Origin: Hyphomicrobiaceae bacterium
GTDB lineage: Bacteria; Pseudomonadota; Alphaproteobacteria; Rhizobiales; Hyphomicrobiaceae
Direction of reading: 5' to 3'
Length of the DNA: 64,000 bases
NCBI GenBank assembly: GCA_013141255.1
Contig: JABFRJ010000318.1
Span: forward strand, 1,053-65,052
In this document: positions 1 to 64,000 of the stretch, piece by piece
Position numbering within the stretch: position 1 is the first letter of the stretch
Layout of the letters: each line of letters starts with the position of its first letter
The notes under the pieces: model-generated
What the model saw: the letters and a program-made list of their open reading frames with translations, nothing else
Databases searched by the model: none
Told to the model about the DNA's origin: nothing
Position numbers and translations under genes: made by a program

Positions 1-723
1 ACTCTCCGGCACCACCACACCATCCATCACAATTTCACCCGTGATCGACGCCCGCAGAGAAAGCTTGCCACCGATCTTCGGCGCACTCAGTCCCTTCATA
101 CCTTTATCCAAAATAAAGCCGCGGATCTCATTGTTGTGCGCCGCGCTCTTCGCCCACACCACAAACACGTCCGCAATCGGCGCATTTGAAATCCACATCT
201 TCGAGCCGGTAAGACGATATCCGTCCGCAACCTTTTCCGCCCGCGTTTTCATCCCGCCGGGATCGGACCCCGCATCCGGCTCTGTCAACCCGAAGCAGCC
301 GACAAACTCACCCGACGCTAGCTTCGGCAAATACTTCATGCGCTGCTCTTCAGAGCCATACGCATAGATCGGGTACATCACGAGCGACGACTGAACCGAA
401 TTCATCGACCGATAACCGCTATCAACGCGCTCGACTTCCCGTGCCACCAGACCGTAAGCGACGTAATTCGCGCCCGCACACCCATACTTCTCCGGAAGGG
501 TCACACCGAGTAAACCGAGCTTACCCATCTCATGAAAGATCTCGCGGTCCGTTTTTTCCTGAAGATAGGCTTCCGTCACCCGCGGCAATAGTTTTTCTTG
601 CGCATAATCCCGCGCCACGTCCCGGATTGCCCGCTCGTCCTCATTGAGTTGATCCTCGAGCTGGAACGGGTCTTCCCAGTTAAAACTGACTTTGGCAGTC
701 GAACTGGCGGTGCGGTCTTGCAT
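1..723 (-). CDS. gcdH: Glutaryl-CoA dehydrogenase (acyl-CoA dehydrogenase family), N-terminal part; the 3' end lies beyond the left window edge
   Basis: Absent from the ORF track because it runs off the edge. Hand translation of the reverse strand from ATG (complement of 721-723) gives [49 protein letters not shown]...[37 protein letters not shown]...[22 protein letters not shown]...[20 protein letters not shown]. These are typical acyl-CoA dehydrogenase N-terminal and middle domains of the glutaryl-CoA type. Confidence 0.85.
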
Positions 724-876
724 CGTGGGGATCCTCAATCATGGAAAAGCAGTCCAAGCCTTACCTTAGAGCCCAGCGCAGGGGAAGTCGCCCGCACCGC
801 ATCCACAGCATCCCTGCGACACAGCACCCGATATTGTGCATAGCAAAAAGCCGATGAAGGCTGCTAAGCCAGTCCC

Positions 877-2052
877 ATGCCACTCATGCTCATCCTTTCC
901 TGCGCCGCCTTTGTCTCGGCCTTCTCGATCCGCATGATCGACCCACTCGTGCCCGCAATCGCGCGCGATTTCTCAATCCCCATTGAGACAGCCGCCCTAC
1001 TCGCCTCTGCCTTCACTTTCCCTTATGCACTCTCCCAACCCATCCTCGGCCCCCTTGGCGACGCCGCCGGTAAAGAGCGCATCATCAAAATTTGCCTCGG
1101 TGTTTTGACGCTGGCCCTAGTCGTCGCAACTCTCGCAAGTCAGCTTGAGTTCCTCTTCTTGGCCCGCATGATTGCCGGCATCGCCGGTGGCGGCATCATC
1201 CCCATCGCATTTGCTATCATCGGCGACCGCTTCGAAATGCAGGAGCGCCAAGTCGCCCTCTCGCGCATGATCATGGCGTCCCAAATCTCAATTCTCATGG
1301 GCTCCCTCGGCGGAGGTTTCGTCGCAGCCAACTACGGTTGGCGCTGGATGTTCGGTGTCCCCGCCGTCTTTGTCCTAGTTGTGTTGCTACTTGCTTTGCG
1401 CAACCTGAAGAGCCCACCCGGCGAAATCCGCCAACCCTTGAGTATCGCACGCACACGCGCCTCATATCTCGAAGCTCTCAAGAGCCCCTACGCAGCCATC
1501 TGCCTCATCGGCGTCTTTATTGGCGGCTGCACCATGTTCGGCCTCACGCCCTTCATCGCCGGACGCCTTGAACGCCTCCAAATGGGTGGACTACGCGAAA
1601 GCGGTATGATCATCGGCGCCATGAGCATAGGCGGCATTATCTTCACGTTGCTTGTGCGCCAATTGCTCGCGCGGTTGGGCCGCGTCGGCCTTGTCCGTTT
1701 GGGTGGCGCAATCCTTTCAACCGCGCTCATCCTATACGCATTCGCGACCAATTGGCAGCAACAAGCCTTGCTTTTCGGTTTCATCGGCATGGGCTTCTTC
1801 ATGATGCACAACTGCCTTCAAGCCCTCGGCGTCGAACTCGCTCCCAAGGCACGCGCATCCGGTATTTCGCTGATGGCGTTTGTTTTCTTCCTCGGTCAAG
1901 CCGCCGGTCCGGTAGTTTACAGCTTCGCTTTCAGCGCCTCCGGCCAACGCGCACCCATCGTCGCTGCAGGCGTCATCTTTGCCTTGCTCTCGCTCTGGGT
2001 CAGCATACGCTTGAGTCGCTTGGATCGCTTACCAAACGCCCCTCAAGCCTGA
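877..2052 (+). CDS. MFS transporter
   Basis: 391-aa ORF that is hydrophobic throughout with about 12 predicted TM segments. MFS-like loop motif LGPLGDAAGKERIIK after TM2. Divergent from gcdH. Confidence 0.85.
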   Translation: MPLMLILSCAAFVSAFSIRMIDPLVPAIARDFSIPIETAALLASAFTFPYALSQPILGPLGDAAGKERIIKICLGVLTLALVVATLASQLEFLFLARMIAGIAGGGIIPIAFAIIGDRFEMQERQVALSRMIMASQISILMGSLGGGFVAANYGWRWMFGVPAVFVLVVLLLALRNLKSPPGEIRQPLSIARTRASYLEALKSPYAAICLIGVFIGGCTMFGLTPFIAGRLERLQMGGLRESGMIIGAMSIGGIIFTLLVRQLLARLGRVGLVRLGGAILSTALILYAFATNWQQQALLFGFIGMGFFMMHNCLQALGVELAPKARASGISLMAFVFFLGQAAGPVVYSFAFSASGQRAPIVAAGVIFALLSLWVSIRLSRLDRLPNAPQA

Positions 2053-2086
2053 GTTTAGCACAACAGTATCTCAGCAAGGTCAATTC

Positions 2087-3139
2087 CTAATTTCCGATGG
2101 CCTTCAGCGCCACACCCGATAGCGCTCCGCCGATCACACAAGGCACACCAATCGCAACATTCCCAAGCGCACTGCCGACCACACAGCCAAACGCCAGCGC
2201 CGTTTGTCCCGCCTGCCCCCACCACTGCGCATTCCGCGTCTTTGCTGGCCCCTTCACCTTCAACTGCTCAATCGCCACCAACGCCTCTTTGCGGATCTTA
2301 CCTGTCTCTGCCGTCTCAGCGGCCTCTATCACATCAACCAACCGCTTGCGGCCCTCTGGCGTCTCTGTCGTCAGCGCCGCTTTCAACAATCGCAACAAAT
2401 CCACGTCACGGCTGGCATTCTGCGCCAGCGTCCATTTTGCCATCGACCCGATGGTCAGCCGCTCCACGTCGTTACCGTCAGCCGACCATTTGAGTACCGA
2501 GATTATTCGCACAATCGGCTCGAACGAGCCCGTCGCAAAGTAATTGCCCCACAACACATCTAATGGCTGCGGTCCTGCATCAAGCGCCATTGCCTCAAGC
2601 GCCGGCATCTTGTCCGTCAGATAGCGGTCCACCAGCACCGCTCGCGACGGCATCCGCTCGGTGATACCGCGCAACAAGGCCTTCCATTGCGGATGCCCAG
2701 AGAAAGCAACGGCCTTGATCAAGGCCGGCTGATCTTCAGGATGCACGGGGAACATCTTAACCAGCGTCGCCGCTGCGCGATCATCATCAAGCGTGGACAA
2801 TACACCACCCAAAAAGCCGAGGTGAATTCCCGCCTGCTCCATCTCGCGAAACACACCGTGCCGCGTCATCGCTGAAAAGACCGACGCCAGATGCTGCGGC
2901 TCAGGCCGCGCTCGATAGCCTTGGATAAATTGCAGAACCACTTCAGGCCGATCAAATTTCGGCACCGGCGCTTTGCGTTGCGCGGCTTTAGTTCCTGGCT
3001 TTGATAAAGGCGCGATCGTCGTCGTCGTCCCCACCATTGGAGTGGGCGACGTACTCGATACTGTCGGCGTCGCTGAATGCGCCGGGCCCGCGAACGCGTA
3101 GACACAGCCAAGAAACAACAATCCAGTTCGCCAAATCAT
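2087..3139 (-). CDS. Hypothetical exported protein with C-terminal glycine-zipper membrane anchor
   Basis: Long ORF 2087..3223. The internal ATG at 3139 gives a signal-peptide-like N-terminus (MIWRTGLLFLGCVYAFAGPAHSA), followed by an S/T/P-rich linker. The C-terminus is Gly/Ala-rich and hydrophobic (ALAFGCVVGSALGNVAIGVPCVIGGALSGVALKAIG). No family recognised. Confidence 0.6.
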   Translation of the reverse strand: MIWRTGLLFLGCVYAFAGPAHSATPTVSSTSPTPMVGTTTTIAPLSKPGTKAAQRKAPVPKFDRPEVVLQFIQGYRARPEPQHLASVFSAMTRHGVFREMEQAGIHLGFLGGVLSTLDDDRAAATLVKMFPVHPEDQPALIKAVAFSGHPQWKALLRGITERMPSRAVLVDRYLTDKMPALEAMALDAGPQPLDVLWGNYFATGSFEPIVRIISVLKWSADGNDVERLTIGSMAKWTLAQNASRDVDLLRLLKAALTTETPEGRKRLVDVIEAAETAETGKIRKEALVAIEQLKVKGPAKTRNAQWWGQAGQTALAFGCVVGSALGNVAIGVPCVIGGALSGVALKAIGN

Positions 3140-3400
3140 AAAACGCGCCCACTCATTCAATGCGCAACAAAACGCCCAATCGCACAAATTCGATAGTTCC
3201 GTAGGATCGGAACTCACAAACAACGCCGCGCAATGGCGATAATGTGTCTGAACAATGGTTTTACCGCGTCTGTGAAAGACAGATTCTCCCCCGCGCCTCT
3301 CGGCTTCCCCTCCCTATGCGCCATAAGTTGTATGCAACTGCAAAACGATTCGTCGACCGCATGAACAACTGACGCAACAGTTAAACCGGGAGCATAATCC

Positions 3401-4087
3401 TTGAACCAACGTGCCCTAGCAGCCGAATTTATCGGCACCTTTGCCTTGGTATTCACCGCGGTTGGCACCGCGCTCTACGCAGGCCCCACCGGCGGCATCG
3501 TCGCTGTATCATTGGCATTTGGGTTCGTAGTACTTGCCATGGCCTTCGCCCTCGGCCACATTTCAGGTGGACATTTTAATCCAGCCGTTACCCTCGGCCT
3601 CGTGGCCGGCGGGCGCTTCAAAAGCTCTGACGCAGTCTCCTATGTCGTCGCTCAAGTCCTCGGCGGCCTAGTCGCAGCAGCTATCCTAAGCATCATCCTA
3701 CAAGGCCTGATACCCGGAAATCCCGTCCCTAAATTAAATTCGATGACAGCAGTGTCCAATGGCTACGGAGGTCCCGGTCAATTCTCGCTCACAGCCGCCA
3801 TCCTTATGGAAATCGTGATCACCGCGCTGTTTCTCATCGTCATCATGGGCTCAACCTCCAAGCGCGCGCCTGCAGGCTTCGCCCCCATCGCCATCGGTCT
3901 CGCACTCGCGTTATTTCACCTCGTCTCGATCCCTGTCACTAACGCCTCGCTCAATCCAGCACGTTCAACAGCAACGGCACTCATGGCCGGCGGCAAACCA
4001 TTGGCTGATCTCTGGATCTTCTGGGCGGCGCCAATCTTTGGCGCCGTCATCGGCGGGGCATTGTCCAAGTGGTTACAGAACGAATAA
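3401..4087 (+). CDS. aqpZ: Aquaporin Z (MIP family water channel)
   Basis: 228 aa with two NPA boxes (GGHFNPAVT and ASLNPARS) and six TM segments. Confidence 0.95.
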   Translation: MNQRALAAEFIGTFALVFTAVGTALYAGPTGGIVAVSLAFGFVVLAMAFALGHISGGHFNPAVTLGLVAGGRFKSSDAVSYVVAQVLGGLVAAAILSIILQGLIPGNPVPKLNSMTAVSNGYGGPGQFSLTAAILMEIVITALFLIVIMGSTSKRAPAGFAPIAIGLALALFHLVSIPVTNASLNPARSTATALMAGGKPLADLWIFWAAPIFGAVIGGALSKWLQNE

Positions 4088-4118
4088 TTGAAAGCAGTTA
4101 ATGCCCCCAACAGCGTGC

Positions 4119-4146
4119 GGCGGTCGATGTTTCGGCCGCCGTTTTG
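4119..4146 (+). terminator. Rho-independent terminator after aqpZ
   Basis: GGCGGTCGA-tgtt-TCGGCCGCC forms a 9-bp stem with one G-U pair, followed by GTTTTG. Confidence 0.6.
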
Positions 4147-4299
4147 CGCATAATCACTCCAATATGCTTAAAATGAACAACCACAAGGTATGTGAAAAAA
4201 CTGTAGTCTTCCGATTGACGACGCCCCCTCGCAACACTGTGCTATGACGCCTCTATTCTGCCCATCCGGGCAGCCCACAACATAAAAGGATGCCCCCCC

Positions 4300-4776
4300 A
4301 TGAGTATTTTCAGCGCTATCAAAAACGCAATCTTCGGGTCACCCGCCGCCGCCGCCGAAGTCACCCCCGATATGCGTGCCGAAGCCATCATCAAAACCTC
4401 AGCCTCAGGTGCGGCACCTGATATCTCAGCCGCAGCAACATCCGCCGCAATCAAAGCGGCTGCAGCAGTGGCTACAGCCGCCACCGCAGCTACCGTCCCT
4501 TCCAAAGCCGCCATTTCCAAAGTCGACGTCGCAGCCGTCCTCGATAAAATGGACGAAGACAGCGACGAAGATCTCGACTGGCGCAAGTCAATCGTCGATC
4601 TTATGAAGCTGCTAAAACTCGACAGCAGTCTCAAGGCCCGCAAGGAACTCGCCACCGAGTTGAAATACTCAGGAGACATGAGCGACAGCGCATCAATGAA
4701 CGTCTGGTTACATAAGCAGGTCATGACCAAATTGGCCGAGAATGGCGGCGTCGTGCCTGCTGGCCTCGGTCACTAA
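4300..4776 (+). CDS. DUF3597 domain-containing protein
   Basis: N-terminus MSIFSAIKNAIFG, an Ala-rich low-complexity middle, and a conserved C-terminal helical domain (DWRKSIVDLMKLLKLDSSLKARKELATELKY...MNVWLHKQVM). This matches my recollection of DUF3597. Confidence 0.8.
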   Translation: MSIFSAIKNAIFGSPAAAAEVTPDMRAEAIIKTSASGAAPDISAAATSAAIKAAAAVATAATAATVPSKAAISKVDVAAVLDKMDEDSDEDLDWRKSIVDLMKLLKLDSSLKARKELATELKYSGDMSDSASMNVWLHKQVMTKLAENGGVVPAGLGH

Positions 4777-4925
4777 TCAATCACACAAATACCATTGGAC
4801 CTGGGATGCGGCCACGCCACCTCCCAGGTCTTTCTTTGTCCTCGCGCACATCCGCAAAACGTTCCGCAAGGAACAGTACGCGCCCTCACTCAAGCGTAAG
4901 CCCAAGCCTCATCCACCAAGATGCA

Positions 4926-5894
4926 ATGAGGCCCACGATGCGCAACGTCACATGCTCCACAAATCCCGCTTGGTCGATCAACGAGACCCCAATCAAAATC
5001 ACAACGCACGACGGTTATCGACTCACCGCCATTGTCTTTGAAGACACCAGACCACACCGTCCAAGCCGCCCCATCGCCATCATTGGCGGCGGTGTCGCCA
5101 TCCCACAAACCTTCTACGCCCCCTTCGCCCGCTATCTTGCCAGCCAAGGTACAACCGTCATCACTTTTGATTATCGCGGCATTGGCGGATCGCTAAACAC
5201 TCATGCGCGCGACATCACTGCACGTCTCGTCGACTGGGGGCAGAAAGACATTCCTGCAATTCTCGCCTACGCGAAGAGCACCTATCCAGACTCACCGATC
5301 CACTGGATTGGGCACAGCCTCGGCGGTGGCTTCGGTGTCGCTCTAGCGCACAACAATGCCTTGATCGACCGCCATCTTGGCATCGCCGTCCCACATGGAT
5401 ATTGGGGGCTCATGAGCGGCAATGAACGCTATCGCGTTGCCGCACTCATTGGAATTGTCCTCCCAACACTCGCCTACACCTGCGGTTACATCCCCGGCAA
5501 GCTCACTGGCCTTGGCGAAAACCTGCCAAAACACATTGCACTCGAATGGCGACGCTGGATCTTGAATCCAAACAGCATGTGGGGTTCGCTTCCCGCAAAA
5601 GACCTTACCGCCTCGCAAACACTTCGTGCGCCCATGCACATCCTTCGCTTCAGCGATGATCCTTGGGCATCAGAGCAAAGCGTAGAACAAATATTAAAGT
5701 GCTTCACTGGGGCCAAACACCGGTCCATTGCCTGCATCCAACCACAAGACGCAAACGCCAAACACATTGGCCACAATGGCTTCTTCCGAACACGCTTTGC
5801 CACAACACTATGGCCGCGAGCTTGCGCCTGGCTCAATCAAAGCGAGACAGGTCTTCAGCAAAGTCCACAGCAACAACCATCTTCACGTCACTAA
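4926..5894 (+). CDS. Alpha/beta hydrolase
   Basis: Nucleophile elbow GHSLGG in WIGHSLGGGFG, plus an alpha/beta-fold pattern. Start moved to the ATG at 4926 because the upstream part of ORF 4806.. is basic and low-complexity. The start is uncertain. Confidence 0.8.
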   Translation: MRPTMRNVTCSTNPAWSINETPIKITTHDGYRLTAIVFEDTRPHRPSRPIAIIGGGVAIPQTFYAPFARYLASQGTTVITFDYRGIGGSLNTHARDITARLVDWGQKDIPAILAYAKSTYPDSPIHWIGHSLGGGFGVALAHNNALIDRHLGIAVPHGYWGLMSGNERYRVAALIGIVLPTLAYTCGYIPGKLTGLGENLPKHIALEWRRWILNPNSMWGSLPAKDLTASQTLRAPMHILRFSDDPWASEQSVEQILKCFTGAKHRSIACIQPQDANAKHIGHNGFFRTRFATTLWPRACAWLNQSETGLQQSPQQQPSSRH

Positions 5895-7160
5895 ATCACT
5901 CAAGCCTTTGAGCAGAGCCGTCTCCGGAAACACTGATGAACCAAGCGCTCCATCTGGAATACCAAGATGGTCGCGCAATATCCCTTTCAAGACAACGCGT
6001 AGATCGGTCGTCGGTTTCAAATCGCGATTCTGATAGAGCGACGCTTCATTCAAGCCAGGCCAATCCGCCAGCACACGACCACCTTTAACCGCTCCGCCAA
6101 CAAGCAACGCGCACGTCGCCATCCCGTGATCCGTCCCGCTCGTCCCGTTGACGCGCGCCGTACGACCAAACTCAGTGACGATGACAACAATGGTATCTTT
6201 CCACGTCTCACCAAGACCGTCATGCAACGCCTTGATCGCTTGATCGAGTCCCGACAGTCGATTGCCCAGCGCGCCTTGAATCACTCCCTCGTTCGCATGT
6301 GTATCCCAACCGTTATAACTCAGCGCACCGATCCGCGGACCATCCGCTTGCAACATGAACTTCGCGGCCGTCTCTGCAGCTTCTGTAAACTCACGAAACA
6401 ATTGCGGATTGAGTGGCGCACCTGACGCCGTTGTCACCTGCGGCGGCCCTTGCCCCGCAGCCGCAGGCACGGATGCAGTCATAGCCTGCGCTTGCATATC
6501 AATTGCAATGCCATCCGCCAGCGCCTTTGCCAACACAGGGTCGGTCTGTCCATAAAGGTCAACCAATCGCGCCACCGTCGCATCCCGCAACGGCAAATTA
6601 TAAACCTTCGGAATCCACGACAGCACAGGCGCCTTGCCACGAATAACAAGCGGCACAACCGCCCCCATCGCCAAGCCCTTTGGGCTCGCTTTACCTGCGT
6701 GCGGCATGCCAGCCAGTGCTCGATTTAACCACCCGTCATCGCCGCCCTTGCCAACACCAGGCAGCCCACTCTCAAGCACATCTTGTCCGTCGAAATGGCT
6801 GCGCTCCCGATACGGCGAATGCACTGCATGCACGACCATCGCCTGCCGCTTCTGATAAAGACCGTGCAAGAATGGCATATTGGGATTGAGCACGAACATA
6901 TCATCGAGCTTCAACCCACCATTCGTCTCACCCGCCTTGTTCATCGCAATATGCTGCCTGAGTTTAACATAGTCAGGATCGCCCACAGGCCCGGCCAGCG
7001 AAAGACCGTCGAGCCCACCGCGCAATACCATTGTCAACAAGCGCGGATCACGCGTGCCAGCCAATGCGGCTTTCGGCAAAAAGCTCCACAGCGCCAAGCT
7101 TGCTGTCGCGCCGCGCAACACCCCACGACGATCAATGTGATGGTTTTCAGTGCATGACAT
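5883..7160 (-). CDS. DUF1501 domain-containing protein (Tat-exported, sulfatase/phosphatase-like fold)
   Basis: Twin-arginine signal DRRGVLRGATASLALWSF. Motifs LRGGLDGLS, NGWDTHANE and TEFGRTARVNGTSGTDHG. The ATG at 7160 is preceded by GAGGA 9 nt upstream, whereas the ORF-track start at 7214 is TTG. Confidence 0.85.
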   Translation of the reverse strand: MSCTENHHIDRRGVLRGATASLALWSFLPKAALAGTRDPRLLTMVLRGGLDGLSLAGPVGDPDYVKLRQHIAMNKAGETNGGLKLDDMFVLNPNMPFLHGLYQKRQAMVVHAVHSPYRERSHFDGQDVLESGLPGVGKGGDDGWLNRALAGMPHAGKASPKGLAMGAVVPLVIRGKAPVLSWIPKVYNLPLRDATVARLVDLYGQTDPVLAKALADGIAIDMQAQAMTASVPAAAGQGPPQVTTASGAPLNPQLFREFTEAAETAAKFMLQADGPRIGALSYNGWDTHANEGVIQGALGNRLSGLDQAIKALHDGLGETWKDTIVVIVTEFGRTARVNGTSGTDHGMATCALLVGGAVKGGRVLADWPGLNEASLYQNRDLKPTTDLRVVLKGILRDHLGIPDGALGSSVFPETALLKGLSDLVT

Positions 7161-7227
7161 CCAATGTTGTCCTCGACGCAAGAATTGTAAACTCAGGAAC
7201 TTTGACCGCCACAATCCGCGACAATCG

Positions 7228-8706
7228 TCACCGTCGCTGAAAATCGGGGCTCATGATCAACAACTCCAGACCCTGCTCACGGTTTTCCGCCCGCGCCACT
7301 GCATCTCGCGTCTCTTTGCGCATATCGCGCCCGAGAACCGCTTCCGCCAATTGTCGGGGATCAACAGACTTATCCAACAGTCGCGCCACTTGCTCGGCAA
7401 TCCGCAACCGTTCCCTCAACGCCGACGGATTGGCCCAACCATTGTCATCATCCGGCCAGCCCTTTGGGCTTGGAGGCTGCCACAACGGTTGTCCCAATTG
7501 ATTGGCAAGTCGCAACATCTCAGGCGCCGTCGTTTGATGCGCTAGGCTGCGCGTCAACGCCACGACAAGATCAATCGGCGGCAGCAATTTCGACGCAGGC
7601 ACCGCCCACGCTTCGTCTGACGTCACCAGCGTTTTTGCAAGCGCTGTAAGGTCTCCCTCAGTATCGCGAAAAGCCTTTTCCAACCTCTGCGTCAACGCGT
7701 CTGGAACCTGATCAGCCACAAAATGTCGTGCAAACTTGCGCGCTATATGCCGTGCAGTCGCGGGATGCCGCGCCAAATCCTCAAGACACTTAACACCAGT
7801 CACCGCATCTTCATTCTTGTAGTTTTTCCCAAGCACTGCCCAATCACCTGGCTCATGCCGCGGCTTATGATAGAAAAATTTCCCTGCCTCGACATTGGGA
7901 GTTCGCAACGCCGCCACCGTCCACCCAGTAACAATCCGCGCCAAGTTAGTGACGTCTGCTTGCGAATACCCACCATCCACGCCGAGCGTATGCAGCTCCA
8001 GAATCTCGCGCGCAAGATTTTCATTCAATCCCTTTTTCTGATTGAGCCCGGCCGGACTGTTCGGTCCAAATGAGATTTGATTGTCGAGATAGATCAGCAT
8101 CGCAGGATGCTGCTCCACCGCCTTGAGCAAATCAGTGAACGAGCCGAAAGATTTGGCGCGAATGACCTCGCGCTCGTATGCCCCCGCAATGCCGCGCACC
8201 GGTCCACGCGCCATGATACAAAAATGGTTCGACCAGAACATTACGAGCCGTTCGACAAATGGAACATTCGTTGCCGCTTGATGCCGGAAGCGTACAGTTG
8301 CTTCATCGACAAACACTTCAGTACGAATGCGCGCCGGTCGAGCGCCCTCTTTTTTTTGCGCCCGCTTAATGTTCGCCGACTGTTCATCCGCCGACAGTCC
8401 CTTCATCGCCCGTGCGGCCGCTCGCTGTTCGGTATTGTCGCCGCCCGGCACCTGCTGCTGCGCAGTCGACAGCGCACTCTCCCGCATCAAATCTTTGGCG
8501 AGCTTGCGTTGCTGCTGCGCTGTCGCCGCCGCCGCGAAGGTGACGTGGCTGGGCTCTAGATCTGGATCATCAAGTCGCGCTTGCGCCGACTGCGACAACT
8601 GCCCCAGTAAAAACCCACGGGGATCCTGCGCAACCTTCTCGACCTCACCCGGACGAGCGCCAAGCCCAAAGCGCCGTAAAGCCAGCAATCCACCATTTAC
8701 CGTCAT
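7228..8706 (-). CDS. DUF1800 domain-containing protein
   Basis: 492 aa with motifs FWSNHFCI and ILELHTLGVDGGYSQADV. Lies immediately upstream of DUF1501, the usual gene pair. Confidence 0.85.
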   Translation of the reverse strand: MTVNGGLLALRRFGLGARPGEVEKVAQDPRGFLLGQLSQSAQARLDDPDLEPSHVTFAAAATAQQQRKLAKDLMRESALSTAQQQVPGGDNTEQRAAARAMKGLSADEQSANIKRAQKKEGARPARIRTEVFVDEATVRFRHQAATNVPFVERLVMFWSNHFCIMARGPVRGIAGAYEREVIRAKSFGSFTDLLKAVEQHPAMLIYLDNQISFGPNSPAGLNQKKGLNENLAREILELHTLGVDGGYSQADVTNLARIVTGWTVAALRTPNVEAGKFFYHKPRHEPGDWAVLGKNYKNEDAVTGVKCLEDLARHPATARHIARKFARHFVADQVPDALTQRLEKAFRDTEGDLTALAKTLVTSDEAWAVPASKLLPPIDLVVALTRSLAHQTTAPEMLRLANQLGQPLWQPPSPKGWPDDDNGWANPSALRERLRIAEQVARLLDKSVDPRQLAEAVLGRDMRKETRDAVARAENREQGLELLIMSPDFQRR

Positions 8707-8992
8707 GCTCTGCCGCCATCGTCGGGAAGGATTCGCCTAAAAAGACGTGGCCCAAAGTGTAGAGCCTGTACAAGGCCAAAAACGGGCAGCTAGGTCCAAT
8801 CCGTCGCAAGTTCAGCGTTAGCTAATACACGAAACGATAAGGCCCGGCCTGCGTCACTCAGGGTGACGCAAACCGAGCCTTCGAGATCTACCCGATCTCC
8901 TACCACCAGGGAACGGTAGGGAAACCGCCAGACCAAGTCAAAAGTGACAGAGCCACCGTGTCCAAGACCAACCGGCAGCACCGGACTACAAA

Positions 8993-9337
8993 TCAACGGA
9001 AGTAATAAATGCGCGTCACACGCTGCTGCATCACCTCTTCAAGGCAATCCCGATCCGCTCCACACCGGTCGCGCCGATCAAGAAATTCGCGCTGTGATTG
9101 CTGCAAGCGCTGTTTCGTCTGTCCCGAAACCGACTGATCCAGCATCAAATCCGCATACGCCTCGGTCATTTTCGCGTCCAATACCTGCAGCTTTTGACTC
9201 CGACAAATCGTCCGCTCAGCCGCATTCCAGTCCCGCGCACAATCAATCGTATCAATCGCCGAAGCCGGAGAAATAGCCCCAAGGCTCGCCAACATGGCAA
9301 GCGCTACAACCACACGACGTTTCGATCCTGACAACAT
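8993..9337 (-). CDS. Lysozyme inhibitor LprI-like (DUF1311) periplasmic protein
   Basis: The ATG at 9337 has AGGAG 8 nt upstream. Signal peptide MLSGSKRRVVVALAMLASLGAISPASA. Cys-containing DUF1311-like helices (ERTICRSQKLQVLDAKMTEAY...QREFLDRRDRCGADRDCLEEVMQQRV). Confidence 0.7.
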   Translation of the reverse strand: MLSGSKRRVVVALAMLASLGAISPASAIDTIDCARDWNAAERTICRSQKLQVLDAKMTEAYADLMLDQSVSGQTKQRLQQSQREFLDRRDRCGADRDCLEEVMQQRVTRIYYFR

Positions 9338-9546
9338 CTGATCACTCCTGGATTTTAACCGTGGCGCCAGCCCTATGCAGCCGCCTCTTCCAACCAGAAT
9401 GTGCTCAGTACGATGGAAATTGCAGTCCAACTGCCGGTAGCAAACGGCAAGCATCCGAAAATCAAACTTACCGCTGTTTGCCGTTTGCGTAGAAACAGAA
9501 AAATCCAGTAGTTTCCTTCGCACGCCATTTCAGGAGCCTGCCTCGC

Positions 9547-10389
9547 ATGACAGAGCGCGCCACATCCGGCAAAGACACCCCCCAAGTGCGCGCCATCGCC
9601 ATGATCCGCACGGCCATGATCGAAAAAAAGATCACGCAAGCCGAACTTGCAGACGCCGCCGATTGTCACGAAAAAACCGTCCAAAATCTGATCGCCGGTA
9701 AATCAGTCCGACACCAAACCTTGTTCGATGTGTGTATGGTGCTCGGTCTGGATTACGAAGTTGTCCGCGCCACTTGGTCGGCCGAGCCCCCTGGCAGCGT
9801 CGCCGTTACAGGCGAACGCGCAACCTCCGGTTCAGATCACCGCAATGCCGCAACATCCCCGACCGAAACCGGCATTGGCGGCGATATCGCTCCCGTCTAC
9901 ATGGGCGCCTACACGCGCGCAGGTGTTGATCATTATTTAGGCAGTTACCTGACGCTTCGCCCCGACTTTACCGAGCCCGGCACCATCGTAGCCTATCGTA
10001 CGGACGTCACCTGGGACCCCTCATGGCCAAGCTTGCTGTTTGAAGAAAGCGAACGCCCAGATGCGTCATATGCTCATCGTGGCCGCCTGTATATTCCAGC
10101 GGCCTCAATGTTTATCCATTTGGTTTCGCTAACAAAAGGCGCAATGCGCATGATCGTCGTGTCGCAACTAGACCGGTTCGGCATCATGCGCGGCTTGATC
10201 ACAACCTTGAATAAAAGCCGGGCAATACTGGTGCCAGTATCAGCGCCTATCCTCTTTGCCAAGCGCGACGACCTTTCGACCCTCCCTCTAGGTAACATTA
10301 AGCCCGGCCACGCCAATCATTCCGAATTTGAACACCTTCTTAAAGATACGATTGATCAGGGCTACGCCCGGTTGGTCCCCGTTGGATAG
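9547..10389 (+). CDS. XRE-family helix-turn-helix regulator with uncharacterised C-terminal domain
   Basis: HTH_3-like segment KITQAELADAADCHEKTVQNLIAGKSVRHQTLFDVCMVLGL, followed by about 170 aa with no family I recognise. Confidence 0.75.
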   Translation: MTERATSGKDTPQVRAIAMIRTAMIEKKITQAELADAADCHEKTVQNLIAGKSVRHQTLFDVCMVLGLDYEVVRATWSAEPPGSVAVTGERATSGSDHRNAATSPTETGIGGDIAPVYMGAYTRAGVDHYLGSYLTLRPDFTEPGTIVAYRTDVTWDPSWPSLLFEESERPDASYAHRGRLYIPAASMFIHLVSLTKGAMRMIVVSQLDRFGIMRGLITTLNKSRAILVPVSAPILFAKRDDLSTLPLGNIKPGHANHSEFEHLLKDTIDQGYARLVPVG

Positions 10390-10466
10390 GTGCCTGTTGC
10401 AGGAACGGCGTGCGCCTGACAATATATGACTCGAACTAAAGCCGTGATCTCTGGGAGGAGACAGAA

Positions 10467-11567
10467 GTGACAACAGTAAATCGTCGAAAATTTATCAAAG
10501 GCGCCGCTGCTGGCGGTCTCGCCTCAACAGCCGTTGCAGCCCCGGCCATTGCTCAATCAATGCCTGAAGTAAAATGGCGCCTGACAGCCAGCTGGCCCAA
10601 ATCTTTGGACACGCTTTACGGTGCTTGCGAAAATATCTCCAAGCGCGTCGCTGAACTGACCGACAATAAGTTCCAAATTCAACCCTTCGCTGCAGGCGAA
10701 ATTGTTCCTGCCTTGCAAGTGCTTGACGCCGTCCAAAACGGCACAGTCGAATGCGGACACACAGCGCTATATTACTACTTCGGCAAAGACGATGCGTTCG
10801 TGTTCGGATCTGCCCTTCCGTTCGGTATGAACCCGCGCCAGCAAAATGCTTGGTTGCTTCATGGTGGCGGACAGCAGCTACTGAATGATTTCCTGAAGAA
10901 ATACAACGCCCACTTTATCCCAGCCGGCAATACCAATTGCCAGATGGGTGGCTGGTTCTCAAAACCAATCCAAAAAGCAGACGATCTCAAGGGACTTAAG
11001 TTCCGGCTCGGCGGCTTCGCTGGCAAAATCATGCAAAAGGTCGGCGTTATTCCGCAGCAAATCGGCGCGGGCGACATCTACCCGGCCCTCGAAAAAGGCA
11101 CCATCGACGGTGCCGAGTGGGTTGGCCCCTACGACGACGAAAAGCTTGGCTTCGTTAAAGTCGCTAAGTTCTACCACTATCCCGGCTGGTGGGAACCGAG
11201 CTCCACGGGTGGCTTTATCTGCAGTCCCGAAAAGCTAGCGGCTCTACCAAAACAGTACCGCGAAGCCCTCAACTCGGCGTGCGCTGAGACCAACATGTGG
11301 ACGGCGTCGAAGTATGATGCCGTAAACACCCCAGCGCTCAAACGTTTGGTCGGTGCCGGCGCTCAGTTGACACCTTACTCACCAGAGGTCATGGACGCTT
11401 GCTACAAAGCAGCTCAAGATCTTTACACAGAGATCAACGCAAAAAATCCTGAGTTCAAAAAGATCTACGACAGCTACACCGCGTTCCAGAACGACTCGTA
11501 TCTATGGACGCAAGTCGCCGATCACACCATGGACGCCTACATGATCCGCTATCGCAACGCGAAGTAA
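10467..11567 (+). CDS. TRAP transporter substrate-binding protein (DctP-type, Tat signal)
   Basis: GTG start. Tat signal NRRKFIKGAAAGGLASTAVAAPAIAQS. DctP-family body (KWRLTASWPKSLDTLYG...GGWF...GAEWVGPYDDEKLGF). Confidence 0.9.
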   Translation: MTTVNRRKFIKGAAAGGLASTAVAAPAIAQSMPEVKWRLTASWPKSLDTLYGACENISKRVAELTDNKFQIQPFAAGEIVPALQVLDAVQNGTVECGHTALYYYFGKDDAFVFGSALPFGMNPRQQNAWLLHGGGQQLLNDFLKKYNAHFIPAGNTNCQMGGWFSKPIQKADDLKGLKFRLGGFAGKIMQKVGVIPQQIGAGDIYPALEKGTIDGAEWVGPYDDEKLGFVKVAKFYHYPGWWEPSSTGGFICSPEKLAALPKQYREALNSACAETNMWTASKYDAVNTPALKRLVGAGAQLTPYSPEVMDACYKAAQDLYTEINAKNPEFKKIYDSYTAFQNDSYLWTQVADHTMDAYMIRYRNAK

Positions 11568-11591
11568 GCGATCTAGTTACACCTGCATTAG

Positions 11592-11624
11592 ACGGCGTCG
11601 CACACACAAGCGGCGCCGTTTTCT
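11592..11624 (+). terminator. Rho-independent terminator after the TRAP binding-protein gene
   Basis: ACGGCGTCG-cacacacaag-CGGCGCCGT followed by TTTTC. Confidence 0.6.
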
Positions 11625-11835
11625 ATTGCCGCGGCCCCAAACATTGAAAAGTTGCATCCGCCCCAAGTTGTCTCATCTAGCAACAGTCAGCAACGCATCG
11701 TTACCGTTAGCGCTTCCTTAACCGCAATCTTCCATAACAAAGCCCACGTATGTGCCGGAAATAGCCATTTTCGTCCGTCACATCATGATGACTTGCCCGG
11801 TTTGTAAGACCGTAAGCGTAACGGGGGTCGACTGT

Positions 11836-13149
11836 ATGCGTAGGGAATTTAGACGGAGTGCGTTTGCACTTGGTCATTTGACATTATTGCCGATAAGCGC
11901 CGCAGTCGGCGTCACCATTGCAATGACGACCTCGTTTGTCGCCAAACCGGCAATCGCTCAAACAACAGTTACTCCCGCGCCAGAAACCGCCCTTGCCGGT
12001 GATAAAACACGCACGCGCTTCGTCATCGGACTCGAAAAATCAACCGAATTCCAAGTCTTCGCACTCGCCAATCCAAATCGAGTTATTATCGAACTTCCCG
12101 ACGTCAAACTCCAGCTCCCGACACTGACCGGCACTGTCCCGGTCGGACTCATCAGTTCAATCCGAGGTGGGCTATCAGCTCCCGGAAAAATGCGCGTCGT
12201 CATTGACGTAACAAGCCCCGTCATCATCGAAAAATCGGTGCTCGAAAAAGGCCGCGATCCCAGCAAACCGGCGCGCCTCGTCCTCGAAATCGTCCCAGCC
12301 GACAGCGCCCTTAAATCCGCGCAAGGCAAAAAACTTCTCGTCGGAACGCCACCGGCAGGCCTAGGTGCCACAGGGATCCAACCTCCACTTCCCAGGCCTG
12401 CCCTGCGCCCAGAAGCGCGCGCCAAAGATTCATTCAAACAAACGATTGTTATCGATCCGGGTCATGGCGGCCACGATAGCGGCGCCACCAAGTACGGCAC
12501 TGTAGAGAAGGAAGTAGTTTTGGCGTTCGCGATGAAGCTTCGTCAAAAGCTCGAGCAAACTGGCCGTTACCGCATTCTCATGACCCGCGACAGCGACCGT
12601 TTCGTTGAACTCGACGAACGCCGCGCCTTTGCCGATCGCTCCGAGGCTGCACTTTTCATTGCCGTGCATGCTGACTACGCAGGCTCCAACGCCTCCGGCG
12701 CAACCATTTATTCTCTGCGTGACAGCATGGCCAAAGACCTGATGCGGTCAGCTAAAGGTGAAGTTAAAAACGCGGTACTATCAAAACGTGAAACCAAAGA
12801 CGTCGAGAAAATGCCGGAAAGCGACGGCGGTGCCATAAAAGGGATCCTTGCCGATCTCGCCATGCGCGAAGTCGCCAAGTCGAAAGACAACACCAAAGAG
12901 TTTTCTGAAGCTGTGGTGTCAACGATGGGCGAAAGCACCACCCTCATGAACAACCCTGACCGCGAAGCAAATTTCCGAGTCTTGAAAAGTGCAAAAATGC
13001 CATCGGTCTTGATCGAACTCGCTTACGTGTCGAACCGCGCCGACGCCGCCAACCTAAAGTCCGATACTTGGCGCGAAAAAGTCGCAAATTCAATCCAACG
13101 CGCCGTCGACAACTATTTCTCCCGTCACGTGGCTCGTCTCGCAGAATAA
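11836..13149 (+). CDS. amiC: N-acetylmuramoyl-L-alanine amidase with N-terminal AMIN domain
   Basis: Start at ATG 11836 gives MRREFRRSAFALGHL.. as a signal. AMIN-like segment (TRFVIGLEKSTEFQVFALANPNRVIIELPDV) followed by an Amidase_3 core (IVIDPGHGGHDSGA...FIAVHADY...PSVLIELAYVSN). Confidence 0.9.
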   Translation: MRREFRRSAFALGHLTLLPISAAVGVTIAMTTSFVAKPAIAQTTVTPAPETALAGDKTRTRFVIGLEKSTEFQVFALANPNRVIIELPDVKLQLPTLTGTVPVGLISSIRGGLSAPGKMRVVIDVTSPVIIEKSVLEKGRDPSKPARLVLEIVPADSALKSAQGKKLLVGTPPAGLGATGIQPPLPRPALRPEARAKDSFKQTIVIDPGHGGHDSGATKYGTVEKEVVLAFAMKLRQKLEQTGRYRILMTRDSDRFVELDERRAFADRSEAALFIAVHADYAGSNASGATIYSLRDSMAKDLMRSAKGEVKNAVLSKRETKDVEKMPESDGGAIKGILADLAMREVAKSKDNTKEFSEAVVSTMGESTTLMNNPDREANFRVLKSAKMPSVLIELAYVSNRADAANLKSDTWREKVANSIQRAVDNYFSRHVARLAE

Positions 13150-13174
13150 TTACGAACAAGTTTGGCAAAAAGTC

Positions 13175-13210
13175 GAAGCCGACACCTCAAGTGTCGGCTT
13201 CAATATTTGT
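13175..13210 (+). terminator. Rho-independent terminator after amiC
   Basis: Perfect 11-bp stem GAAGCCGACAC-ctcaa-GTGTCGGCTTC followed by AATATTTGT. The T-tract is weak. Confidence 0.6.
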
Positions 13211-13976
13211 GGCCACTTCTGAGCCCAAGCCCATAGTCTCACGAAGCGGCGAAGCTCAGTCACGTCCTACTCGGTGGCCGATGATGCTGCAGAAAGCGCC
13301 ATGGCGTCCTCCGCCTGCGATCCCGCAGGCCCGGCCTTCCTCTCGTACAACCGAATTTCATAAAACTCATCTCACGCACAGGAAGTTGGCGCTTCATGAA
13401 AGCCCCTCCAATGTCGATGTGCAGGTGACCGACACTCCAACAACGCACAGTTGCTCGACTGGAAGGCAATGCCAATCCGGGTCACAACAAGCGAAGATGA
13501 AGAAATCAGCTGATTTGGATGGAAACACAGCAATAGCGTGCGAAGTAACTAGTCCGTAGGCTTCAAACGACGGTCCCATCCAGGTCCGCCTCACCCTCGG
13601 TAAATCCATAGGTGCCTTAAGATTGTCCCGCATTGGGTATCCCAGTCAGGGCATCCCATAACGCGGGCCGCGAGCTGACGTGCACTAATTTGAACATATC
13701 AGAAGCTGCACGATTCGTGTTGCATCCCAATGTCAGTTTTGTTGCCCAAATACATCAACTCGCCGCATCGCAGCACTGCTCAATCGCACCGCAACATAAG
13801 CTGGTAATACGAAAGTCGATAAAACTAGTATCTCAACAAGCAAAATCGCTTGCAGCCAACGCCGAATGTAGCAATATGCATAAAACGCATAGCTCAATGC
13901 CTGCGTTGATTTCCTTCCACCACAATGGCGCAGCTCAGCACTGTACGACGCGCGCCAATAGCGACGGATACTCAGC

Positions 13977-14951
13977 ATGCCGCAGCAACATCACCGCAAG
14001 CTCATCGTACTCGGCTCAGGCCCAGCCGGCTACACCGCCGCGATTTACGCTGCTCGAGCCATGCTGAACCCTCTGGTTATCCAGGGAATCCAACCCGGTG
14101 GTCAACTCACCATCACAACAGAGGTCGAAAACTATCCTGGTTTCGCAAAAGCCATCCAGGGGCCATGGCTGATGGATGAAATGAAAGCCCAGGCCGAACA
14201 CATGGGCACAGAAATGATCTTGGATCAGATTACATCTGTCGACCTCAAAACGCGTCCCTTTAAACTCGTAGGCGACAGTGGCGATACATACTCTGCAGAC
14301 ACCCTCATCATCTGCACAGGCGCGCAAGCCCGCTGGCTGGGCCTCGACAGCGAAAAATCATTCCAAGGTCATGGTGTATCGGCTTGCGCCACGTGCGACG
14401 GCTTCTTTTACAAAGGCAAAGACGTCGTCGTCGTTGGCGGTGGCAACACTGCGGTTGAGGAAGCAATCTTCCTGACCAATTTTGCAAAAACCGTAACAGT
14501 CGTGCACCGTCGCAACGGCTTCCGTGCCGAAAAAATCATGCAGGACCGGCTTTTCAAAAATGCAAAAATTAATGTCAAATGGAACTGTGCTGTTGACGAA
14601 ATTTTGGGCGATGCAGACCCCAAGAAGGTCACAGGCATCCGCTTAAAAAATATCAACACTGGCACCACTGAGACATTGGCCGTCGACGGCATTTTCATTG
14701 CCATTGGGCATGCCCCAGCGACCGAATTATTCAAGGGTCAACTGCCGATGAATGATAGCGGCTACTTGATCACCAAGCCCGACAGTACCGCGACGTCGGT
14801 TCCCGGCGTATACGCCGCCGGCGACGTTAAAGATGACATCTACCGCCAAGCGGTTACCGCCGCAGGTATGGGCTGCATGGCAGCCTTAGAGGCTGAACGC
14901 TATCTAGCCGAACACGCCGTCTCATCGGCAAAGACTGCCGCAGCCGAATAG
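13977..14951 (+). CDS. trxB: Thioredoxin-disulfide reductase
   Basis: FAD motif VLGSGPAGYTAAIYAAR, redox-active CATCDG, NADPH motif VVGGGNTAVEEA, C-terminal GDVKDDIYRQAVTAAGMGCMAA. Confidence 0.96.
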   Translation: MPQQHHRKLIVLGSGPAGYTAAIYAARAMLNPLVIQGIQPGGQLTITTEVENYPGFAKAIQGPWLMDEMKAQAEHMGTEMILDQITSVDLKTRPFKLVGDSGDTYSADTLIICTGAQARWLGLDSEKSFQGHGVSACATCDGFFYKGKDVVVVGGGNTAVEEAIFLTNFAKTVTVVHRRNGFRAEKIMQDRLFKNAKINVKWNCAVDEILGDADPKKVTGIRLKNINTGTTETLAVDGIFIAIGHAPATELFKGQLPMNDSGYLITKPDSTATSVPGVYAAGDVKDDIYRQAVTAAGMGCMAALEAERYLAEHAVSSAKTAAAE

Positions 14952-15031
14952 CTCAATCTAAGACCAGATAACCAACCAAGTAGCACAAAGCGGCCCCCCC
15001 AAAAAAACAAACCGAGGAAGCGTCAAATATC

Positions 15032-15922
15032 ATGGACTGGGACAAACTCCGAATTTTTCATGCCGCCGCAGAAGCAGGCAGCTTTACCCATGCAGGCGAC
15101 AGCCTCCGCATGAGCCAGTCCGCCGTTAGTCGTCAAGTATCAGCACTCGAAAAGGATCTGGGCATTGCCCTCTTCCACCGTCATGCCCGCGGCCTCGTTC
15201 TGACAGAACAGGGTGATTTGTTGTTTCGCACGGCCACCGAGATCATGAACAAACTCTCGACCGCAGAAACCTTGCTAACCGATGCCACGACCAAACCTAC
15301 CGGCGAACTCCGCGTTACAGCACCCGTGGGTCTCGGCACCGTTTGGATCACCCAACGGCTGCGTGAATTTCTGGATGCCTACCCCGACATTCGTGTTCGA
15401 ATGATCCTAGCCGACGAACAACTCGACATCTCAATGCGCGAAGCTGACGTCGCGATTTGGACGAGCGAGCCACAACAAAACGATCTGATTCGCCGTCCGT
15501 TATTTACGATGCAGATCCATGCGTACGCCTCAACACAGTATGTCAAGAAATACGGCGCACCTCAGTCACTCGACGGCATCGACAAGCACCGCATCGTCTC
15601 CTATTCGGGAACGCCGCAGCCTCACCTAAGCGCTATCCGCTGGCTTGAAATCGCGGGCCGCGAAGGTCGAGAACCACGCACCCCGGCGTTTGTTGCTAAC
15701 AGCGTACTCGCAATGAAATATGCCATTCGCGCGGGCCTCGGCATTGGGCTTATCCCCGACTACCTGACCGATGAAGAGCCCGAGCTTGTGCCAGTTCTCC
15801 GCGAAGTCGACTTACCCAATATGCAGATCTTCTTTGTTTATCCAGAAGAGCTAAAGACAGCCAAGAAAGTACAAGTTTTTCGCGACTTCCTCGTCAACAA
15901 AGCGCGCCAGTGGAAGTACTAA
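15032..15922 (+). CDS. lsrB: LysR-family transcriptional regulator, LsrB/VtlR-like (trxB-linked)
   Basis: N-terminal HTH MDWDKLRIFHAAAEAGSFTHAGDSLRMSQSAVSRQVSALEKDLG plus a LysR substrate-binding domain. Lies 80 bp downstream of trxB with no intervening terminator. That arrangement is what I recall for lsrB/vtlR in Rhizobiales. The symbol is an orthology inference. Confidence 0.88.
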   Translation: MDWDKLRIFHAAAEAGSFTHAGDSLRMSQSAVSRQVSALEKDLGIALFHRHARGLVLTEQGDLLFRTATEIMNKLSTAETLLTDATTKPTGELRVTAPVGLGTVWITQRLREFLDAYPDIRVRMILADEQLDISMREADVAIWTSEPQQNDLIRRPLFTMQIHAYASTQYVKKYGAPQSLDGIDKHRIVSYSGTPQPHLSAIRWLEIAGREGREPRTPAFVANSVLAMKYAIRAGLGIGLIPDYLTDEEPELVPVLREVDLPNMQIFFVYPEELKTAKKVQVFRDFLVNKARQWKY

Positions 15923-15966
15923 AAACTCGCCACAAAAGCGTTCGCAATATTTTAACGGTATGCAGA

Positions 15967-15987
15967 TCGCACATGGCGCACATGCGA
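15967..15987. promoter_or_regulatory. Candidate LysR-type (T-N11-A) operator
   Basis: Inverted repeat TCGCA-N11-TGCGA (tcgca catggcgcaca tgcga), located about 15-35 bp upstream of the putative sRNA 5' region. Confidence 0.35.
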
Positions 15988-16000
15988 CACGCATTATTGT

Positions 16001-16146
16001 CCCTCACCAAGTCTACCCTCACAATACTCTGATGCTGCGACATCAGCAGTGAAGGCCTTCCCCTCCCTTGAGACCTTCGCGCGCTTGGACAGCCTCCCTG
16101 CGCCAACTACGCAAACCGGACAACGAATGGTTGTCCGGTTTTTTAT
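16001..16146 (+). ncRNA. Candidate AbcR-like (alpha-r15 type) trans-acting sRNA; 5' end not defined
   Basis: Non-coding stretch after the LysR gene that ends in a strong intrinsic terminator: AAACCGGACAAC-gaatg-GTTGTCCGGTTT plus TTTTAT, 16113-16146. Upstream stem-loops are CTGATG/CATCAG (16029-16046), GAAGG/CCTTC (16051-16078, loop ccttCCCCTCCCttgaga) and GCGC/GCGC (16079-16103, loop containing aGCCTCCCt). The C/U-rich loops look like anti-Shine-Dalgarno modules. Confidence 0.45.
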
Positions 16147-16180
16147 GCAGCAAATAGAAACAAGCCAATCATCAACGCAA

Positions 16181-16218
16181 AACGCGCTTCGAACGATAGA
16201 AGCGCGTTGCAATTTTTA
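16181..16218. terminator. Hairpin between the sRNA candidate and the convergent STAS gene (possibly a bidirectional terminator)
   Basis: AACGCGCTTC-gaacgata-GAAGCGCGTT forms a 10-bp stem. It is followed on + by gcaATTTTTAT and on - by TTGCGTTGATG. Confidence 0.4.
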
Positions 16219-16259
16219 TGTATAAGCCTGCAGCCGTTCGGCAAACGCTTGCAATGCGC

Positions 16260-16682
16260 TCAAGCCGCGTCGCGCCGTTGATGTCCGTCATCCACGATCA
16301 CAGAGTGCGGCGCAGTCAGCGCAGCTGGCTGAACAATAACGGTTGATGCCATACTGTGTGAAAGGCGTGCTGCGCTTTCCGCCATGGCATCTTCGCGAAG
16401 AGCAACCCAGCGCGGCGTTTGCAGAACTTGCAGCATGCCACTTTTGCTCAACAAGTCACGCGCCACACCACTGGTGTTAACGATGATCAATTCTCGTTGT
16501 GCTTTCGACAAACGCTTATACAGACTTGCGAGCGCTCCAACGCCTGCTCCATCAAATGTTTGAACATCCACCATATCGATGGTCACGTCGTTTTTTTCTT
16601 CTGCAAGGGCTTCTATGTCTGCAAATACGACTGGCAATCCATACGAGTCAAAACGCGCGGGGGCGCGATAAATGGTCGGCAT
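16260..16682 (-). CDS. Single-domain STAS protein (anti-sigma-factor-antagonist-like)
   Basis: From ATG 16682: MPTIYRAPARFDSYGLPVVFADIEALAEEKNDVTIDMVDVQTFDGAGVGALASLYKRLSKAQRELIIVNTSGVARDLLSKSGMLQVL. This is a STAS fold pattern. The usual DSSG phospho-serine position reads DGAG. Confidence 0.75.
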   Translation of the reverse strand: MPTIYRAPARFDSYGLPVVFADIEALAEEKNDVTIDMVDVQTFDGAGVGALASLYKRLSKAQRELIIVNTSGVARDLLSKSGMLQVLQTPRWVALREDAMAESAARLSHSMASTVIVQPAALTAPHSVIVDDGHQRRDAA

Positions 16683-16886
16683 AATCTTACTAAAGCTCCG
16701 CACGAAGACGATTTGCTGGCACCGCATACACTTTGTGAGTTGGCAGGTACAATACTTTGAAAGTCATCTGCAATGCTACATAACAGCACGACGACTGGAT
16801 CACTTTCTATATTAAGGGATAACACTTATCGTGATGCATCAGCATCAACAGATGCGTAGCAAATATCCACGTCACTATTGCGACAC

Positions 16887-17921
16887 TTAACGCAACGCTC
16901 GCCCAAGGGCCACTTCATAGACCTTCAGGATTTCAGGGAACCACCTTGTTTCAGAAAAGTGCTCGCGCGCCCGCGTCCAGCACGCCGCACGCAAATCCAT
17001 CGCGCCATGCTCAACTTGAGCCGACCACATAGACAGACACTGTCCAGCAGATTCCAAATCGCCATAAGGAAACATCCAACCCGTTGCCCCCTCAACAATC
17101 ACGGTAGGCAACCCGCCAACCCGCGATGCTAAAACAGGGACTCCAGCCGCCGCCGCCTCCAGTGCAGCCAACGGTACCCCTTCGAACCGCGACGGCATAA
17201 CCAACAAACCTAACTGTGGCCAGACGCGGTCCATGTTCGTTTGCACTCCATGGAAGGTCACCACGTCGCCAAACTCTGCCTCAAGTGCTCCACGCATGGC
17301 TCCATCGCCATAAACATGCCAACTACCAAGATCACCGAACCGTCGTGCAAGCATACAAAAATGCTGCGGTCCCTTTTCCTCACTTAACCGACCCACAAAT
17401 CCAATTTTGCGGGGCAATGCCAAATCCGGACAAACAGTGGGCGTCACAACGTAACTCGGTATAACCGTGGTCGATAAAGGTAACCGACTCTGAATTTCCG
17501 AACTTACCGCAATTCGATGGGCAGAAAATGATGACCAATCGTCAACGAAGTCATATGCCCCAACCGGCCACGGTCCACGCTGACCAGAATGAAACGTCGT
17601 AACAACTGGAATCCTGGTTAACATCGCCGCCAGTCGCCCTAATATCCCACTCTTATATCCATGTGTATGTACGAGAGAAGGCTGTTCTGAGCGCAGCGCG
17701 AGCACTAAACCACCGAATGTACCATCCAAAACGCTGTAAGGAATCCCCTCAGCATCGAGTTGCCGCAGCCAAGGATTGTCCCCGTGGCGTTGGTAAAGCA
17801 TAACGCGAACGGCATGCGCATCGCGCATCAAACTGCCTGCGACCGTTGCAATATGCCGTTCAGCCCCCCCAACGCTGCTACTATCGATTAAATGCCAGAT
17901 CATCACAAAACTAAGTCTCAC
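16887..17921 (-). CDS. Glycosyltransferase family 4 (GT-B)
   Basis: N-terminal SSSVGGAERHI and C-terminal GT1/GT4 signature (PSRFEGVPLAALEAAAAGVPVLASRVGGLPTVIVEGATGWMF). Confidence 0.9.
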   Translation of the reverse strand: MRLSFVMIWHLIDSSSVGGAERHIATVAGSLMRDAHAVRVMLYQRHGDNPWLRQLDAEGIPYSVLDGTFGGLVLALRSEQPSLVHTHGYKSGILGRLAAMLTRIPVVTTFHSGQRGPWPVGAYDFVDDWSSFSAHRIAVSSEIQSRLPLSTTVIPSYVVTPTVCPDLALPRKIGFVGRLSEEKGPQHFCMLARRFGDLGSWHVYGDGAMRGALEAEFGDVVTFHGVQTNMDRVWPQLGLLVMPSRFEGVPLAALEAAAAGVPVLASRVGGLPTVIVEGATGWMFPYGDLESAGQCLSMWSAQVEHGAMDLRAACWTRAREHFSETRWFPEILKVYEVALGRALR

Positions 17922-18189
17922 CAGAAGGAAAAGATGCAGAGCGCGTTACACGAACCGTGCAAAGTCTGCGATTTTACCAAGAAAAGCCAAGAACAACAGG
18001 TTCCGTTTTGTCTTGAGCTTAAGATCATGTATGACCAAACGCGATCAGAGCTATTGAATTCGTCGATAATCTTATCGAACTGAAGCGGCGATAACGCCGC
18101 AGTGTCAGAGCTACGTCTGACGCGTAAGGAACGTGACCGTCCAAGCCATATGCTTGGCGTCAAAAACAACTAAAATGACGTTTGCGTAG

Positions 18190-19710
18190 GTGGTTTCCAC
18201 AATGTGGCAAAAAATTCAGAACAATTGGCAAGGCCTCTTACTGGCAACCGCCGCAGGCATTTTGCTTACTCAAGGCCTCCAAGCTCAGTCTCGACCTTCG
18301 AACGCACCGCATCGGATTGAAGATAGCGCCCGCCCGATTGGCCAACCAAGTCGGTTAGACATTGGTCGCGCTCAAACAACACTGGAACGGATCGCAACGG
18401 GTACAGCTAAGTCATTACCTCAGGCAACCACACGCCACAACTCAGACTTCAACAACAATTCGCCATTGATCGTCACTGAGGCCAAACCTGCCCCAGCAGG
18501 CAAAGTGGATGATGTGCGCTCCGCCCCGATTTCAGCCCCGGTTGTCGCCCCAACCGCAACAGTGCCCTCAGCGTCTATGGTCTCCGCAACATCGACGGCA
18601 TCCACTTCGACCGAACCATTGGACATTGCCGGCGCCGAGCGCATCAACATTAAATTCCAAGGCCAACCGGAGCTATCGGGCGACTACCGCGTCAATGATG
18701 ACCAAACGATTTCGGTGCCCGTCGTAGGACGAATGTCAATTGCTCGTCTCGACGCGGCCGCTCTTGAATTAGCTCTTGCAGATCGCGTATCGCGATTGAC
18801 CGGTCGCGAAGCCTACGTCACGGTCGAAGTCGCAGAGTATCGCCCCGTCTTCGTATCCGGCTACGTCAGCCGCCCCGGAACAGCGCCTTGGAAACCGGGC
18901 CTCACGGTTTTGCAAGCCATAACTATTGCTGGCGGCGACTTCCGCAGCAGCGCCTCAGGTGGCGATAACTTCAGCCTTCGTGTGCAGCGCGCAGTTGACG
19001 ATCAGAAACGCATCTTTGCTCAAGTCGCTCGCCTTGAGGCCGAACGAGCGGGTGCTACAAAAATCGCAATACCCGAGCGTCTGGTTGCTCGCGTAGGCAC
19101 TCAACAAGCCAAGGAACTGATCGACGCTCAAAACTCGGTCTTTGCCAGCCGCCGGAGTGCGTCGGACGCCCAAATCGCAGGCCTGGAACGCGCCATCGAT
19201 CTCACCAAAACTGAGTTTGAAGGCATGAGCTCTCAAAAGAAGCGGCTCGCCGAACAACTTGATGCACGAAGAGGACAACTGGCACGATTAAAAAGTGTCT
19301 ATGACAAAGGGCTTCTCCGCAACGATCGCCTTGTCGATGAGCAAATAAAAATGGCAGATCTTGAAGAAAAAATTGCGTCCGTCGGCGTCTCAACCGCTCG
19401 CGCCTCGAGCACTTTGGTTGGTCTCGAACGTGAACTCGCCAACGCTCGGCAAGATCGCAATGCTGCAATTGATGCTGAACTGCTAAAGCTCGAACGAGAT
19501 GTCGCCCAACTGGACCTCGAAATCCAGAGTCTCGGCGTGACATCGTCCAAACCGATTCTAACCAGCACCAGCAAGGACGGTAAGGACGGAAAAGATAGCG
19601 TGATTTATGAAATAGTACGTCAGGACCGCACTGGCCCGCGCACGATTGTAGCAGACCGTTATTCACTTTTGCGCCCGGGTGACATGGTCGTCGTCAGCAT
19701 GAAACAATAA
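18190..19710 (+). CDS. Outer-membrane polysaccharide export (OPX, Wza-like) protein with long internal coiled coil
   Basis: Signal peptide (LLLATAAGILLTQGLQAQS) and an S/A/P/T-rich linker. Poly_export plus SLBB segment (GDYRVNDDQTISVPVVGRMSIARL...YVTVEVAEYRPVFVSGYVSRPGTAPWKPGLTVLQAITIAGG). About 220 aa of heptad-like coiled coil, then a terminal beta-grasp-like tail (LLRPGDMVVVS). GTG at 18190 or ATG at 18202. Confidence 0.85.
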   Translation: MVSTMWQKIQNNWQGLLLATAAGILLTQGLQAQSRPSNAPHRIEDSARPIGQPSRLDIGRAQTTLERIATGTAKSLPQATTRHNSDFNNNSPLIVTEAKPAPAGKVDDVRSAPISAPVVAPTATVPSASMVSATSTASTSTEPLDIAGAERINIKFQGQPELSGDYRVNDDQTISVPVVGRMSIARLDAAALELALADRVSRLTGREAYVTVEVAEYRPVFVSGYVSRPGTAPWKPGLTVLQAITIAGGDFRSSASGGDNFSLRVQRAVDDQKRIFAQVARLEAERAGATKIAIPERLVARVGTQQAKELIDAQNSVFASRRSASDAQIAGLERAIDLTKTEFEGMSSQKKRLAEQLDARRGQLARLKSVYDKGLLRNDRLVDEQIKMADLEEKIASVGVSTARASSTLVGLERELANARQDRNAAIDAELLKLERDVAQLDLEIQSLGVTSSKPILTSTSKDGKDGKDSVIYEIVRQDRTGPRTIVADRYSLLRPGDMVVVSMKQ

Positions 19711-19794
19711 GCAACTCGACGTCCCAAACATCAGCAACGTCGCCGACTGCAGGCCCATACCGTGTATCCAATTGAATAAGCCAGAAGAAAGTGC

Positions 19795-20847
19795 ATGAAA
19801 GCCAGTAAGTTAAAATTTCTGGAAACTGCAAAACGCACGGGCTTGTTCGATCTCGCTCGTCGACGCTCTTCCACTGGCGTGCGCATTTTAAATTATCACG
19901 GCATTTGGACGGGCTCGGACCCATACGCTGGCGACAGCATGTTTTTTACTGACACGGGCTTCACGCGTAGACTTGAGCTAATCAGAGCTTGGGGCTATCC
20001 GGTTGTATCGCTCGGCGATGCGATCGATCATTTGTCAGGCCAAAAAGCCATTCCCCCAAATGCCGTCGTCATAACAATCGACGATGGTTGGTACAGCAGC
20101 TACAAGGATATGTTTCCAAAGCTGCACCAACATGGAATGCCGTTTACACTATATTGCGACACAGGCCACCTCTACACTCCTGGCGTAATTCCCCACGTTG
20201 CTGCTATGTATTTTAAAATACTTGCGAACCAACGCAATGACCAATCAGAGCGAAACATCGCGCTCGAACGACCACTAAAGTCAGTCGCCACAGACCGCAG
20301 CCGGAGTTATGCCGAGCGTCTTGACGCTACGGAAAAATTGGCAAAACTACTCGGATTTGATTTCACGCGATACATGGCCGACAAGACTTTTCATTACATG
20401 TCACCATCAGAGCTGGTTGAAGCCGCAAGCAATCCAGATGTTTCCATTGAATTGCACACTCACAATCACACGCTACGTGATTGGAGCCGGAACGCAATCG
20501 AACAAGAAATTGCACTCAATCGAGCAGCGCTCGCCGATTTACTTAAACGACCACCAACTTCCTTTAAGCATTTTTGCTACCCCAGTGGGGCATACACGCC
20601 CGAAGCCGCAGAGATCATCAAATCGCTTGGGATAAAGAGTGCAACAACGACGAACCAAGGCATCGCCACAGTAGGCACTTCACTGCTCATGCTCCCACGT
20701 CTCTGTGACAACGAGATGCTCACAGAGATCGAATTTGAAGCTGAACTTTCGGGCTTTGCTGATTGGATGCGTCTTAGCCGCACGGTTGTTCCAAATTCAA
20801 AGGCACAATCGATAGGCACCACGCGATCAGCTTTTTGCCTAGCATAA
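19795..20847 (+). CDS. Polysaccharide deacetylase (NodB homology, CE4-like)
   Basis: NodB motifs VVITIDDGWYSSY and IELHTHNHT. 350 aa. Confidence 0.88.
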   Translation: MKASKLKFLETAKRTGLFDLARRRSSTGVRILNYHGIWTGSDPYAGDSMFFTDTGFTRRLELIRAWGYPVVSLGDAIDHLSGQKAIPPNAVVITIDDGWYSSYKDMFPKLHQHGMPFTLYCDTGHLYTPGVIPHVAAMYFKILANQRNDQSERNIALERPLKSVATDRSRSYAERLDATEKLAKLLGFDFTRYMADKTFHYMSPSELVEAASNPDVSIELHTHNHTLRDWSRNAIEQEIALNRAALADLLKRPPTSFKHFCYPSGAYTPEAAEIIKSLGIKSATTTNQGIATVGTSLLMLPRLCDNEMLTEIEFEAELSGFADWMRLSRTVVPNSKAQSIGTTRSAFCLA

Positions 20848-20868
20848 CGTGCAACGGAGCGCGCAAAC

Positions 20869-22470
20869 ATGAAGCTAATTGCGCTCCGAACGCGCTTTCG
20901 CAATCGGCCACATTGCAGTCTGGCACCTGCGGCAATCGCAATGTGCGTCGGACTACTGACGGTCATGGCACTGTACCCAGAGCCGATCACACCACTCGCG
21001 TTCGCCATACTCCCTATTGCTGGCCTCGCCTGCTACTATTTCCCGGTCCAAATTGTAATACTGGCAATCGCCGTTACTGTATTTCGAATTCACGAGGCCT
21101 ATCCATCTCTTCGCCCGACAAAGCTCCCGCTTGCCTTCGGCGCACTCGCGACGGCGACAATTTTTCTACACTTCGTTGTCTTAAGGACCGAACGGCCTTA
21201 TTGGAATCGCACCCTCACCTACTTCGCGATTTTACTCGGATGCATCTTACTCAGCGCAATATTCGCAGAAAGCCCAACACTATCGATCGATTTCGTTACG
21301 ATCTTATATTGGAAAATTATATTACTCGTCGTCGGCCTAGCCTGGCTCTTGCGCAGACCAGAGCATTTCGATTTTGCTGCCCGCATTTTCGTTCTAAGCG
21401 GCATCGCCCTCGCAGGTCGTGCAATCTATAACTGGATCAACAGTATTGCGCTAATCGAAGTTGGTCGCGTAACAATCGGCCCTGCTGATGCTCACTCAAA
21501 CATCGAGAACTGGTCAGACCCAACTGGCATGTTATCGACGTTGGGCGACTCTAACGATTTAGCGCTGTATCTAATTTTGCCGTTAAGTTTTGCCGTCGCC
21601 ATGGCGGTGACACGCAGCAGTCGCATGACAAACATCTTAGGCATTGCTGCATCCGCGGTCATTCTTCTCGCCATAATCATCACCCAAAGCTGCGGCGGCC
21701 TGCTGGGTGTTTCCGTTCTTTTCGGCACAATCATCTACACCGTTTCAAAATCCAAGGTCATGATACTCACAGCAATATGTGTAGGCGGCCTCGCCCTCTC
21801 GGCGGCAATCAGCTTCAGCCGTCACATCTCCAGTGTGACTGAATCCGCAATCGAGCGCGGCCTGGATGAAAGTACCCAAGGACGCATCGACAACTGGCTT
21901 ACATCTGTCTATATGGCGGTTAAACGACCTCAAGTTGGCGTTGGAATTAGCAATTTCATGGATAGTTACTACCGCTTTACCGATACTCCACGCCGCCGCG
22001 ACAAGGCCGTCCATAGCATCTGGTTTCAAGTGATAGGCGAACTTGGGTTTGTCGCTTTTGGCATCCTTGTTGCTATGTTCGCCACTTTGGTAAAAATGTC
22101 GACCACCAACCTCCAAATCCTCAAGTCTGTAAGTTCCGTGCCACCCAGTCTGCACGTGATAGGCATTGCCTCGATAGGCGCGCTCGCAGGCTTTATGGTT
22201 GCCCGCTCGTTCCTGACCCAAGCATTCAACTGGGCGCTGAACATCACTTTTGCGCTCCTAGTCGCCACAATACACGCCCTGCAGAAGTACGCCCCTTCTG
22301 ATGCGCAGAAGCTCAAACAAGCCTCAAATAAATCGACAACTCACTCCAAGTCATTTGTGTCCCATTTTACTTATTCCGATCCAAAATCGATCAATACAAA
22401 CAGTACCATTAAACAGACCGTTGCAACGCGAAGCCGCCCAAATTGGCCCACCAGCGCGTTGCCGCAATGA
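20869..22470 (+). CDS. O-antigen ligase-like / Wzy_C-domain membrane protein, paralog 1
   Basis: 533 aa and polytopic. Wzy_C signature AVHSIWFQVIGELGF. The conserved T-Q-S-R-G-G motif reads TQSCGG (Cys275, codon 21691-21693). Confidence 0.85.
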   Translation: MKLIALRTRFRNRPHCSLAPAAIAMCVGLLTVMALYPEPITPLAFAILPIAGLACYYFPVQIVILAIAVTVFRIHEAYPSLRPTKLPLAFGALATATIFLHFVVLRTERPYWNRTLTYFAILLGCILLSAIFAESPTLSIDFVTILYWKIILLVVGLAWLLRRPEHFDFAARIFVLSGIALAGRAIYNWINSIALIEVGRVTIGPADAHSNIENWSDPTGMLSTLGDSNDLALYLILPLSFAVAMAVTRSSRMTNILGIAASAVILLAIIITQSCGGLLGVSVLFGTIIYTVSKSKVMILTAICVGGLALSAAISFSRHISSVTESAIERGLDESTQGRIDNWLTSVYMAVKRPQVGVGISNFMDSYYRFTDTPRRRDKAVHSIWFQVIGELGFVAFGILVAMFATLVKMSTTNLQILKSVSSVPPSLHVIGIASIGALAGFMVARSFLTQAFNWALNITFALLVATIHALQKYAPSDAQKLKQASNKSTTHSKSFVSHFTYSDPKSINTNSTIKQTVATRSRPNWPTSALPQ

Positions 22471-22748
22471 AGGAACACTTGTCAAGAAAGCACGCATCCA
22501 CGCGCCTACCGAGGCGACAGCCAGTCGACACCGTTTAACAATTACAAACCTACGACAATCCGGCACAGATCATGAAGGTAACGTGCTGGAAGTTAGCCTA
22601 CCTGACCGCCTAGCAATGCCGTGCGCTGAATCGCTAAATCGACACGTTCAAGAACAATGGTTAAGCAACGGCAACTGAACTGTACAAACATACCAATAGC
22701 ACGGCATTCGTTAACCGAGCTGTAGCGTACATTGTGAGCCAATAAAGA

Positions 22749-24269
22749 ATGCCGCGCGCCGTCAACTACGACCCATCAGTATATCCCATCGCTCAGCATT
22801 ACAGCGCGTTAGCTGTTGCTGCGTGCTTCGCTGTCCTCACCGCGCTATATTTTGATCATTCCCCCCTCTCAATCGTCGCCGCGGCTGCGTTACCACTCGC
22901 TCTGCTTATAAGCATACAATCCCCAATTTTGGTTTGCGTGCTCTTTGTGTCAATCACGTTCTTTCGGATTCACGAGGCCTATCCGTTCCTAGAACCGCTA
23001 AAATTGCCGTTTGCATTCGGCTCGCTAATGTTCACGTCACTCGCTTTGCAGTGGCTAGTAATGGGTCGCATCGTCCCCTTTTGGATGCCAGAGTTACGAT
23101 ATCTAGTCGGGTTATTTGTATTGATCACAATCGGTGTCATTTTCGCAAAAAACCGTCAGGTTGCTTGGAACTTCTATAGCGACGTTTACTGGAAAATCGT
23201 TCTGGTTACATTCGCTGTCGCCTGGATCACGCGCACGACGGACGACTTCAACAAAATTTCCCGCATTCTTGTTTTGAGCGGAATCGCTATCGCCGCAGTC
23301 GCAATCTACAATAAAACCTACGGCATTGGCCTTGTCGAAGGCACACGCGTGACAATCGCACGCAAACCTCGTCGAGAAGAACTGGTCGGTGAGTTCGATC
23401 CCCTTGAGTCTGTTTCAACTCTTTCAGATCCTAACGATCTGGCGCTCATCCTTCTATTTCCACTCGCGTTTGCCATTTCAAGCTTGGTCTATCGCTCCGG
23501 CGTCATCAACACCGTTCTTGGATTAACCGGCACAGTAACGACCACGCTTGCAATTATCTTCACCCAAAGCCGTGGTGGTTTACTCGGAATTCTGGCAATT
23601 CTCGGCGTCATGGGATTGCGCACGATAAAATCGCGAACGGTCGTGATATCGCTAGGCGTGGCCGCTGCCCTCGGCCTAGCGGTTGCAATGGGTATCTCAA
23701 GCCGCGTCTCCGGCGGGGCCCAAGAAATCTCCGAAAGCGGTATTGACGACAGCTCACTCGGCCGCATCATTGCTTGGCGAGCCGCAATCGCCATGGCCGT
23801 AGCAAGGCCACTAAATGGCGTTGGTATTAACAACTTTATTGACAGTTACCACTTCTTTTCAGAAGTTCCCAATCGCCGAGAAAAAGCAGTACACAGCACG
23901 TGGTTTCAAGTTCTTGCCGAAACTGGCTTCCCCGGCTTCATCGTCTTTGTCACAATGCTCGTTATCACATTTAAAACAGCGATCGTTACTCTTATGCGAC
24001 TGAGCATCGCTCAAGCGCCACCGATACTGACAGCAACCGCGCTATCACTCGTTGCTGGTCTCGCCAGCTTTTGCGCAGCCGGTACGTTTCTAACGCAAGC
24101 CTTCACCCTACCGATTTATATCTTAATCGGCTTGACCGTTGCTCTATCGCGCGCATCAGAGCGACACCACAACAATCAATCATTAGACGACGTCTCTGTA
24201 CCATGGCACCCCACCCCTCCACTCCGTCCAATTTACCGCCATTTACCAACATTTGGTCGGCAAAAATAA
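22749..24269 (+). CDS. O-antigen ligase-like / Wzy_C-domain membrane protein, paralog 2
   Basis: 506 aa and collinear with paralog 1: FRIHEAYP, LVLSGIAIA, TQSRGGLLG (Arg275, codon 23571-23573), AVHSTWFQVLAETGF. Confidence 0.85.
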   Translation: MPRAVNYDPSVYPIAQHYSALAVAACFAVLTALYFDHSPLSIVAAAALPLALLISIQSPILVCVLFVSITFFRIHEAYPFLEPLKLPFAFGSLMFTSLALQWLVMGRIVPFWMPELRYLVGLFVLITIGVIFAKNRQVAWNFYSDVYWKIVLVTFAVAWITRTTDDFNKISRILVLSGIAIAAVAIYNKTYGIGLVEGTRVTIARKPRREELVGEFDPLESVSTLSDPNDLALILLFPLAFAISSLVYRSGVINTVLGLTGTVTTTLAIIFTQSRGGLLGILAILGVMGLRTIKSRTVVISLGVAAALGLAVAMGISSRVSGGAQEISESGIDDSSLGRIIAWRAAIAMAVARPLNGVGINNFIDSYHFFSEVPNRREKAVHSTWFQVLAETGFPGFIVFVTMLVITFKTAIVTLMRLSIAQAPPILTATALSLVAGLASFCAAGTFLTQAFTLPIYILIGLTVALSRASERHHNNQSLDDVSVPWHPTPPLRPIYRHLPTFGRQK

Positions 24270-24478
24270 ACGCCTTTGCAGTCTCACTCGAAATCGCCAA
24301 CCAGAGGCAGATGACACGCCCAAAACTCACATCTCATGATACGCCATGGCGCATCAGTCACATCCGCCGATATGACGTCGAACGAAACCCAACCAGTATC
24401 AAACAATCTACCAAAAGCTTCACATCCATATCAACAAACTTAAACGCCTCACGGATGTGACGAAGGACAAAGAAGACG

Positions 24479-25252
24479 ATGTCGCTGCTCGCAAACAAAG
24501 TCGCTAAATTGCGCCGGTGGGTCAAAAGCCAAGACTCCCCCGCAGCCAACGCAATCTACCGTATTGCCAAAGGCGCTCGTGGTATCTCCATTCCCTCGGT
24601 TCGTGCGATTCATTCGCCGCTCTATATGCTACATCGAGCAACGCAGATGGCATTTGCGAACGCTAAGCGCGCGATTTGGGTGACGCCACTCTTTCAATCA
24701 CAACTCCAAGCACCTGCGCCACGCCTCAATCTGTACGGGACACTACCCTTTATCCAGGGCAATGTGACAATGACGATTGGGGCCGATTGCCGGATCGGTG
24801 GTCGCACCAATTTCGCCGGTCGCACAGCCAGTCACCCTACGCCAGAAATTATCATTGGCAACAATTGCGACATTGGCTTCATGAATGTGCTCAGTTGCGG
24901 CAGCCGTATCCATATCGGCAACAACGTGCGGCTTGCGGCCTACGTCCAACTCGTCGGCTATCCGGGCCATCCCATTGACGTCGACGCCCGTGCTCTCGGC
25001 GCGCCCGATACCGACGATCAAGTCGGCGACATCATCCTTGAAGACGACGTATGGTTAGCGACACGCGTCACCGTTAATCGCGGCGTACGAATAGGTCGCG
25101 GAACCATTGTGGCAACCGGCAGCGTTGTCACTTCGGATCTCCCACCTTTCGTTCTCGCGGCGGGCATTCCAGCGCGGATTATCAAAAATTTACCTCAACC
25201 AAATACGCACGCGGCGCTGCCCACCAAAGCCTCAGCCCCACAAGCGGCATAA
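24479..25252 (+). CDS. Left-handed beta-helix (hexapeptide) O-acetyltransferase, WcaF/MAT-like
   Basis: Hexapeptide repeats across IGADCRIGGRTNF...IGNNCDIGFMNVL...IGNNVRLAAYVQL...LEDDVWLATRVTVNRGVRIGRGTIVATGSVV. Confidence 0.85.
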   Translation: MSLLANKVAKLRRWVKSQDSPAANAIYRIAKGARGISIPSVRAIHSPLYMLHRATQMAFANAKRAIWVTPLFQSQLQAPAPRLNLYGTLPFIQGNVTMTIGADCRIGGRTNFAGRTASHPTPEIIIGNNCDIGFMNVLSCGSRIHIGNNVRLAAYVQLVGYPGHPIDVDARALGAPDTDDQVGDIILEDDVWLATRVTVNRGVRIGRGTIVATGSVVTSDLPPFVLAAGIPARIIKNLPQPNTHAALPTKASAPQAA

Positions 25253-25285
25253 AATTGCGCTCAACATACCAAAGCGAGTTTCATC

Positions 25286-26515
25286 GTGCGTTCGTTATTC
25301 CTCACTACACGCCAATTTTGGCCTCTAGATACCGGTGGCAAGCTTCGAGATTTTCACCTCGCCCGTCAACTCGCCGCCCATGCGCAAGTTACTTACGTCT
25401 GCTTTCGAGACGGCAACGACACGTCTCCGTGCCCACCCGATCTTGCCGCACCTTTTGCACGCGTGATTGTTCTCGATCGCCCTCCGCAATACACAAAAAC
25501 TACACTCGTTCGTGGGCTCCTAAGTCGCCAGCCTGCCAATGTCATCAATTATACAACACGTGAGATGAGCAACGCGCTACGGCAGTTGTTCAACGAGCAA
25601 CGCTTCGACACCATTCAGGTCGAAAACGTGTTTATGTCGGGCTACATGCAGCTACTCCGCGACGCACCAGGGCACCCCCGCATCATTACGGATTGGCACA
25701 ACATAGAATCCGAACTTATGGCACGATATGCGGCCTTTATCCCAAATCCCGCCAAACGCTTCTATGCGAGTGAAACCGCGAGACGACTACGTTTTGCAGA
25801 AGCCGATCAAATCAGACTTTCCGACATCCTCCTCGTAACCTCAAGTCGCGAGCGCGATGCACTCGTTAAGCAAGGCGTCCACATTCCTATTCATATCGTC
25901 GAAAATGGTGTCGATGCGTCGCAATTTGAAAACATTGAACACCGCCAAGACAAGGCATCCGGTAAAGACAATCCAAATATCATCTTCGTTGGATCGATGG
26001 ACTATCACGCGAACGTGGACGCCGTACTTGAGTTTGTTACGGAAAGTTGGCCGACAATTCGCGCCGCTCAACCTGACCTAGATTTAAAAATAGTTGGACG
26101 CCGCCCCCCACCGTCTATTCAGGCCTTAGCCTCAAGGCCCGGCGTTATTGTCACTGGCAGCATTCCTGACGTCCGCCCCTTCTATCGTGGTGCCATTGCC
26201 TCCATAGTGCCCTTACGCATCGGCGGCGGCACACGTTTAAAAATTCTTGAAGCATTCGCAGCACGCACACCAGTCATATCGACCACATTAGGGGCCGAGG
26301 GCTTAGCAGCCCGTCACGACGAACATCTTTTAATTGCTGAAACCACCAGCGATTTTATTGCAGCGATCACAAAATTGCGTACCGACGCCAAGAAATGCAC
26401 GGCCTTGATCAATGCCGGTCATAGTCTCGTCAAATCAATCTACGATTGGCCTGTCGTTGGACGCGATCTAGGTGGCATCCACAATGCCGCACGTACTTCA
26501 TCTCGGGCAGCATAG
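25286..26515 (+). CDS. Glycosyltransferase family 4 (GT-B)
   Basis: GTG start. C-terminal GT1/GT4 pattern (IIFVGSMDYHANVDAV...IVPLRIGGGTRLKILEAFAARTPVISTTLGAEGL). Confidence 0.9.
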   Translation: MRSLFLTTRQFWPLDTGGKLRDFHLARQLAAHAQVTYVCFRDGNDTSPCPPDLAAPFARVIVLDRPPQYTKTTLVRGLLSRQPANVINYTTREMSNALRQLFNEQRFDTIQVENVFMSGYMQLLRDAPGHPRIITDWHNIESELMARYAAFIPNPAKRFYASETARRLRFAEADQIRLSDILLVTSSRERDALVKQGVHIPIHIVENGVDASQFENIEHRQDKASGKDNPNIIFVGSMDYHANVDAVLEFVTESWPTIRAAQPDLDLKIVGRRPPPSIQALASRPGVIVTGSIPDVRPFYRGAIASIVPLRIGGGTRLKILEAFAARTPVISTTLGAEGLAARHDEHLLIAETTSDFIAAITKLRTDAKKCTALINAGHSLVKSIYDWPVVGRDLGGIHNAARTSSRAA

Positions 26516-26530
26516 CCCCGCAGAGGTCGA

Positions 26531-29500
26531 ATGACATATTTCTTACGGGTGCTTGCAGCTGTTGCTTTACTTGCATCAGCCATATCGGACGCGAAAGCTA
26601 TCGACCTTGGCGGCGGCGCGATGCCCGTTGCGTTCGAACCCAACAAGCCAATTTCCTTGCCAGCAGCGGGCGAAATTCGCATCGATGGCGTCGTAACGAG
26701 CCCTACACCAGTCACACTGATTTTGCGTATCGATGACGGACAGTCGACCAGTTATTCCTCAAGAATGAATGACGAACGCGGGCTCCCGCCGGGACCATTC
26801 TCACTACGATTTGATGTAGCAAATCTCCAAGCGTCGAATGGACGTCGCCTAAATCCAACAGACATCCGACGGGCCATTGTTTTCATCAATGGCGCAGGTA
26901 CAGGTCGCATAACTCGCTTCGATGTTGTGGAAAAAACATCTGCAGCGTCGGTCATCTCACCCAATCCCCAATCAGCGTCAACTCTCGTTGAGATCGGCAC
27001 GGGCTTTCTGCCAATTTCATTCGAACCGAAACAAACAGTAATGCTGCCTACAACGGGTGAAATCCGCATTGACGGCTTAAACACAGGCACCGCGCCGTTT
27101 AATCTCGTCATTCGAATCGACGACGCACTCTCATCCGATTACATGTCACGGATGAACGACGAACGATCAGTCGCACCAGGCCCCTTCTCACTGCGATTCG
27201 ATACAAGCCACTTAAAGGCAACAAATGGTCGCGTACTCGATCCGACCCGCATCATACGAGTAATTGCCTTCGTCAATGGCGATGGTGTCGGCACCGTCAC
27301 GCGATTCAACGCAGCTCCAAAAATTGGCCCAACGCCTGCGGCAACAACACGCCCGACCGCTCCCGAAACGCAAACAGTGGGTTCCACCGTCACCTTTGCG
27401 ACAGGTCCATTCCCAAGCGCATTCGAACCCGACCACCCCGTCGCATTGCCTCCGGCACAAACATTACAACTCGAAGGCACTATCGATAGCCCAACACCAG
27501 CTCTACTTGTACTACGCATCGACGATGGTCAATCAGTCGACTACGCGTCTCGCATGAACGATGAACGCGAAGTGCCACCCGGGCCCTTCTCGCTCGAGTA
27601 CGATACCAGCAACTTACGCGCAAAAAACGGGCGCGTGCTGAACCCAAGCGACATTAGACGCATCATCGCCTTTATAGATGGAGCGGGCAGTGGCACAATC
27701 ATGCGCTTTGCCGTTACCCCCAAAGCGAATACCACGTCGGCATCACACACCGACGCGGCAGCGCAACCAAGTTCGATCACAATCAAACCAGGCGAAGCAC
27801 GCGCATTTGGAAAAGGCCCGTTGCCTATAGTTTTTGAACCAGACCGCCCCGTGAGCCTGACAGCAACCCACGAACTACGCATCAATGGCACAATCTCAGG
27901 CCCCACCGCCGCAACACTGATACTACGCGTCGACGATGCAGAAACGACCGATTATCAATCACGCATGAATTTAGAACACGCCCTAAAGCCAGGGCCGTTT
28001 TCAATTCGGATCGATGTTGCCAACCTTAGAACAAGCAACGGACGATCCATCAAAGCGACTAACATTACGCGCGTGATAGCATTCATAAATGGATCAGGCA
28101 CCGCAATCGCTACCCGTTTCGATGTTGGACCAAAAGACGGCCCTGCCATCCCTTTGGCATCCTCCAGCACACCAGCAAAAAACAAATCTGCGAGCTCAAT
28201 CAAATCCGGCCCAAAACTGATCGGTCCGCAAACCTTGTCGACCGGAACACTACCGATAAAGTACGATCCATCCACGCCAGTCGCGTTTGGTGACGCCGAT
28301 GAAATTCGCGTCGAGGGCTTCAACGACGGTAAAGAGCCAGCAGCAGTTGCGCTCCGCATTGATGACGGTCAATCCAGCGGCTATCCATCACGCTTCAATG
28401 ACGAGCGCATGCTTCCGCCTGGACCATTCAAGTTACGTATCGGCCTCAAAGGCTTAAAAGCGCCTAGTGGTCGCATACTTGACCATGGCGACATCAGACG
28501 CATTCACTTGTTCCCATGGCAAGGATCTCCCAACGTCCGTATTGTCAAATTTGAAACGGGTCGAGGCCGAACGCTGCCGTTGGGCGCAACGGGCTACGCC
28601 CTTGGTGCAGACAATGCTCCTCTGCACCCCGGCTTCGAACGAATTGCGCCAGGCGATCAACGCATTGGTGCGCGTGGCACAACCGAGGCAATTCGTAGAC
28701 CTGCACCCGATCCGCTTGTCGCCAATGGCTTGCGCGGCATTCGTACATTGACACTTCTGGCACCAAAAGGTCGTGTTCGCGTAACCATCTGGAGCGAAGA
28801 TCCTGGCGAATGGGAAGAACTGCCGCGCGAGTTTGAACGCCGCATTCGCGTCAATGGCAAAGATGCCTGGATCCATAAGATGTCCGCTGACCAATGGATA
28901 TCAGAGCGCTACCTTCGCGGCTCTAAAACCGAGCACTCAACCACAGACGATGCTTGGACAGCTTATGGAAAGCATCGCGGCAATAGGCGTTGGCTCGATG
29001 TCGACGCCCCCAAAGGAACTGTCGTCATAGAGCTTTCAGGCGCCGAAGCATCGGCATATTACCTATCAGCCGTCTTGATCGAACCCGCGCCGACGAATAC
29101 ATCTGACAAGACAGAATCGCCTAGCCAAGCATTAGTCGAGACCCAACGCGCTGAGTGGTATCAATCCAACTATCCCGTAGCTGAGTACAAAATCGGCAAC
29201 AACGACGGCGGCACGCCAATCGCATTACACTGGTCAGACGCGACCCAATCAAGAACTGCACCAATTACCATTAAAACCGCCCCCGACAGCGGTGCGGGCA
29301 TCCGCCTTGACGTGACCTCCGATGCAACACTCGAAAAGCCACGCATCACCATTACCCCTCCAATCCGTGCCAACGAACAGATCCCAACTACGATCTGGGC
29401 ATCCGAACTGCGCCTCGAACGCGACAGTACTGTTCTAAAACTGACTGACAATCGTTTGATTGCCGACACTACGTTGCGGCCCCTCAAAGCCAACAACATG

Positions 29501-30604
29501 CGCAGTTACGAACTCTGGTTTGACATCGCCAAAGGCTCACCACCGGGTGCCTATCTCGGTTATGTGACCTTTTACAACGGCAAACGCGAAATACGGATCC
29601 CCATCGAGATCACCGTTCTCGCAGTCGAACTACCTCTGCCCTCCAAACCGTCCGGCTTCTACCTCGCGCGAGCGCCACATCTCAGCTATTTCCCCGGTCT
29701 CGCTATTGCGCGCGACCAACAACTTGGCTGCGATTTAGAGTTCATGCGACGCTTCGGACTTTCCAATACCGCTCCGCCCATTGCCGGGCTAGATCGGCAA
29801 GATTTGACTGTCTTCGGAACCGATATGCGTCGCCCAGGTGGCGGTGGCGCACAGGTGACTCCAGGGTGGCTGATTTACAATCCCTTGGTCGAACTCCACA
29901 AACGCCACGGATCAAATCGGGGCGCGGAAATTGTCGCGAGATTAGAAACAATGATCAAAGCGGCAGCACTCCCACAACCGCTATGGAGCGTGGCAGACGA
30001 ACCATCAAATCCTGACCAAACCCCAGGTGAACTCGACCAATGGGTAAAGGCGCTTCGCGCCGCAAGCCCCGGCATTAAACTCGCGGGTCACCTAAACACG
30101 CCAAAAGATGATCGTTACGCGCCGCTCTTTGACACCCTTATAATTAATCAAGCGTTTGGTATTGAGGCTGCCAACATCTCCAAGTATACGAAGTCGGGCA
30201 ACAAAGTCTGGCTCTATAACACCTTCGCTCATCGCTTGACGGCCGGACACTGGCTCTGGAACACGCCTGCTGAGCGCTATGTCCAATGGCACGCGCGCAT
30301 GCCAACCGCCGACCCGTTCGACCCCATAGACGGCCGTGAGGCCGATTTTCAGGTCATTTATCCCACTGCACAAGTTTGCCCAAAAACGCCTGACATTAAC
30401 CGCGATTTATTGCGCTTGGCAGAGGGCGTTGTTGATCAGCGATGGCTACTTTGGCTTGAACACCAACCAACACGCAAAGCCCGCCAATTAACGGCAGAGT
30501 TGCGTACACTTTTTGCAGGGAGCTTTGAAAAGGTGCAAAAAACGTCGCGAACTGACCTTATCGAGATCAGAAACCGGATCATGGATGTGTTCGGATCACC
30601 ATGA
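26531..30604 (+). CDS. Large secreted protein: signal peptide, 5 tandem uncharacterised ~130-143-aa domains, and a C-terminal glycoside-hydrolase-like module
   Basis: 1357-aa ORF with AGAGG 5 nt upstream of the ATG. Signal peptide MTYFLRVLAAVALLASAISDAKA. See the repeat feature and findings for the domain structure. The C-terminal part contains an Ig-like segment (YELWFDIAKGSPPGAYLGYVTFYNGKREIRIPIEITV) and a barrel-like segment with WSVADEPSNP. Confidence 0.9.
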   Translation: MTYFLRVLAAVALLASAISDAKAIDLGGGAMPVAFEPNKPISLPAAGEIRIDGVVTSPTPVTLILRIDDGQSTSYSSRMNDERGLPPGPFSLRFDVANLQASNGRRLNPTDIRRAIVFINGAGTGRITRFDVVEKTSAASVISPNPQSASTLVEIGTGFLPISFEPKQTVMLPTTGEIRIDGLNTGTAPFNLVIRIDDALSSDYMSRMNDERSVAPGPFSLRFDTSHLKATNGRVLDPTRIIRVIAFVNGDGVGTVTRFNAAPKIGPTPAATTRPTAPETQTVGSTVTFATGPFPSAFEPDHPVALPPAQTLQLEGTIDSPTPALLVLRIDDGQSVDYASRMNDEREVPPGPFSLEYDTSNLRAKNGRVLNPSDIRRIIAFIDGAGSGTIMRFAVTPKANTTSASHTDAAAQPSSITIKPGEARAFGKGPLPIVFEPDRPVSLTATHELRINGTISGPTAATLILRVDDAETTDYQSRMNLEHALKPGPFSIRIDVANLRTSNGRSIKATNITRVIAFINGSGTAIATRFDVGPKDGPAIPLASSSTPAKNKSASSIKSGPKLIGPQTLSTGTLPIKYDPSTPVAFGDADEIRVEGFNDGKEPAAVALRIDDGQSSGYPSRFNDERMLPPGPFKLRIGLKGLKAPSGRILDHGDIRRIHLFPWQGSPNVRIVKFETGRGRTLPLGATGYALGADNAPLHPGFERIAPGDQRIGARGTTEAIRRPAPDPLVANGLRGIRTLTLLAPKGRVRVTIWSEDPGEWEELPREFERRIRVNGKDAWIHKMSADQWISERYLRGSKTEHSTTDDAWTAYGKHRGNRRWLDVDAPKGTVVIELSGAEASAYYLSAVLIEPAPTNTSDKTESPSQALVETQRAEWYQSNYPVAEYKIGNNDGGTPIALHWSDATQSRTAPITIKTAPDSGAGIRLDVTSDATLEKPRITITPPIRANEQIPTTIWASELRLERDSTVLKLTDNRLIADTTLRPLKANNMRSYELWFDIAKGSPPGAYLGYVTFYNGKREIRIPIEITVLAVELPLPSKPSGFYLARAPHLSYFPGLAIARDQQLGCDLEFMRRFGLSNTAPPIAGLDRQDLTVFGTDMRRPGGGGAQVTPGWLIYNPLVELHKRHGSNRGAEIVARLETMIKAAALPQPLWSVADEPSNPDQTPGELDQWVKALRAASPGIKLAGHLNTPKDDRYAPLFDTLIINQAFGIEAANISKYTKSGNKVWLYNTFAHRLTAGHWLWNTPAERYVQWHARMPTADPFDPIDGREADFQVIYPTAQVCPKTPDINRDLLRLAEGVVDQRWLLWLEHQPTRKARQLTAELRTLFAGSFEKVQKTSRTDLIEIRNRIMDVFGSP
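26609..28558 (+). repeat. Intragenic tandem repeat: five diverged copies of a ~390-430-bp (130-143-aa) coding unit
   Basis: Repeat anchors are FEP at aa 35, 164, 298 and 435, and YDP at aa 578. Shared motif: FEPxxPxxLP..EIRIDG...LxLRIDDGQSxxYxSRMNDERxxPPGPFSLRFDxxNLxAxNGRxLxPxDIRRxIAFINGxGxGxIxRF. Approximate cores are 26621-26926, 27008-27313, 27410-27715, 27821-28126 and 28250-28558. Copies 1-4 are roughly 50-60 percent identical by eye, and copy 5 is more diverged. Confidence 0.85.
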
Positions 30605-30753
30605 CGCATTCATTAACTTAAAATTCGTCATTATGGTCCGCCTCAATCCATATATCGAGTAGGAACCCGCCTGCTACTGAAGTGTATACAGCTCCGAACC
30701 ACCCGAATAATGGTTTTCGCGCTGCAAAGTATTGAGTTGAGAGGATCACGAAC

Positions 30754-32172
30754 GTGAAGGTAAATCTGGCAGAAGACCTCAAGTATATCATTGAGGTTGT
30801 GTGGAGACGCCGTCGGCTCCTAATACTTCCACTTGCGATCCTACTTCCGTTAACGATAGCAGCATCATATTTTCTGCCCCGAACCTACGCGAGTCGTGCT
30901 CTTTTAATCATGCAAGAACAGGGGTCCGACAACCCGCTGATGAAGACACAGACTTCAACTGAACGCATCCGCGAACGTGCGCCCGGTCTCCAGGCCTTGC
31001 TGAAAAGCGAGCGCGTCTTATTGAACGCGTTGCGCGACATTAAAGGCGAGGACATGCCCACCGACCCTCGAGCCATCGCACTCGAACTCCAAGACCTCGA
31101 CAAGCAATTGTCGTTCGAAATGGTCGGTTCCGATTTTTTGGACATCCAGCTCAAAGGCGCAAAATCGGTAGGTCTCGGTCGTCAACTTGAAGCCATTACG
31201 TCTCGCTTTCTCGAAAGCATGCTGACGCCCGATCAGGACGCCATGAGCGCGACGCAGGTGCTACAAGACAAGCGCAAAGAAGATGTGGTTACAGCCGAAA
31301 AGGCACTCGCCAAGTTCAAGGATCAGATCGGCGAGCGCACGTTGGCCGCTATTGCCGCAAGTCAAAAACGAGTTGCTGAAGTCGGCTCAAACACCAATCG
31401 CGTCGAAGCTGATATAGCGGCAACGACGACCGACATTGAACAACTCAAAAAATCAATTGGAATAACAGCGGACACCCGTCCTGAAGCCGCGATGGAGGGA
31501 TTACTCCGCCAAGGCAACGTCGAAATTCTCGAACTAGAAAAGCGCGGAGCTGCAGGTGCACCGCTTATCGAGCGCGCACGGTCAAAGCTTGTGGCACTCC
31601 GTCGCATCCAAGCTCAGGAGGCACGCTTCGCCGATCTTCAGCGCGAGCTTAATGAGGTCAAACGCCTCGTGGTCGATAGCCAAAGAGCAGCAACCGATGC
31701 GCGAACCCCTGAAGGACAGCTGCGACGCCTCGAAAAGGACCTTGCGGAAGCAAAGATACAATTCGAAACATATCTTCGCCGTTTCCCATCAGCTACCAGC
31801 AGCCGCTCGCTACAGGTATTGCGTGCGCCGGAACGCATCCGCGTCATCGACGCCCCTCGAGACCCCGAGTTCCCTTTAACATCGCGCCTTAAGTATATCC
31901 TCGCAGGTGCGGTTGCCGCACTTCTGCTTTCAGTCGGGCTCGCAGCAAGCGCCGAAGCACTCGATCAACGCGTACGACGCGCACGGGATTTCGAGAACAT
32001 CACCGGCCTACCTGTGGTCGCTCGATTGCCAGCCGCCATTCCAGAGCCAGTTGTCCTCGACGAGTTTCAAGAACCGGTGCCTTCGCCCCAGAAAAAAGCA
32101 TCTTGGAAAGGCAATGGCAGCTTATCAAATCTGCCAATCCTTCCGGTTAAGCCGCATCAAAGCGCAGCATAA
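30754..32172 (+). CDS. Polysaccharide co-polymerase / chain-length determinant (Wzz/GumC family) without kinase domain
   Basis: GTG start with GAGGA upstream. N-terminal Wzz motif with TM1 (RRRRLLILPLAILLPLTIAASYFLPRTYAS), a long periplasmic coiled coil and TM2 (YILAGAVAALLLSVGLAASAEAL). It ends with a ~75-aa tail and has no Walker motifs. Confidence 0.85.
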   Translation: MKVNLAEDLKYIIEVVWRRRRLLILPLAILLPLTIAASYFLPRTYASRALLIMQEQGSDNPLMKTQTSTERIRERAPGLQALLKSERVLLNALRDIKGEDMPTDPRAIALELQDLDKQLSFEMVGSDFLDIQLKGAKSVGLGRQLEAITSRFLESMLTPDQDAMSATQVLQDKRKEDVVTAEKALAKFKDQIGERTLAAIAASQKRVAEVGSNTNRVEADIAATTTDIEQLKKSIGITADTRPEAAMEGLLRQGNVEILELEKRGAAGAPLIERARSKLVALRRIQAQEARFADLQRELNEVKRLVVDSQRAATDARTPEGQLRRLEKDLAEAKIQFETYLRRFPSATSSRSLQVLRAPERIRVIDAPRDPEFPLTSRLKYILAGAVAALLLSVGLAASAEALDQRVRRARDFENITGLPVVARLPAAIPEPVVLDEFQEPVPSPQKKASWKGNGSLSNLPILPVKPHQSAA

Positions 32173-32201
32173 TCCATTACCAGTCCGATACCCAGTTAAA
32201 G

Positions 32202-32237
32202 GGCCATATCTGAACATCGATATGGTCCTCAATTTTA
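32202..32237 (+). terminator. Probable rho-independent terminator closing the polysaccharide locus
   Basis: GGCCATAT-10 nt-ATATGG(T)CC with one bulge, followed by TCAATTTTAT. Confidence 0.5.
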
Positions 32238-32351
32238 TGGTCAGCTGTGTGCTCCAAGATTTACAATCCAGGTACACATTGCACGACGTACCAGGGAGCG
32301 TTAAGAACAGCGACGTAGATCGCACGAGCGACCCTAAGAGAACATACACGC

Positions 32352-32816
32352 ATGCCGCGGCTCCGCCTCATCGCACTTGACCCTGACGACCTGACTGTGC
32401 TCGGCACCCATCTGCAAGACTCAGTGGCAAAACTGAGTAATATGACTTACCGCCCGCAAGACCGCCGCTTTATTGCCCTCGTCAATCGTTTCGCTTGGGA
32501 TCACACCACCTCAAACGCGGCGCGCAATGACGAATTTGAGCGCCGCCGCGCGGCGCTCCGCATTGAACGCGTCGCAAGAGCTCAAGTGTCCGGGCTCAAT
32601 TTAATGCGTCCAGATACGATTGTGTCCATCCTAACAGTAACTTTTACCCCTGATAGTGACACAGCCAAATCACCGGCAGGTGTCCTGACGATGCACTTTT
32701 CAGGTGGCGCTGCAATCCGACTGGACGTCGAGTGCCTCGAAATGATGCTGGAAGATCTAGGCCCAACCTGGAAGGCAAAAACCCAGCCACATCACTCAGA
32801 AAATATCCCAGAATAA
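32352..32816 (+). CDS. DUF2948 family protein
   Basis: PRLRLIALDPDDLTVLGTHLQDSVAKLSNMTYRPQDRRFIALVNRFAWD. Sits immediately upstream of hisD, the conserved position in Rhizobiales. Confidence 0.85.
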   Translation: MPRLRLIALDPDDLTVLGTHLQDSVAKLSNMTYRPQDRRFIALVNRFAWDHTTSNAARNDEFERRRAALRIERVARAQVSGLNLMRPDTIVSILTVTFTPDSDTAKSPAGVLTMHFSGGAAIRLDVECLEMMLEDLGPTWKAKTQPHHSENIPE

Positions 32817-32945
32817 TCCAGTTCGATGCAACATCGAGTTGAGTTGAAAACGTCGACGGGTTAAACCGCAGAAACGATGGCTCTACTTAACAAGTAAAGC
32901 TACCCCGTCGATACCGCACTCAATTGGAGCACGAAGGAAATTTCG

Positions 32946-34244
32946 ATGGCGCAAGACTTCGATATCCGCGCGGTTGACTTTGAACAACAGTTCGACCTGT
33001 TCCTCGCCAGCAAACGGGAAAATGCGCCCGAAGTGGATGCGACAGTCCGCGAAATTTTAACCAATGTTCGCACACGCGGTGATGCTGCAGTCATAGAATA
33101 CACGCAAAAGTTTGACCGCTTAGATGTCGCTAACAACCGCATGCGTGTCACCGCGACCGAAGTCGATTATGCACTATCGATTTGCAATCGCGAGACACTT
33201 ACGGCCCTTCACTTTGCCCATGACCGCATCGTCAGCCATCATCAGCGCCAACGTCCAAAGAATGACCAATACCGCGATGCGACAGGTGCCGAACTGGGCA
33301 GTCGCTGGACAGCTGTCGAAAGTGTGGGGTTATATGTGCCAGGCGGCACGGCCAGTTACCCAAGCTCCGTACTGATGAATGCGGTGCCCGCCAAAGTCGC
33401 GGGCGTTCCGCGTATTGTAATGATGGTTCCGAGCCCCAGTGGAGATCTGAATCCGTTAGTTCTTGCGGCAGCGCACATCGCAGGCGTTGAAGAAATTTAT
33501 CGCATAGGTGGCGCACAAGCCATCGCTGCGCTCGCCTATGGTACAGAGACAATCAGACCGGTTGTTAAGATTGTAGGGCCTGGCAATGCCTTCGTCGCCG
33601 CCGCCAAACGCCAAGTATTCGGAATTGTCGGCATCGACAGTATCGCAGGCCCGTCCGAGGTCTTGATCATTGCAGACAAAGACAACAATCCAGCATGGAT
33701 CGCCGCAGATCTATTGGCACAAGCCGAGCATGATGCATCAGCGCAGTCCATATTGATCACCGATAACGAAGCATTCGCAATTGCCGTCAAACAGGCTGTG
33801 ACCGAACAACTCACAGTTCTCCCGCGCGGCAACATCGCGGCTCAAAGCTGGAATACATTCGGTGCTGTTATTTTAGTGCCTAGTTTGGACGCAGCCATTC
33901 CGCTGGCAGATCGAATTGCACCTGAACATCTCGAAATCGCAACTGCAAATCCAGAGCAACTCAGCGACAAAATCCGCAATGCCGGAGCAATATTCCTCGG
34001 CAAGCACACGCCTGAGGCTATCGGCGATTATGTCTCAGGCTCCAATCACGTCCTACCAACAGCTCGATCCGCACGCTTTTCATCAGGCCTAGGCGTCCTA
34101 GACTTCATGAAACGAACCTCACTGCTAAAGCTCGATGCTAATGCTCTGACTGCACTTGGCCCCTCGGCACAAACTTTGGCGCGCGCTGAAGGACTAGAAG
34201 CTCACTGCAAATCAATTTCCATTCGCCTCGGAGACCGCACATGA
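32946..34244 (+). CDS. hisD: Histidinol dehydrogenase
   Basis: 432 aa with motifs GLYVPGGTASYPSSVLMNAVPAKVAGV, AGPSEVLIIAD, AQAEHD and GDYVSGSNHVLPT. Confidence 0.97.
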   Translation: MAQDFDIRAVDFEQQFDLFLASKRENAPEVDATVREILTNVRTRGDAAVIEYTQKFDRLDVANNRMRVTATEVDYALSICNRETLTALHFAHDRIVSHHQRQRPKNDQYRDATGAELGSRWTAVESVGLYVPGGTASYPSSVLMNAVPAKVAGVPRIVMMVPSPSGDLNPLVLAAAHIAGVEEIYRIGGAQAIAALAYGTETIRPVVKIVGPGNAFVAAAKRQVFGIVGIDSIAGPSEVLIIADKDNNPAWIAADLLAQAEHDASAQSILITDNEAFAIAVKQAVTEQLTVLPRGNIAAQSWNTFGAVILVPSLDAAIPLADRIAPEHLEIATANPEQLSDKIRNAGAIFLGKHTPEAIGDYVSGSNHVLPTARSARFSSGLGVLDFMKRTSLLKLDANALTALGPSAQTLARAEGLEAHCKSISIRLGDRT

Positions 34245-34756
34245 CTGGCCGCACCGTAGAGGCCACCGGAGACCTCCCCGAATCCGGAACCAACCGCCTC
34301 TTGAGCTTGACGTTGGATCCAGGTTCCATTGCGCGTGGCAACCCAAATATCGAACACGAGCGCGAGGTCGCAATCTTTGACATCCTCGACGCCAACACCT
34401 TCATCGTCGATGGCCGCAATGATGGCCCATATCGCTTAGAACTTGCCGTCGCCGATGACCGACTGCTGTTCAACATAACTCCGGACGCCGGAACAACCAC
34501 GCCCGTCTCGATCCCAGTGGCCCTGTTGCCGCTTAAACGTGTTATGAAAGACTACTTCCTAGTCTGCGAGACCTACTATCAAGCCATTAGGACATCGCCA
34601 CCATCCAAAATTCAGCAAATAGATCAAGGACGTCGCGCACTCCATGACGAGGGTGCCAAGTCACTCGTAGATCGTTTAGCAGGCAAACTAACCATGGACA
34701 CAGACACATCGCGACGGCTATTCACGCTCATCTGCGCGCTCCATTGGAAGGGCTAA
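34241..34756 (+). CDS. UPF0262 family protein
   Basis: ATGA overlap with the hisD stop. Motif [18 protein letters not shown]...[14 protein letters not shown]. Conserved hisD-downstream position. Confidence 0.85.
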
Positions 34757-34907
34757 GGTAGCGATAAGCATCGGCCACCTAAACGCAGCAATGTGGGCAT
34801 CCGCCAAGTGGCGTCCTTTCGCCCTTGCACACCGGTCCTTTTCCTGTGCATTGTCCGGTCCAATCAACCAACATCCCCCGCAAGCTGCTGGAGAAACAGA
34901 GAATTGC

Positions 34908-35126
34908 ATGGCTAAAGAAGAACTACTCGAGTTTCCGGGCATCGTTTCGGAGCTACTGCCGAACGCTACTTTTCGCGTCAAGCTCGAGAACGGTCACGAA
35001 ATCATCGCCCATACAGCGGGTAAAATGCGCAAAAACCGCATTCGCGTCCTTGCAGGCGACAAAGTTTTAGTCGAAATGACGCCCTATGACCTCACCAAAG
35101 GCCGCATTACTTACCGCTTTAAGTAG
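34908..35126 (+). CDS. infA: Translation initiation factor IF-1
   Basis: [72 protein letters not shown], 72 aa. The longer ORF-track start at 34791 is an upstream extension. Confidence 0.97.
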
Positions 35127-35829
35127 GACCGACAGTCCTCGTCGTGAAACATTACGACAAGAACTGGCCCGACAAAAGCAATCAGCCGACGCCAAACCCC
35201 GCGCCAAGCTAGTCTTAGCGAGTGCTTCGCCGCGTCGACTGACGCTGCTGGCGCAAGTTGGCATCGAACCTGACGCACTGCGGCCCTCGTCAATCGACGA
35301 GTCGCCGAAGCGAGGCGAGATGCCACGCTCATTGATTCAACGCCTAGCTCGCGCCAAGGCAGAAGAAGCGCGCAATCAAATCGCCAATGATCGCGACATT
35401 GCCAATGCTTACGTGCTCGCGGCCGATACGATCGTCGCAGTGGGCCGCCGAATCCTCGTCAAACCCAAATACGTCGAAGAAGCCGTCGCCTCACTGGAAC
35501 GACTGTCAGGGCGCACCCATCGTGTTTTAACGTGCGTCTGCCTGATTACACCTGACGATCGCGTCCGCCTCAAAATTGTCGACACCCGCGTGCGTTTCAA
35601 ACGCCTCTCACGCGAAGAAATCGATAGTTACATTGCGTCTCGCGAATGGCGCGACAAGGCCGGAGGATACGCAATCCAAGGCCTCGCAGGTGCCTTCGTG
35701 CAGAAAATCGTTGGATCTTACAGCAATGTTGTTGGGCTACCCTTGGCCGAAGTCGTGGCCATGCTGTCAGGCGAAGGTGTCCCGGTCTATTTTAATTGGC
35801 TAAAGGCTGGCGACGGTAGCAACGACTAA
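35086..35829 (+). CDS. maf: Maf-like nucleoside triphosphate pyrophosphatase (septum formation protein Maf)
   Basis: Maf core from [20 protein letters not shown] through [10 protein letters not shown]...VGLPL. The ATG at 35086 overlaps infA by 41 nt. The true start may be a downstream non-ATG codon, so the 5' end is uncertain. Confidence 0.85.
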
Positions 35830-35869
35830 TGTGCTTCGATCGATCTACGAGTTAAGAGAGCAATTACTG

Positions 35870-36115
35870 ATGGCCCAACCGAGCGATTGCGCCCGCCATA
35901 TAGCACTGCACAAAAAGGCTAAGTGCTCGCTTTGCGGTGAACCCATTTCCGCTGAATACAAGCCTTTTTGTTCGCGCCGATGCGCGAACCGTGATCTGCA
36001 TCGCTGGCTCAACGGTGGTTACGCCATTGTAGGCGCCACCACAGACGAAGACGACGAACGGCAAGTCTACCAAGAATCCGACACACTCCCGATTGAAGAT
36101 GCGCCCATAAAATAA
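35870..36115 (+). CDS. yacG: DNA gyrase inhibitor YacG (zinc-finger protein)
   Basis: C4 zinc-finger pattern CSLCGEPISAEYKPFCSRRCANRDLHRWLNGGY. Start taken at ATG 35870. Confidence 0.85.
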   Translation: MAQPSDCARHIALHKKAKCSLCGEPISAEYKPFCSRRCANRDLHRWLNGGYAIVGATTDEDDERQVYQESDTLPIEDAPIK

Positions 36116-36142
36116 CAAAAAGAGCGCCTGTTCAGGCGCCCT
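36108..36142 (-). terminator. Probable terminator of the MarR gene (minus strand)
   Basis: Read on the minus strand, GGCGCC-tgaaca-GGCGC(T) is followed by CTTTTTGTTATTTT. It overlaps the yacG stop region. Confidence 0.45.
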
Positions 36143-36167
36143 TCTCAAAACTAGTGCCGAGAGGAGA

Positions 36168-36680
36168 TTAAAGGCGATAGCGGATTTGGTCGGACCAGAA
36201 GCGTTCAAGACGCGCAAGCGATTTATTGAGCGAATTAAAATCGTCAGCGTTGACTTGGCCAACCTGTTCAACCGAGCCAAGTTGACGCTCGTAAAGATCT
36301 TGCACGATCTCGCAAGCGTCCGTGCCTTTTTGCGTCAGACTAACCCTCACCGAGCGGCGATCTGTATCGCTACGCTTGTAATGGATATACCCCATATCGA
36401 CAAGCTTCTTAAGATTGTACGATACGTTCGATCCCAGATAATAGCCGCGCGTCTTGAGTTCACCTGCGGTCAATTCGCTGGATCCGATATTATATAACAA
36501 CAGCGCTTGTACGCTATTGAGTTCTGATCCGCCAAGACGATCAAACTCGTCCTTGATAACATCTAGCAGCAAACGATGTAAGCGCTCGATCAGGCGCAGC
36601 GCCTGAAGATACTCTTTTTCGACAGTATCCGTAGTCGTTGACTGTACGCGATTGCGGTGAAGATCCAATGCAGCATTCAT
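36168..36680 (-). CDS. MarR-family winged-helix transcriptional regulator
   Basis: 170 aa with MarR wHTH pattern (SVQALLLYNIGSSELTAGELKTRGYYLGSNVSYNLKKLVDMGYIHYKRSDTDRRSVRVSLTQKG). Confidence 0.9.
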   Translation of the reverse strand: MNAALDLHRNRVQSTTTDTVEKEYLQALRLIERLHRLLLDVIKDEFDRLGGSELNSVQALLLYNIGSSELTAGELKTRGYYLGSNVSYNLKKLVDMGYIHYKRSDTDRRSVRVSLTQKGTDACEIVQDLYERQLGSVEQVGQVNADDFNSLNKSLARLERFWSDQIRYRL

Positions 36681-36906
36681 GGCAATTTTATCCCTGCCTA
36701 CACAAACTCTGTTCGATGCATCCCGGTATCTTTTTTGTCCGGGTTAAGAAGCAATCTAATCGCAGTCTCCTAAATCCCGCTTAAGTACATTGGTAAACAA
36801 GCAATTACTTGATAACCTAATGAGGGACGAATGGGTCAAAAAACCTGAAAAATGGGCTTAAACCACTCACAACGCCCAAAACAATTCACGCAAAGCGCGT
36901 TTATTC

Positions 36907-37995
36907 TTATCTCTCGCTCACTTGGCGCGCGCGCCCCCGCTGCATTGCAACGCGTTCGGGCAACGTCAACGCCCCCCGTTCTAACGGTTCAAACAACTGA
37001 TCAATCATCTGTTCTGAGATACGCCGCAAGCCACCCGGTGCCCATTGCGGAGCACGTTCGCGTTCAATAAGCGCGGCCTTAAGGCCCACTTGAAAATCGG
37101 TAGACATGAGCAATCGAGCAAGCACTCGATGCGTAATAACCAGTGACTGACGTAAATCGAGTGACACGCATTGCCGCAACAAGCGATGCGTCACCTTGAG
37201 TGAAAGCGGCGAATGTCGTGCAATATCCCGCTGCACGCCTTCTGCCCATAACTGCGTCTGACCACGTTCTCGGTTAAGCCGCGCAACAATCTCCTCAACA
37301 CTATCAGCCGAAAAGCAGCGCGCAATAACAGGAGCAAAGTAGTCAACATCACGCGGCCCCGGATCACGGTGCAAGGCATCAAGCACGGGATCAACAGGCT
37401 GCGCATCAGCGAGCTGCCGTTGAATATCGTGCGAATAGCGCGCATCAATCGTGTGTGTCATAAGTCCATACGCGAGTGCATCCGCCCGCCCGAGTCCGCG
37501 TCCGCTCAACGCCAGATACATCCCGACATAGCTGGGGAGGCGGCTAAGCCAATAGGCAAACCCGGCTTGTGGCACCATCCCAAGCGACACCTCAGGCACC
37601 GACAAAGCAAACCCCTCTTGTGCGACCCTGTGCGTTCCATGTAGTGCCAAACCAAGACCAGCACCGGCCACCGAACCATGAATGAGCGATACAATTGGTT
37701 TCGTAAAACAATCAATTTGCCAAAACAGGCGATAATCTGCAGCCAACATTTCCGCAATCGCATCCAGCCCAAGAGCGGCCCCTGAACTCAATCTTGGTAA
37801 ATCAGAACCAATACAAAATACATTTGATAGGCCAGAGCTAACAACCACTGCATACACATCGGCAGATCGTGCCCACTCATCGATGGCATCACTGAGCGTT
37901 GCTACAACTGCACCATCAATAGCATTACGATCAGCGACCCTTGCCATGTTGACATGCACAAGCGCGCCTCGCATATCGACCGTTAAGCCCGGCAC
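36907..37995 (-). CDS. Enoyl-CoA hydratase/isomerase family protein (3-hydroxyisobutyryl-CoA hydrolase-like)
   Basis: Crotonase fold motifs (FCIGSDL, KPIVSLIHGSVAGAGLGLALHGTHRV) plus the long C-terminal extension typical of the HIBYL-CoA hydrolase subgroup. Confidence 0.85.
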   Translation of the reverse strand: MPGLTVDMRGALVHVNMARVADRNAIDGAVVATLSDAIDEWARSADVYAVVVSSGLSNVFCIGSDLPRLSSGAALGLDAIAEMLAADYRLFWQIDCFTKPIVSLIHGSVAGAGLGLALHGTHRVAQEGFALSVPEVSLGMVPQAGFAYWLSRLPSYVGMYLALSGRGLGRADALAYGLMTHTIDARYSHDIQRQLADAQPVDPVLDALHRDPGPRDVDYFAPVIARCFSADSVEEIVARLNRERGQTQLWAEGVQRDIARHSPLSLKVTHRLLRQCVSLDLRQSLVITHRVLARLLMSTDFQVGLKAALIERERAPQWAPGGLRRISEQMIDQLFEPLERGALTLPERVAMQRGRARQVSER

Positions 37996-38440
37996 GACAG
38001 GCTGTGCGGTCGAACTATTCTCAAAAACTATGATGGATCTTCCCCGCCGAAGTCGACACTAAGTCGACCATGCCCAAGCGCCAAGTTGTCCCCGTTATCC
38101 TCATTTGGTTCCACAAAATAATTGTTCCTTCAATCTGGGCGGGACACGTTGTGACCCAGAAGTTATAGCGTCATCCGAATAAACCAAGAATGATTCGCAC
38201 GAGCATGCGAATTGACGCACAAATTCACCTAAACCGTCAACAAGCCATCACTCGACACTCACAACCCAGGCAAAAATGCCCGTAAAACAATGAAACATGT
38301 AAGAGTTGGGGCAAGTAACATCACAAACGCCTGTCGTCTTTCCGACTTGCAATACTTGGTTCCATTAATCGTAGAACAACATCGTCCTTATCACCCACAG
38401 CTTTTGAACCTGAAAGTCAGCGCCTGTCTTGGAGTTCAGT

Positions 38441-39718
38441 ATGGGTTCGCACGCAAAAGTCACCGAAAAATCACCGCCACGCCAAGTCGTGTCTATCGTT
38501 CAAAAAAGTCAATTGGATCGCAAGCGAGCCATGGTTCACGCCTACACGTTGGTTGTAGCAGCGGCTGCAATGATGTGCACTAACGCGACTTGGGCAAATA
38601 GTCCCAATCCATCAGTGTCGTTGCCACCAGGCGGTCGCTCCATGACGGCTCCAATCGCGTCAACGCCCACCGCACCACCACAGCTTCTTCAGCTCGGTCA
38701 GCAACCAGCGTCACCAGAAATTGCGCCATCCGCGGCACCTCCGAAGCCAGCAAGCACCAGCGGCTGGAGCCAAGTTGATATAGACAGCGCGCGCGCGCGC
38801 TGTACCCATCTCTTACGCGGCCTCGATATTGTGTCGATACCATCCCCGTCCATGAAAGATGGACCCGAATGCGGCACGCCTGCTCCTATCGAACTGGTAA
38901 GTGTTGGTAAAAATCCACAAGTAACATTCTCGCCTACTATCACTGTCACATGCGATATGGCTGCCGCCTTAAGCACCTGGATTAGCCGCGACCTTCAACC
39001 GCTCGCGCGAAAACACCTCGGCGGAAACCTAGTCCAAATCGCGACCATGAGTTCGTATTCATGCCGCAATGCATACGGCCGCACAGCCTCGCGCCTCAGT
39101 GAACACGGTCGCGCCAATGCCGTTGACATCAGAAACTTCCTCACCACAAACGGACATGCAGCAACCGTGTTGGCCGATTGGGGGCCGACTGGGCGCGATA
39201 TTCGCGCCCAAGTGGCAATCGCTCGCGCCGCAGCTCAAAAAGCTGAAGCAGCCCGGGCAGCCGCGCTTGCAATTCAACAAAAAAATCTACAAAAAACCAA
39301 TCCCCCCGCAACACCGTCATCAGTCGCAGCCGTCCCCTCCGGCCTGAACGACCTTACGACAGGGTCAACAATCGCTGGCACACCGAGAGAAATTATCATC
39401 GGTGCTCAACCAGGCACTGGTCTGGGCTTAAGATTACCCGGCACTGGTGAACCAACGGGCATGGGACTATCTAACGGCGTCCAAGGACCCCAACGCTTAG
39501 GTGGACCGAAGCAGGTCAGCACGTCTCACCAACCACCAAGCGCTCAACCTGCAAATCCCGCCGCAGCCACTCTAAACCGCACGCAATTCTTGCGTAGTGC
39601 TCACGAAACTGGGTGCAAAATTTTTGGAACGACCCTTGGTCCGGAAGCGAACGAAGCTCACCGCAACCACTTCCACGTAGATATGGCCGAGCGCAAAACC
39701 AACAATTTCTGCGAATAA
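38441..39718 (+). CDS. Extensin-like C-terminal domain family protein (putative LAS-type peptidase fold)
   Basis: The ATG at 38441 has GGAG 6 nt upstream. Signal/TM segment, Pro/Ala-rich regions, and a conserved core (ECGTPAPIELVSVG...VTCDMAAAL...SSYSCRN...SEHGRANAVDI...HRNHFHVDM). Confidence 0.85.
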   Translation: MGSHAKVTEKSPPRQVVSIVQKSQLDRKRAMVHAYTLVVAAAAMMCTNATWANSPNPSVSLPPGGRSMTAPIASTPTAPPQLLQLGQQPASPEIAPSAAPPKPASTSGWSQVDIDSARARCTHLLRGLDIVSIPSPSMKDGPECGTPAPIELVSVGKNPQVTFSPTITVTCDMAAALSTWISRDLQPLARKHLGGNLVQIATMSSYSCRNAYGRTASRLSEHGRANAVDIRNFLTTNGHAATVLADWGPTGRDIRAQVAIARAAAQKAEAARAAALAIQQKNLQKTNPPATPSSVAAVPSGLNDLTTGSTIAGTPREIIIGAQPGTGLGLRLPGTGEPTGMGLSNGVQGPQRLGGPKQVSTSHQPPSAQPANPAAATLNRTQFLRSAHETGCKIFGTTLGPEANEAHRNHFHVDMAERKTNNFCE

Positions 39719-39780
39719 AGTGGCAGCGGCTCAAAGGAGGACGCCAGCGTTTGCGTCCTCCTTCAAGCCCGATCCAGACT

Positions 39781-40053
39781 TTAAGACGGCGTCGACGACG
39801 TCTCTTTTAGCGTGCAAAGCGCAAGCTCAATATCAGCAAGCGTATCAGCATGGCGAACCGACATACCAACAGTCCGCATTCCATCATCAGCTGCAGCCAA
39901 TTGCTGCAAAATTCCCGAACGCCACCGTTCAAGGGTTGCGATTTTTTCTCCACGCGTCAGCAAGATCTCATCGACAATTGCTAATGGGCACGCAAAAACA
40001 CTGGCTGGGTCGTGTTTTGCTGCAGTGGCATTCAAGCTAGCGAGTGTTGTCAT
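39781..40053 (-). CDS. Small hypothetical protein (90 aa)
   Basis: ATG at 40053 with a canonical GGAGG (40061-40065) 7 nt upstream. Not overlapped by any other gene. No family recognised. Confidence 0.55.
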   Translation of the reverse strand: MTTLASLNATAAKHDPASVFACPLAIVDEILLTRGEKIATLERWRSGILQQLAAADDGMRTVGMSVRHADTLADIELALCTLKETSSTPS

Positions 40054-40287
40054 TCAATGGCCTCCAAATAACCGTGAAACGCAGTGAACTGCGAACCGTC
40101 TGCTGTCTGCTCAAGAGAAACAGCATGCAACTCGGAAATCGCCACACAACCCCCTGGACATTAGGGCCTAAGTGGTGCGAATTCATGGCAAAACTTGAAG
40201 AGAAGCTAGTCTGACACTTTTAATTTGGACCGCTTCAAGGCACAATCGACGCTAAACTAACCAGAACTCGGCCTCCGATCTTTAAAA

Positions 40288-40908
40288 ATGGTGTTGCAAA
40301 CGCGCATGGATAGTGTCGCATCAAAGCCACTGCCCCGAAAGCCTTTGGTGCTTGCGCTTCCAAACGTGCTGACCTATGCACGGATCTTAGCTGTGCCCGC
40401 CGTGGTCGCTTGCATTTACTTTATCAAAGGCGATGAGGGCCGCTGGCTGGCGCTCGCATTATATGCCGCAGCCTGCATTACCGACTGGCTTGATGGTTAT
40501 TTGGCCCGCGTTTGGCACCAGCAGTCAAACTTAGGCCGCATGCTTGACCCGATTGCCGACAAACTATTAGTCGGCGCCACTTTGCTAATCCTCACTTACG
40601 ACAACACGATCTCCGGTTTGGCCGTTTGGGCTGCTGTCATCATACTTTGCCGCGAAATTCTGGTCTCAGGCCTGCGCGAGTATTTGGCGGAACTCAACGT
40701 CAAGATACACGTCACCAAACTTGCAAAGTGGAAAACCACGCTACAGATGGTGGCTCTAGGCGTTCTACTTGCAGGCAGTGCAGGCGATCGTGTCTTTGGC
40801 TCGACCACATCCGTCGGTTTAATACTACTGTGGGTCGCCGCTTTGCTAACTCTATGGACGGGCTACGACTACCTAAAAGCTGCCGTAAGGCACGCCATAG
40901 ACTCCTAG
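40288..40908 (+). CDS. pgsA: CDP-diacylglycerol--glycerol-3-phosphate 3-phosphatidyltransferase
   Basis: CDP-alcohol phosphotransferase motif DWLDGYLARVWHQQSNLGRMLDPIADK, with about 4-5 TM segments. Confidence 0.92.
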   Translation: MVLQTRMDSVASKPLPRKPLVLALPNVLTYARILAVPAVVACIYFIKGDEGRWLALALYAAACITDWLDGYLARVWHQQSNLGRMLDPIADKLLVGATLLILTYDNTISGLAVWAAVIILCREILVSGLREYLAELNVKIHVTKLAKWKTTLQMVALGVLLAGSAGDRVFGSTTSVGLILLWVAALLTLWTGYDYLKAAVRHAIDS

Positions 40909-40920
40909 GGTGCACACAAA

Positions 40921-41178
40921 ATGGCTGTCCGAATAATCTACTTTGCTTGGGTGCGCGAAAAGATTGGCCGACCCGAGGAATCCATTGAGCTACCAGCCCA
41001 TGTGCGCACCGTTGCAGACCTCATTTCCTATTTAAAATCGTGTGGTGCGGAATACCAAAACGCCTTTCAGCGCGACGATCTAGTACGTGTTGCCGTGGAT
41101 CAGATCCATGTCAAACCAACAACCGAAATCGTAGATGCACGAGAAGTAGCCTTCTTTCCACCGGTAACCGGGGGCTGA
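40921..41178 (+). CDS. moaD: Molybdopterin synthase sulfur-carrier subunit
   Basis: 85 aa with a ThiS/MoaD fold pattern, ending in the C-terminal FFPPVTGG. Confidence 0.9.
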   Translation: MAVRIIYFAWVREKIGRPEESIELPAHVRTVADLISYLKSCGAEYQNAFQRDDLVRVAVDQIHVKPTTEIVDAREVAFFPPVTGG

Positions 41179-41181
41179 ACA

Positions 41182-41640
41182 ATGGCCGTGCGCATCGACA
41201 CAGTCGACTTCAACATAGCCAACGAGATCAAAAAACTGACGGCAAACCGCTCGGATATCGGCGCTATTGTTACATTCACCGGCACAGTTCGTGGAGCAAC
41301 CAAATCAGGCCCGCTCGCGAGCATGACACTTGAGCATTACCCCGGCATGACCGAAAGGGAACTCTCAACAATTGAATTGGAAGCAAAAAAGCGATGGCCA
41401 TTGACTGAGTGCGCAATCGTTCATCGCGTTGGCACGCTTCTACCTGGTGAGAACATTGTATTGGTTATAACCGCTTCAACCCATAGACATGCAGCATTTG
41501 AAGCCGCTGAGTTCCTCATGGACTATCTCAAAACCCGTGCACCATTTTGGAAAAAAGAAACGCTCAGAGATGGGACGGCCGCCTGGGTCGACGCGCGCGA
41601 GGTGGATGAAACTGCAATTGCACGTTGGCAGACAACCTAA
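41182..41640 (+). CDS. moaE: Molybdopterin synthase catalytic subunit
   Basis: GAIVTFTGTVR...LEHYPGMTE...HRVGTLLPGENIVLVITASTHRHAAFEAAEFLMDYLKTRAPFWKKE. Confidence 0.93.
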   Translation: MAVRIDTVDFNIANEIKKLTANRSDIGAIVTFTGTVRGATKSGPLASMTLEHYPGMTERELSTIELEAKKRWPLTECAIVHRVGTLLPGENIVLVITASTHRHAAFEAAEFLMDYLKTRAPFWKKETLRDGTAAWVDAREVDETAIARWQTT

Positions 41641-41662
41641 TATCCTAAGCATTCCACTCAAA

Positions 41663-43483
41663 TCAATTGCCGAACAACATATCAAAAATGGATTTAGGTT
41701 TAGGCTTTGGTCGGCTTTCACGTTGGCTCGTCGATGACGAAGCCCCAGGAGTATTCTGAGCCCACGGCGCCCATGACGGCACCGAACTATTCGATTTCGG
41801 TGACGATCCAGCCTCAGAAGACGGCACACTTGCCCGACGCATCGGAGCGTTCGCTATTGCGGCGATTGCATCGCGATCGTCCTTGCTCCTGCTCTTCAGC
41901 CGGAATTCTTCAACGAGACCATCCGCTCCAGTCACCGTCACCGCACCATCATCCCACGACCACTTGGCTTCCAGGCGGCCCATTCTTGCAACCACAACAC
42001 CCATAACCATTGCACTCGCGACATCAATGATTGCAGCATTTTCGACAACATCGTTGGCCGCACCAGTCTGCATCGACCCTGCCGCATACCTGAGAACGCC
42101 AAAATTACTATTGGGCGACTTTTTGCGCTCCCAATCGAGAAGTTTAGGCGCCCCTTTGCTCATCATCTCAAGCGGAATACGAACCTTAGGAAACAGTTCA
42201 TTGACGGCGACATAGTCATCACCACTCGCCAACACGCGCCATTTATCGATACCTGCACCAGAAACGTCTGTCTCGTCCTTAATCGTCTCAATGCCGATAC
42301 GTTGCATCGCCGCAATCACGTCGCGATGCTGGGGTGCCAATGCAAGCGCTTTTTGATAAGCGATAACGGCTCCATCACCGCGTCCAAGACTTTCCTCAAT
42401 CTCACCTTGAGCCCAGTGCGTATCAGCAGATGTCGGTTCAAGCCGCACCAACCGTTCAACATCTTTTTCACCGAGAGTCGGCTGTTGCATTTTGATATAA
42501 ACCCAAACGCGCACCGCATAAGCACGTACCGAGCGCGGATCAATTTCCAAAGCCCGCCCCAAATCATCAAGCGCTTCCTCATGAGCACCTAATTTTGCAT
42601 GCGCATAGCCTCGACCGATATAACCCGGCACAGAGTTAGGGCGCAGCTCAAGCACGCGACTATAATCTTTAAGCGCGGCCGCGACGTTGTCAGCAGCCAA
42701 ATAAGCGTCACCGCGCGCCAAATAATCATCGACACGACGCGGATCATAGGCCAACGCCCGGCTTAGATCGCCAGCTGCGTCCTCAGTTTGGCCAAGACCA
42801 AACCGGATCTCCGCACGATACCGATACGCTTGCACAAACCCAGAATTGAGCGCGATAGCACGCGAATAATCGCGCATCGCCGCATGACGACGATTTTGTG
42901 CCAAATGCGCACGCCCACGCCCAACCAATGCAACGGCATCACGCGGGTTGAGTTCTATGGCCTTGGTCGCGTCAACCAACGCTAAGTCTGAACGACCCAT
43001 TTTTAGATATGCAGCTGCGCGATTATTGTAAGCCGCTGATAGATTCGGCGCCAATACAATTGCACGAGCAAAATCTTTTAATGCCTCGTCAGCCTGTCCA
43101 AGCGCAAGCAGAAGATTTCCACGATTGACGTAAGTCGCAGCATACTCGGGATAAAGCTGCGCGGCTCTATTGAAATCTTCAACAGCAAGCCGAAATTGCT
43201 GCTGTCGCACCCGAGCCGTTCCTCGATCATTCAAATAGGTTGCCCGCGTCTCATTTGGCAGCGTTAGATCACCGAGCGCCGTAGTCAGTTCGGAGATCGC
43301 TTGACTATCGTCTCCACGACGCAATGCCTGTGCAGCCTCAAGTGCTTTGCCAGCTGAAGCCGAACCAACCGTTTGCGCCTCAACCGAATACGTCGTCGTT
43401 CCCATAGCGGCAATCAACGCAAGGACAGAAACACCAATCAGCGGTGTCCGTGCAAAGCGCGGCGATAAGTTTGAAGCCGTCAT
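41663..43483 (-). CDS. Tetratricopeptide-repeat protein with signal peptide and unknown C-terminal domain
   Basis: 606 aa with about 10 consecutive TPR units (recurrent AxxDFxRAIxLxPxxAxAYxNRG pattern) followed by a ~200-aa non-TPR tail. Confidence 0.85.
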   Translation of the reverse strand: MTASNLSPRFARTPLIGVSVLALIAAMGTTTYSVEAQTVGSASAGKALEAAQALRRGDDSQAISELTTALGDLTLPNETRATYLNDRGTARVRQQQFRLAVEDFNRAAQLYPEYAATYVNRGNLLLALGQADEALKDFARAIVLAPNLSAAYNNRAAAYLKMGRSDLALVDATKAIELNPRDAVALVGRGRAHLAQNRRHAAMRDYSRAIALNSGFVQAYRYRAEIRFGLGQTEDAAGDLSRALAYDPRRVDDYLARGDAYLAADNVAAALKDYSRVLELRPNSVPGYIGRGYAHAKLGAHEEALDDLGRALEIDPRSVRAYAVRVWVYIKMQQPTLGEKDVERLVRLEPTSADTHWAQGEIEESLGRGDGAVIAYQKALALAPQHRDVIAAMQRIGIETIKDETDVSGAGIDKWRVLASGDDYVAVNELFPKVRIPLEMMSKGAPKLLDWERKKSPNSNFGVLRYAAGSMQTGAANDVVENAAIIDVASAMVMGVVVARMGRLEAKWSWDDGAVTVTGADGLVEEFRLKSRSKDDRDAIAAIANAPMRRASVPSSEAGSSPKSNSSVPSWAPWAQNTPGASSSTSQRESRPKPKPKSIFDMLFGN

Positions 43484-43846
43484 AATGTATCAACCCAGCA
43501 ATAACGACATGACATCGCCAGACGTGTTGCTGCAAGCAGGGACCGCCGCAGCCATAAGGAATCGACCAGACAATACCCTACAGAGCATTGAAGCGGCAGT
43601 TAAAAACTGATGCGACAGTTAGGCATCACTGTGGCCTAGAGGCAGCAGATCTGCTTCAACTAAATCCATTCCGACACCCCGAATACAGTCTGACGCCCAA
43701 TAGCCAGGGTCCAATTACGTGTCGAACAAGCCCGCAGTCCATATCGCAAGGCGTTTCCATCGGCATGAGAGTCTCAATGGAGACGATCAATCAGCAATCT
43801 GCTACCGTCCGTCAAAAGCAAAAAATACATCGGTTTTGGAGGACCT

Positions 43847-44218
43847 ATGGACAGCGAACGCAAAGCCATCGAAACTGTTATCCAAACTTACTTCGACGGG
43901 CTATACGAAGCTGACGCCGACAAGCTCAATTCAATATTTCTACCCTCAAGCGCTCTTGCCGAAGTCCGCGACAGCCAAGTGCACGTGACACCGCGCGACG
44001 TCTGGCTCGACGCGGTCCGCAAACGGACCTCCGCCAAGTCACAAGGCCATGAGCGTGGCGATAAAATCTTGACCATAGATGTCACAGGCCCATCAATGGC
44101 CTACGTGAAAGTCAACTGCCAATTACCACCACGCTACTTTACCGATCAGCTCTCGCTTCTGAAAGTGGACGGTCAGTGGAAAATCGCACAAAAAATATTC
44201 CAAACGACTGTACGCTGA
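43847..44218 (+). CDS. Nuclear transport factor 2 (SnoaL/lumazine-binding-like) family protein
   Basis: 123 aa with GGAGGA upstream. Typical opening AIETVIQTYFDGLYEADADKLNSIF and ending KVDGQWKIAQKIF. Confidence 0.8.
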   Translation: MDSERKAIETVIQTYFDGLYEADADKLNSIFLPSSALAEVRDSQVHVTPRDVWLDAVRKRTSAKSQGHERGDKILTIDVTGPSMAYVKVNCQLPPRYFTDQLSLLKVDGQWKIAQKIFQTTVR

Positions 44219-44311
44219 TTCAGCATCGTCAGCGGCCTCGTTATAAAAAGCTGGGAGACGCACCTGGCACAGCAATTGTCATGCACACGCTACTCCGCCC
44301 AGCGCCACAGA

Positions 44312-46021
44312 CTATTTTCTGCGCTTTGGCGCGATCAAATCTGTAATAGTGCCTTCATACATTTCGGCCGCCATCGCGACTGTCTCAGACAGCGTCGGAT
44401 GAGCGTGGATCGTGGCGCCGATGTCGCCTGCCTCAGCCCCCATCTCTATTGCCAATCCAGCTTCCGCGATGAGGTCGCCTGCGTTGGGCCCAACGATGCC
44501 GCAACCAACAATCCGATGTGTATCTTCGTCGATAAGTACCTTTGTAATCCCCTCATCGCGACCGAGCGCCAGCGAACGCCCCGACGCGGCCCAGGGGAAC
44601 GCACCTTTACCAATCTTCATACCCTTGGCTTTGGCTTCCGTCTCAGTCACTCCAACCCAAGCAATCTCCGGGTCGGTATATGCCACTGATGGGATAACAC
44701 GCGCGTCAAACGCGCTCTTCATCCCCGACGCAACCTCAGCCGCGACCCGCCCTTCATGCGTCGCCTTGTGCGCCAACATCGGTTGCCCCACCACATCACC
44801 AATCGCAAAGATGTGCGGAACATTGGTCCGCTGCTGCTTATCGACCGCGATGAACCCACGATCATCAACCTGCACGCCCGCCGCCTCGGCTGAGATCAAC
44901 TTACCGTTTGGTCGCCGTCCAACCGCCACCAACATCATGTCAAACACATCAGTTACGACACCATCCGGCGTCTCCATCGTCACATGCAATCCATCGGATT
45001 TGGCGGCGCACCCAGTGACCTTGGTTTTAAGACGGATCTTTTCATACCGCTTCTCGATCCGCTTCATCAACGGCATCACAATGTCTTTGTCAGCTCCAGG
45101 AATGATCTGGTCCATGAATTCAACAACCGTGATCTTCGAACCAAGCGAGTGATATACAGTCGCCATCTCCAGACCAATAATGCCCCCACCGAGAACCAGC
45201 ATCCGTTTCGGCACCGATCGCAATTCAAGCGCACCAGTAGAATCGATAACGCGCGGGTCATTGTGCGGAACAAACGGCAATTGCACCGGCTCAGAACCAG
45301 CGGCGATTATTGCGTGATCAAATGACACAGTCGTTACCTTGCCATCCGCACTGGTGACTTTGACGGCCTTGGGGTCCGCAAACGCACCGACACCATGGAC
45401 AACGGTAACCTTGCGCTGCTTCGCCAAGCCCGAAAGCCCGCCAACAAGCTTGCCGACAACACCGTCTTTCCAAGATTTCAGGGCTGCAATATCGATCTTC
45501 GGTGCCGAAAAACGGATGCCATGAGCCCCCATATCGGACGCTTCATCCACAATCTTCGCCGCATGCAAAAGAGCCTTCGACGGAATGCAACCAACATTTA
45601 GGCACACACCGCCCAGCGTCGGCCAGCGCTCAACCAACACAACTTTTTTGCCTAGGTCCGCGGCACGAAAAGCGGCGGTATACCCACCAGGCCCCGCCCC
45701 AAGCACCAAAACCTCAGCATGCAGGTCGCCTTGCGGTACAGCAATAGCAGCAGGAGCAGCTTTAACCGGAGTTGCGCTTACTTCTGCCCCATCAGCAAAT
45801 GTAGCAATCACACTCCCCATGCTGACGCGATCACCGGCTTTCACTTTGATTTCCGCAATCGTACCCGCGCGCGGCGAAGGCACGTCCATTGTTGCCTTGT
45901 CACTTTCTAGCGTCACTAATGCCTCGTCAGCACTGACAGCCTGGCCCGCTTTGACCAGCACCTCAATGACAGGAACATTTTTGTAGTCGCCAATATCGGG
46001 AACTTTAATTTCAGTGCTCAT
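44312..46021 (-). CDS. lpdA: Dihydrolipoyl dehydrogenase (E3) with N-terminal lipoyl domain
   Basis: N-terminal lipoyl domain (TLESDKATMDVPSP). FAD motif VLGAGPGGYTAAFRAADLG, redox centre GGVCLNVGCIPSK, and the C-terminal dimerisation HAHPTLSE. Confidence 0.95.
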   Translation of the reverse strand: MSTEIKVPDIGDYKNVPVIEVLVKAGQAVSADEALVTLESDKATMDVPSPRAGTIAEIKVKAGDRVSMGSVIATFADGAEVSATPVKAAPAAIAVPQGDLHAEVLVLGAGPGGYTAAFRAADLGKKVVLVERWPTLGGVCLNVGCIPSKALLHAAKIVDEASDMGAHGIRFSAPKIDIAALKSWKDGVVGKLVGGLSGLAKQRKVTVVHGVGAFADPKAVKVTSADGKVTTVSFDHAIIAAGSEPVQLPFVPHNDPRVIDSTGALELRSVPKRMLVLGGGIIGLEMATVYHSLGSKITVVEFMDQIIPGADKDIVMPLMKRIEKRYEKIRLKTKVTGCAAKSDGLHVTMETPDGVVTDVFDMMLVAVGRRPNGKLISAEAAGVQVDDRGFIAVDKQQRTNVPHIFAIGDVVGQPMLAHKATHEGRVAAEVASGMKSAFDARVIPSVAYTDPEIAWVGVTETEAKAKGMKIGKGAFPWAASGRSLALGRDEGITKVLIDEDTHRIVGCGIVGPNAGDLIAEAGLAIEMGAEAGDIGATIHAHPTLSETVAMAAEMYEGTITDLIAPKRRK

Positions 46022-46069
46022 GGTCTCTCAATCCTGCAAAATGATCCGGTTGGTCTGCTCAAACGGACG

Positions 46070-47353
46070 TCACAGGATGAGGCGCCGCAAATCCTCAAGA
46101 GCCACTGATAACTGACGCGTAAATCGCGCGGCAGACGCACCATCAATCACACGATGATCATACGAAAGGCACAGCGGCAACATCAGACGCGGCGCAAACT
46201 CCTTGCCATTCCAGACGGGTGCCATTTTGGAGCGCACCACGCCGAGAATTGCAACTTCGGGCGCATTGACGATCGGCGTGAACGCAACGCCGCCAATGCC
46301 GCCAAGCGATGAAATCGTAAATGTGGCCCCTTGCATATCCGTCGCCGGTAATTTGCCAAGACGCGCCTTCTCTGAAATCTCGCCGAGCTCGCGACTAATT
46401 TCATGAATTCCTTTGCGATCAACATCTTTGAGAACAGGCACAACAAGCCCATCCGGCGTGTCCACCGCAACGCCAATGTTGTAGTATTTTTTATAGATTA
46501 GAGCATCTTTTTCGGGTGACAAAGACGCGTTGAAGTCGGGAAAGGCCTTAAGCGTCGCCACAGAAGCTTTCATTAAAAACGGCAACAGCGAAACCCGGAA
46601 TGGCGACTTTTTGTCAGCCTTCGCATGATCATCAAGTTCTTTGCGGTACTTCTCGATCTCGGTGATATCTGCTTCATCGGTATGCGTGACATGCGGAACA
46701 TTCAACCACGACCGGTGCAGGTGCGGCCCAGAAATGCGCTTAATGCGCGACATTGGTTTTGTCTCGATAGGTCCCCATTTTGAGAAATCGACAGTCGGAA
46801 TCTCGGGGATTCCCATACCGCCTGATGTAGCAACAGCACCGCTACTGCCGCCGCCCAAAAACTTTTTCACGTCCTCTTTGCTAATCCGACCATTATCGCC
46901 AGTACCCTTCACCTTGGACAAATCAACATCCAATTCACGTGCCAAACGACGCACACTCGGGCTCGCATGCGCATTGCCGAAATCAACCGGTGCCGGCAGG
47001 AAGCGTCCAGACGCGGGAACCGCTGAAACCGCGGCAGCGGCCGCTTTCGGCACGCTCGCAGAGGGCGGCACCGCAGCCGCACCATTTGAGACTTTCGCTG
47101 GCACCGCCCCCCCTCCGGCACTTTCAAATCGTACAATCGCCGATCCCATGCTGACGCGATCACCAACCTTGACCAAAATCTCAGCAACCCTGCCCGCCGA
47201 TGGCGCCGGCACTTCCATCGTCGCCTTATCGCTCTCAAGTGTCATCAAAGGCTCATCAGCCCTCACTTCGTCGCCAGGCTTCACCAAAATTTCGATGACG
47301 GGCACATTTTTGAAATCGCCAATGTCGGGAACAATTACGTCGATCAGGGCCAT
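46070..47353 (-). CDS. aceF: Dihydrolipoyllysine-residue acetyltransferase (E2 of pyruvate dehydrogenase)
   Basis: One lipoyl domain (TLESDKATMEVPAP), a peripheral subunit-binding domain (ASPSVRRLARELDVDL) and a catalytic domain with SYDHRVIDGA. Start taken at ATG 47353, because the ORF-track start at 47365 is TTG. Confidence 0.93.
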   Translation of the reverse strand: MALIDVIVPDIGDFKNVPVIEILVKPGDEVRADEPLMTLESDKATMEVPAPSAGRVAEILVKVGDRVSMGSAIVRFESAGGGAVPAKVSNGAAAVPPSASVPKAAAAAVSAVPASGRFLPAPVDFGNAHASPSVRRLARELDVDLSKVKGTGDNGRISKEDVKKFLGGGSSGAVATSGGMGIPEIPTVDFSKWGPIETKPMSRIKRISGPHLHRSWLNVPHVTHTDEADITEIEKYRKELDDHAKADKKSPFRVSLLPFLMKASVATLKAFPDFNASLSPEKDALIYKKYYNIGVAVDTPDGLVVPVLKDVDRKGIHEISRELGEISEKARLGKLPATDMQGATFTISSLGGIGGVAFTPIVNAPEVAILGVVRSKMAPVWNGKEFAPRLMLPLCLSYDHRVIDGASAARFTRQLSVALEDLRRLIL

Positions 47354-47413
47354 GGTGTCTCTCAAGGGACGTCGAAGCTAGAAAAACAATTACCAATTCA
47401 AACGCGCGCCAGT

Positions 47414-50092
47414 TCAGACGCGCGTCGGATCAGATTTTTCGGGGTTGATGCCATACTTGCGGATAGCATCGCTAACCGTTCGCGCAGGTAAGATCTGCGC
47501 GTCAGCCAACGACTTCAGCGCCGCGACCGCCACAAAATGCCGATCAACTTCGAAGAACGAGCGCAACCGCTTGCGGAAATCGGAACGCCCAAAACCATCG
47601 GTGCCGAGGACTTTATAAGGTTGCGGTACAAACGGCCGGATCTGTTCGGCAAAGGCCTTCATGTAATCAGTCGATGCAATCACTGGCGCATCGCCACGCG
47701 ATTTGAGGCACGCTTCAACATGAGATACGCGCGATGCCTCTTCTGGATGCAACATATTCCACCGCTCGACAGACATTGCATCGCGCGCCAGTTCAGTGAA
47801 GCTGGTCACACTCCAAATATCGGACGAAATACCGAAATCCTGCTCAAGCAATTCAGCCGCAGCGATCACTTCCCGTAGGATCGCGCCCGAGCCCATCAGC
47901 TGCACACGCTTACCCTTTGGCAAACCATCCGGCGCTTTTTTAAGCAGATACATACCCTTGAGAATACCCGCTTCCGCACCTTCCGGCATCGCTGGGTGTG
48001 CATAATTTTCGTTGAGCACAGTTAGATAGTAATAAACATCTTCATTCTTCTCGTACATGCGATGCAGTCCATCGCGCACAATAACCGCGACCTCATATGC
48101 AAATGTCGGATCATATGAGATGCAATTCGGGATCGTAGCACTGATGAGATGGCTATGGCCGTCTTCATGCTGTAGCCCCTCGCCGTTCAGCGTCGTCCGT
48201 CCAGACGTGCCGCCCACAAGAAAGCCGCGTGCACGCATATCGCCGGCGGCCCACGCCAAGTCACCAATACGCTGGAACCCGAACATCGAGTAATAAATAT
48301 AGAACGGGATCATTGGCGAATTTGATGTCGAATAGCTTGTCGCCGCAGCGATCCATGACGCCATCGCGCCCGCTTCGTTGATGCCTTCTTGCAGCATCTG
48401 ACCGCTCTTGTCTTCCTTGTAGTAAGACAATTGATCAGCATCTTGCGGACGGTAGAGTTGGCCAACTTGGCTGAAGATTCCGTACTGGCGGAACATCCCT
48501 TCCATACCGAATGTACGGCTTTCATCCGGCACGATCGGCACAATCCGTTTACCTATGCTCTTATCGCGCAGCAGAATATTGAGGCAACGCACAAACGCCA
48601 TAGTGGTGGAGTTTTCGCGCCCCTCCGATGACTTCAACAGCGGTTCAAACACACTGAGCGGCGGAATAACAAGTTCCACATCGGAATTGCGTCGACGCTG
48701 CGGTAGCGAGCCACCAAGACGGGCTCGGCTCTCCTTAAAATACGTCTCTTCAGGAGATCCTTGCGGCAATTTCAAATAGGGAAGTTTTTCGAGCTCATCG
48801 TCAGCTACCGGGACTTTGAAACGATCACGGAACTGCCGCAACGCCTCCAAGCCCATTTTTTTCTGCTGGTGCGTAATCATCTGACCTTCACCAGCTTCAC
48901 CCATTCCGTAACCTTTGACGGTCTTCGCAAGGATCACCGTCGGCTTATCTTTGCAGTCAACGGCAGCCTTGTAGGCGGCATAAACCTTCACCGCATCATG
49001 ACCGCCACGCGTCAAGGTCCAGATTTTTTCATCTGGCCAATCAGCAACCATCGCCGCTGTTTCAGGATAGCGACCGAAGAATTTCTCGCGCACATAGGCG
49101 CCATTCTTCGACTTGAAATCTTGATACTCGCCGTCAACACACTCTTCCATCAACTGCCGCAAACGGCCCGTCGTGTCTTTGGCGAGTAATTCATCCCAGC
49201 CCGAACCCCAGATACACTTGATGACATTCCACCCAGCGCCACGGAAATCGCCTTCAAGCTCCTGAATGATTTTGCCGTTACCACGCACCGGGCCATCAAG
49301 GCGCTGCAAATTGCAATTGATCACAAACACAAGGTTGTCGAGTTTCTCACGCCCCGCCAGCGCAATCGCGCCAAGGCTTTCCGGCTCATCCATTTCGCCA
49401 TCACCACAGAAAACCCAAACGTGACGATTGCTGGTATCGGCGAAACCTCGACCATGTAAATATTTTAGAAAGCGCGCCTGATAGATTGCCATCAGCGGCC
49501 CAAGACCCATTGAAACCGTCGGAAACTGCCAGAAGTCCGGCATCAGCCACGGATGCGGATACGATGACAAACCTTTGCCATCAACTTCCTGTCGGAAATT
49601 TTTCAACTGATCCTCAGTCAGTCGGCCTTCCATAAACGCACGCGCGTAAATACCGGGTGCAGAGTGTCCCTGCACAAAAATCAAATCACCACCGTGGCCA
49701 ACACTCGGCGCATGCCAAAAATGAGTGAACCCGGTCGCATAGAGAGTTGCAGCAGATTGAAACGACGCAATGTGTCCGCCAAGCTCAGAACTGTCCTTAT
49801 TCGCCTTAAGCACTATGGCAGCCGCATTCCAACGCACCGCCGCGCGCACCTTTTGCTCAAGCTCGCGATTGCCAGGATAATCCGGCTGTTCATCAGGATG
49901 GATCGTATTGATATACGCCGTATTCGCAGCAAACGGAATCCGCGCACCATGTTTGCGCGCTTCATTGACACTCGCTGTCAAAACTCGATCAGCTTCGTCC
50001 GCACCCTCAACAGCAATCACAGACCGGATAGCATCAACCCATTCTTGCGCTGACGCGTTCTGTGCATTGCTGTCTCGAGAATTGTCGTCCAT
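47414..50092 (-). CDS. aceE: Pyruvate dehydrogenase E1 component, homodimeric type
   Basis: 892 aa. The length and motifs match AceE-type E1 (GGHIASFQSAATLY, GDGEMDEPES, VPDESRTFGM). Confidence 0.97.
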   Translation of the reverse strand: MDDNSRDSNAQNASAQEWVDAIRSVIAVEGADEADRVLTASVNEARKHGARIPFAANTAYINTIHPDEQPDYPGNRELEQKVRAAVRWNAAAIVLKANKDSSELGGHIASFQSAATLYATGFTHFWHAPSVGHGGDLIFVQGHSAPGIYARAFMEGRLTEDQLKNFRQEVDGKGLSSYPHPWLMPDFWQFPTVSMGLGPLMAIYQARFLKYLHGRGFADTSNRHVWVFCGDGEMDEPESLGAIALAGREKLDNLVFVINCNLQRLDGPVRGNGKIIQELEGDFRGAGWNVIKCIWGSGWDELLAKDTTGRLRQLMEECVDGEYQDFKSKNGAYVREKFFGRYPETAAMVADWPDEKIWTLTRGGHDAVKVYAAYKAAVDCKDKPTVILAKTVKGYGMGEAGEGQMITHQQKKMGLEALRQFRDRFKVPVADDELEKLPYLKLPQGSPEETYFKESRARLGGSLPQRRRNSDVELVIPPLSVFEPLLKSSEGRENSTTMAFVRCLNILLRDKSIGKRIVPIVPDESRTFGMEGMFRQYGIFSQVGQLYRPQDADQLSYYKEDKSGQMLQEGINEAGAMASWIAAATSYSTSNSPMIPFYIYYSMFGFQRIGDLAWAAGDMRARGFLVGGTSGRTTLNGEGLQHEDGHSHLISATIPNCISYDPTFAYEVAVIVRDGLHRMYEKNEDVYYYLTVLNENYAHPAMPEGAEAGILKGMYLLKKAPDGLPKGKRVQLMGSGAILREVIAAAELLEQDFGISSDIWSVTSFTELARDAMSVERWNMLHPEEASRVSHVEACLKSRGDAPVIASTDYMKAFAEQIRPFVPQPYKVLGTDGFGRSDFRKRLRSFFEVDRHFVAVAALKSLADAQILPARTVSDAIRKYGINPEKSDPTRV

Positions 50093-50343
50093 GTAAGCGG
50101 CCCCTGCGCGTATGACAGAAAATTATGCACCCAACGGCAAAGCTAGCCTTGCAGGCCACCACACCAAGCGCGAACGTATACGAAAGGCGTAGCATCACCT
50201 TTCCGCCACAGCAACCGCAGGAGTCTAGGTGTTTGGTTAAAGTGTGTCGGCATAGGCAACATTGCCTAACGCGGTCACGACCTAAAAGTAAGACCGCAAC
50301 ATTGACCTTTAGGTCACCTCAAAACATACGACGCGCGCAGCCT

Positions 50344-51645
50344 TCAGCCCGCAATCATCGGGCGCAAACTATCAACCAATAAGCGCAACCGTACATCCGG
50401 ATCTTTAAGTCCAAGTTGGCTTTCAAACCATTCCGTCACCAACGCACAAACTTTCTCAGGCGGCGATTTCGCCAGAGCACGGCTATCCGAAAATGTTTGA
50501 ATATCCGCCTGGGTCCAACCTCTATTTTGCAATTCTACCACCAACAAATCATAGTCGCCTTGCTTTGGCACCGGATAAACACGCGGCGTCTTGCGCCCCT
50601 CATCAACGGCTTCAAACACCGCCACGAGTTGCCGCTGCAGCAACCCCGTATGGTCTTTATTTTGATAAAGTTCGATCACCCCCGGCGCCGCTTCGCCATT
50701 TGAAATGAAGGCAAAGCACGTACTAGCGCCCACACTTTTCAGATGCGCAAGATTAGCTACGAATGACTGGCCAATGGCCTGCAAATGCCCCAAAGGCGCA
50801 GCCGACGCATTTTCAGAATGGTCCCGGCGCAACTTAACCACGGCTTGCATAAGAGTCGACAGAACCTGCGTCTCAGGCGCGCCAGCCTTAACCGCCGCAG
50901 AAGCATCAGCCACGCGCGCGTTATACCAATCCGGATGCGATCGCTTGAGCAATTGAAATATCGCGGTCGACTGCAACATGCGATCCGTCACCACTGGTTC
51001 CGCCGCAAAACCTGCGATTGGCGAAGTCGAGAGCGAGCGCAAGCTAGCCCCACCACTGGACTTACCCGATAGGCTTGAAACTCCGGCAATAAGTTGCGGC
51101 AAGAAAAACCAAACACCGGCCGCCAGCACACCGACAATCAGCAAGACCAAGAACGAGTTCCGAAGTCCAGAACCGCGTACAGTCCCCTGAATCGACGCAT
51201 CCATACTCTTGTCAGTCTGAGCAACCGGGCGTGACGGAGAAGCTTGAATAGGCGCAATATCAGCAGCTCTCGTGTTTTGCGCCACCGCGGTGCGGTTATC
51301 GCCATGAGAGGAAGGTTGCGGAGATGAAGATTGCGGAGCTGGTGTCGAACGTACAGGCTCCACAATCTCCGATGTAGGACCTTGAACCCCAGCAGAAGGT
51401 GGGGTGCGCGGCGTAGCACGCCCACTTTGACCAGGATCGGGCAACAGGACATGCGCCGGACGCCACTCAGGCCACCCCTCGCGCCACACCAAATCTGTTG
51501 GCCGGAGATGACCCAGCTCAATCAACTTGCGAAACTCGATTTCTGTAACCGGACCAAATTGTTGACCGTCGCGACCAATAAACCACCGCGCCTGACCGGG
51601 TGGGCCAAGCGGTGTATCATTGGGAGCTGACGATGAAGCTGACAT
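50344..51645 (-). CDS. GYF_2 (DUF4339) domain membrane protein with unknown C-terminal domain
   Basis: From ATG 51645. GYF_2-like RWFIGRDGQQFGPVTEIEFRKLIELGHLRPTDLVWREGWPEWRPA, a P/S-rich linker, one TM (FLVLLIVGVLAAGVWFFL), then a ~230-aa domain. Confidence 0.75.
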   Translation of the reverse strand: MSASSSAPNDTPLGPPGQARWFIGRDGQQFGPVTEIEFRKLIELGHLRPTDLVWREGWPEWRPAHVLLPDPGQSGRATPRTPPSAGVQGPTSEIVEPVRSTPAPQSSSPQPSSHGDNRTAVAQNTRAADIAPIQASPSRPVAQTDKSMDASIQGTVRGSGLRNSFLVLLIVGVLAAGVWFFLPQLIAGVSSLSGKSSGGASLRSLSTSPIAGFAAEPVVTDRMLQSTAIFQLLKRSHPDWYNARVADASAAVKAGAPETQVLSTLMQAVVKLRRDHSENASAAPLGHLQAIGQSFVANLAHLKSVGASTCFAFISNGEAAPGVIELYQNKDHTGLLQRQLVAVFEAVDEGRKTPRVYPVPKQGDYDLLVVELQNRGWTQADIQTFSDSRALAKSPPEKVCALVTEWFESQLGLKDPDVRLRLLVDSLRPMIAG

Positions 51646-52066
51646 ACCTAGAATACAACCTTGTTCGATGATGTCTCGAATTCGACAACTTAGGGAACCG
51701 ACCGACAGTACGAACACAACATCCCGCGAGTTAACCTCCCGAGAATCTTCCAAAAATCTAGATGGACCGCGCACATAACAGAAGCCCCGGACGCCTCATA
51801 ACTGCGAGCAGTGGCAACACTGCGGCAAATTGATCACAGAATAGGCAGGTATTGCCGTGTATTTGGGAACAAGTCAGCCGCGCACCTCACGCGCAATAGC
51901 AGCAGCTAAACAACGAGCCTGATTTTCCAACCCTGAGGCTTGCGACTGGAGACATCGGCGAGCATTGTAACGTCGACTCTGCCACAATGTTCGACTGCGA
52001 AGAAGCCGCCCTATCGGTTGCTTGACCGGTCCGATGTCTAGACTATGCCTGTAGCTTGGAGGCCCC

Positions 52067-53125
52067 ATGTCCAAAACCCGCCGTACGGAGATCCCAACAG
52101 CCTCTCACGGCCAATCGAGCATAGCCGGATCCGGGCAATATCCCCAAGTCCGCATGCGCCGCAATCGCAAGGCTGACTGGTCGCGCCGCCTCAACGCCGA
52201 GCATCAACTCTCAGTGGACGACTTGATTTGGCCCATATTCCTAATCGATAGTAAAACACCCAGAACACCCATCGACCACATGCCCGGCGTTGACCGATTG
52301 AACATCGATGCAGCCGTCAAAGCCGCCTTGGAAGCTGCCAAACTCGGCATCCCAGCCATTGCACCATTCCCCTATGTCGACAAAGCCCTCCGCGATCCAA
52401 CAGGATCAGAAGCTATCAAAGCCACAAACTTGATGTGCCGCGCCGTCGCCGCCATCAAAAATGCAGTGCCCGAACTCGGCGTGATCACTGACGCGGCACT
52501 AGATCCCTACACCAGCCACGGCCACGACGGTGTGCTCGACGAAAAAGGTCGGATACTCAACGACGACTCCATTGAAATTCTGATCAAACAATCGTTGGCC
52601 CTTGCCGCCGCTGGCACCGATTGCATTTCCCCCTCCGATATGATGGACGGTCGTGTGGGCGCAATCCGCACAGCGCTAGACGCTGCTGGCTATCAAGATG
52701 TACAAATCATGTCGTACGCGGCAAAATACGCGTCGGGATTTTATGGCCCCTTTCGTGATGCCATCGGCACCAACGCCACACTGATCGGCGATAAGCGCAC
52801 GTACCAAATGAATCCCGCCAATTCTGACGAGGCCCTCCGAGAGGTTGCCCTAGACATCGCCGAAGGGGCCGACATGGTAATGGTCAAACCCGGCATGCCG
52901 TATCTCGACATTGTCCGACGCGTCAAAGATACTTTCGCGGTTCCAACCTACGCCTATCAAGTCTCTGGCGAATACGCGATGCTAATGGCGGCGATCAAAA
53001 ATGGCTGGCTCGATCCTGACCGCGTGATCATGGAAGCGCTTCTATCATTCAAACGCGCCGGTGCCGACGGAATCCTCACATATTTCGCCCTCGATGCAGC
53101 CAAGCGCCTAAAAGCCAGTCAGTAG
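52067..53125 (+). CDS. hemB: Porphobilinogen synthase (delta-aminolevulinic acid dehydratase)
   Basis: RMRRNR..., the active-site region SYAAKYASGFYGPFRD and MVKPG..YLDI. GGAGG lies upstream of the ATG. Confidence 0.97.
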   Translation: MSKTRRTEIPTASHGQSSIAGSGQYPQVRMRRNRKADWSRRLNAEHQLSVDDLIWPIFLIDSKTPRTPIDHMPGVDRLNIDAAVKAALEAAKLGIPAIAPFPYVDKALRDPTGSEAIKATNLMCRAVAAIKNAVPELGVITDAALDPYTSHGHDGVLDEKGRILNDDSIEILIKQSLALAAAGTDCISPSDMMDGRVGAIRTALDAAGYQDVQIMSYAAKYASGFYGPFRDAIGTNATLIGDKRTYQMNPANSDEALREVALDIAEGADMVMVKPGMPYLDIVRRVKDTFAVPTYAYQVSGEYAMLMAAIKNGWLDPDRVIMEALLSFKRAGADGILTYFALDAAKRLKASQ

Positions 53126-53147
53126 CGCAAGCCGGCAAAGCCTCCAT

Positions 53148-54545
53148 GTGACAACACCCCCATCGTCCTTAAAATCGCTGGTTCTTGCGACTGTTCTCAT
53201 GAGCATCGGAGGGTGCGCCAACCTTGTTGACACTGAAGCAATGCGGCTATGCCGCAGCTTAATCCCAGCCCTCGATCAAACCGCAACGCGGGTTCGCATT
53301 ATTGAAACCATTGAAACCAAAACCACACGCGAAGGCGTCTTTGCCGTGGCACTCGACTACGTGACCGTACGCACAACGGCACCAATCCCAGAACAGCAAC
53401 CAGAACCGCCGCAACGGATCGCTTGCACATTCTCAACACGCGATTGGGTTAGCCCACAATCGAGCATCGACGCGCTAACAGCAGTTACCTCAGATGCATC
53501 AGGCGCGTTAGGCCCGCTCCGACTTCAGCTTCTAAAAAGATACTGGCTTGAGCGCGGCGAGGCCGCCGCGTCCGACCCCGCTCCCTACTCCGATCTCGGC
53601 ATGAGACCCCACATTTCCCGCCCACTCGCAACTCTGCTGCAAACGCTTTTAAGCGCCGCACCGCTGATCTCGATTTACGCGCTTCTGGCCGCCGCTTACG
53701 CACTTATTTACGGACTACTAGGACGCATCAATCTGGCCTTTGGCGAACTGACAATGCTGGCCGGGTATGGCGGTTTTTTAGGCTCGGCTATAATACTTGG
53801 ATCTGCGTCATCTCTGGCCCTCGCCATCGCATTCGCGCTCATAACCGCCATCGCACATGGCGTCGCACTTGGTCGCTTAGTCATTGCGCCACTATCCCGT
53901 GCACCCGGCCAACATATGCTCATCGCAACACTCGGCTTAGCCATCGTTTGGTCAGAAGCCGTACGACTGGCCCAAGGCAACGGCAACCGATGGATGCCTC
54001 CACTCCTCAACCGGCCATGGGCTTTGGCGCAAAGCGACGACCTTACGATAACAGCCACACCAATGGCGTTTGTCGTGGTCTCCGTGTCCATCTTCACCGC
54101 CGCAACGCTCCTAATTACCATGAAAAAATCGCGCTTCGGCCGCCACTGGCGCGCCTATGCAGATGATCCGAAAGCCGCCGCACTCATGGGGTTAAGCCCA
54201 CACACAATCGTCACCACAACCATGCTGGCAGCATCAGTACTGTCCGGCATCGCCGGTCTGTTGATGATGCTATATTACGGCGGCGTTGGTTTCTCCGGCG
54301 GCCTCGCCACTGGGCTAAAAGCCCTTGTCGGCGCGGTTCTGGGCGGGCTTGCGACGCCCCGCAGCGCGCTACTCGGCGGATTAGTTTTGGGCTTTGCCGA
54401 AGCGGTTTGGTCGGCCCTCTTCCCCATCGAGCACCGCGACGCAGCAATCTTCGCCCTTTTAATCGCTATGCTAATCTTACGCCCGGACGGCCTATTCACA
54501 CCGCCCGCCTTTAGATCGGTGGCAGCGGCACCGACGTCGCCATAA
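53148..54545 (+). CDS. Branched-chain amino acid ABC-type permease (LivH/BPD_transp_2 family) with extra N-terminal lipobox-bearing domain
   Basis: The C-terminal ~300 aa match the LivH-like pattern (LIYGLLGRINLAFGELTMLAGY...). The N-terminal ~150 aa start with LVLATVLMSIGGC, a lipobox-like sequence. No partner ABC genes are adjacent. Confidence 0.8.
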   Translation: MTTPPSSLKSLVLATVLMSIGGCANLVDTEAMRLCRSLIPALDQTATRVRIIETIETKTTREGVFAVALDYVTVRTTAPIPEQQPEPPQRIACTFSTRDWVSPQSSIDALTAVTSDASGALGPLRLQLLKRYWLERGEAAASDPAPYSDLGMRPHISRPLATLLQTLLSAAPLISIYALLAAAYALIYGLLGRINLAFGELTMLAGYGGFLGSAIILGSASSLALAIAFALITAIAHGVALGRLVIAPLSRAPGQHMLIATLGLAIVWSEAVRLAQGNGNRWMPPLLNRPWALAQSDDLTITATPMAFVVVSVSIFTAATLLITMKKSRFGRHWRAYADDPKAAALMGLSPHTIVTTTMLAASVLSGIAGLLMMLYYGGVGFSGGLATGLKALVGAVLGGLATPRSALLGGLVLGFAEAVWSALFPIEHRDAAIFALLIAMLILRPDGLFTPPAFRSVAAAPTSP

Positions 54546-55899
54546 ACGCCTGACGCTGACGCTCAGACACCGTTTCCAAATCGAAGCCGTCAATCGTCTC
54601 GTTGAACATTCGAAACCAATTTGCCCGCGCATTAAGGTGTAAGAACACGCCGCCTAGACCAATGGCCGCCCGATCCATAAACACAAACTCGCGGGGCACA
54701 GTGACTGGCCCTTTTTCTTTCAATGCCTTGTGTACCGAGAACGCTTCCTTGCGACCATATTCACCCGGCGACACATCCTCCGCAATCGCCCGCACGCGAT
54801 CATCAAGCAGCGGTCCATAAATAAACCGCGCCCAGATATTCATGACGTCAATCAGTTCTGTTGTGAGCCCCTTGAAACCCCAGGTTTCATAAGCGTGCAC
54901 AACGCGTGCCCGATCTCCTTCAAGAAGACCACGATAAAGATCGACCACGCCGCCAACGAATTTGACAGGAAACGAACGAATGCAGCCATAGTCTAACAAG
55001 TTGACACCAGCCGGTCGACCCTCACGCTCGAAAATTGAGTAATTGCCGAGGTGCGGATCACCGTGGATCACTCCGTAGTGCGAAAACGGAAACCACCATG
55101 CGCGGAACATCGCCTGCGCAATCGCGTTACGATCATCCAGCGGATGCTCTTTGAACGCCATCAGCGGCTTACCCTCAAGCCATGTCATCGACAACAAGCG
55201 CTTAGTCGACAGCTCTGAAACCACTTTCGGTACGCGAATACCGGCGTCTCCAGCGAAGATCAGAGCATAAAGCGCCATATGCCGAGCTTCGAGCTCATAG
55301 TTGAGTTCCTCGCGCAGTCGCGCCGAAATTTCCTGCAAAATTTCAGCAGTATCGATGGCTCGGTCCATTCGCGCATGAATGGCAAACACGACCTTGAGCT
55401 GCGTCAGATCCGCCTCCACTGCCGACTGCATGTCCGGATACTGCAGCTTCACAGCCAGCGCGCGCCCATCTGGTGCCAGCGCTTTGTGCACTTGCCCGAG
55501 CGATGCTGAGGCCGACGAAGCCAACTCAAACGATCGAAACCTCTGCTGCCATGCCGGTCCCAACTCCGCCACCATCCGCCGTTTCACAAAAGCAGGCCCC
55601 ATGGGCGGGGCCTGGGACTGCAGTTGCGACAATTGCGCCGCGTACTCTTTCGGCAACGCTTCCGGGATCGTCGACAGCAATTGCGCGACTTTCATAATTG
55701 GGCCCTTGAGCCCACCCAGCGCCTGCGCGAGTGCCGCCGCGTTCTGGTTATTGTCTGCTTCCATCCCAAAGAAGCGTTGTCCCGCAACCTTCGCCGCAAT
55801 TGCCCCGACGTTCGTACCCACGCGCACATAGCGCGCAGCCCGCGCGGACAAGCGATTTTCCTCGTCGTCACTCACTAAAAGCTCTCTCCTATTGGCCAT
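54511..55899 (-). CDS. ABC1/UbiB-family atypical protein kinase
   Basis: ASASLGQVHKA, VAVKLQYPD, IHGDPHLGNY and the ABC1 N-terminal helices (GGLKGPIMKVAQLLSTIP). Confidence 0.9.
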   Translation of the reverse strand: MANRRELLVSDDEENRLSARAARYVRVGTNVGAIAAKVAGQRFFGMEADNNQNAAALAQALGGLKGPIMKVAQLLSTIPEALPKEYAAQLSQLQSQAPPMGPAFVKRRMVAELGPAWQQRFRSFELASSASASLGQVHKALAPDGRALAVKLQYPDMQSAVEADLTQLKVVFAIHARMDRAIDTAEILQEISARLREELNYELEARHMALYALIFAGDAGIRVPKVVSELSTKRLLSMTWLEGKPLMAFKEHPLDDRNAIAQAMFRAWWFPFSHYGVIHGDPHLGNYSIFEREGRPAGVNLLDYGCIRSFPVKFVGGVVDLYRGLLEGDRARVVHAYETWGFKGLTTELIDVMNIWARFIYGPLLDDRVRAIAEDVSPGEYGRKEAFSVHKALKEKGPVTVPREFVFMDRAAIGLGGVFLHLNARANWFRMFNETIDGFDLETVSERQRQAFMATSVPLPPI

Positions 55900-56010
55900 G
55901 CGCCAAAAAGCGCCGGCAAGTCCTCATTAGGCCACATAACCAACGCCGCACCGCACAACCGATCGTGTCTTGCAGACCATAACGTGAATGCTACTATAGT
56001 CTAAGACGAA

Positions 56011-56613
56011 GTGGTCACTTCAGCATTCCAAGTCAGCGCAACGGACCCCGCCATGCGCCCAAAACATGCAAACATCGTCAGCTCTATACCGAACAACAAC
56101 GCCTCGAGTTTTGAAGTCTACTGGAACAGGGAACGACTGCGTCGCTTGGCTTGGATCATCGCAGGCATAACGGCCTTGTCATTGCCTCTTGCAGCCGCCA
56201 GTTCCACGGCAACCCGTATCGTCGCTCTGCTATGGATGTGCGGGCTGTTCGTTGCAACCCTTGCAGTAATTCGGCGCATCAACACCGATACGCCCATTCT
56301 GGTGATCAATCACCAAGGCATAATTGACAGCCGCCTCAACCATGACCCGATCTATTGGTCCGACATCGACGCTGTTGCTCCTTGCGACCCTCATCATAGT
56401 CGCGTGCTCGAACTTTATCTGAAATGGCCAGAATACCGCCTTGCAAAGGCACGTCCCCTCATCCGTTTGGGCGGCGCTTTGCAACGGCGTGTCGGGGTCC
56501 CCGCTCTTACACTCAGCCTGCTCTTTCTCGACTGCGAACTAATCGCTGTTTGCGACGCCATCGCAACATTCCGGCCCGGTTTATTGCCAAGCCAACTCAT
56601 TCATCACGACTGA
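56011..56613 (+). CDS. Hypothetical membrane protein (two TM segments plus PH-like cytoplasmic domain)
   Basis: 200-aa ORF with TM pair WIIAGITALSLPLAAASS / LLWMCGLFVATLAVI. The start is uncertain, with an alternative ATG at 56053. No family firmly recognised. Confidence 0.5.
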   Translation: MVTSAFQVSATDPAMRPKHANIVSSIPNNNASSFEVYWNRERLRRLAWIIAGITALSLPLAAASSTATRIVALLWMCGLFVATLAVIRRINTDTPILVINHQGIIDSRLNHDPIYWSDIDAVAPCDPHHSRVLELYLKWPEYRLAKARPLIRLGGALQRRVGVPALTLSLLFLDCELIAVCDAIATFRPGLLPSQLIHHD

Positions 56614-56627
56614 ACACATAACTTTGT

Positions 56628-57821
56628 TTACTCAGACTTCAACGCGTGCGCGATAATCTTGCGCATCACGCTCGGCAACGCTTCCGCATGTAAATCATGT
56701 CGATGCACGAATTTGCAGCGCTTCGGCTCAGCCCACAGATTGAGCGAAACGTCGGTCGGCACGAGTGCCCGCATAACGCTGATCTCAAGCCTAAAATGCG
56801 TAAAAATGTGAACAACATCCTCAGCCACCTGCCACCAATCAGCGCTAACCGGTGCACCAGCGAGCGCCTCCTTGCGTGACGGCAGATCCGCGTCCCACGC
56901 AGTTGATGGCACTTCCAACATTCCACCCAGCAATCCAGCATCCGGCCGTTTGCGCACAAGCACCGCGCCATCCTCGCACAACGCCACAAAAGCAATCGCC
57001 CGGCGCACCGGCCGCTCTGCCTTTTGCAAACGCTTCGGCAACGCTTCAGCGATGCCAAGCGACTGACCGTGACACTGCGCCTTGATCGGACACATCAAAC
57101 ACGACGGGCGTTTGGGCGAACACACAGTCGCCCCCAAATCCATCATTGCTTGAGCAAAATCGCCCGCTCTCAGGTCAGGCGTTAAAGTCTGAGCCAGAGC
57201 CTTTATCGCAGGCTTGGCCTTGGGCATTGGCGTGTCAATTGCAAACAGTCGCGACACCACACGCTCGACATTACCATCAACAACGGTCGCCTTTTGCCCA
57301 AACGCAATCGCTGCAATCGCAGCAGCAGTGTAGGGCCCAATACCGGGCAACTCAGCCAACGCCGTTTCTGTATTTGGAAATTTTCCCTTATGCTGTTTCA
57401 CTACAACGATTGCGCACTTATGCAAATTTCGAGCGCGGGAATAATACCCAAGCCCAGCCCAGGCTGCGAGAACATCATCAATCGGTGCAGCAGCCAACGT
57501 CTTCACAGTCGGCCAGCGACGCGTAAATGCCTCAAAATACGGAATGACCGCCTTCACGGTCGTCTGTTGCAGCATAATTTCCGATAGCCAAACGCGGTAA
57601 GCGTCCGCGGGAACACCAGGCCGATACCGCCACGGCAAAACGCGCGCTTCGCGGTCGTACCAAGCAAGCAAACGCGCCGCCACATCAGCTGGCGGATCAA
57701 CTTTGATATGTGCTTTAACCCTTGCCGACCGCCGACGGCGAACAGGCACACCACGTTCCTCCGGCTCATCGCTGTCCGATGGTTGCGATTGAAGTCTTCG
57801 GGTCTTGCCAATCACATCCAT
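56628..57821 (-). CDS. mutY: A/G-specific adenine DNA glycosylase
   Basis: HhH-GPD motifs (WLSEIMLQQTTV, LPGIGPYTAAAIAAIAF), a 4Fe-4S cluster loop (CSPKRPSCLMCPIKAQC) and a C-terminal NUDIX-like domain. Confidence 0.93.
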   Translation of the reverse strand: MDVIGKTRRLQSQPSDSDEPEERGVPVRRRRSARVKAHIKVDPPADVAARLLAWYDREARVLPWRYRPGVPADAYRVWLSEIMLQQTTVKAVIPYFEAFTRRWPTVKTLAAAPIDDVLAAWAGLGYYSRARNLHKCAIVVVKQHKGKFPNTETALAELPGIGPYTAAAIAAIAFGQKATVVDGNVERVVSRLFAIDTPMPKAKPAIKALAQTLTPDLRAGDFAQAMMDLGATVCSPKRPSCLMCPIKAQCHGQSLGIAEALPKRLQKAERPVRRAIAFVALCEDGAVLVRKRPDAGLLGGMLEVPSTAWDADLPSRKEALAGAPVSADWWQVAEDVVHIFTHFRLEISVMRALVPTDVSLNLWAEPKRCKFVHRHDLHAEALPSVMRKIIAHALKSE

Positions 57822-57977
57822 CGTGCCCTCGCCAGGCGATCGACCGAAATCGAGCGTAAGGAGTCGCAGTCAATATCGACTCTGTGAGTGAACCGTTAGA
57901 ATCACTTGCCCAAGTCTACCCCCCGCGCGACAGTTCCCAAACGCTTCTCTCGACCGAGTCGACACACAACATTCGCC

Positions 57978-58628
57978 ATGAACAATAAAGCACCACCACC
58001 GACAAAGGCGAAAACTGCTGCAAAAAAGGCAGTCACATCGCCCAAAACGACGGCATCGAAAGAGACCGCGGCCAAAGCAGCTGCGACTAAGACGCCGCCG
58101 CCTCCAGCGCCGCCACGCCCGTTCGCGGCCCCTCGCCAAATTGCCGGGTTTGTCCCGAGCCTCACACGCAAAGCCTTCGAAAAATACGGCTTTTCCGCCG
58201 TCGCGCTCATAACCGATTGGACCGAGATTGTCGGTCGAGAATTAGCCACATACACAGCGCCCGAACGCCTCAAATGGCCACGCGCGCCAGAAGGCGAACC
58301 ATCAGAAGACATGCAGCAGCGCAAACGTGACGGCGCCGTCCTCACCCTCCGTGTCGACGGCGCTCGCGCACTTGAAATGGAATACCGCCGCGCCGAAGTC
58401 GCCGAGCGTGTCAACGCTTACTTTGGCTACCGGGCCGTCGGAGATGTCCGCATTTTGCAAGCACCGATCGATGTTAAGCCCGTCCGCAAACGCCTGATCC
58501 CCACTGCCGCAGATGCGAGCCCCCTGCCAGATGTGACCGATCCCGCCCTGCGCGAAGCCCTTGAAAAACTCGGCCGTGGCCTCAAAGCCAAGTCCCGCGT
58601 GACAAATAAGCCTGACACGTCCAAGTAA
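57978..58628 (+). CDS. DUF721 (DciA-like) domain protein with Lys/Ala/Pro-rich N-terminal tail
   Basis: From ATG 57978. Tail KAPPPTKAKTAAKKAVTSPKTTASKETAAKAAATKTPPPPAPPRP, then a DUF721 core (ALITDWTEIVGRELATYTAPERL...LTLRVDGARALEMEYRRAEVAERVNAYFGYRAV). Divergent from mutY, as in other Rhizobiales. Confidence 0.8.
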   Translation: MNNKAPPPTKAKTAAKKAVTSPKTTASKETAAKAAATKTPPPPAPPRPFAAPRQIAGFVPSLTRKAFEKYGFSAVALITDWTEIVGRELATYTAPERLKWPRAPEGEPSEDMQQRKRDGAVLTLRVDGARALEMEYRRAEVAERVNAYFGYRAVGDVRILQAPIDVKPVRKRLIPTAADASPLPDVTDPALREALEKLGRGLKAKSRVTNKPDTSK

Positions 58629-58725
58629 GAGAACCACCTCTCGGCAATATCGCTTTGCCCCGTTATAAGCCTAAGTCGTGAACCTCAACGCCGCCCGCAG
58701 GAAAAGAAGGGCCTAACCGCCCACC

Positions 58726-60792
58726 ATGGCGCCCATCCCAAACAAACCACGTTTGCTCGATCGAGCCGTCGGCGCCACCGTCGCGGGTTACATCCGTTTG
58801 GTCGAACGGACGTCGCAGCGACCACCATTGATGCACGACTACGCAGCCGATCTCATACAGCATCATCCCGCCATTTTCGCGATGTGGCACGGCCAGTTCG
58901 CGCTTCTCCCAACCATGAACCAATTTAAAATACCGACTAAGGCCATGCTCGCGCTGCATCGTGACGCCGAAGGTCTGGCCCACGCACTCGCACGCTACGA
59001 CATCGAACTCATTCGTGGTGCAGGCGCGGGCGTCAAAGGCAAAGACCGCGGCGGCGCCAATGCCTTTCGCAACGCCGTCTCAGCACTTGATGATGGTTAT
59101 TCTGTTGCCATGACTGCCGATGTACCGCCGGGGCCCGCCCGCCGCTCTGGCCACGGCATTGTCACGCTCGCCAAAATTTCAGGTCGCCCCATCATACCAG
59201 TCGCCATGTGCTCGTCGCGCTATTGGTCACTCAAGACCTGGAGCCGCATGACGCTCAATCTCCCGTTCTCACGACTGGGCGCATCGTTCGGCGAACCAAT
59301 CTGGGTCCCTAAAGACGCAACACCAGACGAACTCGAACGCCTTCGTCAAAAAGTCGAAGAAAATCTCAACATCGCAACCATCGACGCTTACGCCCGCGCA
59401 GGCGTCTCTCACATTAGATCCACACCACCAGCTGCCCTCACGGCGTCAGGCGAACGCGCAGTACCGGGCCGCAAGCTGAGGATCTATCGCGGGTTTACCA
59501 AAGCGCTGGCACCAGCCACACCATTGCTTCTGAAGTTTCGAGAACGCCGCAACAAGGAAGACTCCACGCGACGCAACGAACGCTTTGGCATTGCCAGTGC
59601 CGCACGCCCCATCGGCACTGTAATTTGGTTCCATGCCGCAAGCGTTGGCGAAACCAATGCCGTTATCCCCTTGATAGAAGAATTGAGACAACTTCGCCCC
59701 CGAACACACGTTTTGCTCACGACCGGGACTGTCACCTCAGCTCGCGTCGCCACGACGCGCCTTAACGGCATCGCCATTCACCAATACGTACCGTACGATG
59801 CGCCCAAGTTCGTCGAGCGCTTCCTCAATCATTGGCAGCCCAATCTCGCAATCTTCGTTGAAAGCGAGATCTGGCCCAACCTGATTTTGAGCGCGACAAG
59901 CAAAAACATCCCGCTCGTACTCGTCAACGGACGCATGTCAAAAGGCTCGTTCCGCAATTGGCGCCAGAATGTTGATGTTGCACGGCCGATTTTCAGTCGC
60001 TTCGCCGCCATCATGGCCCAAGATCGTGCCTTCGCCGAACGCTTCGTCGCACTCGGTGGCGCCAATGTTACCGTCTCGGGTAATCTAAAAACAGATAGCC
60101 CCCCCCTGCCCGTCAACGCTGCAGCACGCACCAAGCTTGAGCTTCGACTCGGGGATCGCCCGCTCCTGCTCGCGGCCTCAACTCACGACGACGAAGAAGA
60201 CATCCTCGCCGCAGCTCACACTCAACTGCGCGCAACCCACCCCCGTCTAATCACCATTATCGCGCCGCGCCACCCTGAACGCGCCACCGCAATAATCGAG
60301 CGGCTACAGGGGCAAGGTTACGACGTCCGCCAACGTAGCCGCGACCAAGAACCCGATACCTCTGGCACAAAATCGACTGACGGCATCTATCTCGCCGATA
60401 CATTGAATGAACTCGGCACGCTGTTCGCAATCGCCCAAGTCGCTTTTATCGGTAAATCATTGAGCCGTGAACCCGGCGGCCATAACCCAATCGAAGCTGT
60501 CCGCCACGGTGCTGTCGTATTGACCGGCCCCGGTTGGAGCAACTTCACCGAAAGCTTTACAGCCCTATTGAAAGCTGGTGGCGCGCTTGAAGTCCGAAAT
60601 GCCGACGAAATCGCGACCGCTGCAGCTCACCTGTTTGACGACGGCTCGGAACGTGCTCGCATGCGCAAATCAGCTGAAGGCGCACTTGAAAATCTGACCG
60701 GTGCGTTGGCCAAGACGCGTGCAGTGATCCTAACCCATCTGGCGCCAGAGACCACACCAGCACCAGTACGGGAGCTGACCGGTGTCAGCTAG
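58726..60792 (+). CDS. waaA: Fusion protein: DUF374 (lysophospholipid-acyltransferase-like) domain plus 3-deoxy-D-manno-octulosonic acid transferase
   Basis: Single 688-aa ORF. Residues ~1-225 look like DUF374 (AIFAMWHGQFALLP...VAMTADVPPGPARRSGHGIVTLAKISGRPIIPV). Residues ~250-688 look like KdtA/WaaA (IWFHAASVGETNAVIPLIEEL...GGHNPIEA). Confidence 0.9.
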   Translation: MAPIPNKPRLLDRAVGATVAGYIRLVERTSQRPPLMHDYAADLIQHHPAIFAMWHGQFALLPTMNQFKIPTKAMLALHRDAEGLAHALARYDIELIRGAGAGVKGKDRGGANAFRNAVSALDDGYSVAMTADVPPGPARRSGHGIVTLAKISGRPIIPVAMCSSRYWSLKTWSRMTLNLPFSRLGASFGEPIWVPKDATPDELERLRQKVEENLNIATIDAYARAGVSHIRSTPPAALTASGERAVPGRKLRIYRGFTKALAPATPLLLKFRERRNKEDSTRRNERFGIASAARPIGTVIWFHAASVGETNAVIPLIEELRQLRPRTHVLLTTGTVTSARVATTRLNGIAIHQYVPYDAPKFVERFLNHWQPNLAIFVESEIWPNLILSATSKNIPLVLVNGRMSKGSFRNWRQNVDVARPIFSRFAAIMAQDRAFAERFVALGGANVTVSGNLKTDSPPLPVNAAARTKLELRLGDRPLLLAASTHDDEEDILAAAHTQLRATHPRLITIIAPRHPERATAIIERLQGQGYDVRQRSRDQEPDTSGTKSTDGIYLADTLNELGTLFAIAQVAFIGKSLSREPGGHNPIEAVRHGAVVLTGPGWSNFTESFTALLKAGGALEVRNADEIATAAAHLFDDGSERARMRKSAEGALENLTGALAKTRAVILTHLAPETTPAPVRELTGVS

Positions 60793-61870
60793 TCAAAGAG
60801 GTGACGCACCATTCTGGTGGTATCGCGACACCATCAGTTGGCAGTCGCGCCTGATCACGAAAACGCTCACCCCGGTGGCCGCCGTCTATGGCGCCGTTGC
60901 GACACGTCGATTGAACAAACCACCCGTCTACACTTCAAAACTGCCCGTCATCTGCGTCGGCAATTTCACGGCGGGCGGCACAGGCAAAACGCCTCTGGTA
61001 CGCGCCATCTGCGCACACCTCCAAACCACAGGCCATACACCCGTCATTCTCTCACGCGGCTACGGCGGCAGCATCAAAGGCCAGCACATCGTCGATAAGG
61101 ATCGCGACATCGCCACACAGGTCGGCGACGAACCACTTCTATTAGCGCAAGACAACGCTGTCGTCGTGAGCGCTGACCGTGCCGCGGGCGCACGCTTCAT
61201 CGAAGCCAATGAAAGCTTACTGAAAGCCACCATCATCGTCATGGACGATGGCCTGCAAAACCCATCCCTTCGCAAAGATGTCCGCATCGCCGTCGTCGAT
61301 CGCGTGCGCGGCATTGGAAATGGCCGTGTCATCCCCGCCGGCCCCCTGCGTGCACCAATATCGGATCAAATCTATCGCACTGATATTATCGTCACTGTGA
61401 CGCCGCCCGATGCAAACCTAACGACGCCACGCCCCGAGATCATGGGTCAGTTTGGCATCGCATTCGCGTTCGACACAGAGATCCTTGCCGCAAACGATAC
61501 ATCCTGGCTTAAAAATGAAAACATTGTCGCTTACGCCGGGATCGGCGCGCCAGAGCGATTTTTCAAAATGCTCGAAAACTATGGCGCACAGATCGTCGAC
61601 CGTGTGGCATTTCCCGATCACCACACCTTCAGCGAAACCGAAGCAACGGCCCTACTCACCCGAGCGAAAAACAAGCGCGCAACACTCGTAACGACCGAAA
61701 AAGACAAGGTGCGCTTGAAGGGCTCAGTCGGCGCTTTGGCAGAACTGGCGACCGCCAGTCGCGTCATTGCTATCACTGCAACACTCGATGTTCATGCCAC
61801 AACAGCAATCGCGGAAATTCTGAAGCAGCGATTTTACGGCGACCGAACCGATGAGATCATCAAGCCTTAG
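60782..61870 (+). CDS. lpxK: Tetraacyldisaccharide 4'-kinase
   Basis: P-loop VICVGNFTAGGTGKTP, SRGYGG and GDEP. The GTG start overlaps the waaA stop. Confidence 0.93.
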   Translation: MSASQRGDAPFWWYRDTISWQSRLITKTLTPVAAVYGAVATRRLNKPPVYTSKLPVICVGNFTAGGTGKTPLVRAICAHLQTTGHTPVILSRGYGGSIKGQHIVDKDRDIATQVGDEPLLLAQDNAVVVSADRAAGARFIEANESLLKATIIVMDDGLQNPSLRKDVRIAVVDRVRGIGNGRVIPAGPLRAPISDQIYRTDIIVTVTPPDANLTTPRPEIMGQFGIAFAFDTEILAANDTSWLKNENIVAYAGIGAPERFFKMLENYGAQIVDRVAFPDHHTFSETEATALLTRAKNKRATLVTTEKDKVRLKGSVGALAELATASRVIAITATLDVHATTAIAEILKQRFYGDRTDEIIKP

Positions 61871-64000
61871 CCTTCACCGGCCAATACCGACGCGCCAGCG
61901 CAACCGTCGCAGGCAAAAACACCAAATCACCAAACAACGATGCGATGAGCGTAATCGAGCAAACTCGACCAAACAACCTAAGTGATGGCAAATCCGAGAA
62001 CACAGTCACGCCAAGCCCAAACGCCAACACAATCGTCGTCAAGATAATCGCCGGCCCGACCAACACGCGCGCCCGCCGGATCGCCAGAGCGGGATCTTCC
62101 CCGACGCGCTCTTCTCGCGACAAACGGTTGAGAAAGTGAATAAGCGCATCAACACCCAAGCCGAAAATGACAACCAACGCAATCACACTCGAAAACTCAA
62201 GCCCCTCGCCACCGAGTTTGAGTGCCGTCCCCGCCGCCACAATAGGAAATAACGACGGCAAAAGCGCAATCACAGTCACAAACACCGACCGGAACGCGAG
62301 GCCGAGCAACACCGCAACCAACGCCATGGCGACCCATAAAGCTTCGTTGAGTTGCTTTATCAGGCGCGCACTATTACGCGCCGCAATCGCCGGGAGCCCC
62401 GTCACTGAAATCTCGTAGCCCGGATTAGCTTTGCGCACAGGCTCCAACGCCGCGTCGATTTTGTCCACCACCGGCAAAATCTGGCTCGCGTCAACATCCG
62501 GCAAACGCCCCGTGACCAACACTGCTGTTTCCTCTTTCGCGATAAAGCGGCGCACCAGATGCTCCGGCAACAGCTTCACATAACGCTGCACATTCACAAT
62601 GCCGTCGTCACCTGCATCCTTGAGCCAGCGTCTCAGACTATCGAGCGACCACACATTGCCAAGCCCAGCAGCCGTCTCAAGCACACGATGCGTTTCAGCA
62701 ATCACCGCAAGCGTCTTCGCTTCATACAACGGTTGGCCATCTTTCCATTTGATCATCACATGCACAGGGTTGGCCCCCGTCAGCTTCTGATCGAGGCGCC
62801 CCGTAGCTTTAAGCGCTTGTTCGCGGTCCGGCACCTGATCAGCCAAGCGGTAGCGCGGCTCCAGCGTCGAATGAACCAACGCAAAAACACCAGCGAGTAA
62901 CAGTCCTGCCACGGAAACCGCAACCGGCCGCGCCGTCACCCAATCAACCACATGCCCAACAAAACGTGCCAGGCTTTTCATCGCCCGATCATTGCCATCG
63001 CCGACCGACGACGCACCAGATTTGCCAAGCACAAACAGGCTCAAGACAGGCATCGCACCAATGACCGCAACAAAGGAAACAAGCGTCGCCAGCGCACCCG
63101 CTTGTCCAAACGTGCGGATCAGAGCGCTATCAGAAAACAAAAGCGCTATAAACGACACCAGCGCAGTTGCATGCGCGACCACACACGCAGGCCCCACAAC
63201 CCGCACCGCATACGCAATGGCATCCCGCGCACTGTCGCCCGCAACCAATCGATCACGGATCGCATACGTCATTTGCATGCTGTCCGCAAAACCCATCACC
63301 ATAACCAGCGGAGTCATGACATTGAGAAACAGGTTGAGCTTGAACCCAAGCCAACCCAGCAGACCAAGCGACATAACAACAGCCAGTACCGGTGGCAGCG
63401 CCGCCAAAAGCATCATCCGCAACGAACGGAAAAAGACGAGCGCAATAGCTGCACCAAAGGCCAGACCAAGCCCATTATAGACCATCTGATCGCGCTCGAC
63501 CGCATTGCGGATTTCAAGTTGCATTACAGGTGCCCCCGTCACCTGGACTGACAGCCCAGACTGCGCCAATTCCTTCTTGAGGCTATCAATAATGCCACCG
63601 ACAATCGCACGCGCACCGTCGCGGACCACCGTCTCACGATCAAGCGACAACACCGCCATCGCCAACGTGCCATCCGCCGACAAAAATTTCCCCGCTACAA
63701 TTTCATTGGACCTGAGGTCGCGGATCACCTGCTCGTAAACAGCCCCCTCAGGAATTGTATCAGGCACGATAGGGGCCGCATAACCTTTGGCATCCGGGCG
63801 ACCGCGCGCCGACAACATCGACACCACACCGTTGACACCATCCGCCAACTGCAAATCAACCACCGCTTGCCGAAAGGCAGTCAACTGCGGTCGCGCCAAC
63901 AAATCTTTGCCTTCAACAACCACCAGCACGTCGTATTCACTCGATGGAAAGCGACGGTCTATTTCCTCGTAACGACGAAATTCTGCGGTCTCGGTACGAA
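61860..64000 (-). CDS. MMPL/RND-superfamily membrane transporter; the N-terminus lies beyond the right window edge
   Basis: 689-aa ORF with two 6-TM bundles and periplasmic loops typical of MMPL/SecDF-like exporters. The frame stays open upstream of the listed GTG to the window end. My translation there reads ...RTETAEFRRYEEIDRRFPSSEYDVLVVVEG, so the gene is 5'-truncated by the window. Confidence 0.85.
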   Translation of the reverse strand, partial: RTETAEFRRYEEIDRRFPSSEYDVLVVVEGKDLLARPQLTAFRQAVVDLQLADGVNGVVSMLSARGRPDAKGYAAPIVPDTIPEGAVYEQVIRDLRSNEIVAGKFLSADGTLAMAVLSLDRETVVRDGARAIVGGIIDSLKKELAQSGLSVQVTGAPVMQLEIRNAVERDQMVYNGLGLAFGAAIALVFFRSLRMMLLAALPPVLAVVMSLGLLGWLGFKLNLFLNVMTPLVMVMGFADSMQMTYAIRDRLVAGDSARDAIAYAVRVVGPACVVAHATALVSFIALLFSDSALIRTFGQAGALATLVSFVAVIGAMPVLSLFVLGKSGASSVGDGNDRAMKSLARFVGHVVDWVTARPVAVSVAGLLLAGVFALVHSTLEPRYRLADQVPDREQALKATGRLDQKLTGANPVHVMIKWKDGQPLYEAKTLAVIAETHRVLETAAGLGNVWSLDSLRRWLKDAGDDGIVNVQRYVKLLPEHLVRRFIAKEETAVLVTGRLPDVDASQILPVVDKIDAALEPVRKANPGYEISVTGLPAIAARNSARLIKQLNEALWVAMALVAVLLGLAFRSVFVTVIALLPSLFPIVAAGTALKLGGEGLEFSSVIALVVIFGLGVDALIHFLNRLSREERVGEDPALAIRRARVLVGPAIILTTIVLAFGLGVTVFSDLPSLRLFGRVCSITLIASLFGDLVFLPATVALARRYWPVKAKA

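Follow-up and report, generated by a model that had tools for sequence, protein, structure and literature searches.

The locus comprises ten contiguous genes (Table 1) within a window of 64,000 nucleotides, as we call here the whole stretch of DNA analysed, and comes from the MAG (86% complete) of an uncultured alphaproteobacterium, the nearest relatives for the locus being Hyphomicrobiaceae MAGs. An ORF check found all ten reading frames intact, and searches against Pfam and NCBIfam recovered in each of them except the 1357-aa protein the domains that an earlier note, written from the letters alone, had assigned. The terminator described to the right of the locus was also found. On the left there are indeed two hairpins with T-runs, although calling them sRNA terminators was an inference of that note, and the whole window gave zero matches to Rfam families. 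The reported AT-richness is real, the locus having a GC content of 52.7% as compared with 55.0% for the remaining window and 56.5% for the genome, but it is mild: the GC z-scores of the individual genes go from -0.2 to -2.75 (lowest in the deacetylase and both Wzy_C genes), and their codon-usage distances are normal, between the 26th and 88th percentiles of the genome background.

Table 1. Genes and boundary elements of the exopolysaccharide locus, with positions in the window.
Feature	Position	Strand	Evidence and remarks
Left boundary, two intrinsic-terminator-like hairpins	16116-16147, 16181-16216	+	T-runs; between LysR and STAS
STAS, SypA-like, single domain	16260-16727	-	Pfam STAS 48 bits
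GT4 paired with STAS gene	16887-17921	-	Pfam/NCBIfam; conserved in about 40 related loci
OPX, ExoF-type	18190-19710	+	Poly_export + SLBB; HlyD/AprE-type coiled-coil hairpin, residues 273-459
CE4/NodB deacetylase	19795-20847	+	Pfam/NCBIfam; no signal peptide
Wzy1, extra Wzy_C paralogue	20869-22470	+	Pfam/NCBIfam; weak TfpM match, E 5e-5
Wzy2, SypL-like Wzy_C polymerase	22749-24269	+	Pfam/NCBIfam
Hexapeptide (left-handed beta-helix, LbH) acetyltransferase, SypM-like	24479-25252	+	Pfam/NCBIfam
GT4, TIGR03087 (stp1) type	25286-26515	+	255 bits, cut-off 316
Secreted protein of 1357 aa	26531-30604	+	Signal peptide; zero Pfam/NCBIfam matches
PCP, SypO-like	30754-32172	+	Wzz 25 bits, TIGR03007 87 bits
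Right boundary, intrinsic-terminator-like hairpin (32200-32229), then T-run	32200-32237	+	Just 3' of PCP stop codon

The giant protein of the locus is predicted to be a secreted, sugar-cutting enzyme with a GH123 fold. Its signal peptide is followed by a row of five CBM-like modules of the beta-sandwich kind (nt 26600-28564), separated by S/A/P/T-rich linkers, and its core consists of beta-sandwich domains and a GH123-fold TIM barrel in an AF2 model with a pLDDT of 89.8, from which Foldseek led to GH123 enzymes (BvGH123, E 9e-19; NgaDssm, TM 0.64). An invariant WSVADEP motif closes a barrel strand and was aligned with the 'WSIANEP' motif of GH2, which holds the acid/base Glu of clan GH-A, and an invariant pair, D1156-E1157, lies at nt 29996-30001. 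The succession of a beta-sandwich and a (beta/alpha)8 barrel is common to the GH123 beta-N-acetylgalactosaminidases (BvGH123, CpNga123) and to NgaDssm, NgaCa and NgaAt, and GH123 enzymes likewise have adjacent Asp-Glu residues where a barrel strand ends. However, the giant protein is only 11-14% identical to them and adds a beta domain together with one to five N-terminal CBM-like modules, and its gene lies among genes for EPS biosynthesis, not in a catabolic locus. Pfam matches to GH123_cat and GH123_N were marginal, and there are gammaproteobacterial homologues with PF13320.

This protein had been thought to lack a counterpart in comparable loci, but it turned out to be a conserved member of a syp/scv-type locus family, with 67 protein-cluster relatives, a presence in at least 186 genomes and one to five repeat modules per member, the genome studied here having the maximum seen. 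Of 57 loci of at least 15 kb around these relatives, 46 contain four or more different kinds of syp-like gene; those found nearby are STAS, GT4s, Wzx, Wzy_C, hexapeptide acetyltransferase, PCP, GT2-PHPT fusion, SypE-like proteins and sigma-54 regulators, with a recurring order Wzx-Wzy-Hexapep-GT-giant-PCP. The Aliidongia locus reads OPX, STAS, GT4, GT2, GT4, Wzx, Wzy_C, Hexapep, GT4 and giant protein, followed by PCP-like, GT4, GT2-PHPT, RR-PP2C-HATPase_c_2, sigma-54 RR and hybrid HK, an order that agrees with the published sypA-R list (PMC6420764; Table S1 of PMC8941931). Another related locus is that of Aeromonas sobria CECT 4245, which the literature lists as scv-positive. A homologue search turned up no GH123-fold protein of this kind in Aliivibrio/Vibrio, and the published scv survey mentions no hydrolase (PMC8941931). 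Syp orthology is proposed here by way of the Aliidongia, Parasalinivibrio and Aeromonas loci.

The ten-gene cluster is a genuine exopolysaccharide locus, probably a trimmed, split soil/freshwater counterpart of the syp/scv locus with which Vibrio makes its biofilm polysaccharide. As in V. fischeri syp (sypA-R), V. parahaemolyticus scv and V. vulnificus rbd, the STAS (SypA) gene lies at the locus edge, and there is in common with syp/scv a block of Wzy_C (SypL), hexapeptide acetyltransferase (SypM), GT and PCP-like 'export protein' (SypO), as well as a GT4 (SypP), a GT2 (SypQ), a PHPT (SypR) and a small ParA/BY-kinase-like protein (SypD). It differs from syp in its OPX, which is ExoF-type (no SypC-type OPX was found), and in being devoid of SypB, SypE, SypF, SypK and a sigma-54 activator or promoter, no such activator appearing within the locus and no -24/-12 element in the promoter region 17922-18189. 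Its additions or replacements are a NodB deacetylase, a second, divergent Wzy_C and a GT4 of the stp1 type; these, together with the OPX and a Ser-to-Ala change in the STAS protein, are clade- or genome-specific changes. The atypical composition claimed in the earlier note is not supported as a mark of novelty, since split loci (by 15 to 1612 kb), fused ScvN-ScvO (GT2-PHPT) and the loss of SypE, SypF, SypM, ScvI (Wzx) and ScvK are on record for scv, where ScvN (SypQ) has also been linked to PNAG synthesis (PMC8941931). Genetic work on the family has been done, but only in distant Gammaproteobacteria, and the case that note had named as its refutation, a gene set already characterised as an EPS cluster, thus applies in part. 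The host here is Hyphomicrobiaceae-like, while the published syp/scv range covers 26 gammaproteobacterial and only 2 alphaproteobacterial genera, all of them water-dwelling.

The OPX has a signal peptide followed by a long S/T/A/P-rich N-terminal linker, and its homologues, with 26-42% identity, are named ExoF and carry PF25994 and PF02563. With ExoF of Sinorhizobium succinoglycan it shares the combination of Poly_export, SLBB and an AprE/HlyD-type helical hairpin, but ExoF has ExoP as partner, whereas the OPX described here is paired with a SypO-like PCP, which has two TM segments and a coiled coil in the periplasm but lacks a kinase domain. Over its full length, this PCP has 24% identity (E 3e-36) to the protein that takes the place of SypO in Parasalinivibrio. 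Wzy2 is the orthologue of the single Wzy_C of related loci; its identity is 54-57% in the comparison with the nearest loci and 41-44% for Parasalinivibrio and Aeromonas. Wzy1, 38.7% identical to Wzy2, is fast-evolving, was seen only in this genome among the sampled loci and nests within the Wzy2 clade on a branch of 2.53 versus 0.4. One could imagine, although we find it unlikely, that one Wzy_C (Wzy1 would be the best candidate) is a PglL/PilO-type O-oligosaccharyltransferase belonging to a protein O-glycosylation system encoded by part of the locus, with the Ser/Ala/Pro/Thr-rich linkers between the five repeats of the giant protein and at the OPX N-terminus as targets. The Wzy_C family includes O-OTases, Wzy1 has a weak match to TfpM, and this extra, long-branched copy occurs in the genome with the maximal repeat number of the family. 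Nevertheless, Wzy1 falls inside the SypL-like clade, and about 46 related loci combine a single Wzy_C with Wzx and PCP beside one-module enzymes devoid of linkers, which is in keeping with a polymerase role of Wzy_C.

As the earlier note had observed, PHPT, Wzx and BY-kinase are missing from the window; all matches in the genome to PHPT (PF02397), Wzx (PF01943) and BY-kinase (TIGR01007), and the single one to PF00953 (WecA/MraY-type), lie outside the window's contig, C218. Two of these three functions, PHPT and a BY-kinase-like protein, are encoded by contig C245, in a second, conserved sub-locus, but a search of four related genomes gave no SypK-type Wzx. The second sub-locus contains a SypP-like GT4 (43% identical to the in-locus gene of Aliidongia), a GT2-PHPT fusion of 608 aa (47% full-length identity, again to the Aliidongia in-locus gene) and a SypD-like, TIGR01007-like P-loop protein of 232 aa (x232). 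The same purN / GT4 - GT2-PHPT - x232 block is on a separate large contig in sister genome G001, and the same trio, without purN, is present in G002 and G003. Synteny in other genomes suggests that both loci are functionally linked. The absence of a gene from a MAG of this completeness is not proof, though three sister genomes agree.

The phospho-site of the STAS protein is DGAG, with Ala61 at nt 16545-16547, while relatives have DSSG or DGSG in an alignment of 17 locus-linked STAS proteins; the change was seen in this MAG alone. In V. fischeri, an S56A variant of SypA is active (PMC4517449). A search of four related genomes gave no SypE-like protein. A decaying, non-functional syp-like remnant that has lost primer, flippase and regulators seems to us a rather improbable explanation. 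PHPT, Wzx, SypE and SypG are absent from the locus, the STAS phospho-site is mutated and some sister loci (L026, L027) have no Wzy whatsoever, but none of the ten ORFs is broken, the reduced architecture is kept in at least five divergent genomes with 47-63% protein identity, catalytic motifs are preserved in the deacetylase and the GH123-fold enzyme, and the primer operon is conserved in trans (four out of four genomes).

The deacetylase retains its DD and HxxxH motifs, is nearly limited to the nearest clade and occupies the position that Wzx has in related loci (e.g., L030). The SypM-like acetyltransferase is present in 49 of 80 loci (41-61% identity), and the stp1-type GT4 is at the SypN position without being homologous to the conserved GT found there in other loci, no SypN-type GT having been found. 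The locus probably handles acetylated HexNAc sugars, given the coexistence of a CE4 deacetylase, an LbH acetyltransferase and a GH123-fold enzyme with an Asp-Glu pair, which is typical of substrate-assisted HexNAc-ases. This would preserve the HexNAc polymer of the earlier note, but not the resemblance it drew to a polar adhesin locus of the holdfast/UPP type (Caulobacter hfs-like or Agrobacterium upp-like) making a partly deacetylated HexNAc adhesin, which now appears very improbable. An alphaproteobacterial host, the presence of OPX, PCP and acetyltransferase, a deacetylase without signal peptide, a condition shared by HfsH, and two Wzy_C paralogues reminiscent of the pair HfsC/HfsI of the holdfast locus would all be compatible with it. 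However, the ten proteins gave zero matches to Hfs-type NCBIfam models, the cognate PHPT scored 123 bits against HfsE (cut-off 750), the acetyltransferase is of the hexapeptide class whereas HfsK is a GNAT, and nothing in hfs/upp corresponds to the STAS, SypE-like and sigma-54 partners of the related loci. Moreover, it is the syp-like core that is conserved, the deacetylase and the second Wzy_C having joined it late and only in the clade or the genome, and the synteny of the relatives follows Vibrio syp/scv gene by gene. We give hardly any credit to a Methylobacillus eps-like EPS locus associated with exosortase (XrtA)/PEP-CTERM, for although the best NCBIfam matches, among them those of five of the proteins, are to such families (stp1, 255 bits; stp2, 184 bits, for the C245 GT4; PEP_O_lig_1, 88 and 115 bits; pepcterm_ChnLen, 87 bits; pepcterm_export, 41 bits; EpsB_2, 215 bits), all are under the curated cut-offs, a genome search gave no exosortase (PF09721) and the relatives have syp-type regulators (STAS, SypE-like, SypG-like) instead of the EpsH/EpsI set.

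A Wzy-type surface-polysaccharide locus, incomplete in cis, as first proposed, is what the data support, and from the observed gene content, homology, synteny and split architecture we consider it fairly probable that it is half of a system in two parts, an Und-P-linked (Wzy-dependent) exopolysaccharide system of the syp/scv type. In the order of steps that we infer, undecaprenyl phosphate would be primed by the GT2-PHPT fusion (SypQ-SypR-like) of C245, the SypP-like GT4 would act next, and the two GT4s of the window would finish a repeat unit probably containing HexNAc. The SypM-like acetyltransferase and the deacetylase may then modify this unit on the cytoplasmic side, before its translocation by a flippase that would not be a dedicated SypK-type Wzx. 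Polymerisation would be carried out by Wzy2, perhaps with a contribution from the divergent Wzy1, and the SypO-like PCP and the SypD-like protein would link it to export through the ExoF-type OPX. The SypA-like STAS protein could be a post-transcriptional activator permanently 'on', as proposed from the Ala at its phospho-site and the lack of a SypE-like kinase/phosphatase in the genome. Lastly, the five CBM-like modules would hold the secreted enzyme on the polymer, where its fold and motifs suggest that it may trim or release chains by substrate-assisted cleavage of beta-HexNAc linkages. PslG, PelA, BcsZ and the C-terminal domain of PgaB are periplasmic or secreted glycosidases encoded in the biosynthetic operon of their own polymer; the likeness would be one of functional analogy, the giant protein differing in its predicted GH123-like fold and its tandem CBM-like array.

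The ten contiguous genes at window positions 16260-32237 are best regarded as a new alphaproteobacterial variant of the syp/scv family (the biofilm-polysaccharide loci of Vibrio), reduced in content and split in two. The window lies on contig C218 of a metagenome-assembled genome of 3.9 Mb (562 contigs, 86% complete). All ten open reading frames were recovered exactly where the earlier note had placed them, and Pfam and NCBIfam reproduced every one of its domain calls: a STAS protein, a GT4 glycosyltransferase, an OPX protein (Poly_export, SLBB and an HlyD-type coiled coil at residues 273-459), a NodB deacetylase, two Wzy_C proteins (Wzy1 and Wzy2), a hexapeptide acetyltransferase, a second GT4, a 1357-aa secreted protein (hereafter, the giant protein) and a PCP with two transmembrane segments and without a kinase domain. 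The giant protein had no family match in Pfam or NCBIfam. The missing functions were also correctly noted, as all matches of the genome to PHPT, Wzx, BY-kinase-like and WecA/MraY-type genes lie off C218. Both flanks are of housekeeping type, with amidase, thioredoxin-reductase-like and LysR genes to the left and DUF2948, hisD, UPF0262 and Maf to the right.

Positions of the main locus, its borders and the related features on other contigs
Feature	Contig or locus	Position	Strand	Remark
Gap between LysR and STAS	window (C218)	15923-16259		337 bp
Hairpin	window (C218)	16116-16147	+	strong, terminator-like; between LysR and STAS
Hairpin	window (C218)	16181-16216	+	strong, terminator-like; between LysR and STAS
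Divergent promoter region	window (C218)	17922-18189
Wzy1	window (C218)	20869-22470
Wzy2	window (C218)	22749-24269
Giant protein	window (C218)	26531-30604	+	1357 aa
D1156-E1157 of giant protein	window (C218)	29996-30001		WSVADEP motif
Hairpin	window (C218)	32200-32229		terminator-like; 3' of PCP gene
Hybrid histidine kinase	L104 (C245, same genome)	274-3807	-	1177 aa; PAS_7-HisKA-HATPase-REC
x232	L104 (C245, same genome)	4068-4766	-	SypD-like P-loop protein, 232 aa; TIGR01007 52 bits
purN	L104 (C245, same genome)	8352-9038		beside GT4/GT2-PHPT/x232 operon
purN	L111 (sister genome G001)	7559-8149		beside GT4/GT2-PHPT/x232 operon
purN	L027 (sister genome G003)	2-511		abuts STAS end of main locus
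Second ExoF-type OPX	C315 (same genome)	4830-6008		26% identity over residues 135-504, hairpin included

Relatives of the giant protein were found in 186 genomes, scanned as one genome per species, among them Alphaproteobacteria (Hyphomicrobiales, Rhodospirillales, Acetobacteraceae, Reyranellaceae, Stella, Nisaea, and Pseudovibrio) and Gammaproteobacteria (Aeromonas, Plesiomonas, Parasalinivibrio, Endozoicomonas, and Sedimenticola). The 80 best loci were compared using the window proteins and extra proteins from the Aliidongia locus. Among these 80 we found PCP in 58-60, the hexapeptide acetyltransferase in 49, Wzy_C in 46, the STAS-linked GT4 in about 40, Wzx in 39, a second, SypP-like GT4 in 36-45, a GT2-PHPT protein in 25, an RR-PP2C-HATPase_c_2 protein in 18-24, a small P-loop protein in 20, and a sigma-54 response regulator in 18; of the 57 loci at least 15 kb long, 46 had four or more such gene kinds. 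The gene order of the Aliidongia locus (OPX, STAS, GT4, GT2, GT4, Wzx, Wzy_C, Hexapep, GT4, giant, x168, PCP-like, GT4, GT2-PHPT, SypE-like, sigma-54 RR, hybrid HK) follows the K-L-M-N-(giant)-O-P-Q/R-E-G-F order of the published syp gene list (PMC6420764; PMC8941931 Table S1), and one of the giant-bearing loci is that of Aeromonas sobria CECT 4245, which has been reported as an scv-positive strain (PMC8941931).

Orthology to syp was read through the Aliidongia, Parasalinivibrio and A. sobria CECT 4245 loci rather than from V. fischeri proteins. The SypA-like member is a single-domain STAS protein (Pfam STAS, 48 bits) that can be aligned with STAS proteins from 17 related loci, and the SypL-SypM-SypO block is present and collinear with the Vibrionaceae and Aeromonas loci. 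Wzy2, the predicted SypL-type orthologue, has 41-44% identity to its Parasalinivibrio and Aeromonas homologues and the acetyltransferase 41-50%, while the PCP aligns with that of Parasalinivibrio over its full length at 24% identity (E 3e-36). In contrast, the multi-SLBB OPX of the SypC type is absent, and the window has an ExoF-type OPX with a helical hairpin instead. Published scv loci include split ones, ScvN-ScvO fusions and cases lacking ScvI, SypE, SypF or SypM; some vibrios have lost ScvI, and V. parahaemolyticus has no SypE (PMC8941931).

Several genes set the nearest clade apart. The ExoF-type OPX (Poly_export, SLBB, and HH_AprE; homologues named ExoF) appeared in only nine of the best 80 loci; its coiled coil is ordinary ExoF architecture and we discarded it as a novelty. 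The genome of the window has a second ExoF-type OPX paralogue on contig C315 and a separate EPS locus (OPX, GT4, PHPT) on C535. The NodB deacetylase, restricted among the best 80 loci to the nearest clade and one other, keeps the DD and HxxxH motifs and has no signal peptide, and it sits between the OPX and Wzy_C genes, the spot taken by Wzx in related loci such as L030. Deacetylation and acetylation would both be timed to the cytoplasmic stage. The GT4 upstream of the giant protein is stp1-like (TIGR03087, 255 bits for a cut-off of 316) and is not homologous (E 0.05) to the glycosyltransferase at the same position in G001, one of three sister genomes; that G001 enzyme is 53% identical to its Aliidongia counterpart and 44% to the Parasalinivibrio one. 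The exchange is a non-orthologous displacement common to the window locus, L025 and L026. The STAS phospho-site motif reads DGAG, versus DSSG or DGSG in all 17 related STAS proteins, with alanine in place of the phospho-serine at a position that we take, from the canonical STAS motif, to align with SypA S56; such a protein may be constitutively active. Wzy1 could conceivably be a protein O-glycosylation enzyme, but that is not the parsimonious reading. It is a paralogue nesting with Wzy2 and its closest orthologues with 100/100 support, on a long branch that makes its exact placement uncertain. L026 and L027, otherwise collinear loci of sister Hyphomicrobiaceae, contain no Wzy_C gene between deacetylase and acetyltransferase; their polymerase must come from another site, if it is needed at all.

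With the Aliidongia in-locus proteins as queries, a genome-wide tblastn search retrieved an operon on the 10-kb contig C245, adjoining purN. It encodes a SypP-like GT4 (43% identity to the Aliidongia in-locus gene), a 608-aa GT2-PHPT fusion corresponding to SypQ/SypR (47% identity to Aliidongia over the full length; Bac_transf 185 bits) and x232, which has a weak BY-kinase/ParA signature. A fusion of this type has published precedent (PMC8941931), and the GT2-PHPT orthologue is found in the three sister genomes at 58-61% identity. In G001 the purN / GT4 - GT2-PHPT - x232 block is on a 456-kb contig and the main locus on a separate one of 1.1 Mb, so the split architecture is real and conserved in at least this genome and that of the window, while G002 and G003 have the trio without adjoining purN. 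Since purN stands beside one half or the other depending on the genome, both sub-loci may once have flanked it and been parted by different rearrangements. For genome annotation, this means that a Wzy locus that looks incomplete can have its missing primer genes in a conserved three-gene operon at another genomic site.

Homologues of x232 are encoded directly 3' of the PCP gene in several related loci. In all 22 aligned members (among them x232 of L104 and 20 homologues from L030-L099) the Walker A lysine is replaced (G-V/T/A-S/T, not G-K-S/T), the C-terminal tyrosine cluster is missing and a basic C-terminal helix is conserved. x232 is SypD-like and probably not a kinase, and the family probably comprises pseudo-kinase or pseudo-ATPase adaptors. 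The hybrid histidine kinase gene directly downstream of x232 was rejected as SypF, its 25-30% similarity being limited to the generic kinase core; the adjacency is not kept in G001.

Many of the best model matches fall in the families of XrtA/PEP-CTERM-associated EPS loci, but every such match lies under its curated cut-off and the exosortase (PF09721) was not found in this 86% complete genome. The likeness to Caulobacter holdfast (hfs) and Agrobacterium UPP loci proposed in the earlier note was not supported. No Hfs model matches any of the ten proteins, the PHPT and flippase are missing in cis, and the PHPT found in trans scores 123 bits against the HfsE model, for a cut-off of 750. The acetyltransferase is of the LbH type rather than a GNAT (the HfsK class), and the deacetylase and second Wzy_C, on which that likeness partly drew, are late additions to a syp-like core; in all, an HfsE-type PHPT, an HfsF flippase, an HfsK GNAT and the HfsA/B/D export set were not found. 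That the locus is a decaying remnant is contradicted by its intact reading frames and by the conservation of both halves in four genomes.

The syp/scv-type variant described here is also a reduced one. A SypK-type Wzx was found neither in the genome of the window nor in the three sister genomes with the Aliidongia Wzx and the in-locus Wzx of L030 as queries; five other Polysacc_synt genes are present in the former. A SypE-like protein had no match in the same genome, and the sister genomes returned receiver-domain matches only. Neither sub-locus encodes a sigma-54 activator (SypG/ScvE), and a TGGCAC-N5-TTGCW scan with two mismatches allowed gave no TGGCAC-N5-TTGC-like site in the divergent promoter region, for which reason sigma-54 control of the locus was rejected; window-wide, the scan gave 58 matches versus 41.5 expected. 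There are natural variants that do without SypE, the STAS phospho-serine, sigma-54 control and a dedicated flippase, and they delimit the minimal core on which SypA, whose target is still to be identified (PMC4517449), must act.

The most interesting element of the locus is its conserved, putative GH123-fold glycosidase with an amplified CBM-like module. The giant protein consists of a Sec-type signal peptide, five repeats of ~112 residues on S/A/P/T-rich linkers and a core of ~680 residues. Its 67 cluster-level relatives are all unnamed and without a Pfam domain, and they fall in length classes of ~800, 950, 1090, 1230, and 1360 aa, equivalent to one to five N-terminal modules. The AF2 model of the last module and the core (pLDDT 89.8, pTM 0.89) has the beta-sandwich and (beta/alpha)8 barrel of GH123, and its top PDB matches in Foldseek were all GH123-type beta-N-acetylgalactosaminidases, among the best being BvGH123 (5l7u, E 9e-19), NgaDssm (8k2j, TM 0.64) and CpNga123. 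At the sequence level the relation is marginal (PDB profile search, E 0.002): GH123_cat/GH123_N matched only two to three of 38 family members, and PF13320 did not match the giant protein of the window and matched two of 38 relatives weakly (best E 0.0015). Three gammaproteobacterial homologues do have PF13320, and some bear the UniRef name "Glycoside hydrolase 123 C-terminal domain."

A WSVADEP motif containing D1156-E1157, a candidate for the adjacent catalytic Asp-Glu pair of GH123, is invariant in the 38 sequences and closes the barrel strand at residues 592-597 of the model. It aligns to the GH2 "WSIANEP" (NEP) motif, which we take to be the site of the clan GH-A acid/base Glu, and the strand at the clan GH-A nucleophile position ends without an acidic residue. 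GH20 and GH123 provide the basis for reading substrate-assisted catalysis from an Asp-Glu pair, and the replacement of Asn-Glu by Asp-Glu together with the missing nucleophile would fit such catalysis on 2-acetamido sugars. The repeat module, homologous to the lone N-terminal domain found in every family member, is predicted as a beta-sandwich (pLDDT 97) and weakly resembles carbohydrate-binding modules (CBM X584, the N-terminal domain of GH50 agarase, and CBM11; E ~5e-4). The enzyme may trim the polymer or tether to it.

The giant protein is an accessory gene product of the syp-like locus family and not SypO. SypO/ScvL is named "polysaccharide export protein" (PMC8941931 Table S1), no homologue of the giant protein from Aliivibrio or Vibrio appeared in our search, and in Parasalinivibrio the PCP-like and giant genes adjoin but stay separate. 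A survey of scv loci makes no mention of a hydrolase (PMC8941931). In six loci (L093, L094, L096, and L098, all from Endozoicomonas, together with L089 and L031) syp-like genes are lacking in the 10 kb to either side of the GH123-fold homologue, so the family can also occur apart from syp-type loci.

In the study of host colonisation and biofilm control, the syp/scv polysaccharide serves as a model, and to our knowledge no chemical structure of it has been solved. Syp-like systems extend well past the aquatic Gammaproteobacteria, into Hyphomicrobiales, Rhodospirillales, Acetobacteraceae, and others, and the predicted fold of an enzyme conserved in many of these loci would point to beta-HexNAc chemistry. 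Two outside hints of HexNAc are a published link between ScvN (SypQ) and PNAG synthesis (PMC8941931) and a weak match of the GT2 domain of the GT2-PHPT fusion to PgaC/IcaA. A polymer of this kind might be expected here as well. As a tentative joint reading, possible rather than probable, the GH123-fold family could be a hitherto unrecognised glycosidase dedicated to syp/scv-type polysaccharides across many Alpha- and Gammaproteobacteria, implying beta-linked HexNAc in these polymers, with the Hyphomicrobiaceae-type clade rewired and deregulated (STAS locked "on," no SypE, SypG, or dedicated Wzx) and its glycosidase bound to its own polymer through a new CBM-like module in up to five copies. 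The enzyme could find use as a specific probe or for dispersal.

Regarding composition, the AT-richness perceived by eye is real but mild, the locus having a GC content of 52.7% as against 55.0% elsewhere in the window and 56.5% genome-wide. The codon-usage distances are unremarkable (26th to 88th percentile). Recent horizontal transfer is unsupported, given a codon usage within the genome background and so slight a GC dip. Nor did an Rfam scan of the whole window, which had no match, support the "sRNA" label given to the left border. The hairpin pair there sits in a gap without any ORF or Rfam match, and could point to one or two small transcripts, or act as a bidirectional terminator for the STAS operon. 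Along the whole window (1-64000) all 2-kb steps have a negative GC skew (-0.07 to -0.23), and the AT skew is positive for the most part, across both coding strands.

Follow-up and report, generated by a model that had tools for sequence, protein, structure and literature searches.

Predicted carbohydrate-binding-module-like repeats and a GH123-like module in a protein encoded in an exopolysaccharide locus of a Hyphomicrobiaceae bacterium

Hydrolases encoded in exopolysaccharide (EPS) operons include PslG (GH39), PelA (GH166), BcsZ (GH8), the C-terminal domain of PgaB (GH153), and Sph3/Ega3. Their genes lie within the synthesis/export cluster and are conserved with it, and the enzymes are presumed to trim, release, or quality-check the polymer of their own cluster. 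CBM11 (PF03425), the Agarase_CBM of GH50 Aga50D (PF17992, 4BQ3), and CBM30 are carbohydrate-binding modules (CBMs) of the β-jelly-roll type B with a length of ~170–180 aa. The GH123 systems compared in this study are BvGH123 (5L7R), CpNga123 (5FQE), NgaCa (8K2F), NgaDssm (8K2J), NgaAt, NgaP2, and NgaLy (Sumida et al. 2024, PMC11087588). For GH123-type enzymes, the function of the DE motif has been described; those characterized so far act on glycoconjugate oligosaccharides and not on polymers (PMC11087588). No hydrolase belongs to the published 18-gene syp locus (PMC6420764, PMC8941931), and the canonical syp locus of Vibrio/Aliivibrio functions without such a gene (PMC6420764); the enzyme is therefore not essential to this pathway type. 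The papers on syp-like loci make no reference to such a hydrolase, no paper joining DUF4091 with biofilm was found in the literature, and a search for GH123 together with exopolysaccharide led to the Sumida 2024 paper only.

The window, i.e., the whole stretch of 64,000 nucleotides analyzed here, contains a gene whose 1357-aa product is identical to NOU06754.1 of NCBI ("MAG: hypothetical protein, Hyphomicrobiaceae bacterium"). From its N-terminus onward, this protein consists of a signal peptide, five modules resembling CBMs, a further β-domain, and a GH123-like glycosidase, whose positions are given in Table 1 together with the neighboring genes. We give a somewhat better than even chance to the reading that it is an EPS-processing hydrolase of the β-N-acetylhexosaminidase type with a multivalent CBM array, forming part of the surrounding EPS operon. 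The N-terminus, MTYFLRVLAAVALLASAISDAKA followed by IDL, looks like a Sec signal peptide, in which no lipobox cysteine was read. A disulfide bond between C1067 and C1283, both invariant in 79 of 79 sequences, would suit an exported protein. Scanning of the whole protein against Pfam and NCBIfam returned no family at E ≤ 1, and phmmer searches of PDB sequences with the protein, as well as searches with the repeat profile, gave chance-level matches only (VSG protein and S8 peptidases, E ~0.06–1). Widespread annotation of the orthologues was not found for the repeat; all those looked up at NCBI (six clusters) are named "hypothetical protein", and the UniRef names cover the GH123 C-terminal part only.

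Table 1. Positions of the predicted modules of the 1357-aa protein and of the neighboring genes in the window.
Feature	Coordinates	Strand	Evidence
Remaining EPS cluster: STAS (−), GT4 (−), Wza-like exporter, CE4 deacetylase, two Wzy_C	16260..24269	.	Pfam/NCBIfam
Hexapeptide acetyltransferase	24479-25252		Pfam/NCBIfam
Upstream glycosyltransferase GT4, TIGR03087-like	25286..26515	+	Pfam/NCBIfam; 15 nt before the target gene
Whole CDS, 1357 aa	26531..30604	+	ORF list; = NCBI NOU06754.1
Putative Sec-type signal peptide, aa 1–23, cleavage motif AKA/ID	26531..26599	+	Read directly from sequence
Repeat R1, aa 27–137, β-sandwich, CBM-like	26609..26941	+	HMM delimitation; AF2 pLDDT 96.3; Foldseek CBM matches
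Repeat R2, aa 156–266	26996..27328	+	HMM delimitation; BLASTP between cores
Repeat R3, aa 290–400	27398..27730	+	HMM delimitation; BLASTP between cores
Repeat R4, aa 427–537	27809..28141	+	HMM delimitation; BLASTP between cores
Repeat R5, aa 570–681, catalytic-module-proximal subtype	28238..28573	+	Clustering of 80 repeat instances; modelled with the C-terminal module
Additional β-rich domain, aa ~687–852	28589..29086	+	AF2 secondary structure; no Pfam match
β-Sandwich, counterpart of the GH123 N-terminal domain, aa ~895–1029	29213..29617	+	Profile alignments, PF22680 in relatives, Foldseek
(β/α)8 barrel and C-terminal helical region, aa ~1041–1355	29651..30595	+	AF2, Foldseek, sub-threshold PF13320
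Asp1156-Glu1157 in WSVADEPSNPD, candidate catalytic pair (acetamido stabilizer and acid/base)	29996..30001	+	Translation, conservation, alignment
Downstream Wzz-like / XrtA-type chain-length determinant (SypO-like)	30754..32172	+	Pfam/NCBIfam

The repeat has a core of ~111 aa, which is present in five diverged copies. The FEP/YDP anchors are located at aa 35, 164, 298, 435, and 578, and the RIDD and PGPF motifs occur five times each in the protein. This gives exactly the periods of 129, 134, 137, and 143 aa that a preliminary description of the sequence had noted, so that the five tandem repeats are real; the end of the span given there, 28558 (aa 676), falls ~5 aa before the end of R5. Pairwise BLASTP between the cores gave E-values of 1e-23 to 4e-50, which are well past chance, with identities of 50–60% among R1–R4 and 36–49% between these and R5. 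The identity over full units is 33–54% when the linkers are included, which are 18–32 aa long and contain 56–70% P/T/S/A. At the third codon position, the identity between copies is saturated (0.24–0.40), and Tandem Repeats Finder detected nothing in the repeat DNA. These two results rule out recent DNA-level slippage in this gene and indicate that the duplications are old, which supports the earlier claim of an old duplication under selection. The signature R-I-D-D...S..Y.SR.N.ER...PGPF...GR is invariant, and its residues are kept in the proximal copies as well as in the extra ones; judged from the sequences, all copies look functional.

No consistent family was obtained when 62 instances of the repeat were compared with Pfam at E ≤ 10. 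FN3-like matches were single and at chance level (1 of 62 instances each), and none of the 62 instances matched the models of CBM11 (PF03425) and Agarase_CBM (PF17992). Assignment of the repeats to the Ig-like families (Big, cadherin, FN3, and PKD) was rejected, since no consistent Pfam match was obtained and the best folds are those of CBMs and lectins. The AlphaFold2 (AF2) model of one repeat (pLDDT 96.3) is a compact β-sandwich composed of 7 strands. Its best PDB match in Foldseek was the CBM-like domain of GH50 agarase (4bq3, 6xj9, and 5z6p), followed by CBM X584, CBM61, CBM30, and CBM11, while CBM70 and galectins were also among the best fold matches. A probability of 1.00 with E-values of 1.6e-4 to 1e-2 was evaluated for 4bq3, 6xj9, 8qx6, 2xom, 1wzx, 6r3m, and 4d0q. 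These matches are modest (E ~1e-4, TM 0.6–0.73, rmsd 4–7 Å), and small β-sandwiches are known to give promiscuous fold matches. When viral structures were searched with the repeat by Foldseek, tail fibres and CBM-bearing proteins were obtained.

The repeat profile (A1) collected 623 representatives at E ≤ 1e-3. The partner module is GH123-like in most of them, while a GH42-type module was found in P0150 and a fusion to Acyl_transf_3 in P0148; such modularity with different catalytic domains is typical of CBMs. The remote homologues P0124, P0139, and P0150 (E 1e-15 to 3e-18) carry the lRiDD-S-Y-sR-N-E signature in domains that are CBM_11 or Agarase_CBM according to Pfam (26–43 bits) and are also matched by the repeat profile, and P0150 has three domains of this type together with its GH42-type module. 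The modelled repeats are thus shown to be β-sandwich modules of the CBM type, and glycan binding is their most plausible role because the predicted fold matches CBMs and lectins and the remote homologues on another class of glycosidase are Pfam CBM_11/Agarase_CBM domains. The repeat shares the β-sandwich with CBM11, Agarase_CBM, and CBM30, but it is shorter and has its own invariant signature. The preliminary description called this domain unrecognized, which holds for the curated sequence families (Pfam and NCBIfam for the protein, Pfam for the 62 instances) but not for the structure, which is CBM-like; the match to an established structural family is at the fold level only (Foldseek E ~1e-4). 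As to its suggestion of multivalent glycan binding, the binding part is the most plausible one, given the CBM/lectin fold and the remote CBM_11/Agarase_CBM homologues.

A different role of the repeats has to be weighed here, namely that they are mainly structural and form a semi-rigid or metal-stabilized stalk, or a protein/cell-surface adhesion array, which spaces or anchors the hydrolase and binds no polysaccharide. Variation of the copy number from 1 to 6 without a change of the catalytic part resembles stalk-like repeat proteins, but the linkers are flexible PTSA segments and not rigid junctions, and no membrane or cell-wall anchor is present, as the signal peptide is cleavable and has no lipobox and the C-terminus has no sorting signal. 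Similarly, the invariant D-D, N-x-E, and R could make a metal site or a salt-bridge network and the fold matches are only moderate, whereas these matches are enriched for CBMs and lectins and not for Ig, FN3, or cadherin, and Pfam assigns the signature domain on the GH42-type enzyme to CBM_11/Agarase_CBM. We regard a mainly structural role as unlikely.

The C-terminal GH123-like part comprises ~670 aa and was modelled together with R5 (pLDDT 92.9, pTM 0.93). All of the top 20 PDB matches in Foldseek were GH123 or GH123-like (E 6.9e-19 to 7.4e-13), of which the best was 5l7r (BvGH123); their target-normalized TM values were 0.50–0.62 and the identity was 10–14%. The next fold after these was GH2 with an E-value of 2.7e-9. 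The three parts of the GH123 fold, which are the N-terminal β-sandwich, the (β/α)8 barrel, and the C-terminal helical region, are present in the model. PF13320 (GH123_cat) did not match the 1357-aa protein at E ≤ 1; in relatives, its scores were 13.5–22.3 bits against a cutoff of 23.1, the highest noted being 22.3 for P0171. PF22680, which represents the GH123 N-terminal sandwich, matched relatives weakly. Profile alignments of the GH123-like part to 8k2f, 8k2j, 5l7r, and 5fqe were colinear and sub-threshold (E 0.008–0.45), and in them the sandwich at aa ~895–1029 was aligned with the N-domains of these structures. Each of D1156 and E1157 is retained in 78 of the 79 sequences; in these sub-threshold alignments, the two are matched to the ADE of NgaCa (8k2f) and the ADEP of NgaDssm (8k2j). 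The positional equivalence with the GH123 DE motif is therefore probable, and it rests on the fold and weak alignments because the sequence link to GH123 is sub-threshold. Furthermore, ~25 additional residues of the barrel are the same in 90% or more of the 79 sequences, and ten barrel positions do not vary at all among them. The model thus shows that the C-terminal ~670 aa fold like GH123-type β-N-acetylhexosaminidases, with the Asp-Glu pair retained.

The fold order, the adjacent Asp-Glu after the end of the W-x-x-A strand, and the colinear EVW-x-YN and RW-x-WL regions are common to the GH123 enzymes and the present protein. Unlike those enzymes, it possesses ~330 extra upstream residues (R5 and the further β-domain), with as many as five additional CBM-like modules ahead of them, and its gene is inside an EPS biosynthesis operon. 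The enzyme-proximal R5 appears to be integral to the enzyme, similar to the CBM of Aga50D, as the pTM of 0.93 applies to R5 with the catalytic part. The middle β-domain (aa ~687–852) has no Pfam match. The idea that the repeat gave rise, by degeneration, to this domain, the GH123-type sandwich, or the barrel was rejected on hhalign probabilities of 0.3–2.4%.

The family is distributed in Alpha- and Gammaproteobacteria and carries 1–6 N-terminal copies of the repeat. A single copy, in contrast to the five seen here, is both the ancestral and the most frequent condition, and it was found in 77 of the 111 full-length relatives. Clustering of 80 repeat instances identified R5 as the ortholog of the sole copy in one-repeat relatives. 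Expansions occurred independently in several lineages, and the varying copy number is read as selection for copy number. The relative P0017 shows a recent expansion, in which r3 and r4 are 94% identical. DNA-level slippage applies to P0017, unlike the gene in the window.

These data bear on the preliminary reading of the protein as a pure binding or scaffolding array, which had missed that the repeats are attached to the N-terminus of a GH123-like hydrolase with a conserved Asp-Glu pair of catalytic type. A non-enzymatic, multivalent lectin or matrix scaffold would require the C-terminal part to be a catalytically dead binding module. Cross-linking of polymer chains is conceivable with five putative binding modules, but most members of the family have one repeat and cannot do this. 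The protein has no Pfam catalytic domain above threshold, yet the conservation of the Asp-Glu pair and of ~25 barrel residues at 90% or more is unexpected for a degenerate pseudo-enzyme, which makes this scaffold highly improbable.

The location of the gene in a polysaccharide locus, as described earlier, was borne out by its Pfam/NCBIfam neighbors, and homologues almost always lie within syp-like exopolysaccharide clusters. In gene content and order, the window cluster may correspond to the syp/scv/rbd loci of Vibrionaceae, with STAS (SypA-like), the exporter (SypC-like), Wzy_C (SypL), hexapeptide acetyltransferase (SypM), glycosyltransferase (GT; SypN), and the Wzz-like membrane protein (SypO) as putative equivalents; GT4 genes are also present. 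It differs from syp in that a GH123-like gene is inserted beside the sypO-like gene, and in having a CE4 deacetylase and two Wzy_C paralogues. Flippase, priming transferase, and SypE/F/G-like genes were not identified among the window ORFs between 7.2 and 39.7 kb, and SypE-like and SypG-like regulators are present in related loci. In Enterovibrio, sypO-like and sypP-like genes flank the gene, and the locus runs colinear with sypJ-R as listed in Table 4 of PMC6420764. An XrtA/PEP-CTERM locus, as suggested by matches of several neighbors to TIGR03087, TIGR03097, TIGR03007, and TIGR03027, was rejected, since every match scored under its curated cutoff and neither an exosortase nor a PEP-CTERM protein was observed. 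Among 83 related loci, 67 have a Wzz-like homologue no more than 10 kb from the hydrolase gene, usually adjoining it; an acetyltransferase is present in 58 and Wzy_C in 42. A GT gene lies directly upstream of the hydrolase gene with a 4-nt overlap in three loci (L001–L003), and the synteny around the hydrolase gene is kept across Alpha- and Gammaproteobacteria. A terminator search of the 150-nt gap before the Wzz-like gene found none. A hint of HexNAc is given by the CE4 deacetylase of the window cluster and by a GlmS-like gene and an epimerase in the Methylocystis cluster.

This arrangement was also considered for a foraging or competitive glycosidase that attacks foreign HexNAc glycans, such as the glycoconjugates of a host or matrix or cell-wall material from other microbes, and is merely co-located with the EPS genes. 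Exogenous glycoconjugates are indeed the substrates of characterized GH123-type enzymes (PMC11087588), and secreted multi-CBM enzymes are typical for polysaccharide foraging. In the window, however, the gene is part of an operon, 15 nt after the GT gene and with no terminator ahead of the Wzz-like gene, its position is kept in two proteobacterial classes, and no HexNAc transporter or catabolic genes were found near it among the scanned ORFs. A foraging enzyme is thus quite improbable.

According to the favored reading, the gene product would be an exported modular glycoside hydrolase of the surrounding EPS operon. R5 would be the integral and universally present part of the enzyme, which would contact the barrel and probably enlarge the substrate-binding surface. 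The four extra copies on flexible Pro/Thr/Ser/Ala linkers would allow multivalent polymer binding, in which every copy may hold the HexNAc-containing EPS of its own cluster via a conserved polar/aromatic surface. The putative residues of this surface are R-x-D-D, S, Y, R-x-N-x-E-R, PGPF, and G-R, which are expected to be exposed. The Asp-Glu pair would serve substrate-assisted catalysis as in GH123-type enzymes, and cleavage of β-HexNAc linkages may lead to trimming, release, or remodelling of the polymer, comparable to PslG, PelA, BcsZ, and PgaB. The protein shares with these hydrolases and Sph3/Ega3 the conserved position of its gene within a synthesis/export cluster, but differs in the GH123-like catalytic family, the unusual array of 1–6 CBM-like modules at the N-terminus, and the Wzy-dependent, putatively syp-like context.

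Both CBM arrays on glycosidases and hydrolases in EPS operons are already well known; the present protein extends known biology and does not overturn it, adding a new branch to a familiar type of enzyme rather than founding a new class of protein. The protein family is uncharacterized, and neither Pfam nor NCBIfam covers its N-terminal domain, which, as far as the tests went, has no CAZy-type assignment either. As a conserved accessory of syp-like clusters for biofilm polysaccharide, its gene is widespread in both Alpha- and Gammaproteobacteria, with Enterovibrio, Grimontia, Aeromonas, Nisaea, and Methylocystis among the culturable carriers. It is a long shot that the repeat founds a new CBM family for syp-type biofilm polysaccharide and that its copy number (1–6) is a tunable ruler or tether beside the Wzz-like determinant, fixing the point at which the nascent polymer is cleaved by the GH123-like module. 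If true, this would mean a hydrolase-based mechanism of chain-length control or release for Wzy-dependent EPS, and that syp-type polysaccharides contain cleavable β-HexNAc linkages. Should the EPS of its own cluster be the substrate, the enzyme would be a candidate reagent for dispersing biofilms and would define a new CBM family recognizable by a clear signature; by predicting β-HexNAc linkages, it would also open the poorly defined polysaccharides of the syp type to chemical study for the first time.

The N-terminus of the target protein (MTYFLRVLAAVALLASAISDAKA followed by IDL) lacks a lipobox and reads as a Sec signal peptide. After this segment the motifs FEP/YDP, RIDD and PGPF each occur five times, and their recurrence reproduces the periods of 129, 134, 137 and 143 aa given for five repeats in the preliminary description. 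HMM delimitation yielded cores of ~111 aa (R1–R5), joined by linkers of 18–32 aa that consist of 56–70% Pro/Thr/Ser/Ala. The cores matched one another in BLASTP at E values from 1e-23 to 4e-50; the identity of roughly 50–60% claimed earlier holds within R1–R4, but is 36–49% against R5. Third-codon identity between copies was 0.24–0.40, and Tandem Repeats Finder detected no DNA-level array in the target gene, while the cores are still 36–60% identical. This indicates that the duplications are ancient, as had been proposed, and that the protein sequence was maintained.

Positions of the target, its repeat cores and surrounding genes (window nucleotides unless marked aa or assigned to a related locus)
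Feature	Position	Strand	Remark
STAS protein	16260-16727	-	
GT4	16887-17921	-	
Wza-like exporter	18190-19710		
CE4 polysaccharide deacetylase	19795-20847		
Wzy_C protein, first	20869-22470		
Wzy_C protein, second	22749-24269		
Hexapeptide acetyltransferase	24479-25252		
TIGR03087-like GT	25286-26515		15 nt upstream of target
Target ORF	26531-30604	+	1357 aa
R1 core	aa 27-137		HMM delimitation
R2 core	aa 156-266		HMM delimitation
R3 core	aa 290-400		HMM delimitation
R4 core	aa 427-537		HMM delimitation
R5 core	aa 570-681		HMM delimitation
D1156-E1157	29996-30001		W-S-x-A-D-E-P motif of target
Wzz-like chain-length determinant	30754-32172		
DUF2948 protein	32352-32816		directly downstream
Histidinol dehydrogenase	32946-34244		
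Maf	35086-35829		
Enoyl-CoA hydratase	36907-37995	-	
Extensin-like C-terminal domain protein	38429-39718		
Regulator genes, related loci	L001 437-1948 and 17272-18678; L002 384-1898		SypE-like, sigma-54 response regulator

The repeat observation is real, and the domain is without any curated family. The target had no Pfam or NCBIfam match at E ≤ 1, 62 family repeat instances scanned against Pfam gave no consistent match even at E ≤ 10, and PDB sequence searches with the target or the repeat profile returned chance-level matches only. The domain was hence rightly called unrecognised at the sequence-family level, but not at the fold level, where it is CBM-like. AlphaFold2 on the 62-sequence repeat alignment gave a compact seven-strand β-sandwich (pLDDT 96.3, pTM 0.87), for which Foldseek against the PDB placed first the N-terminal CBM-like domain of GH50 exo-β-agarases (4BQ3, 6XJ9, 5Z6P; E 1.6e-4, query TM 0.72), followed by the laminarin-binding CBM X584, then CBM61, CBM30, CBM11 and the hyaluronan-binding CBM70, and lastly numerous galectins. 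Tail fibres and CBM-bearing proteins matched among predicted viral structures. Neither list was headed by Ig, FN3 or cadherin folds. A repeat-profile search of 1.84 billion representative proteins gave 623 matches at E ≤ 1e-3. Three remote matches (P0124, P0139 and P0150; E 3e-18 to 1e-15), whose architectures differ from that of the target, carry the signature lRiDD-S-Y-sRfN-E...pG...id...i..i.lF within domains scored by Pfam as CBM_11 (30–43 bits, above threshold) or Agarase_CBM, which bridges the repeat to curated families. P0150 (1704 aa) has three of these domains alongside a GH42-type β-galactosidase module; all three proteins hold two or three RIDD-S-Y-SR-N-E domains each. Within the CBM11/agarase-CBM-like β-jelly-roll group, the repeat is best placed as a short and divergent branch; it occurs on at least two glycosidase classes, behaviour typical of genuine CBMs, and would bind sugar. 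Its signature comprises R40, D42, D43, S46, Y49, R52, N54, E56, R57, P61–F64, G78 and R79 (R1 numbering). From strand periodicity, R40/D42 and R52/N54/E56 should share the outer face of neighbouring strands, which would fit a type-B CBM binding face. A chiefly structural or adhesive role of the repeats is regarded as unlikely.

The non-repeat remainder of the target, passed over in the preliminary description, spans ~670 aa. A constant C-terminal region of 660–690 aa is present in 30 close homologues and in the wider profile-search set, and the number of N-terminal repeats, from 1 to 6, is the sole variable part. R5 plus this region was modelled from a 79-sequence alignment (A2; pLDDT 92.9, pTM 0.93), giving in order R5, an extra β-rich domain, a second β-sandwich, a (β/α)8 barrel and a helical tail. 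The top 20 Foldseek matches in the PDB were exclusively GH123 or GH123-like β-N-acetylgalactosaminidases/hexosaminidases, led by BvGH123 (5L7R, E 6.9e-19) and then NgaDssm, NgaAt, NgaCa, CpNga123, 8P4L, NgaP2 and NgaLy; the next fold, GH2, lay ten orders of magnitude behind the best of them. The A2 profile aligned colinearly but weakly with GH123-type structures (E 0.008–0.45), and in these weak alignments the family motif W-S-x-A-D-E-P coincides with ADE of NgaCa and ADEP of NgaDssm. D1156 and E1157 are each kept in 78 of the 79 sequences; the adjacent Asp-Glu of GH123-type enzymes acts as acetamido stabiliser and acid/base in substrate-assisted catalysis (PMC11087588). Pfam GH123_cat reached up to 22.3 bits in relatives (cutoff 23.1) and did not match the target; several orthologues bear the UniRef name [quoted passage not shown], and all those looked up at NCBI are labelled "hypothetical protein". 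The GH123-type fold and conserved DE pair speak against the pure binding or scaffolding array of the preliminary description, and a non-enzymatic scaffold is very improbable. The domain between R5 and the GH123-type sandwich (aa ~687–852; window 28589–29086) is confidently modelled and β-rich, bears highly conserved RRPxPDP and EDPGEWE motifs, and had no Pfam match; no relation to the repeat was detected. P0148 (1176 aa, representative library) is a fusion in which an Acyl_transf_3 (OafA-type) membrane acyltransferase domain (aa 14–331) precedes a single repeat plus the GH123-like module, suggesting that this hydrolase is functionally linked to polysaccharide acylation.

A single repeat was present in 77 of 111 full-length relatives; 14 had two, eight three, seven four, four five and one six. 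Clustering of 80 repeat instances united the enzyme-proximal copies, including the sole copy of one-repeat proteins, in one orthologous group and the additional copies in the closest clade (P0001–P0013) in a second; independent expansions were found in P0017, P0014/15, P0019, P0026 and P0027. Signature residues are equally conserved in proximal and extra copies, so that a predicted common activity is probably retained by all. In the six-repeat P0017 (L002 10001–14293, JGI metagenome 3300076031), identity is 94% between repeats 3 and 4, and 85–86% between either of them and repeat 5. This indicates ongoing expansion in some lineages, and the P0017 array appears to be expanding recently, unlike the ancient copies of the target.

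Glycosyltransferase, Wza-like exporter, Wzy_C, acetyltransferase and Wzz-like genes flank the target, which bears out its placement in a polysaccharide locus. No terminator was found between the target and the Wzz-like gene, and the DUF2948 protein and histidinol dehydrogenase mark the cluster boundary. The two adjacent Wzy_C paralogues (O-antigen ligase/polymerase-like, TIGR03097-like) share a single tblastn target region in most related loci. Throughout window 1–64000 the + strand is C- and A-rich (GC skew below 0 in all 2-kb bins, −0.07 to −0.23; AT skew mostly positive), yet most long ORFs listed at 8–45 kb lie on it. The same neighbourhood occurs on three homologous contigs, which additionally carry SypE-like (HATPase_c_2-REC-SpoIIE) and SypG-like (sigma-54 response regulator) genes; with the STAS protein at the cluster edge, these point to partner-switching regulation as in syp (symbiosis polysaccharide) loci of Vibrionaceae. 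A scan of GTDB species genomes gave 196 loci, from Hyphomicrobiales, Rhodospirillales and Neomegalonema on the alphaproteobacterial side and from Gammaproteobacteria including Enterovibrio, Grimontia, Aeromonas, Plesiomonas, Sedimenticola and Endozoicomonas. Within 10 kb, the 83 loci examined contained Wzz-like (67/83), acetyltransferase (58/83), Wzy_C (42/83) and GT4 (34/83) genes. The order in Enterovibrio norvegicus is GT, flippase, an ORF without Pfam match at the sypL place, DUF4114 protein (L057 4970–5965, following the flippase/sypL-like region), acetyltransferase, GT, Wzz-like, target homologue, GT4, GT2 and Bac_transf. Except for the DUF4114 protein, this equals the published sypJ–sypR order (PMC6420764). 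The published locus contains no hydrolase (PMC6420764; see also PMC8941931), whereas the Enterovibrio norvegicus locus has the target homologue between Wzz-like and GT4. Given the conserved neighbourhood and sypJ–sypR-like order, we consider the target gene a conserved accessory of EPS clusters that resemble syp in gene content and order, on which the syp assignment is based. Beside this conserved placement, a foraging enzyme acting on foreign glycans is distinctly unlikely. The CE4 deacetylase of the target cluster, together with genes for a GlmS-like protein and an epimerase adjoining the Methylocystis homologue, hints at a HexNAc-containing polymer, which would suit a substrate-assisted β-hexosaminidase-type enzyme.

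The protein is modular, its gene is placed operonically in a conserved EPS cluster, and its repeat number is variable and repeatedly expanded; the models give the repeats a CBM-type fold and the C-terminal part a GH123-type fold, in which the DE pair is conserved. We infer that the protein is exported by its signal peptide, and C1067 and C1283, invariant in 79/79 sequences, would fit a disulphide. The repeats may bind the cluster's own polymer, extra copies raising avidity or tethering the enzyme within the matrix, and R5 may extend the catalytic module as an integral part of it, similar to the CBM-like domain of Aga50D, which is integral to that enzyme. The barrel would cleave β-HexNAc linkages, so that EPS is trimmed, released or remodelled, by analogy with PslG, PelA, BcsZ and PgaB. 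That copy number serves as a "ruler/tether" acting with the adjacent chain-length determinant on a syp-type polysaccharide is a long shot. As a design, a glycoside hydrolase that carries a CBM-like module and is encoded inside an EPS operon is already well known. New are the repeat domain family with its sharp signature, the deeply divergent GH123-like clade, the association between this clade and syp-like clusters, previously unreported, and the recurrent expansion of the repeat from 1 to 6 copies.
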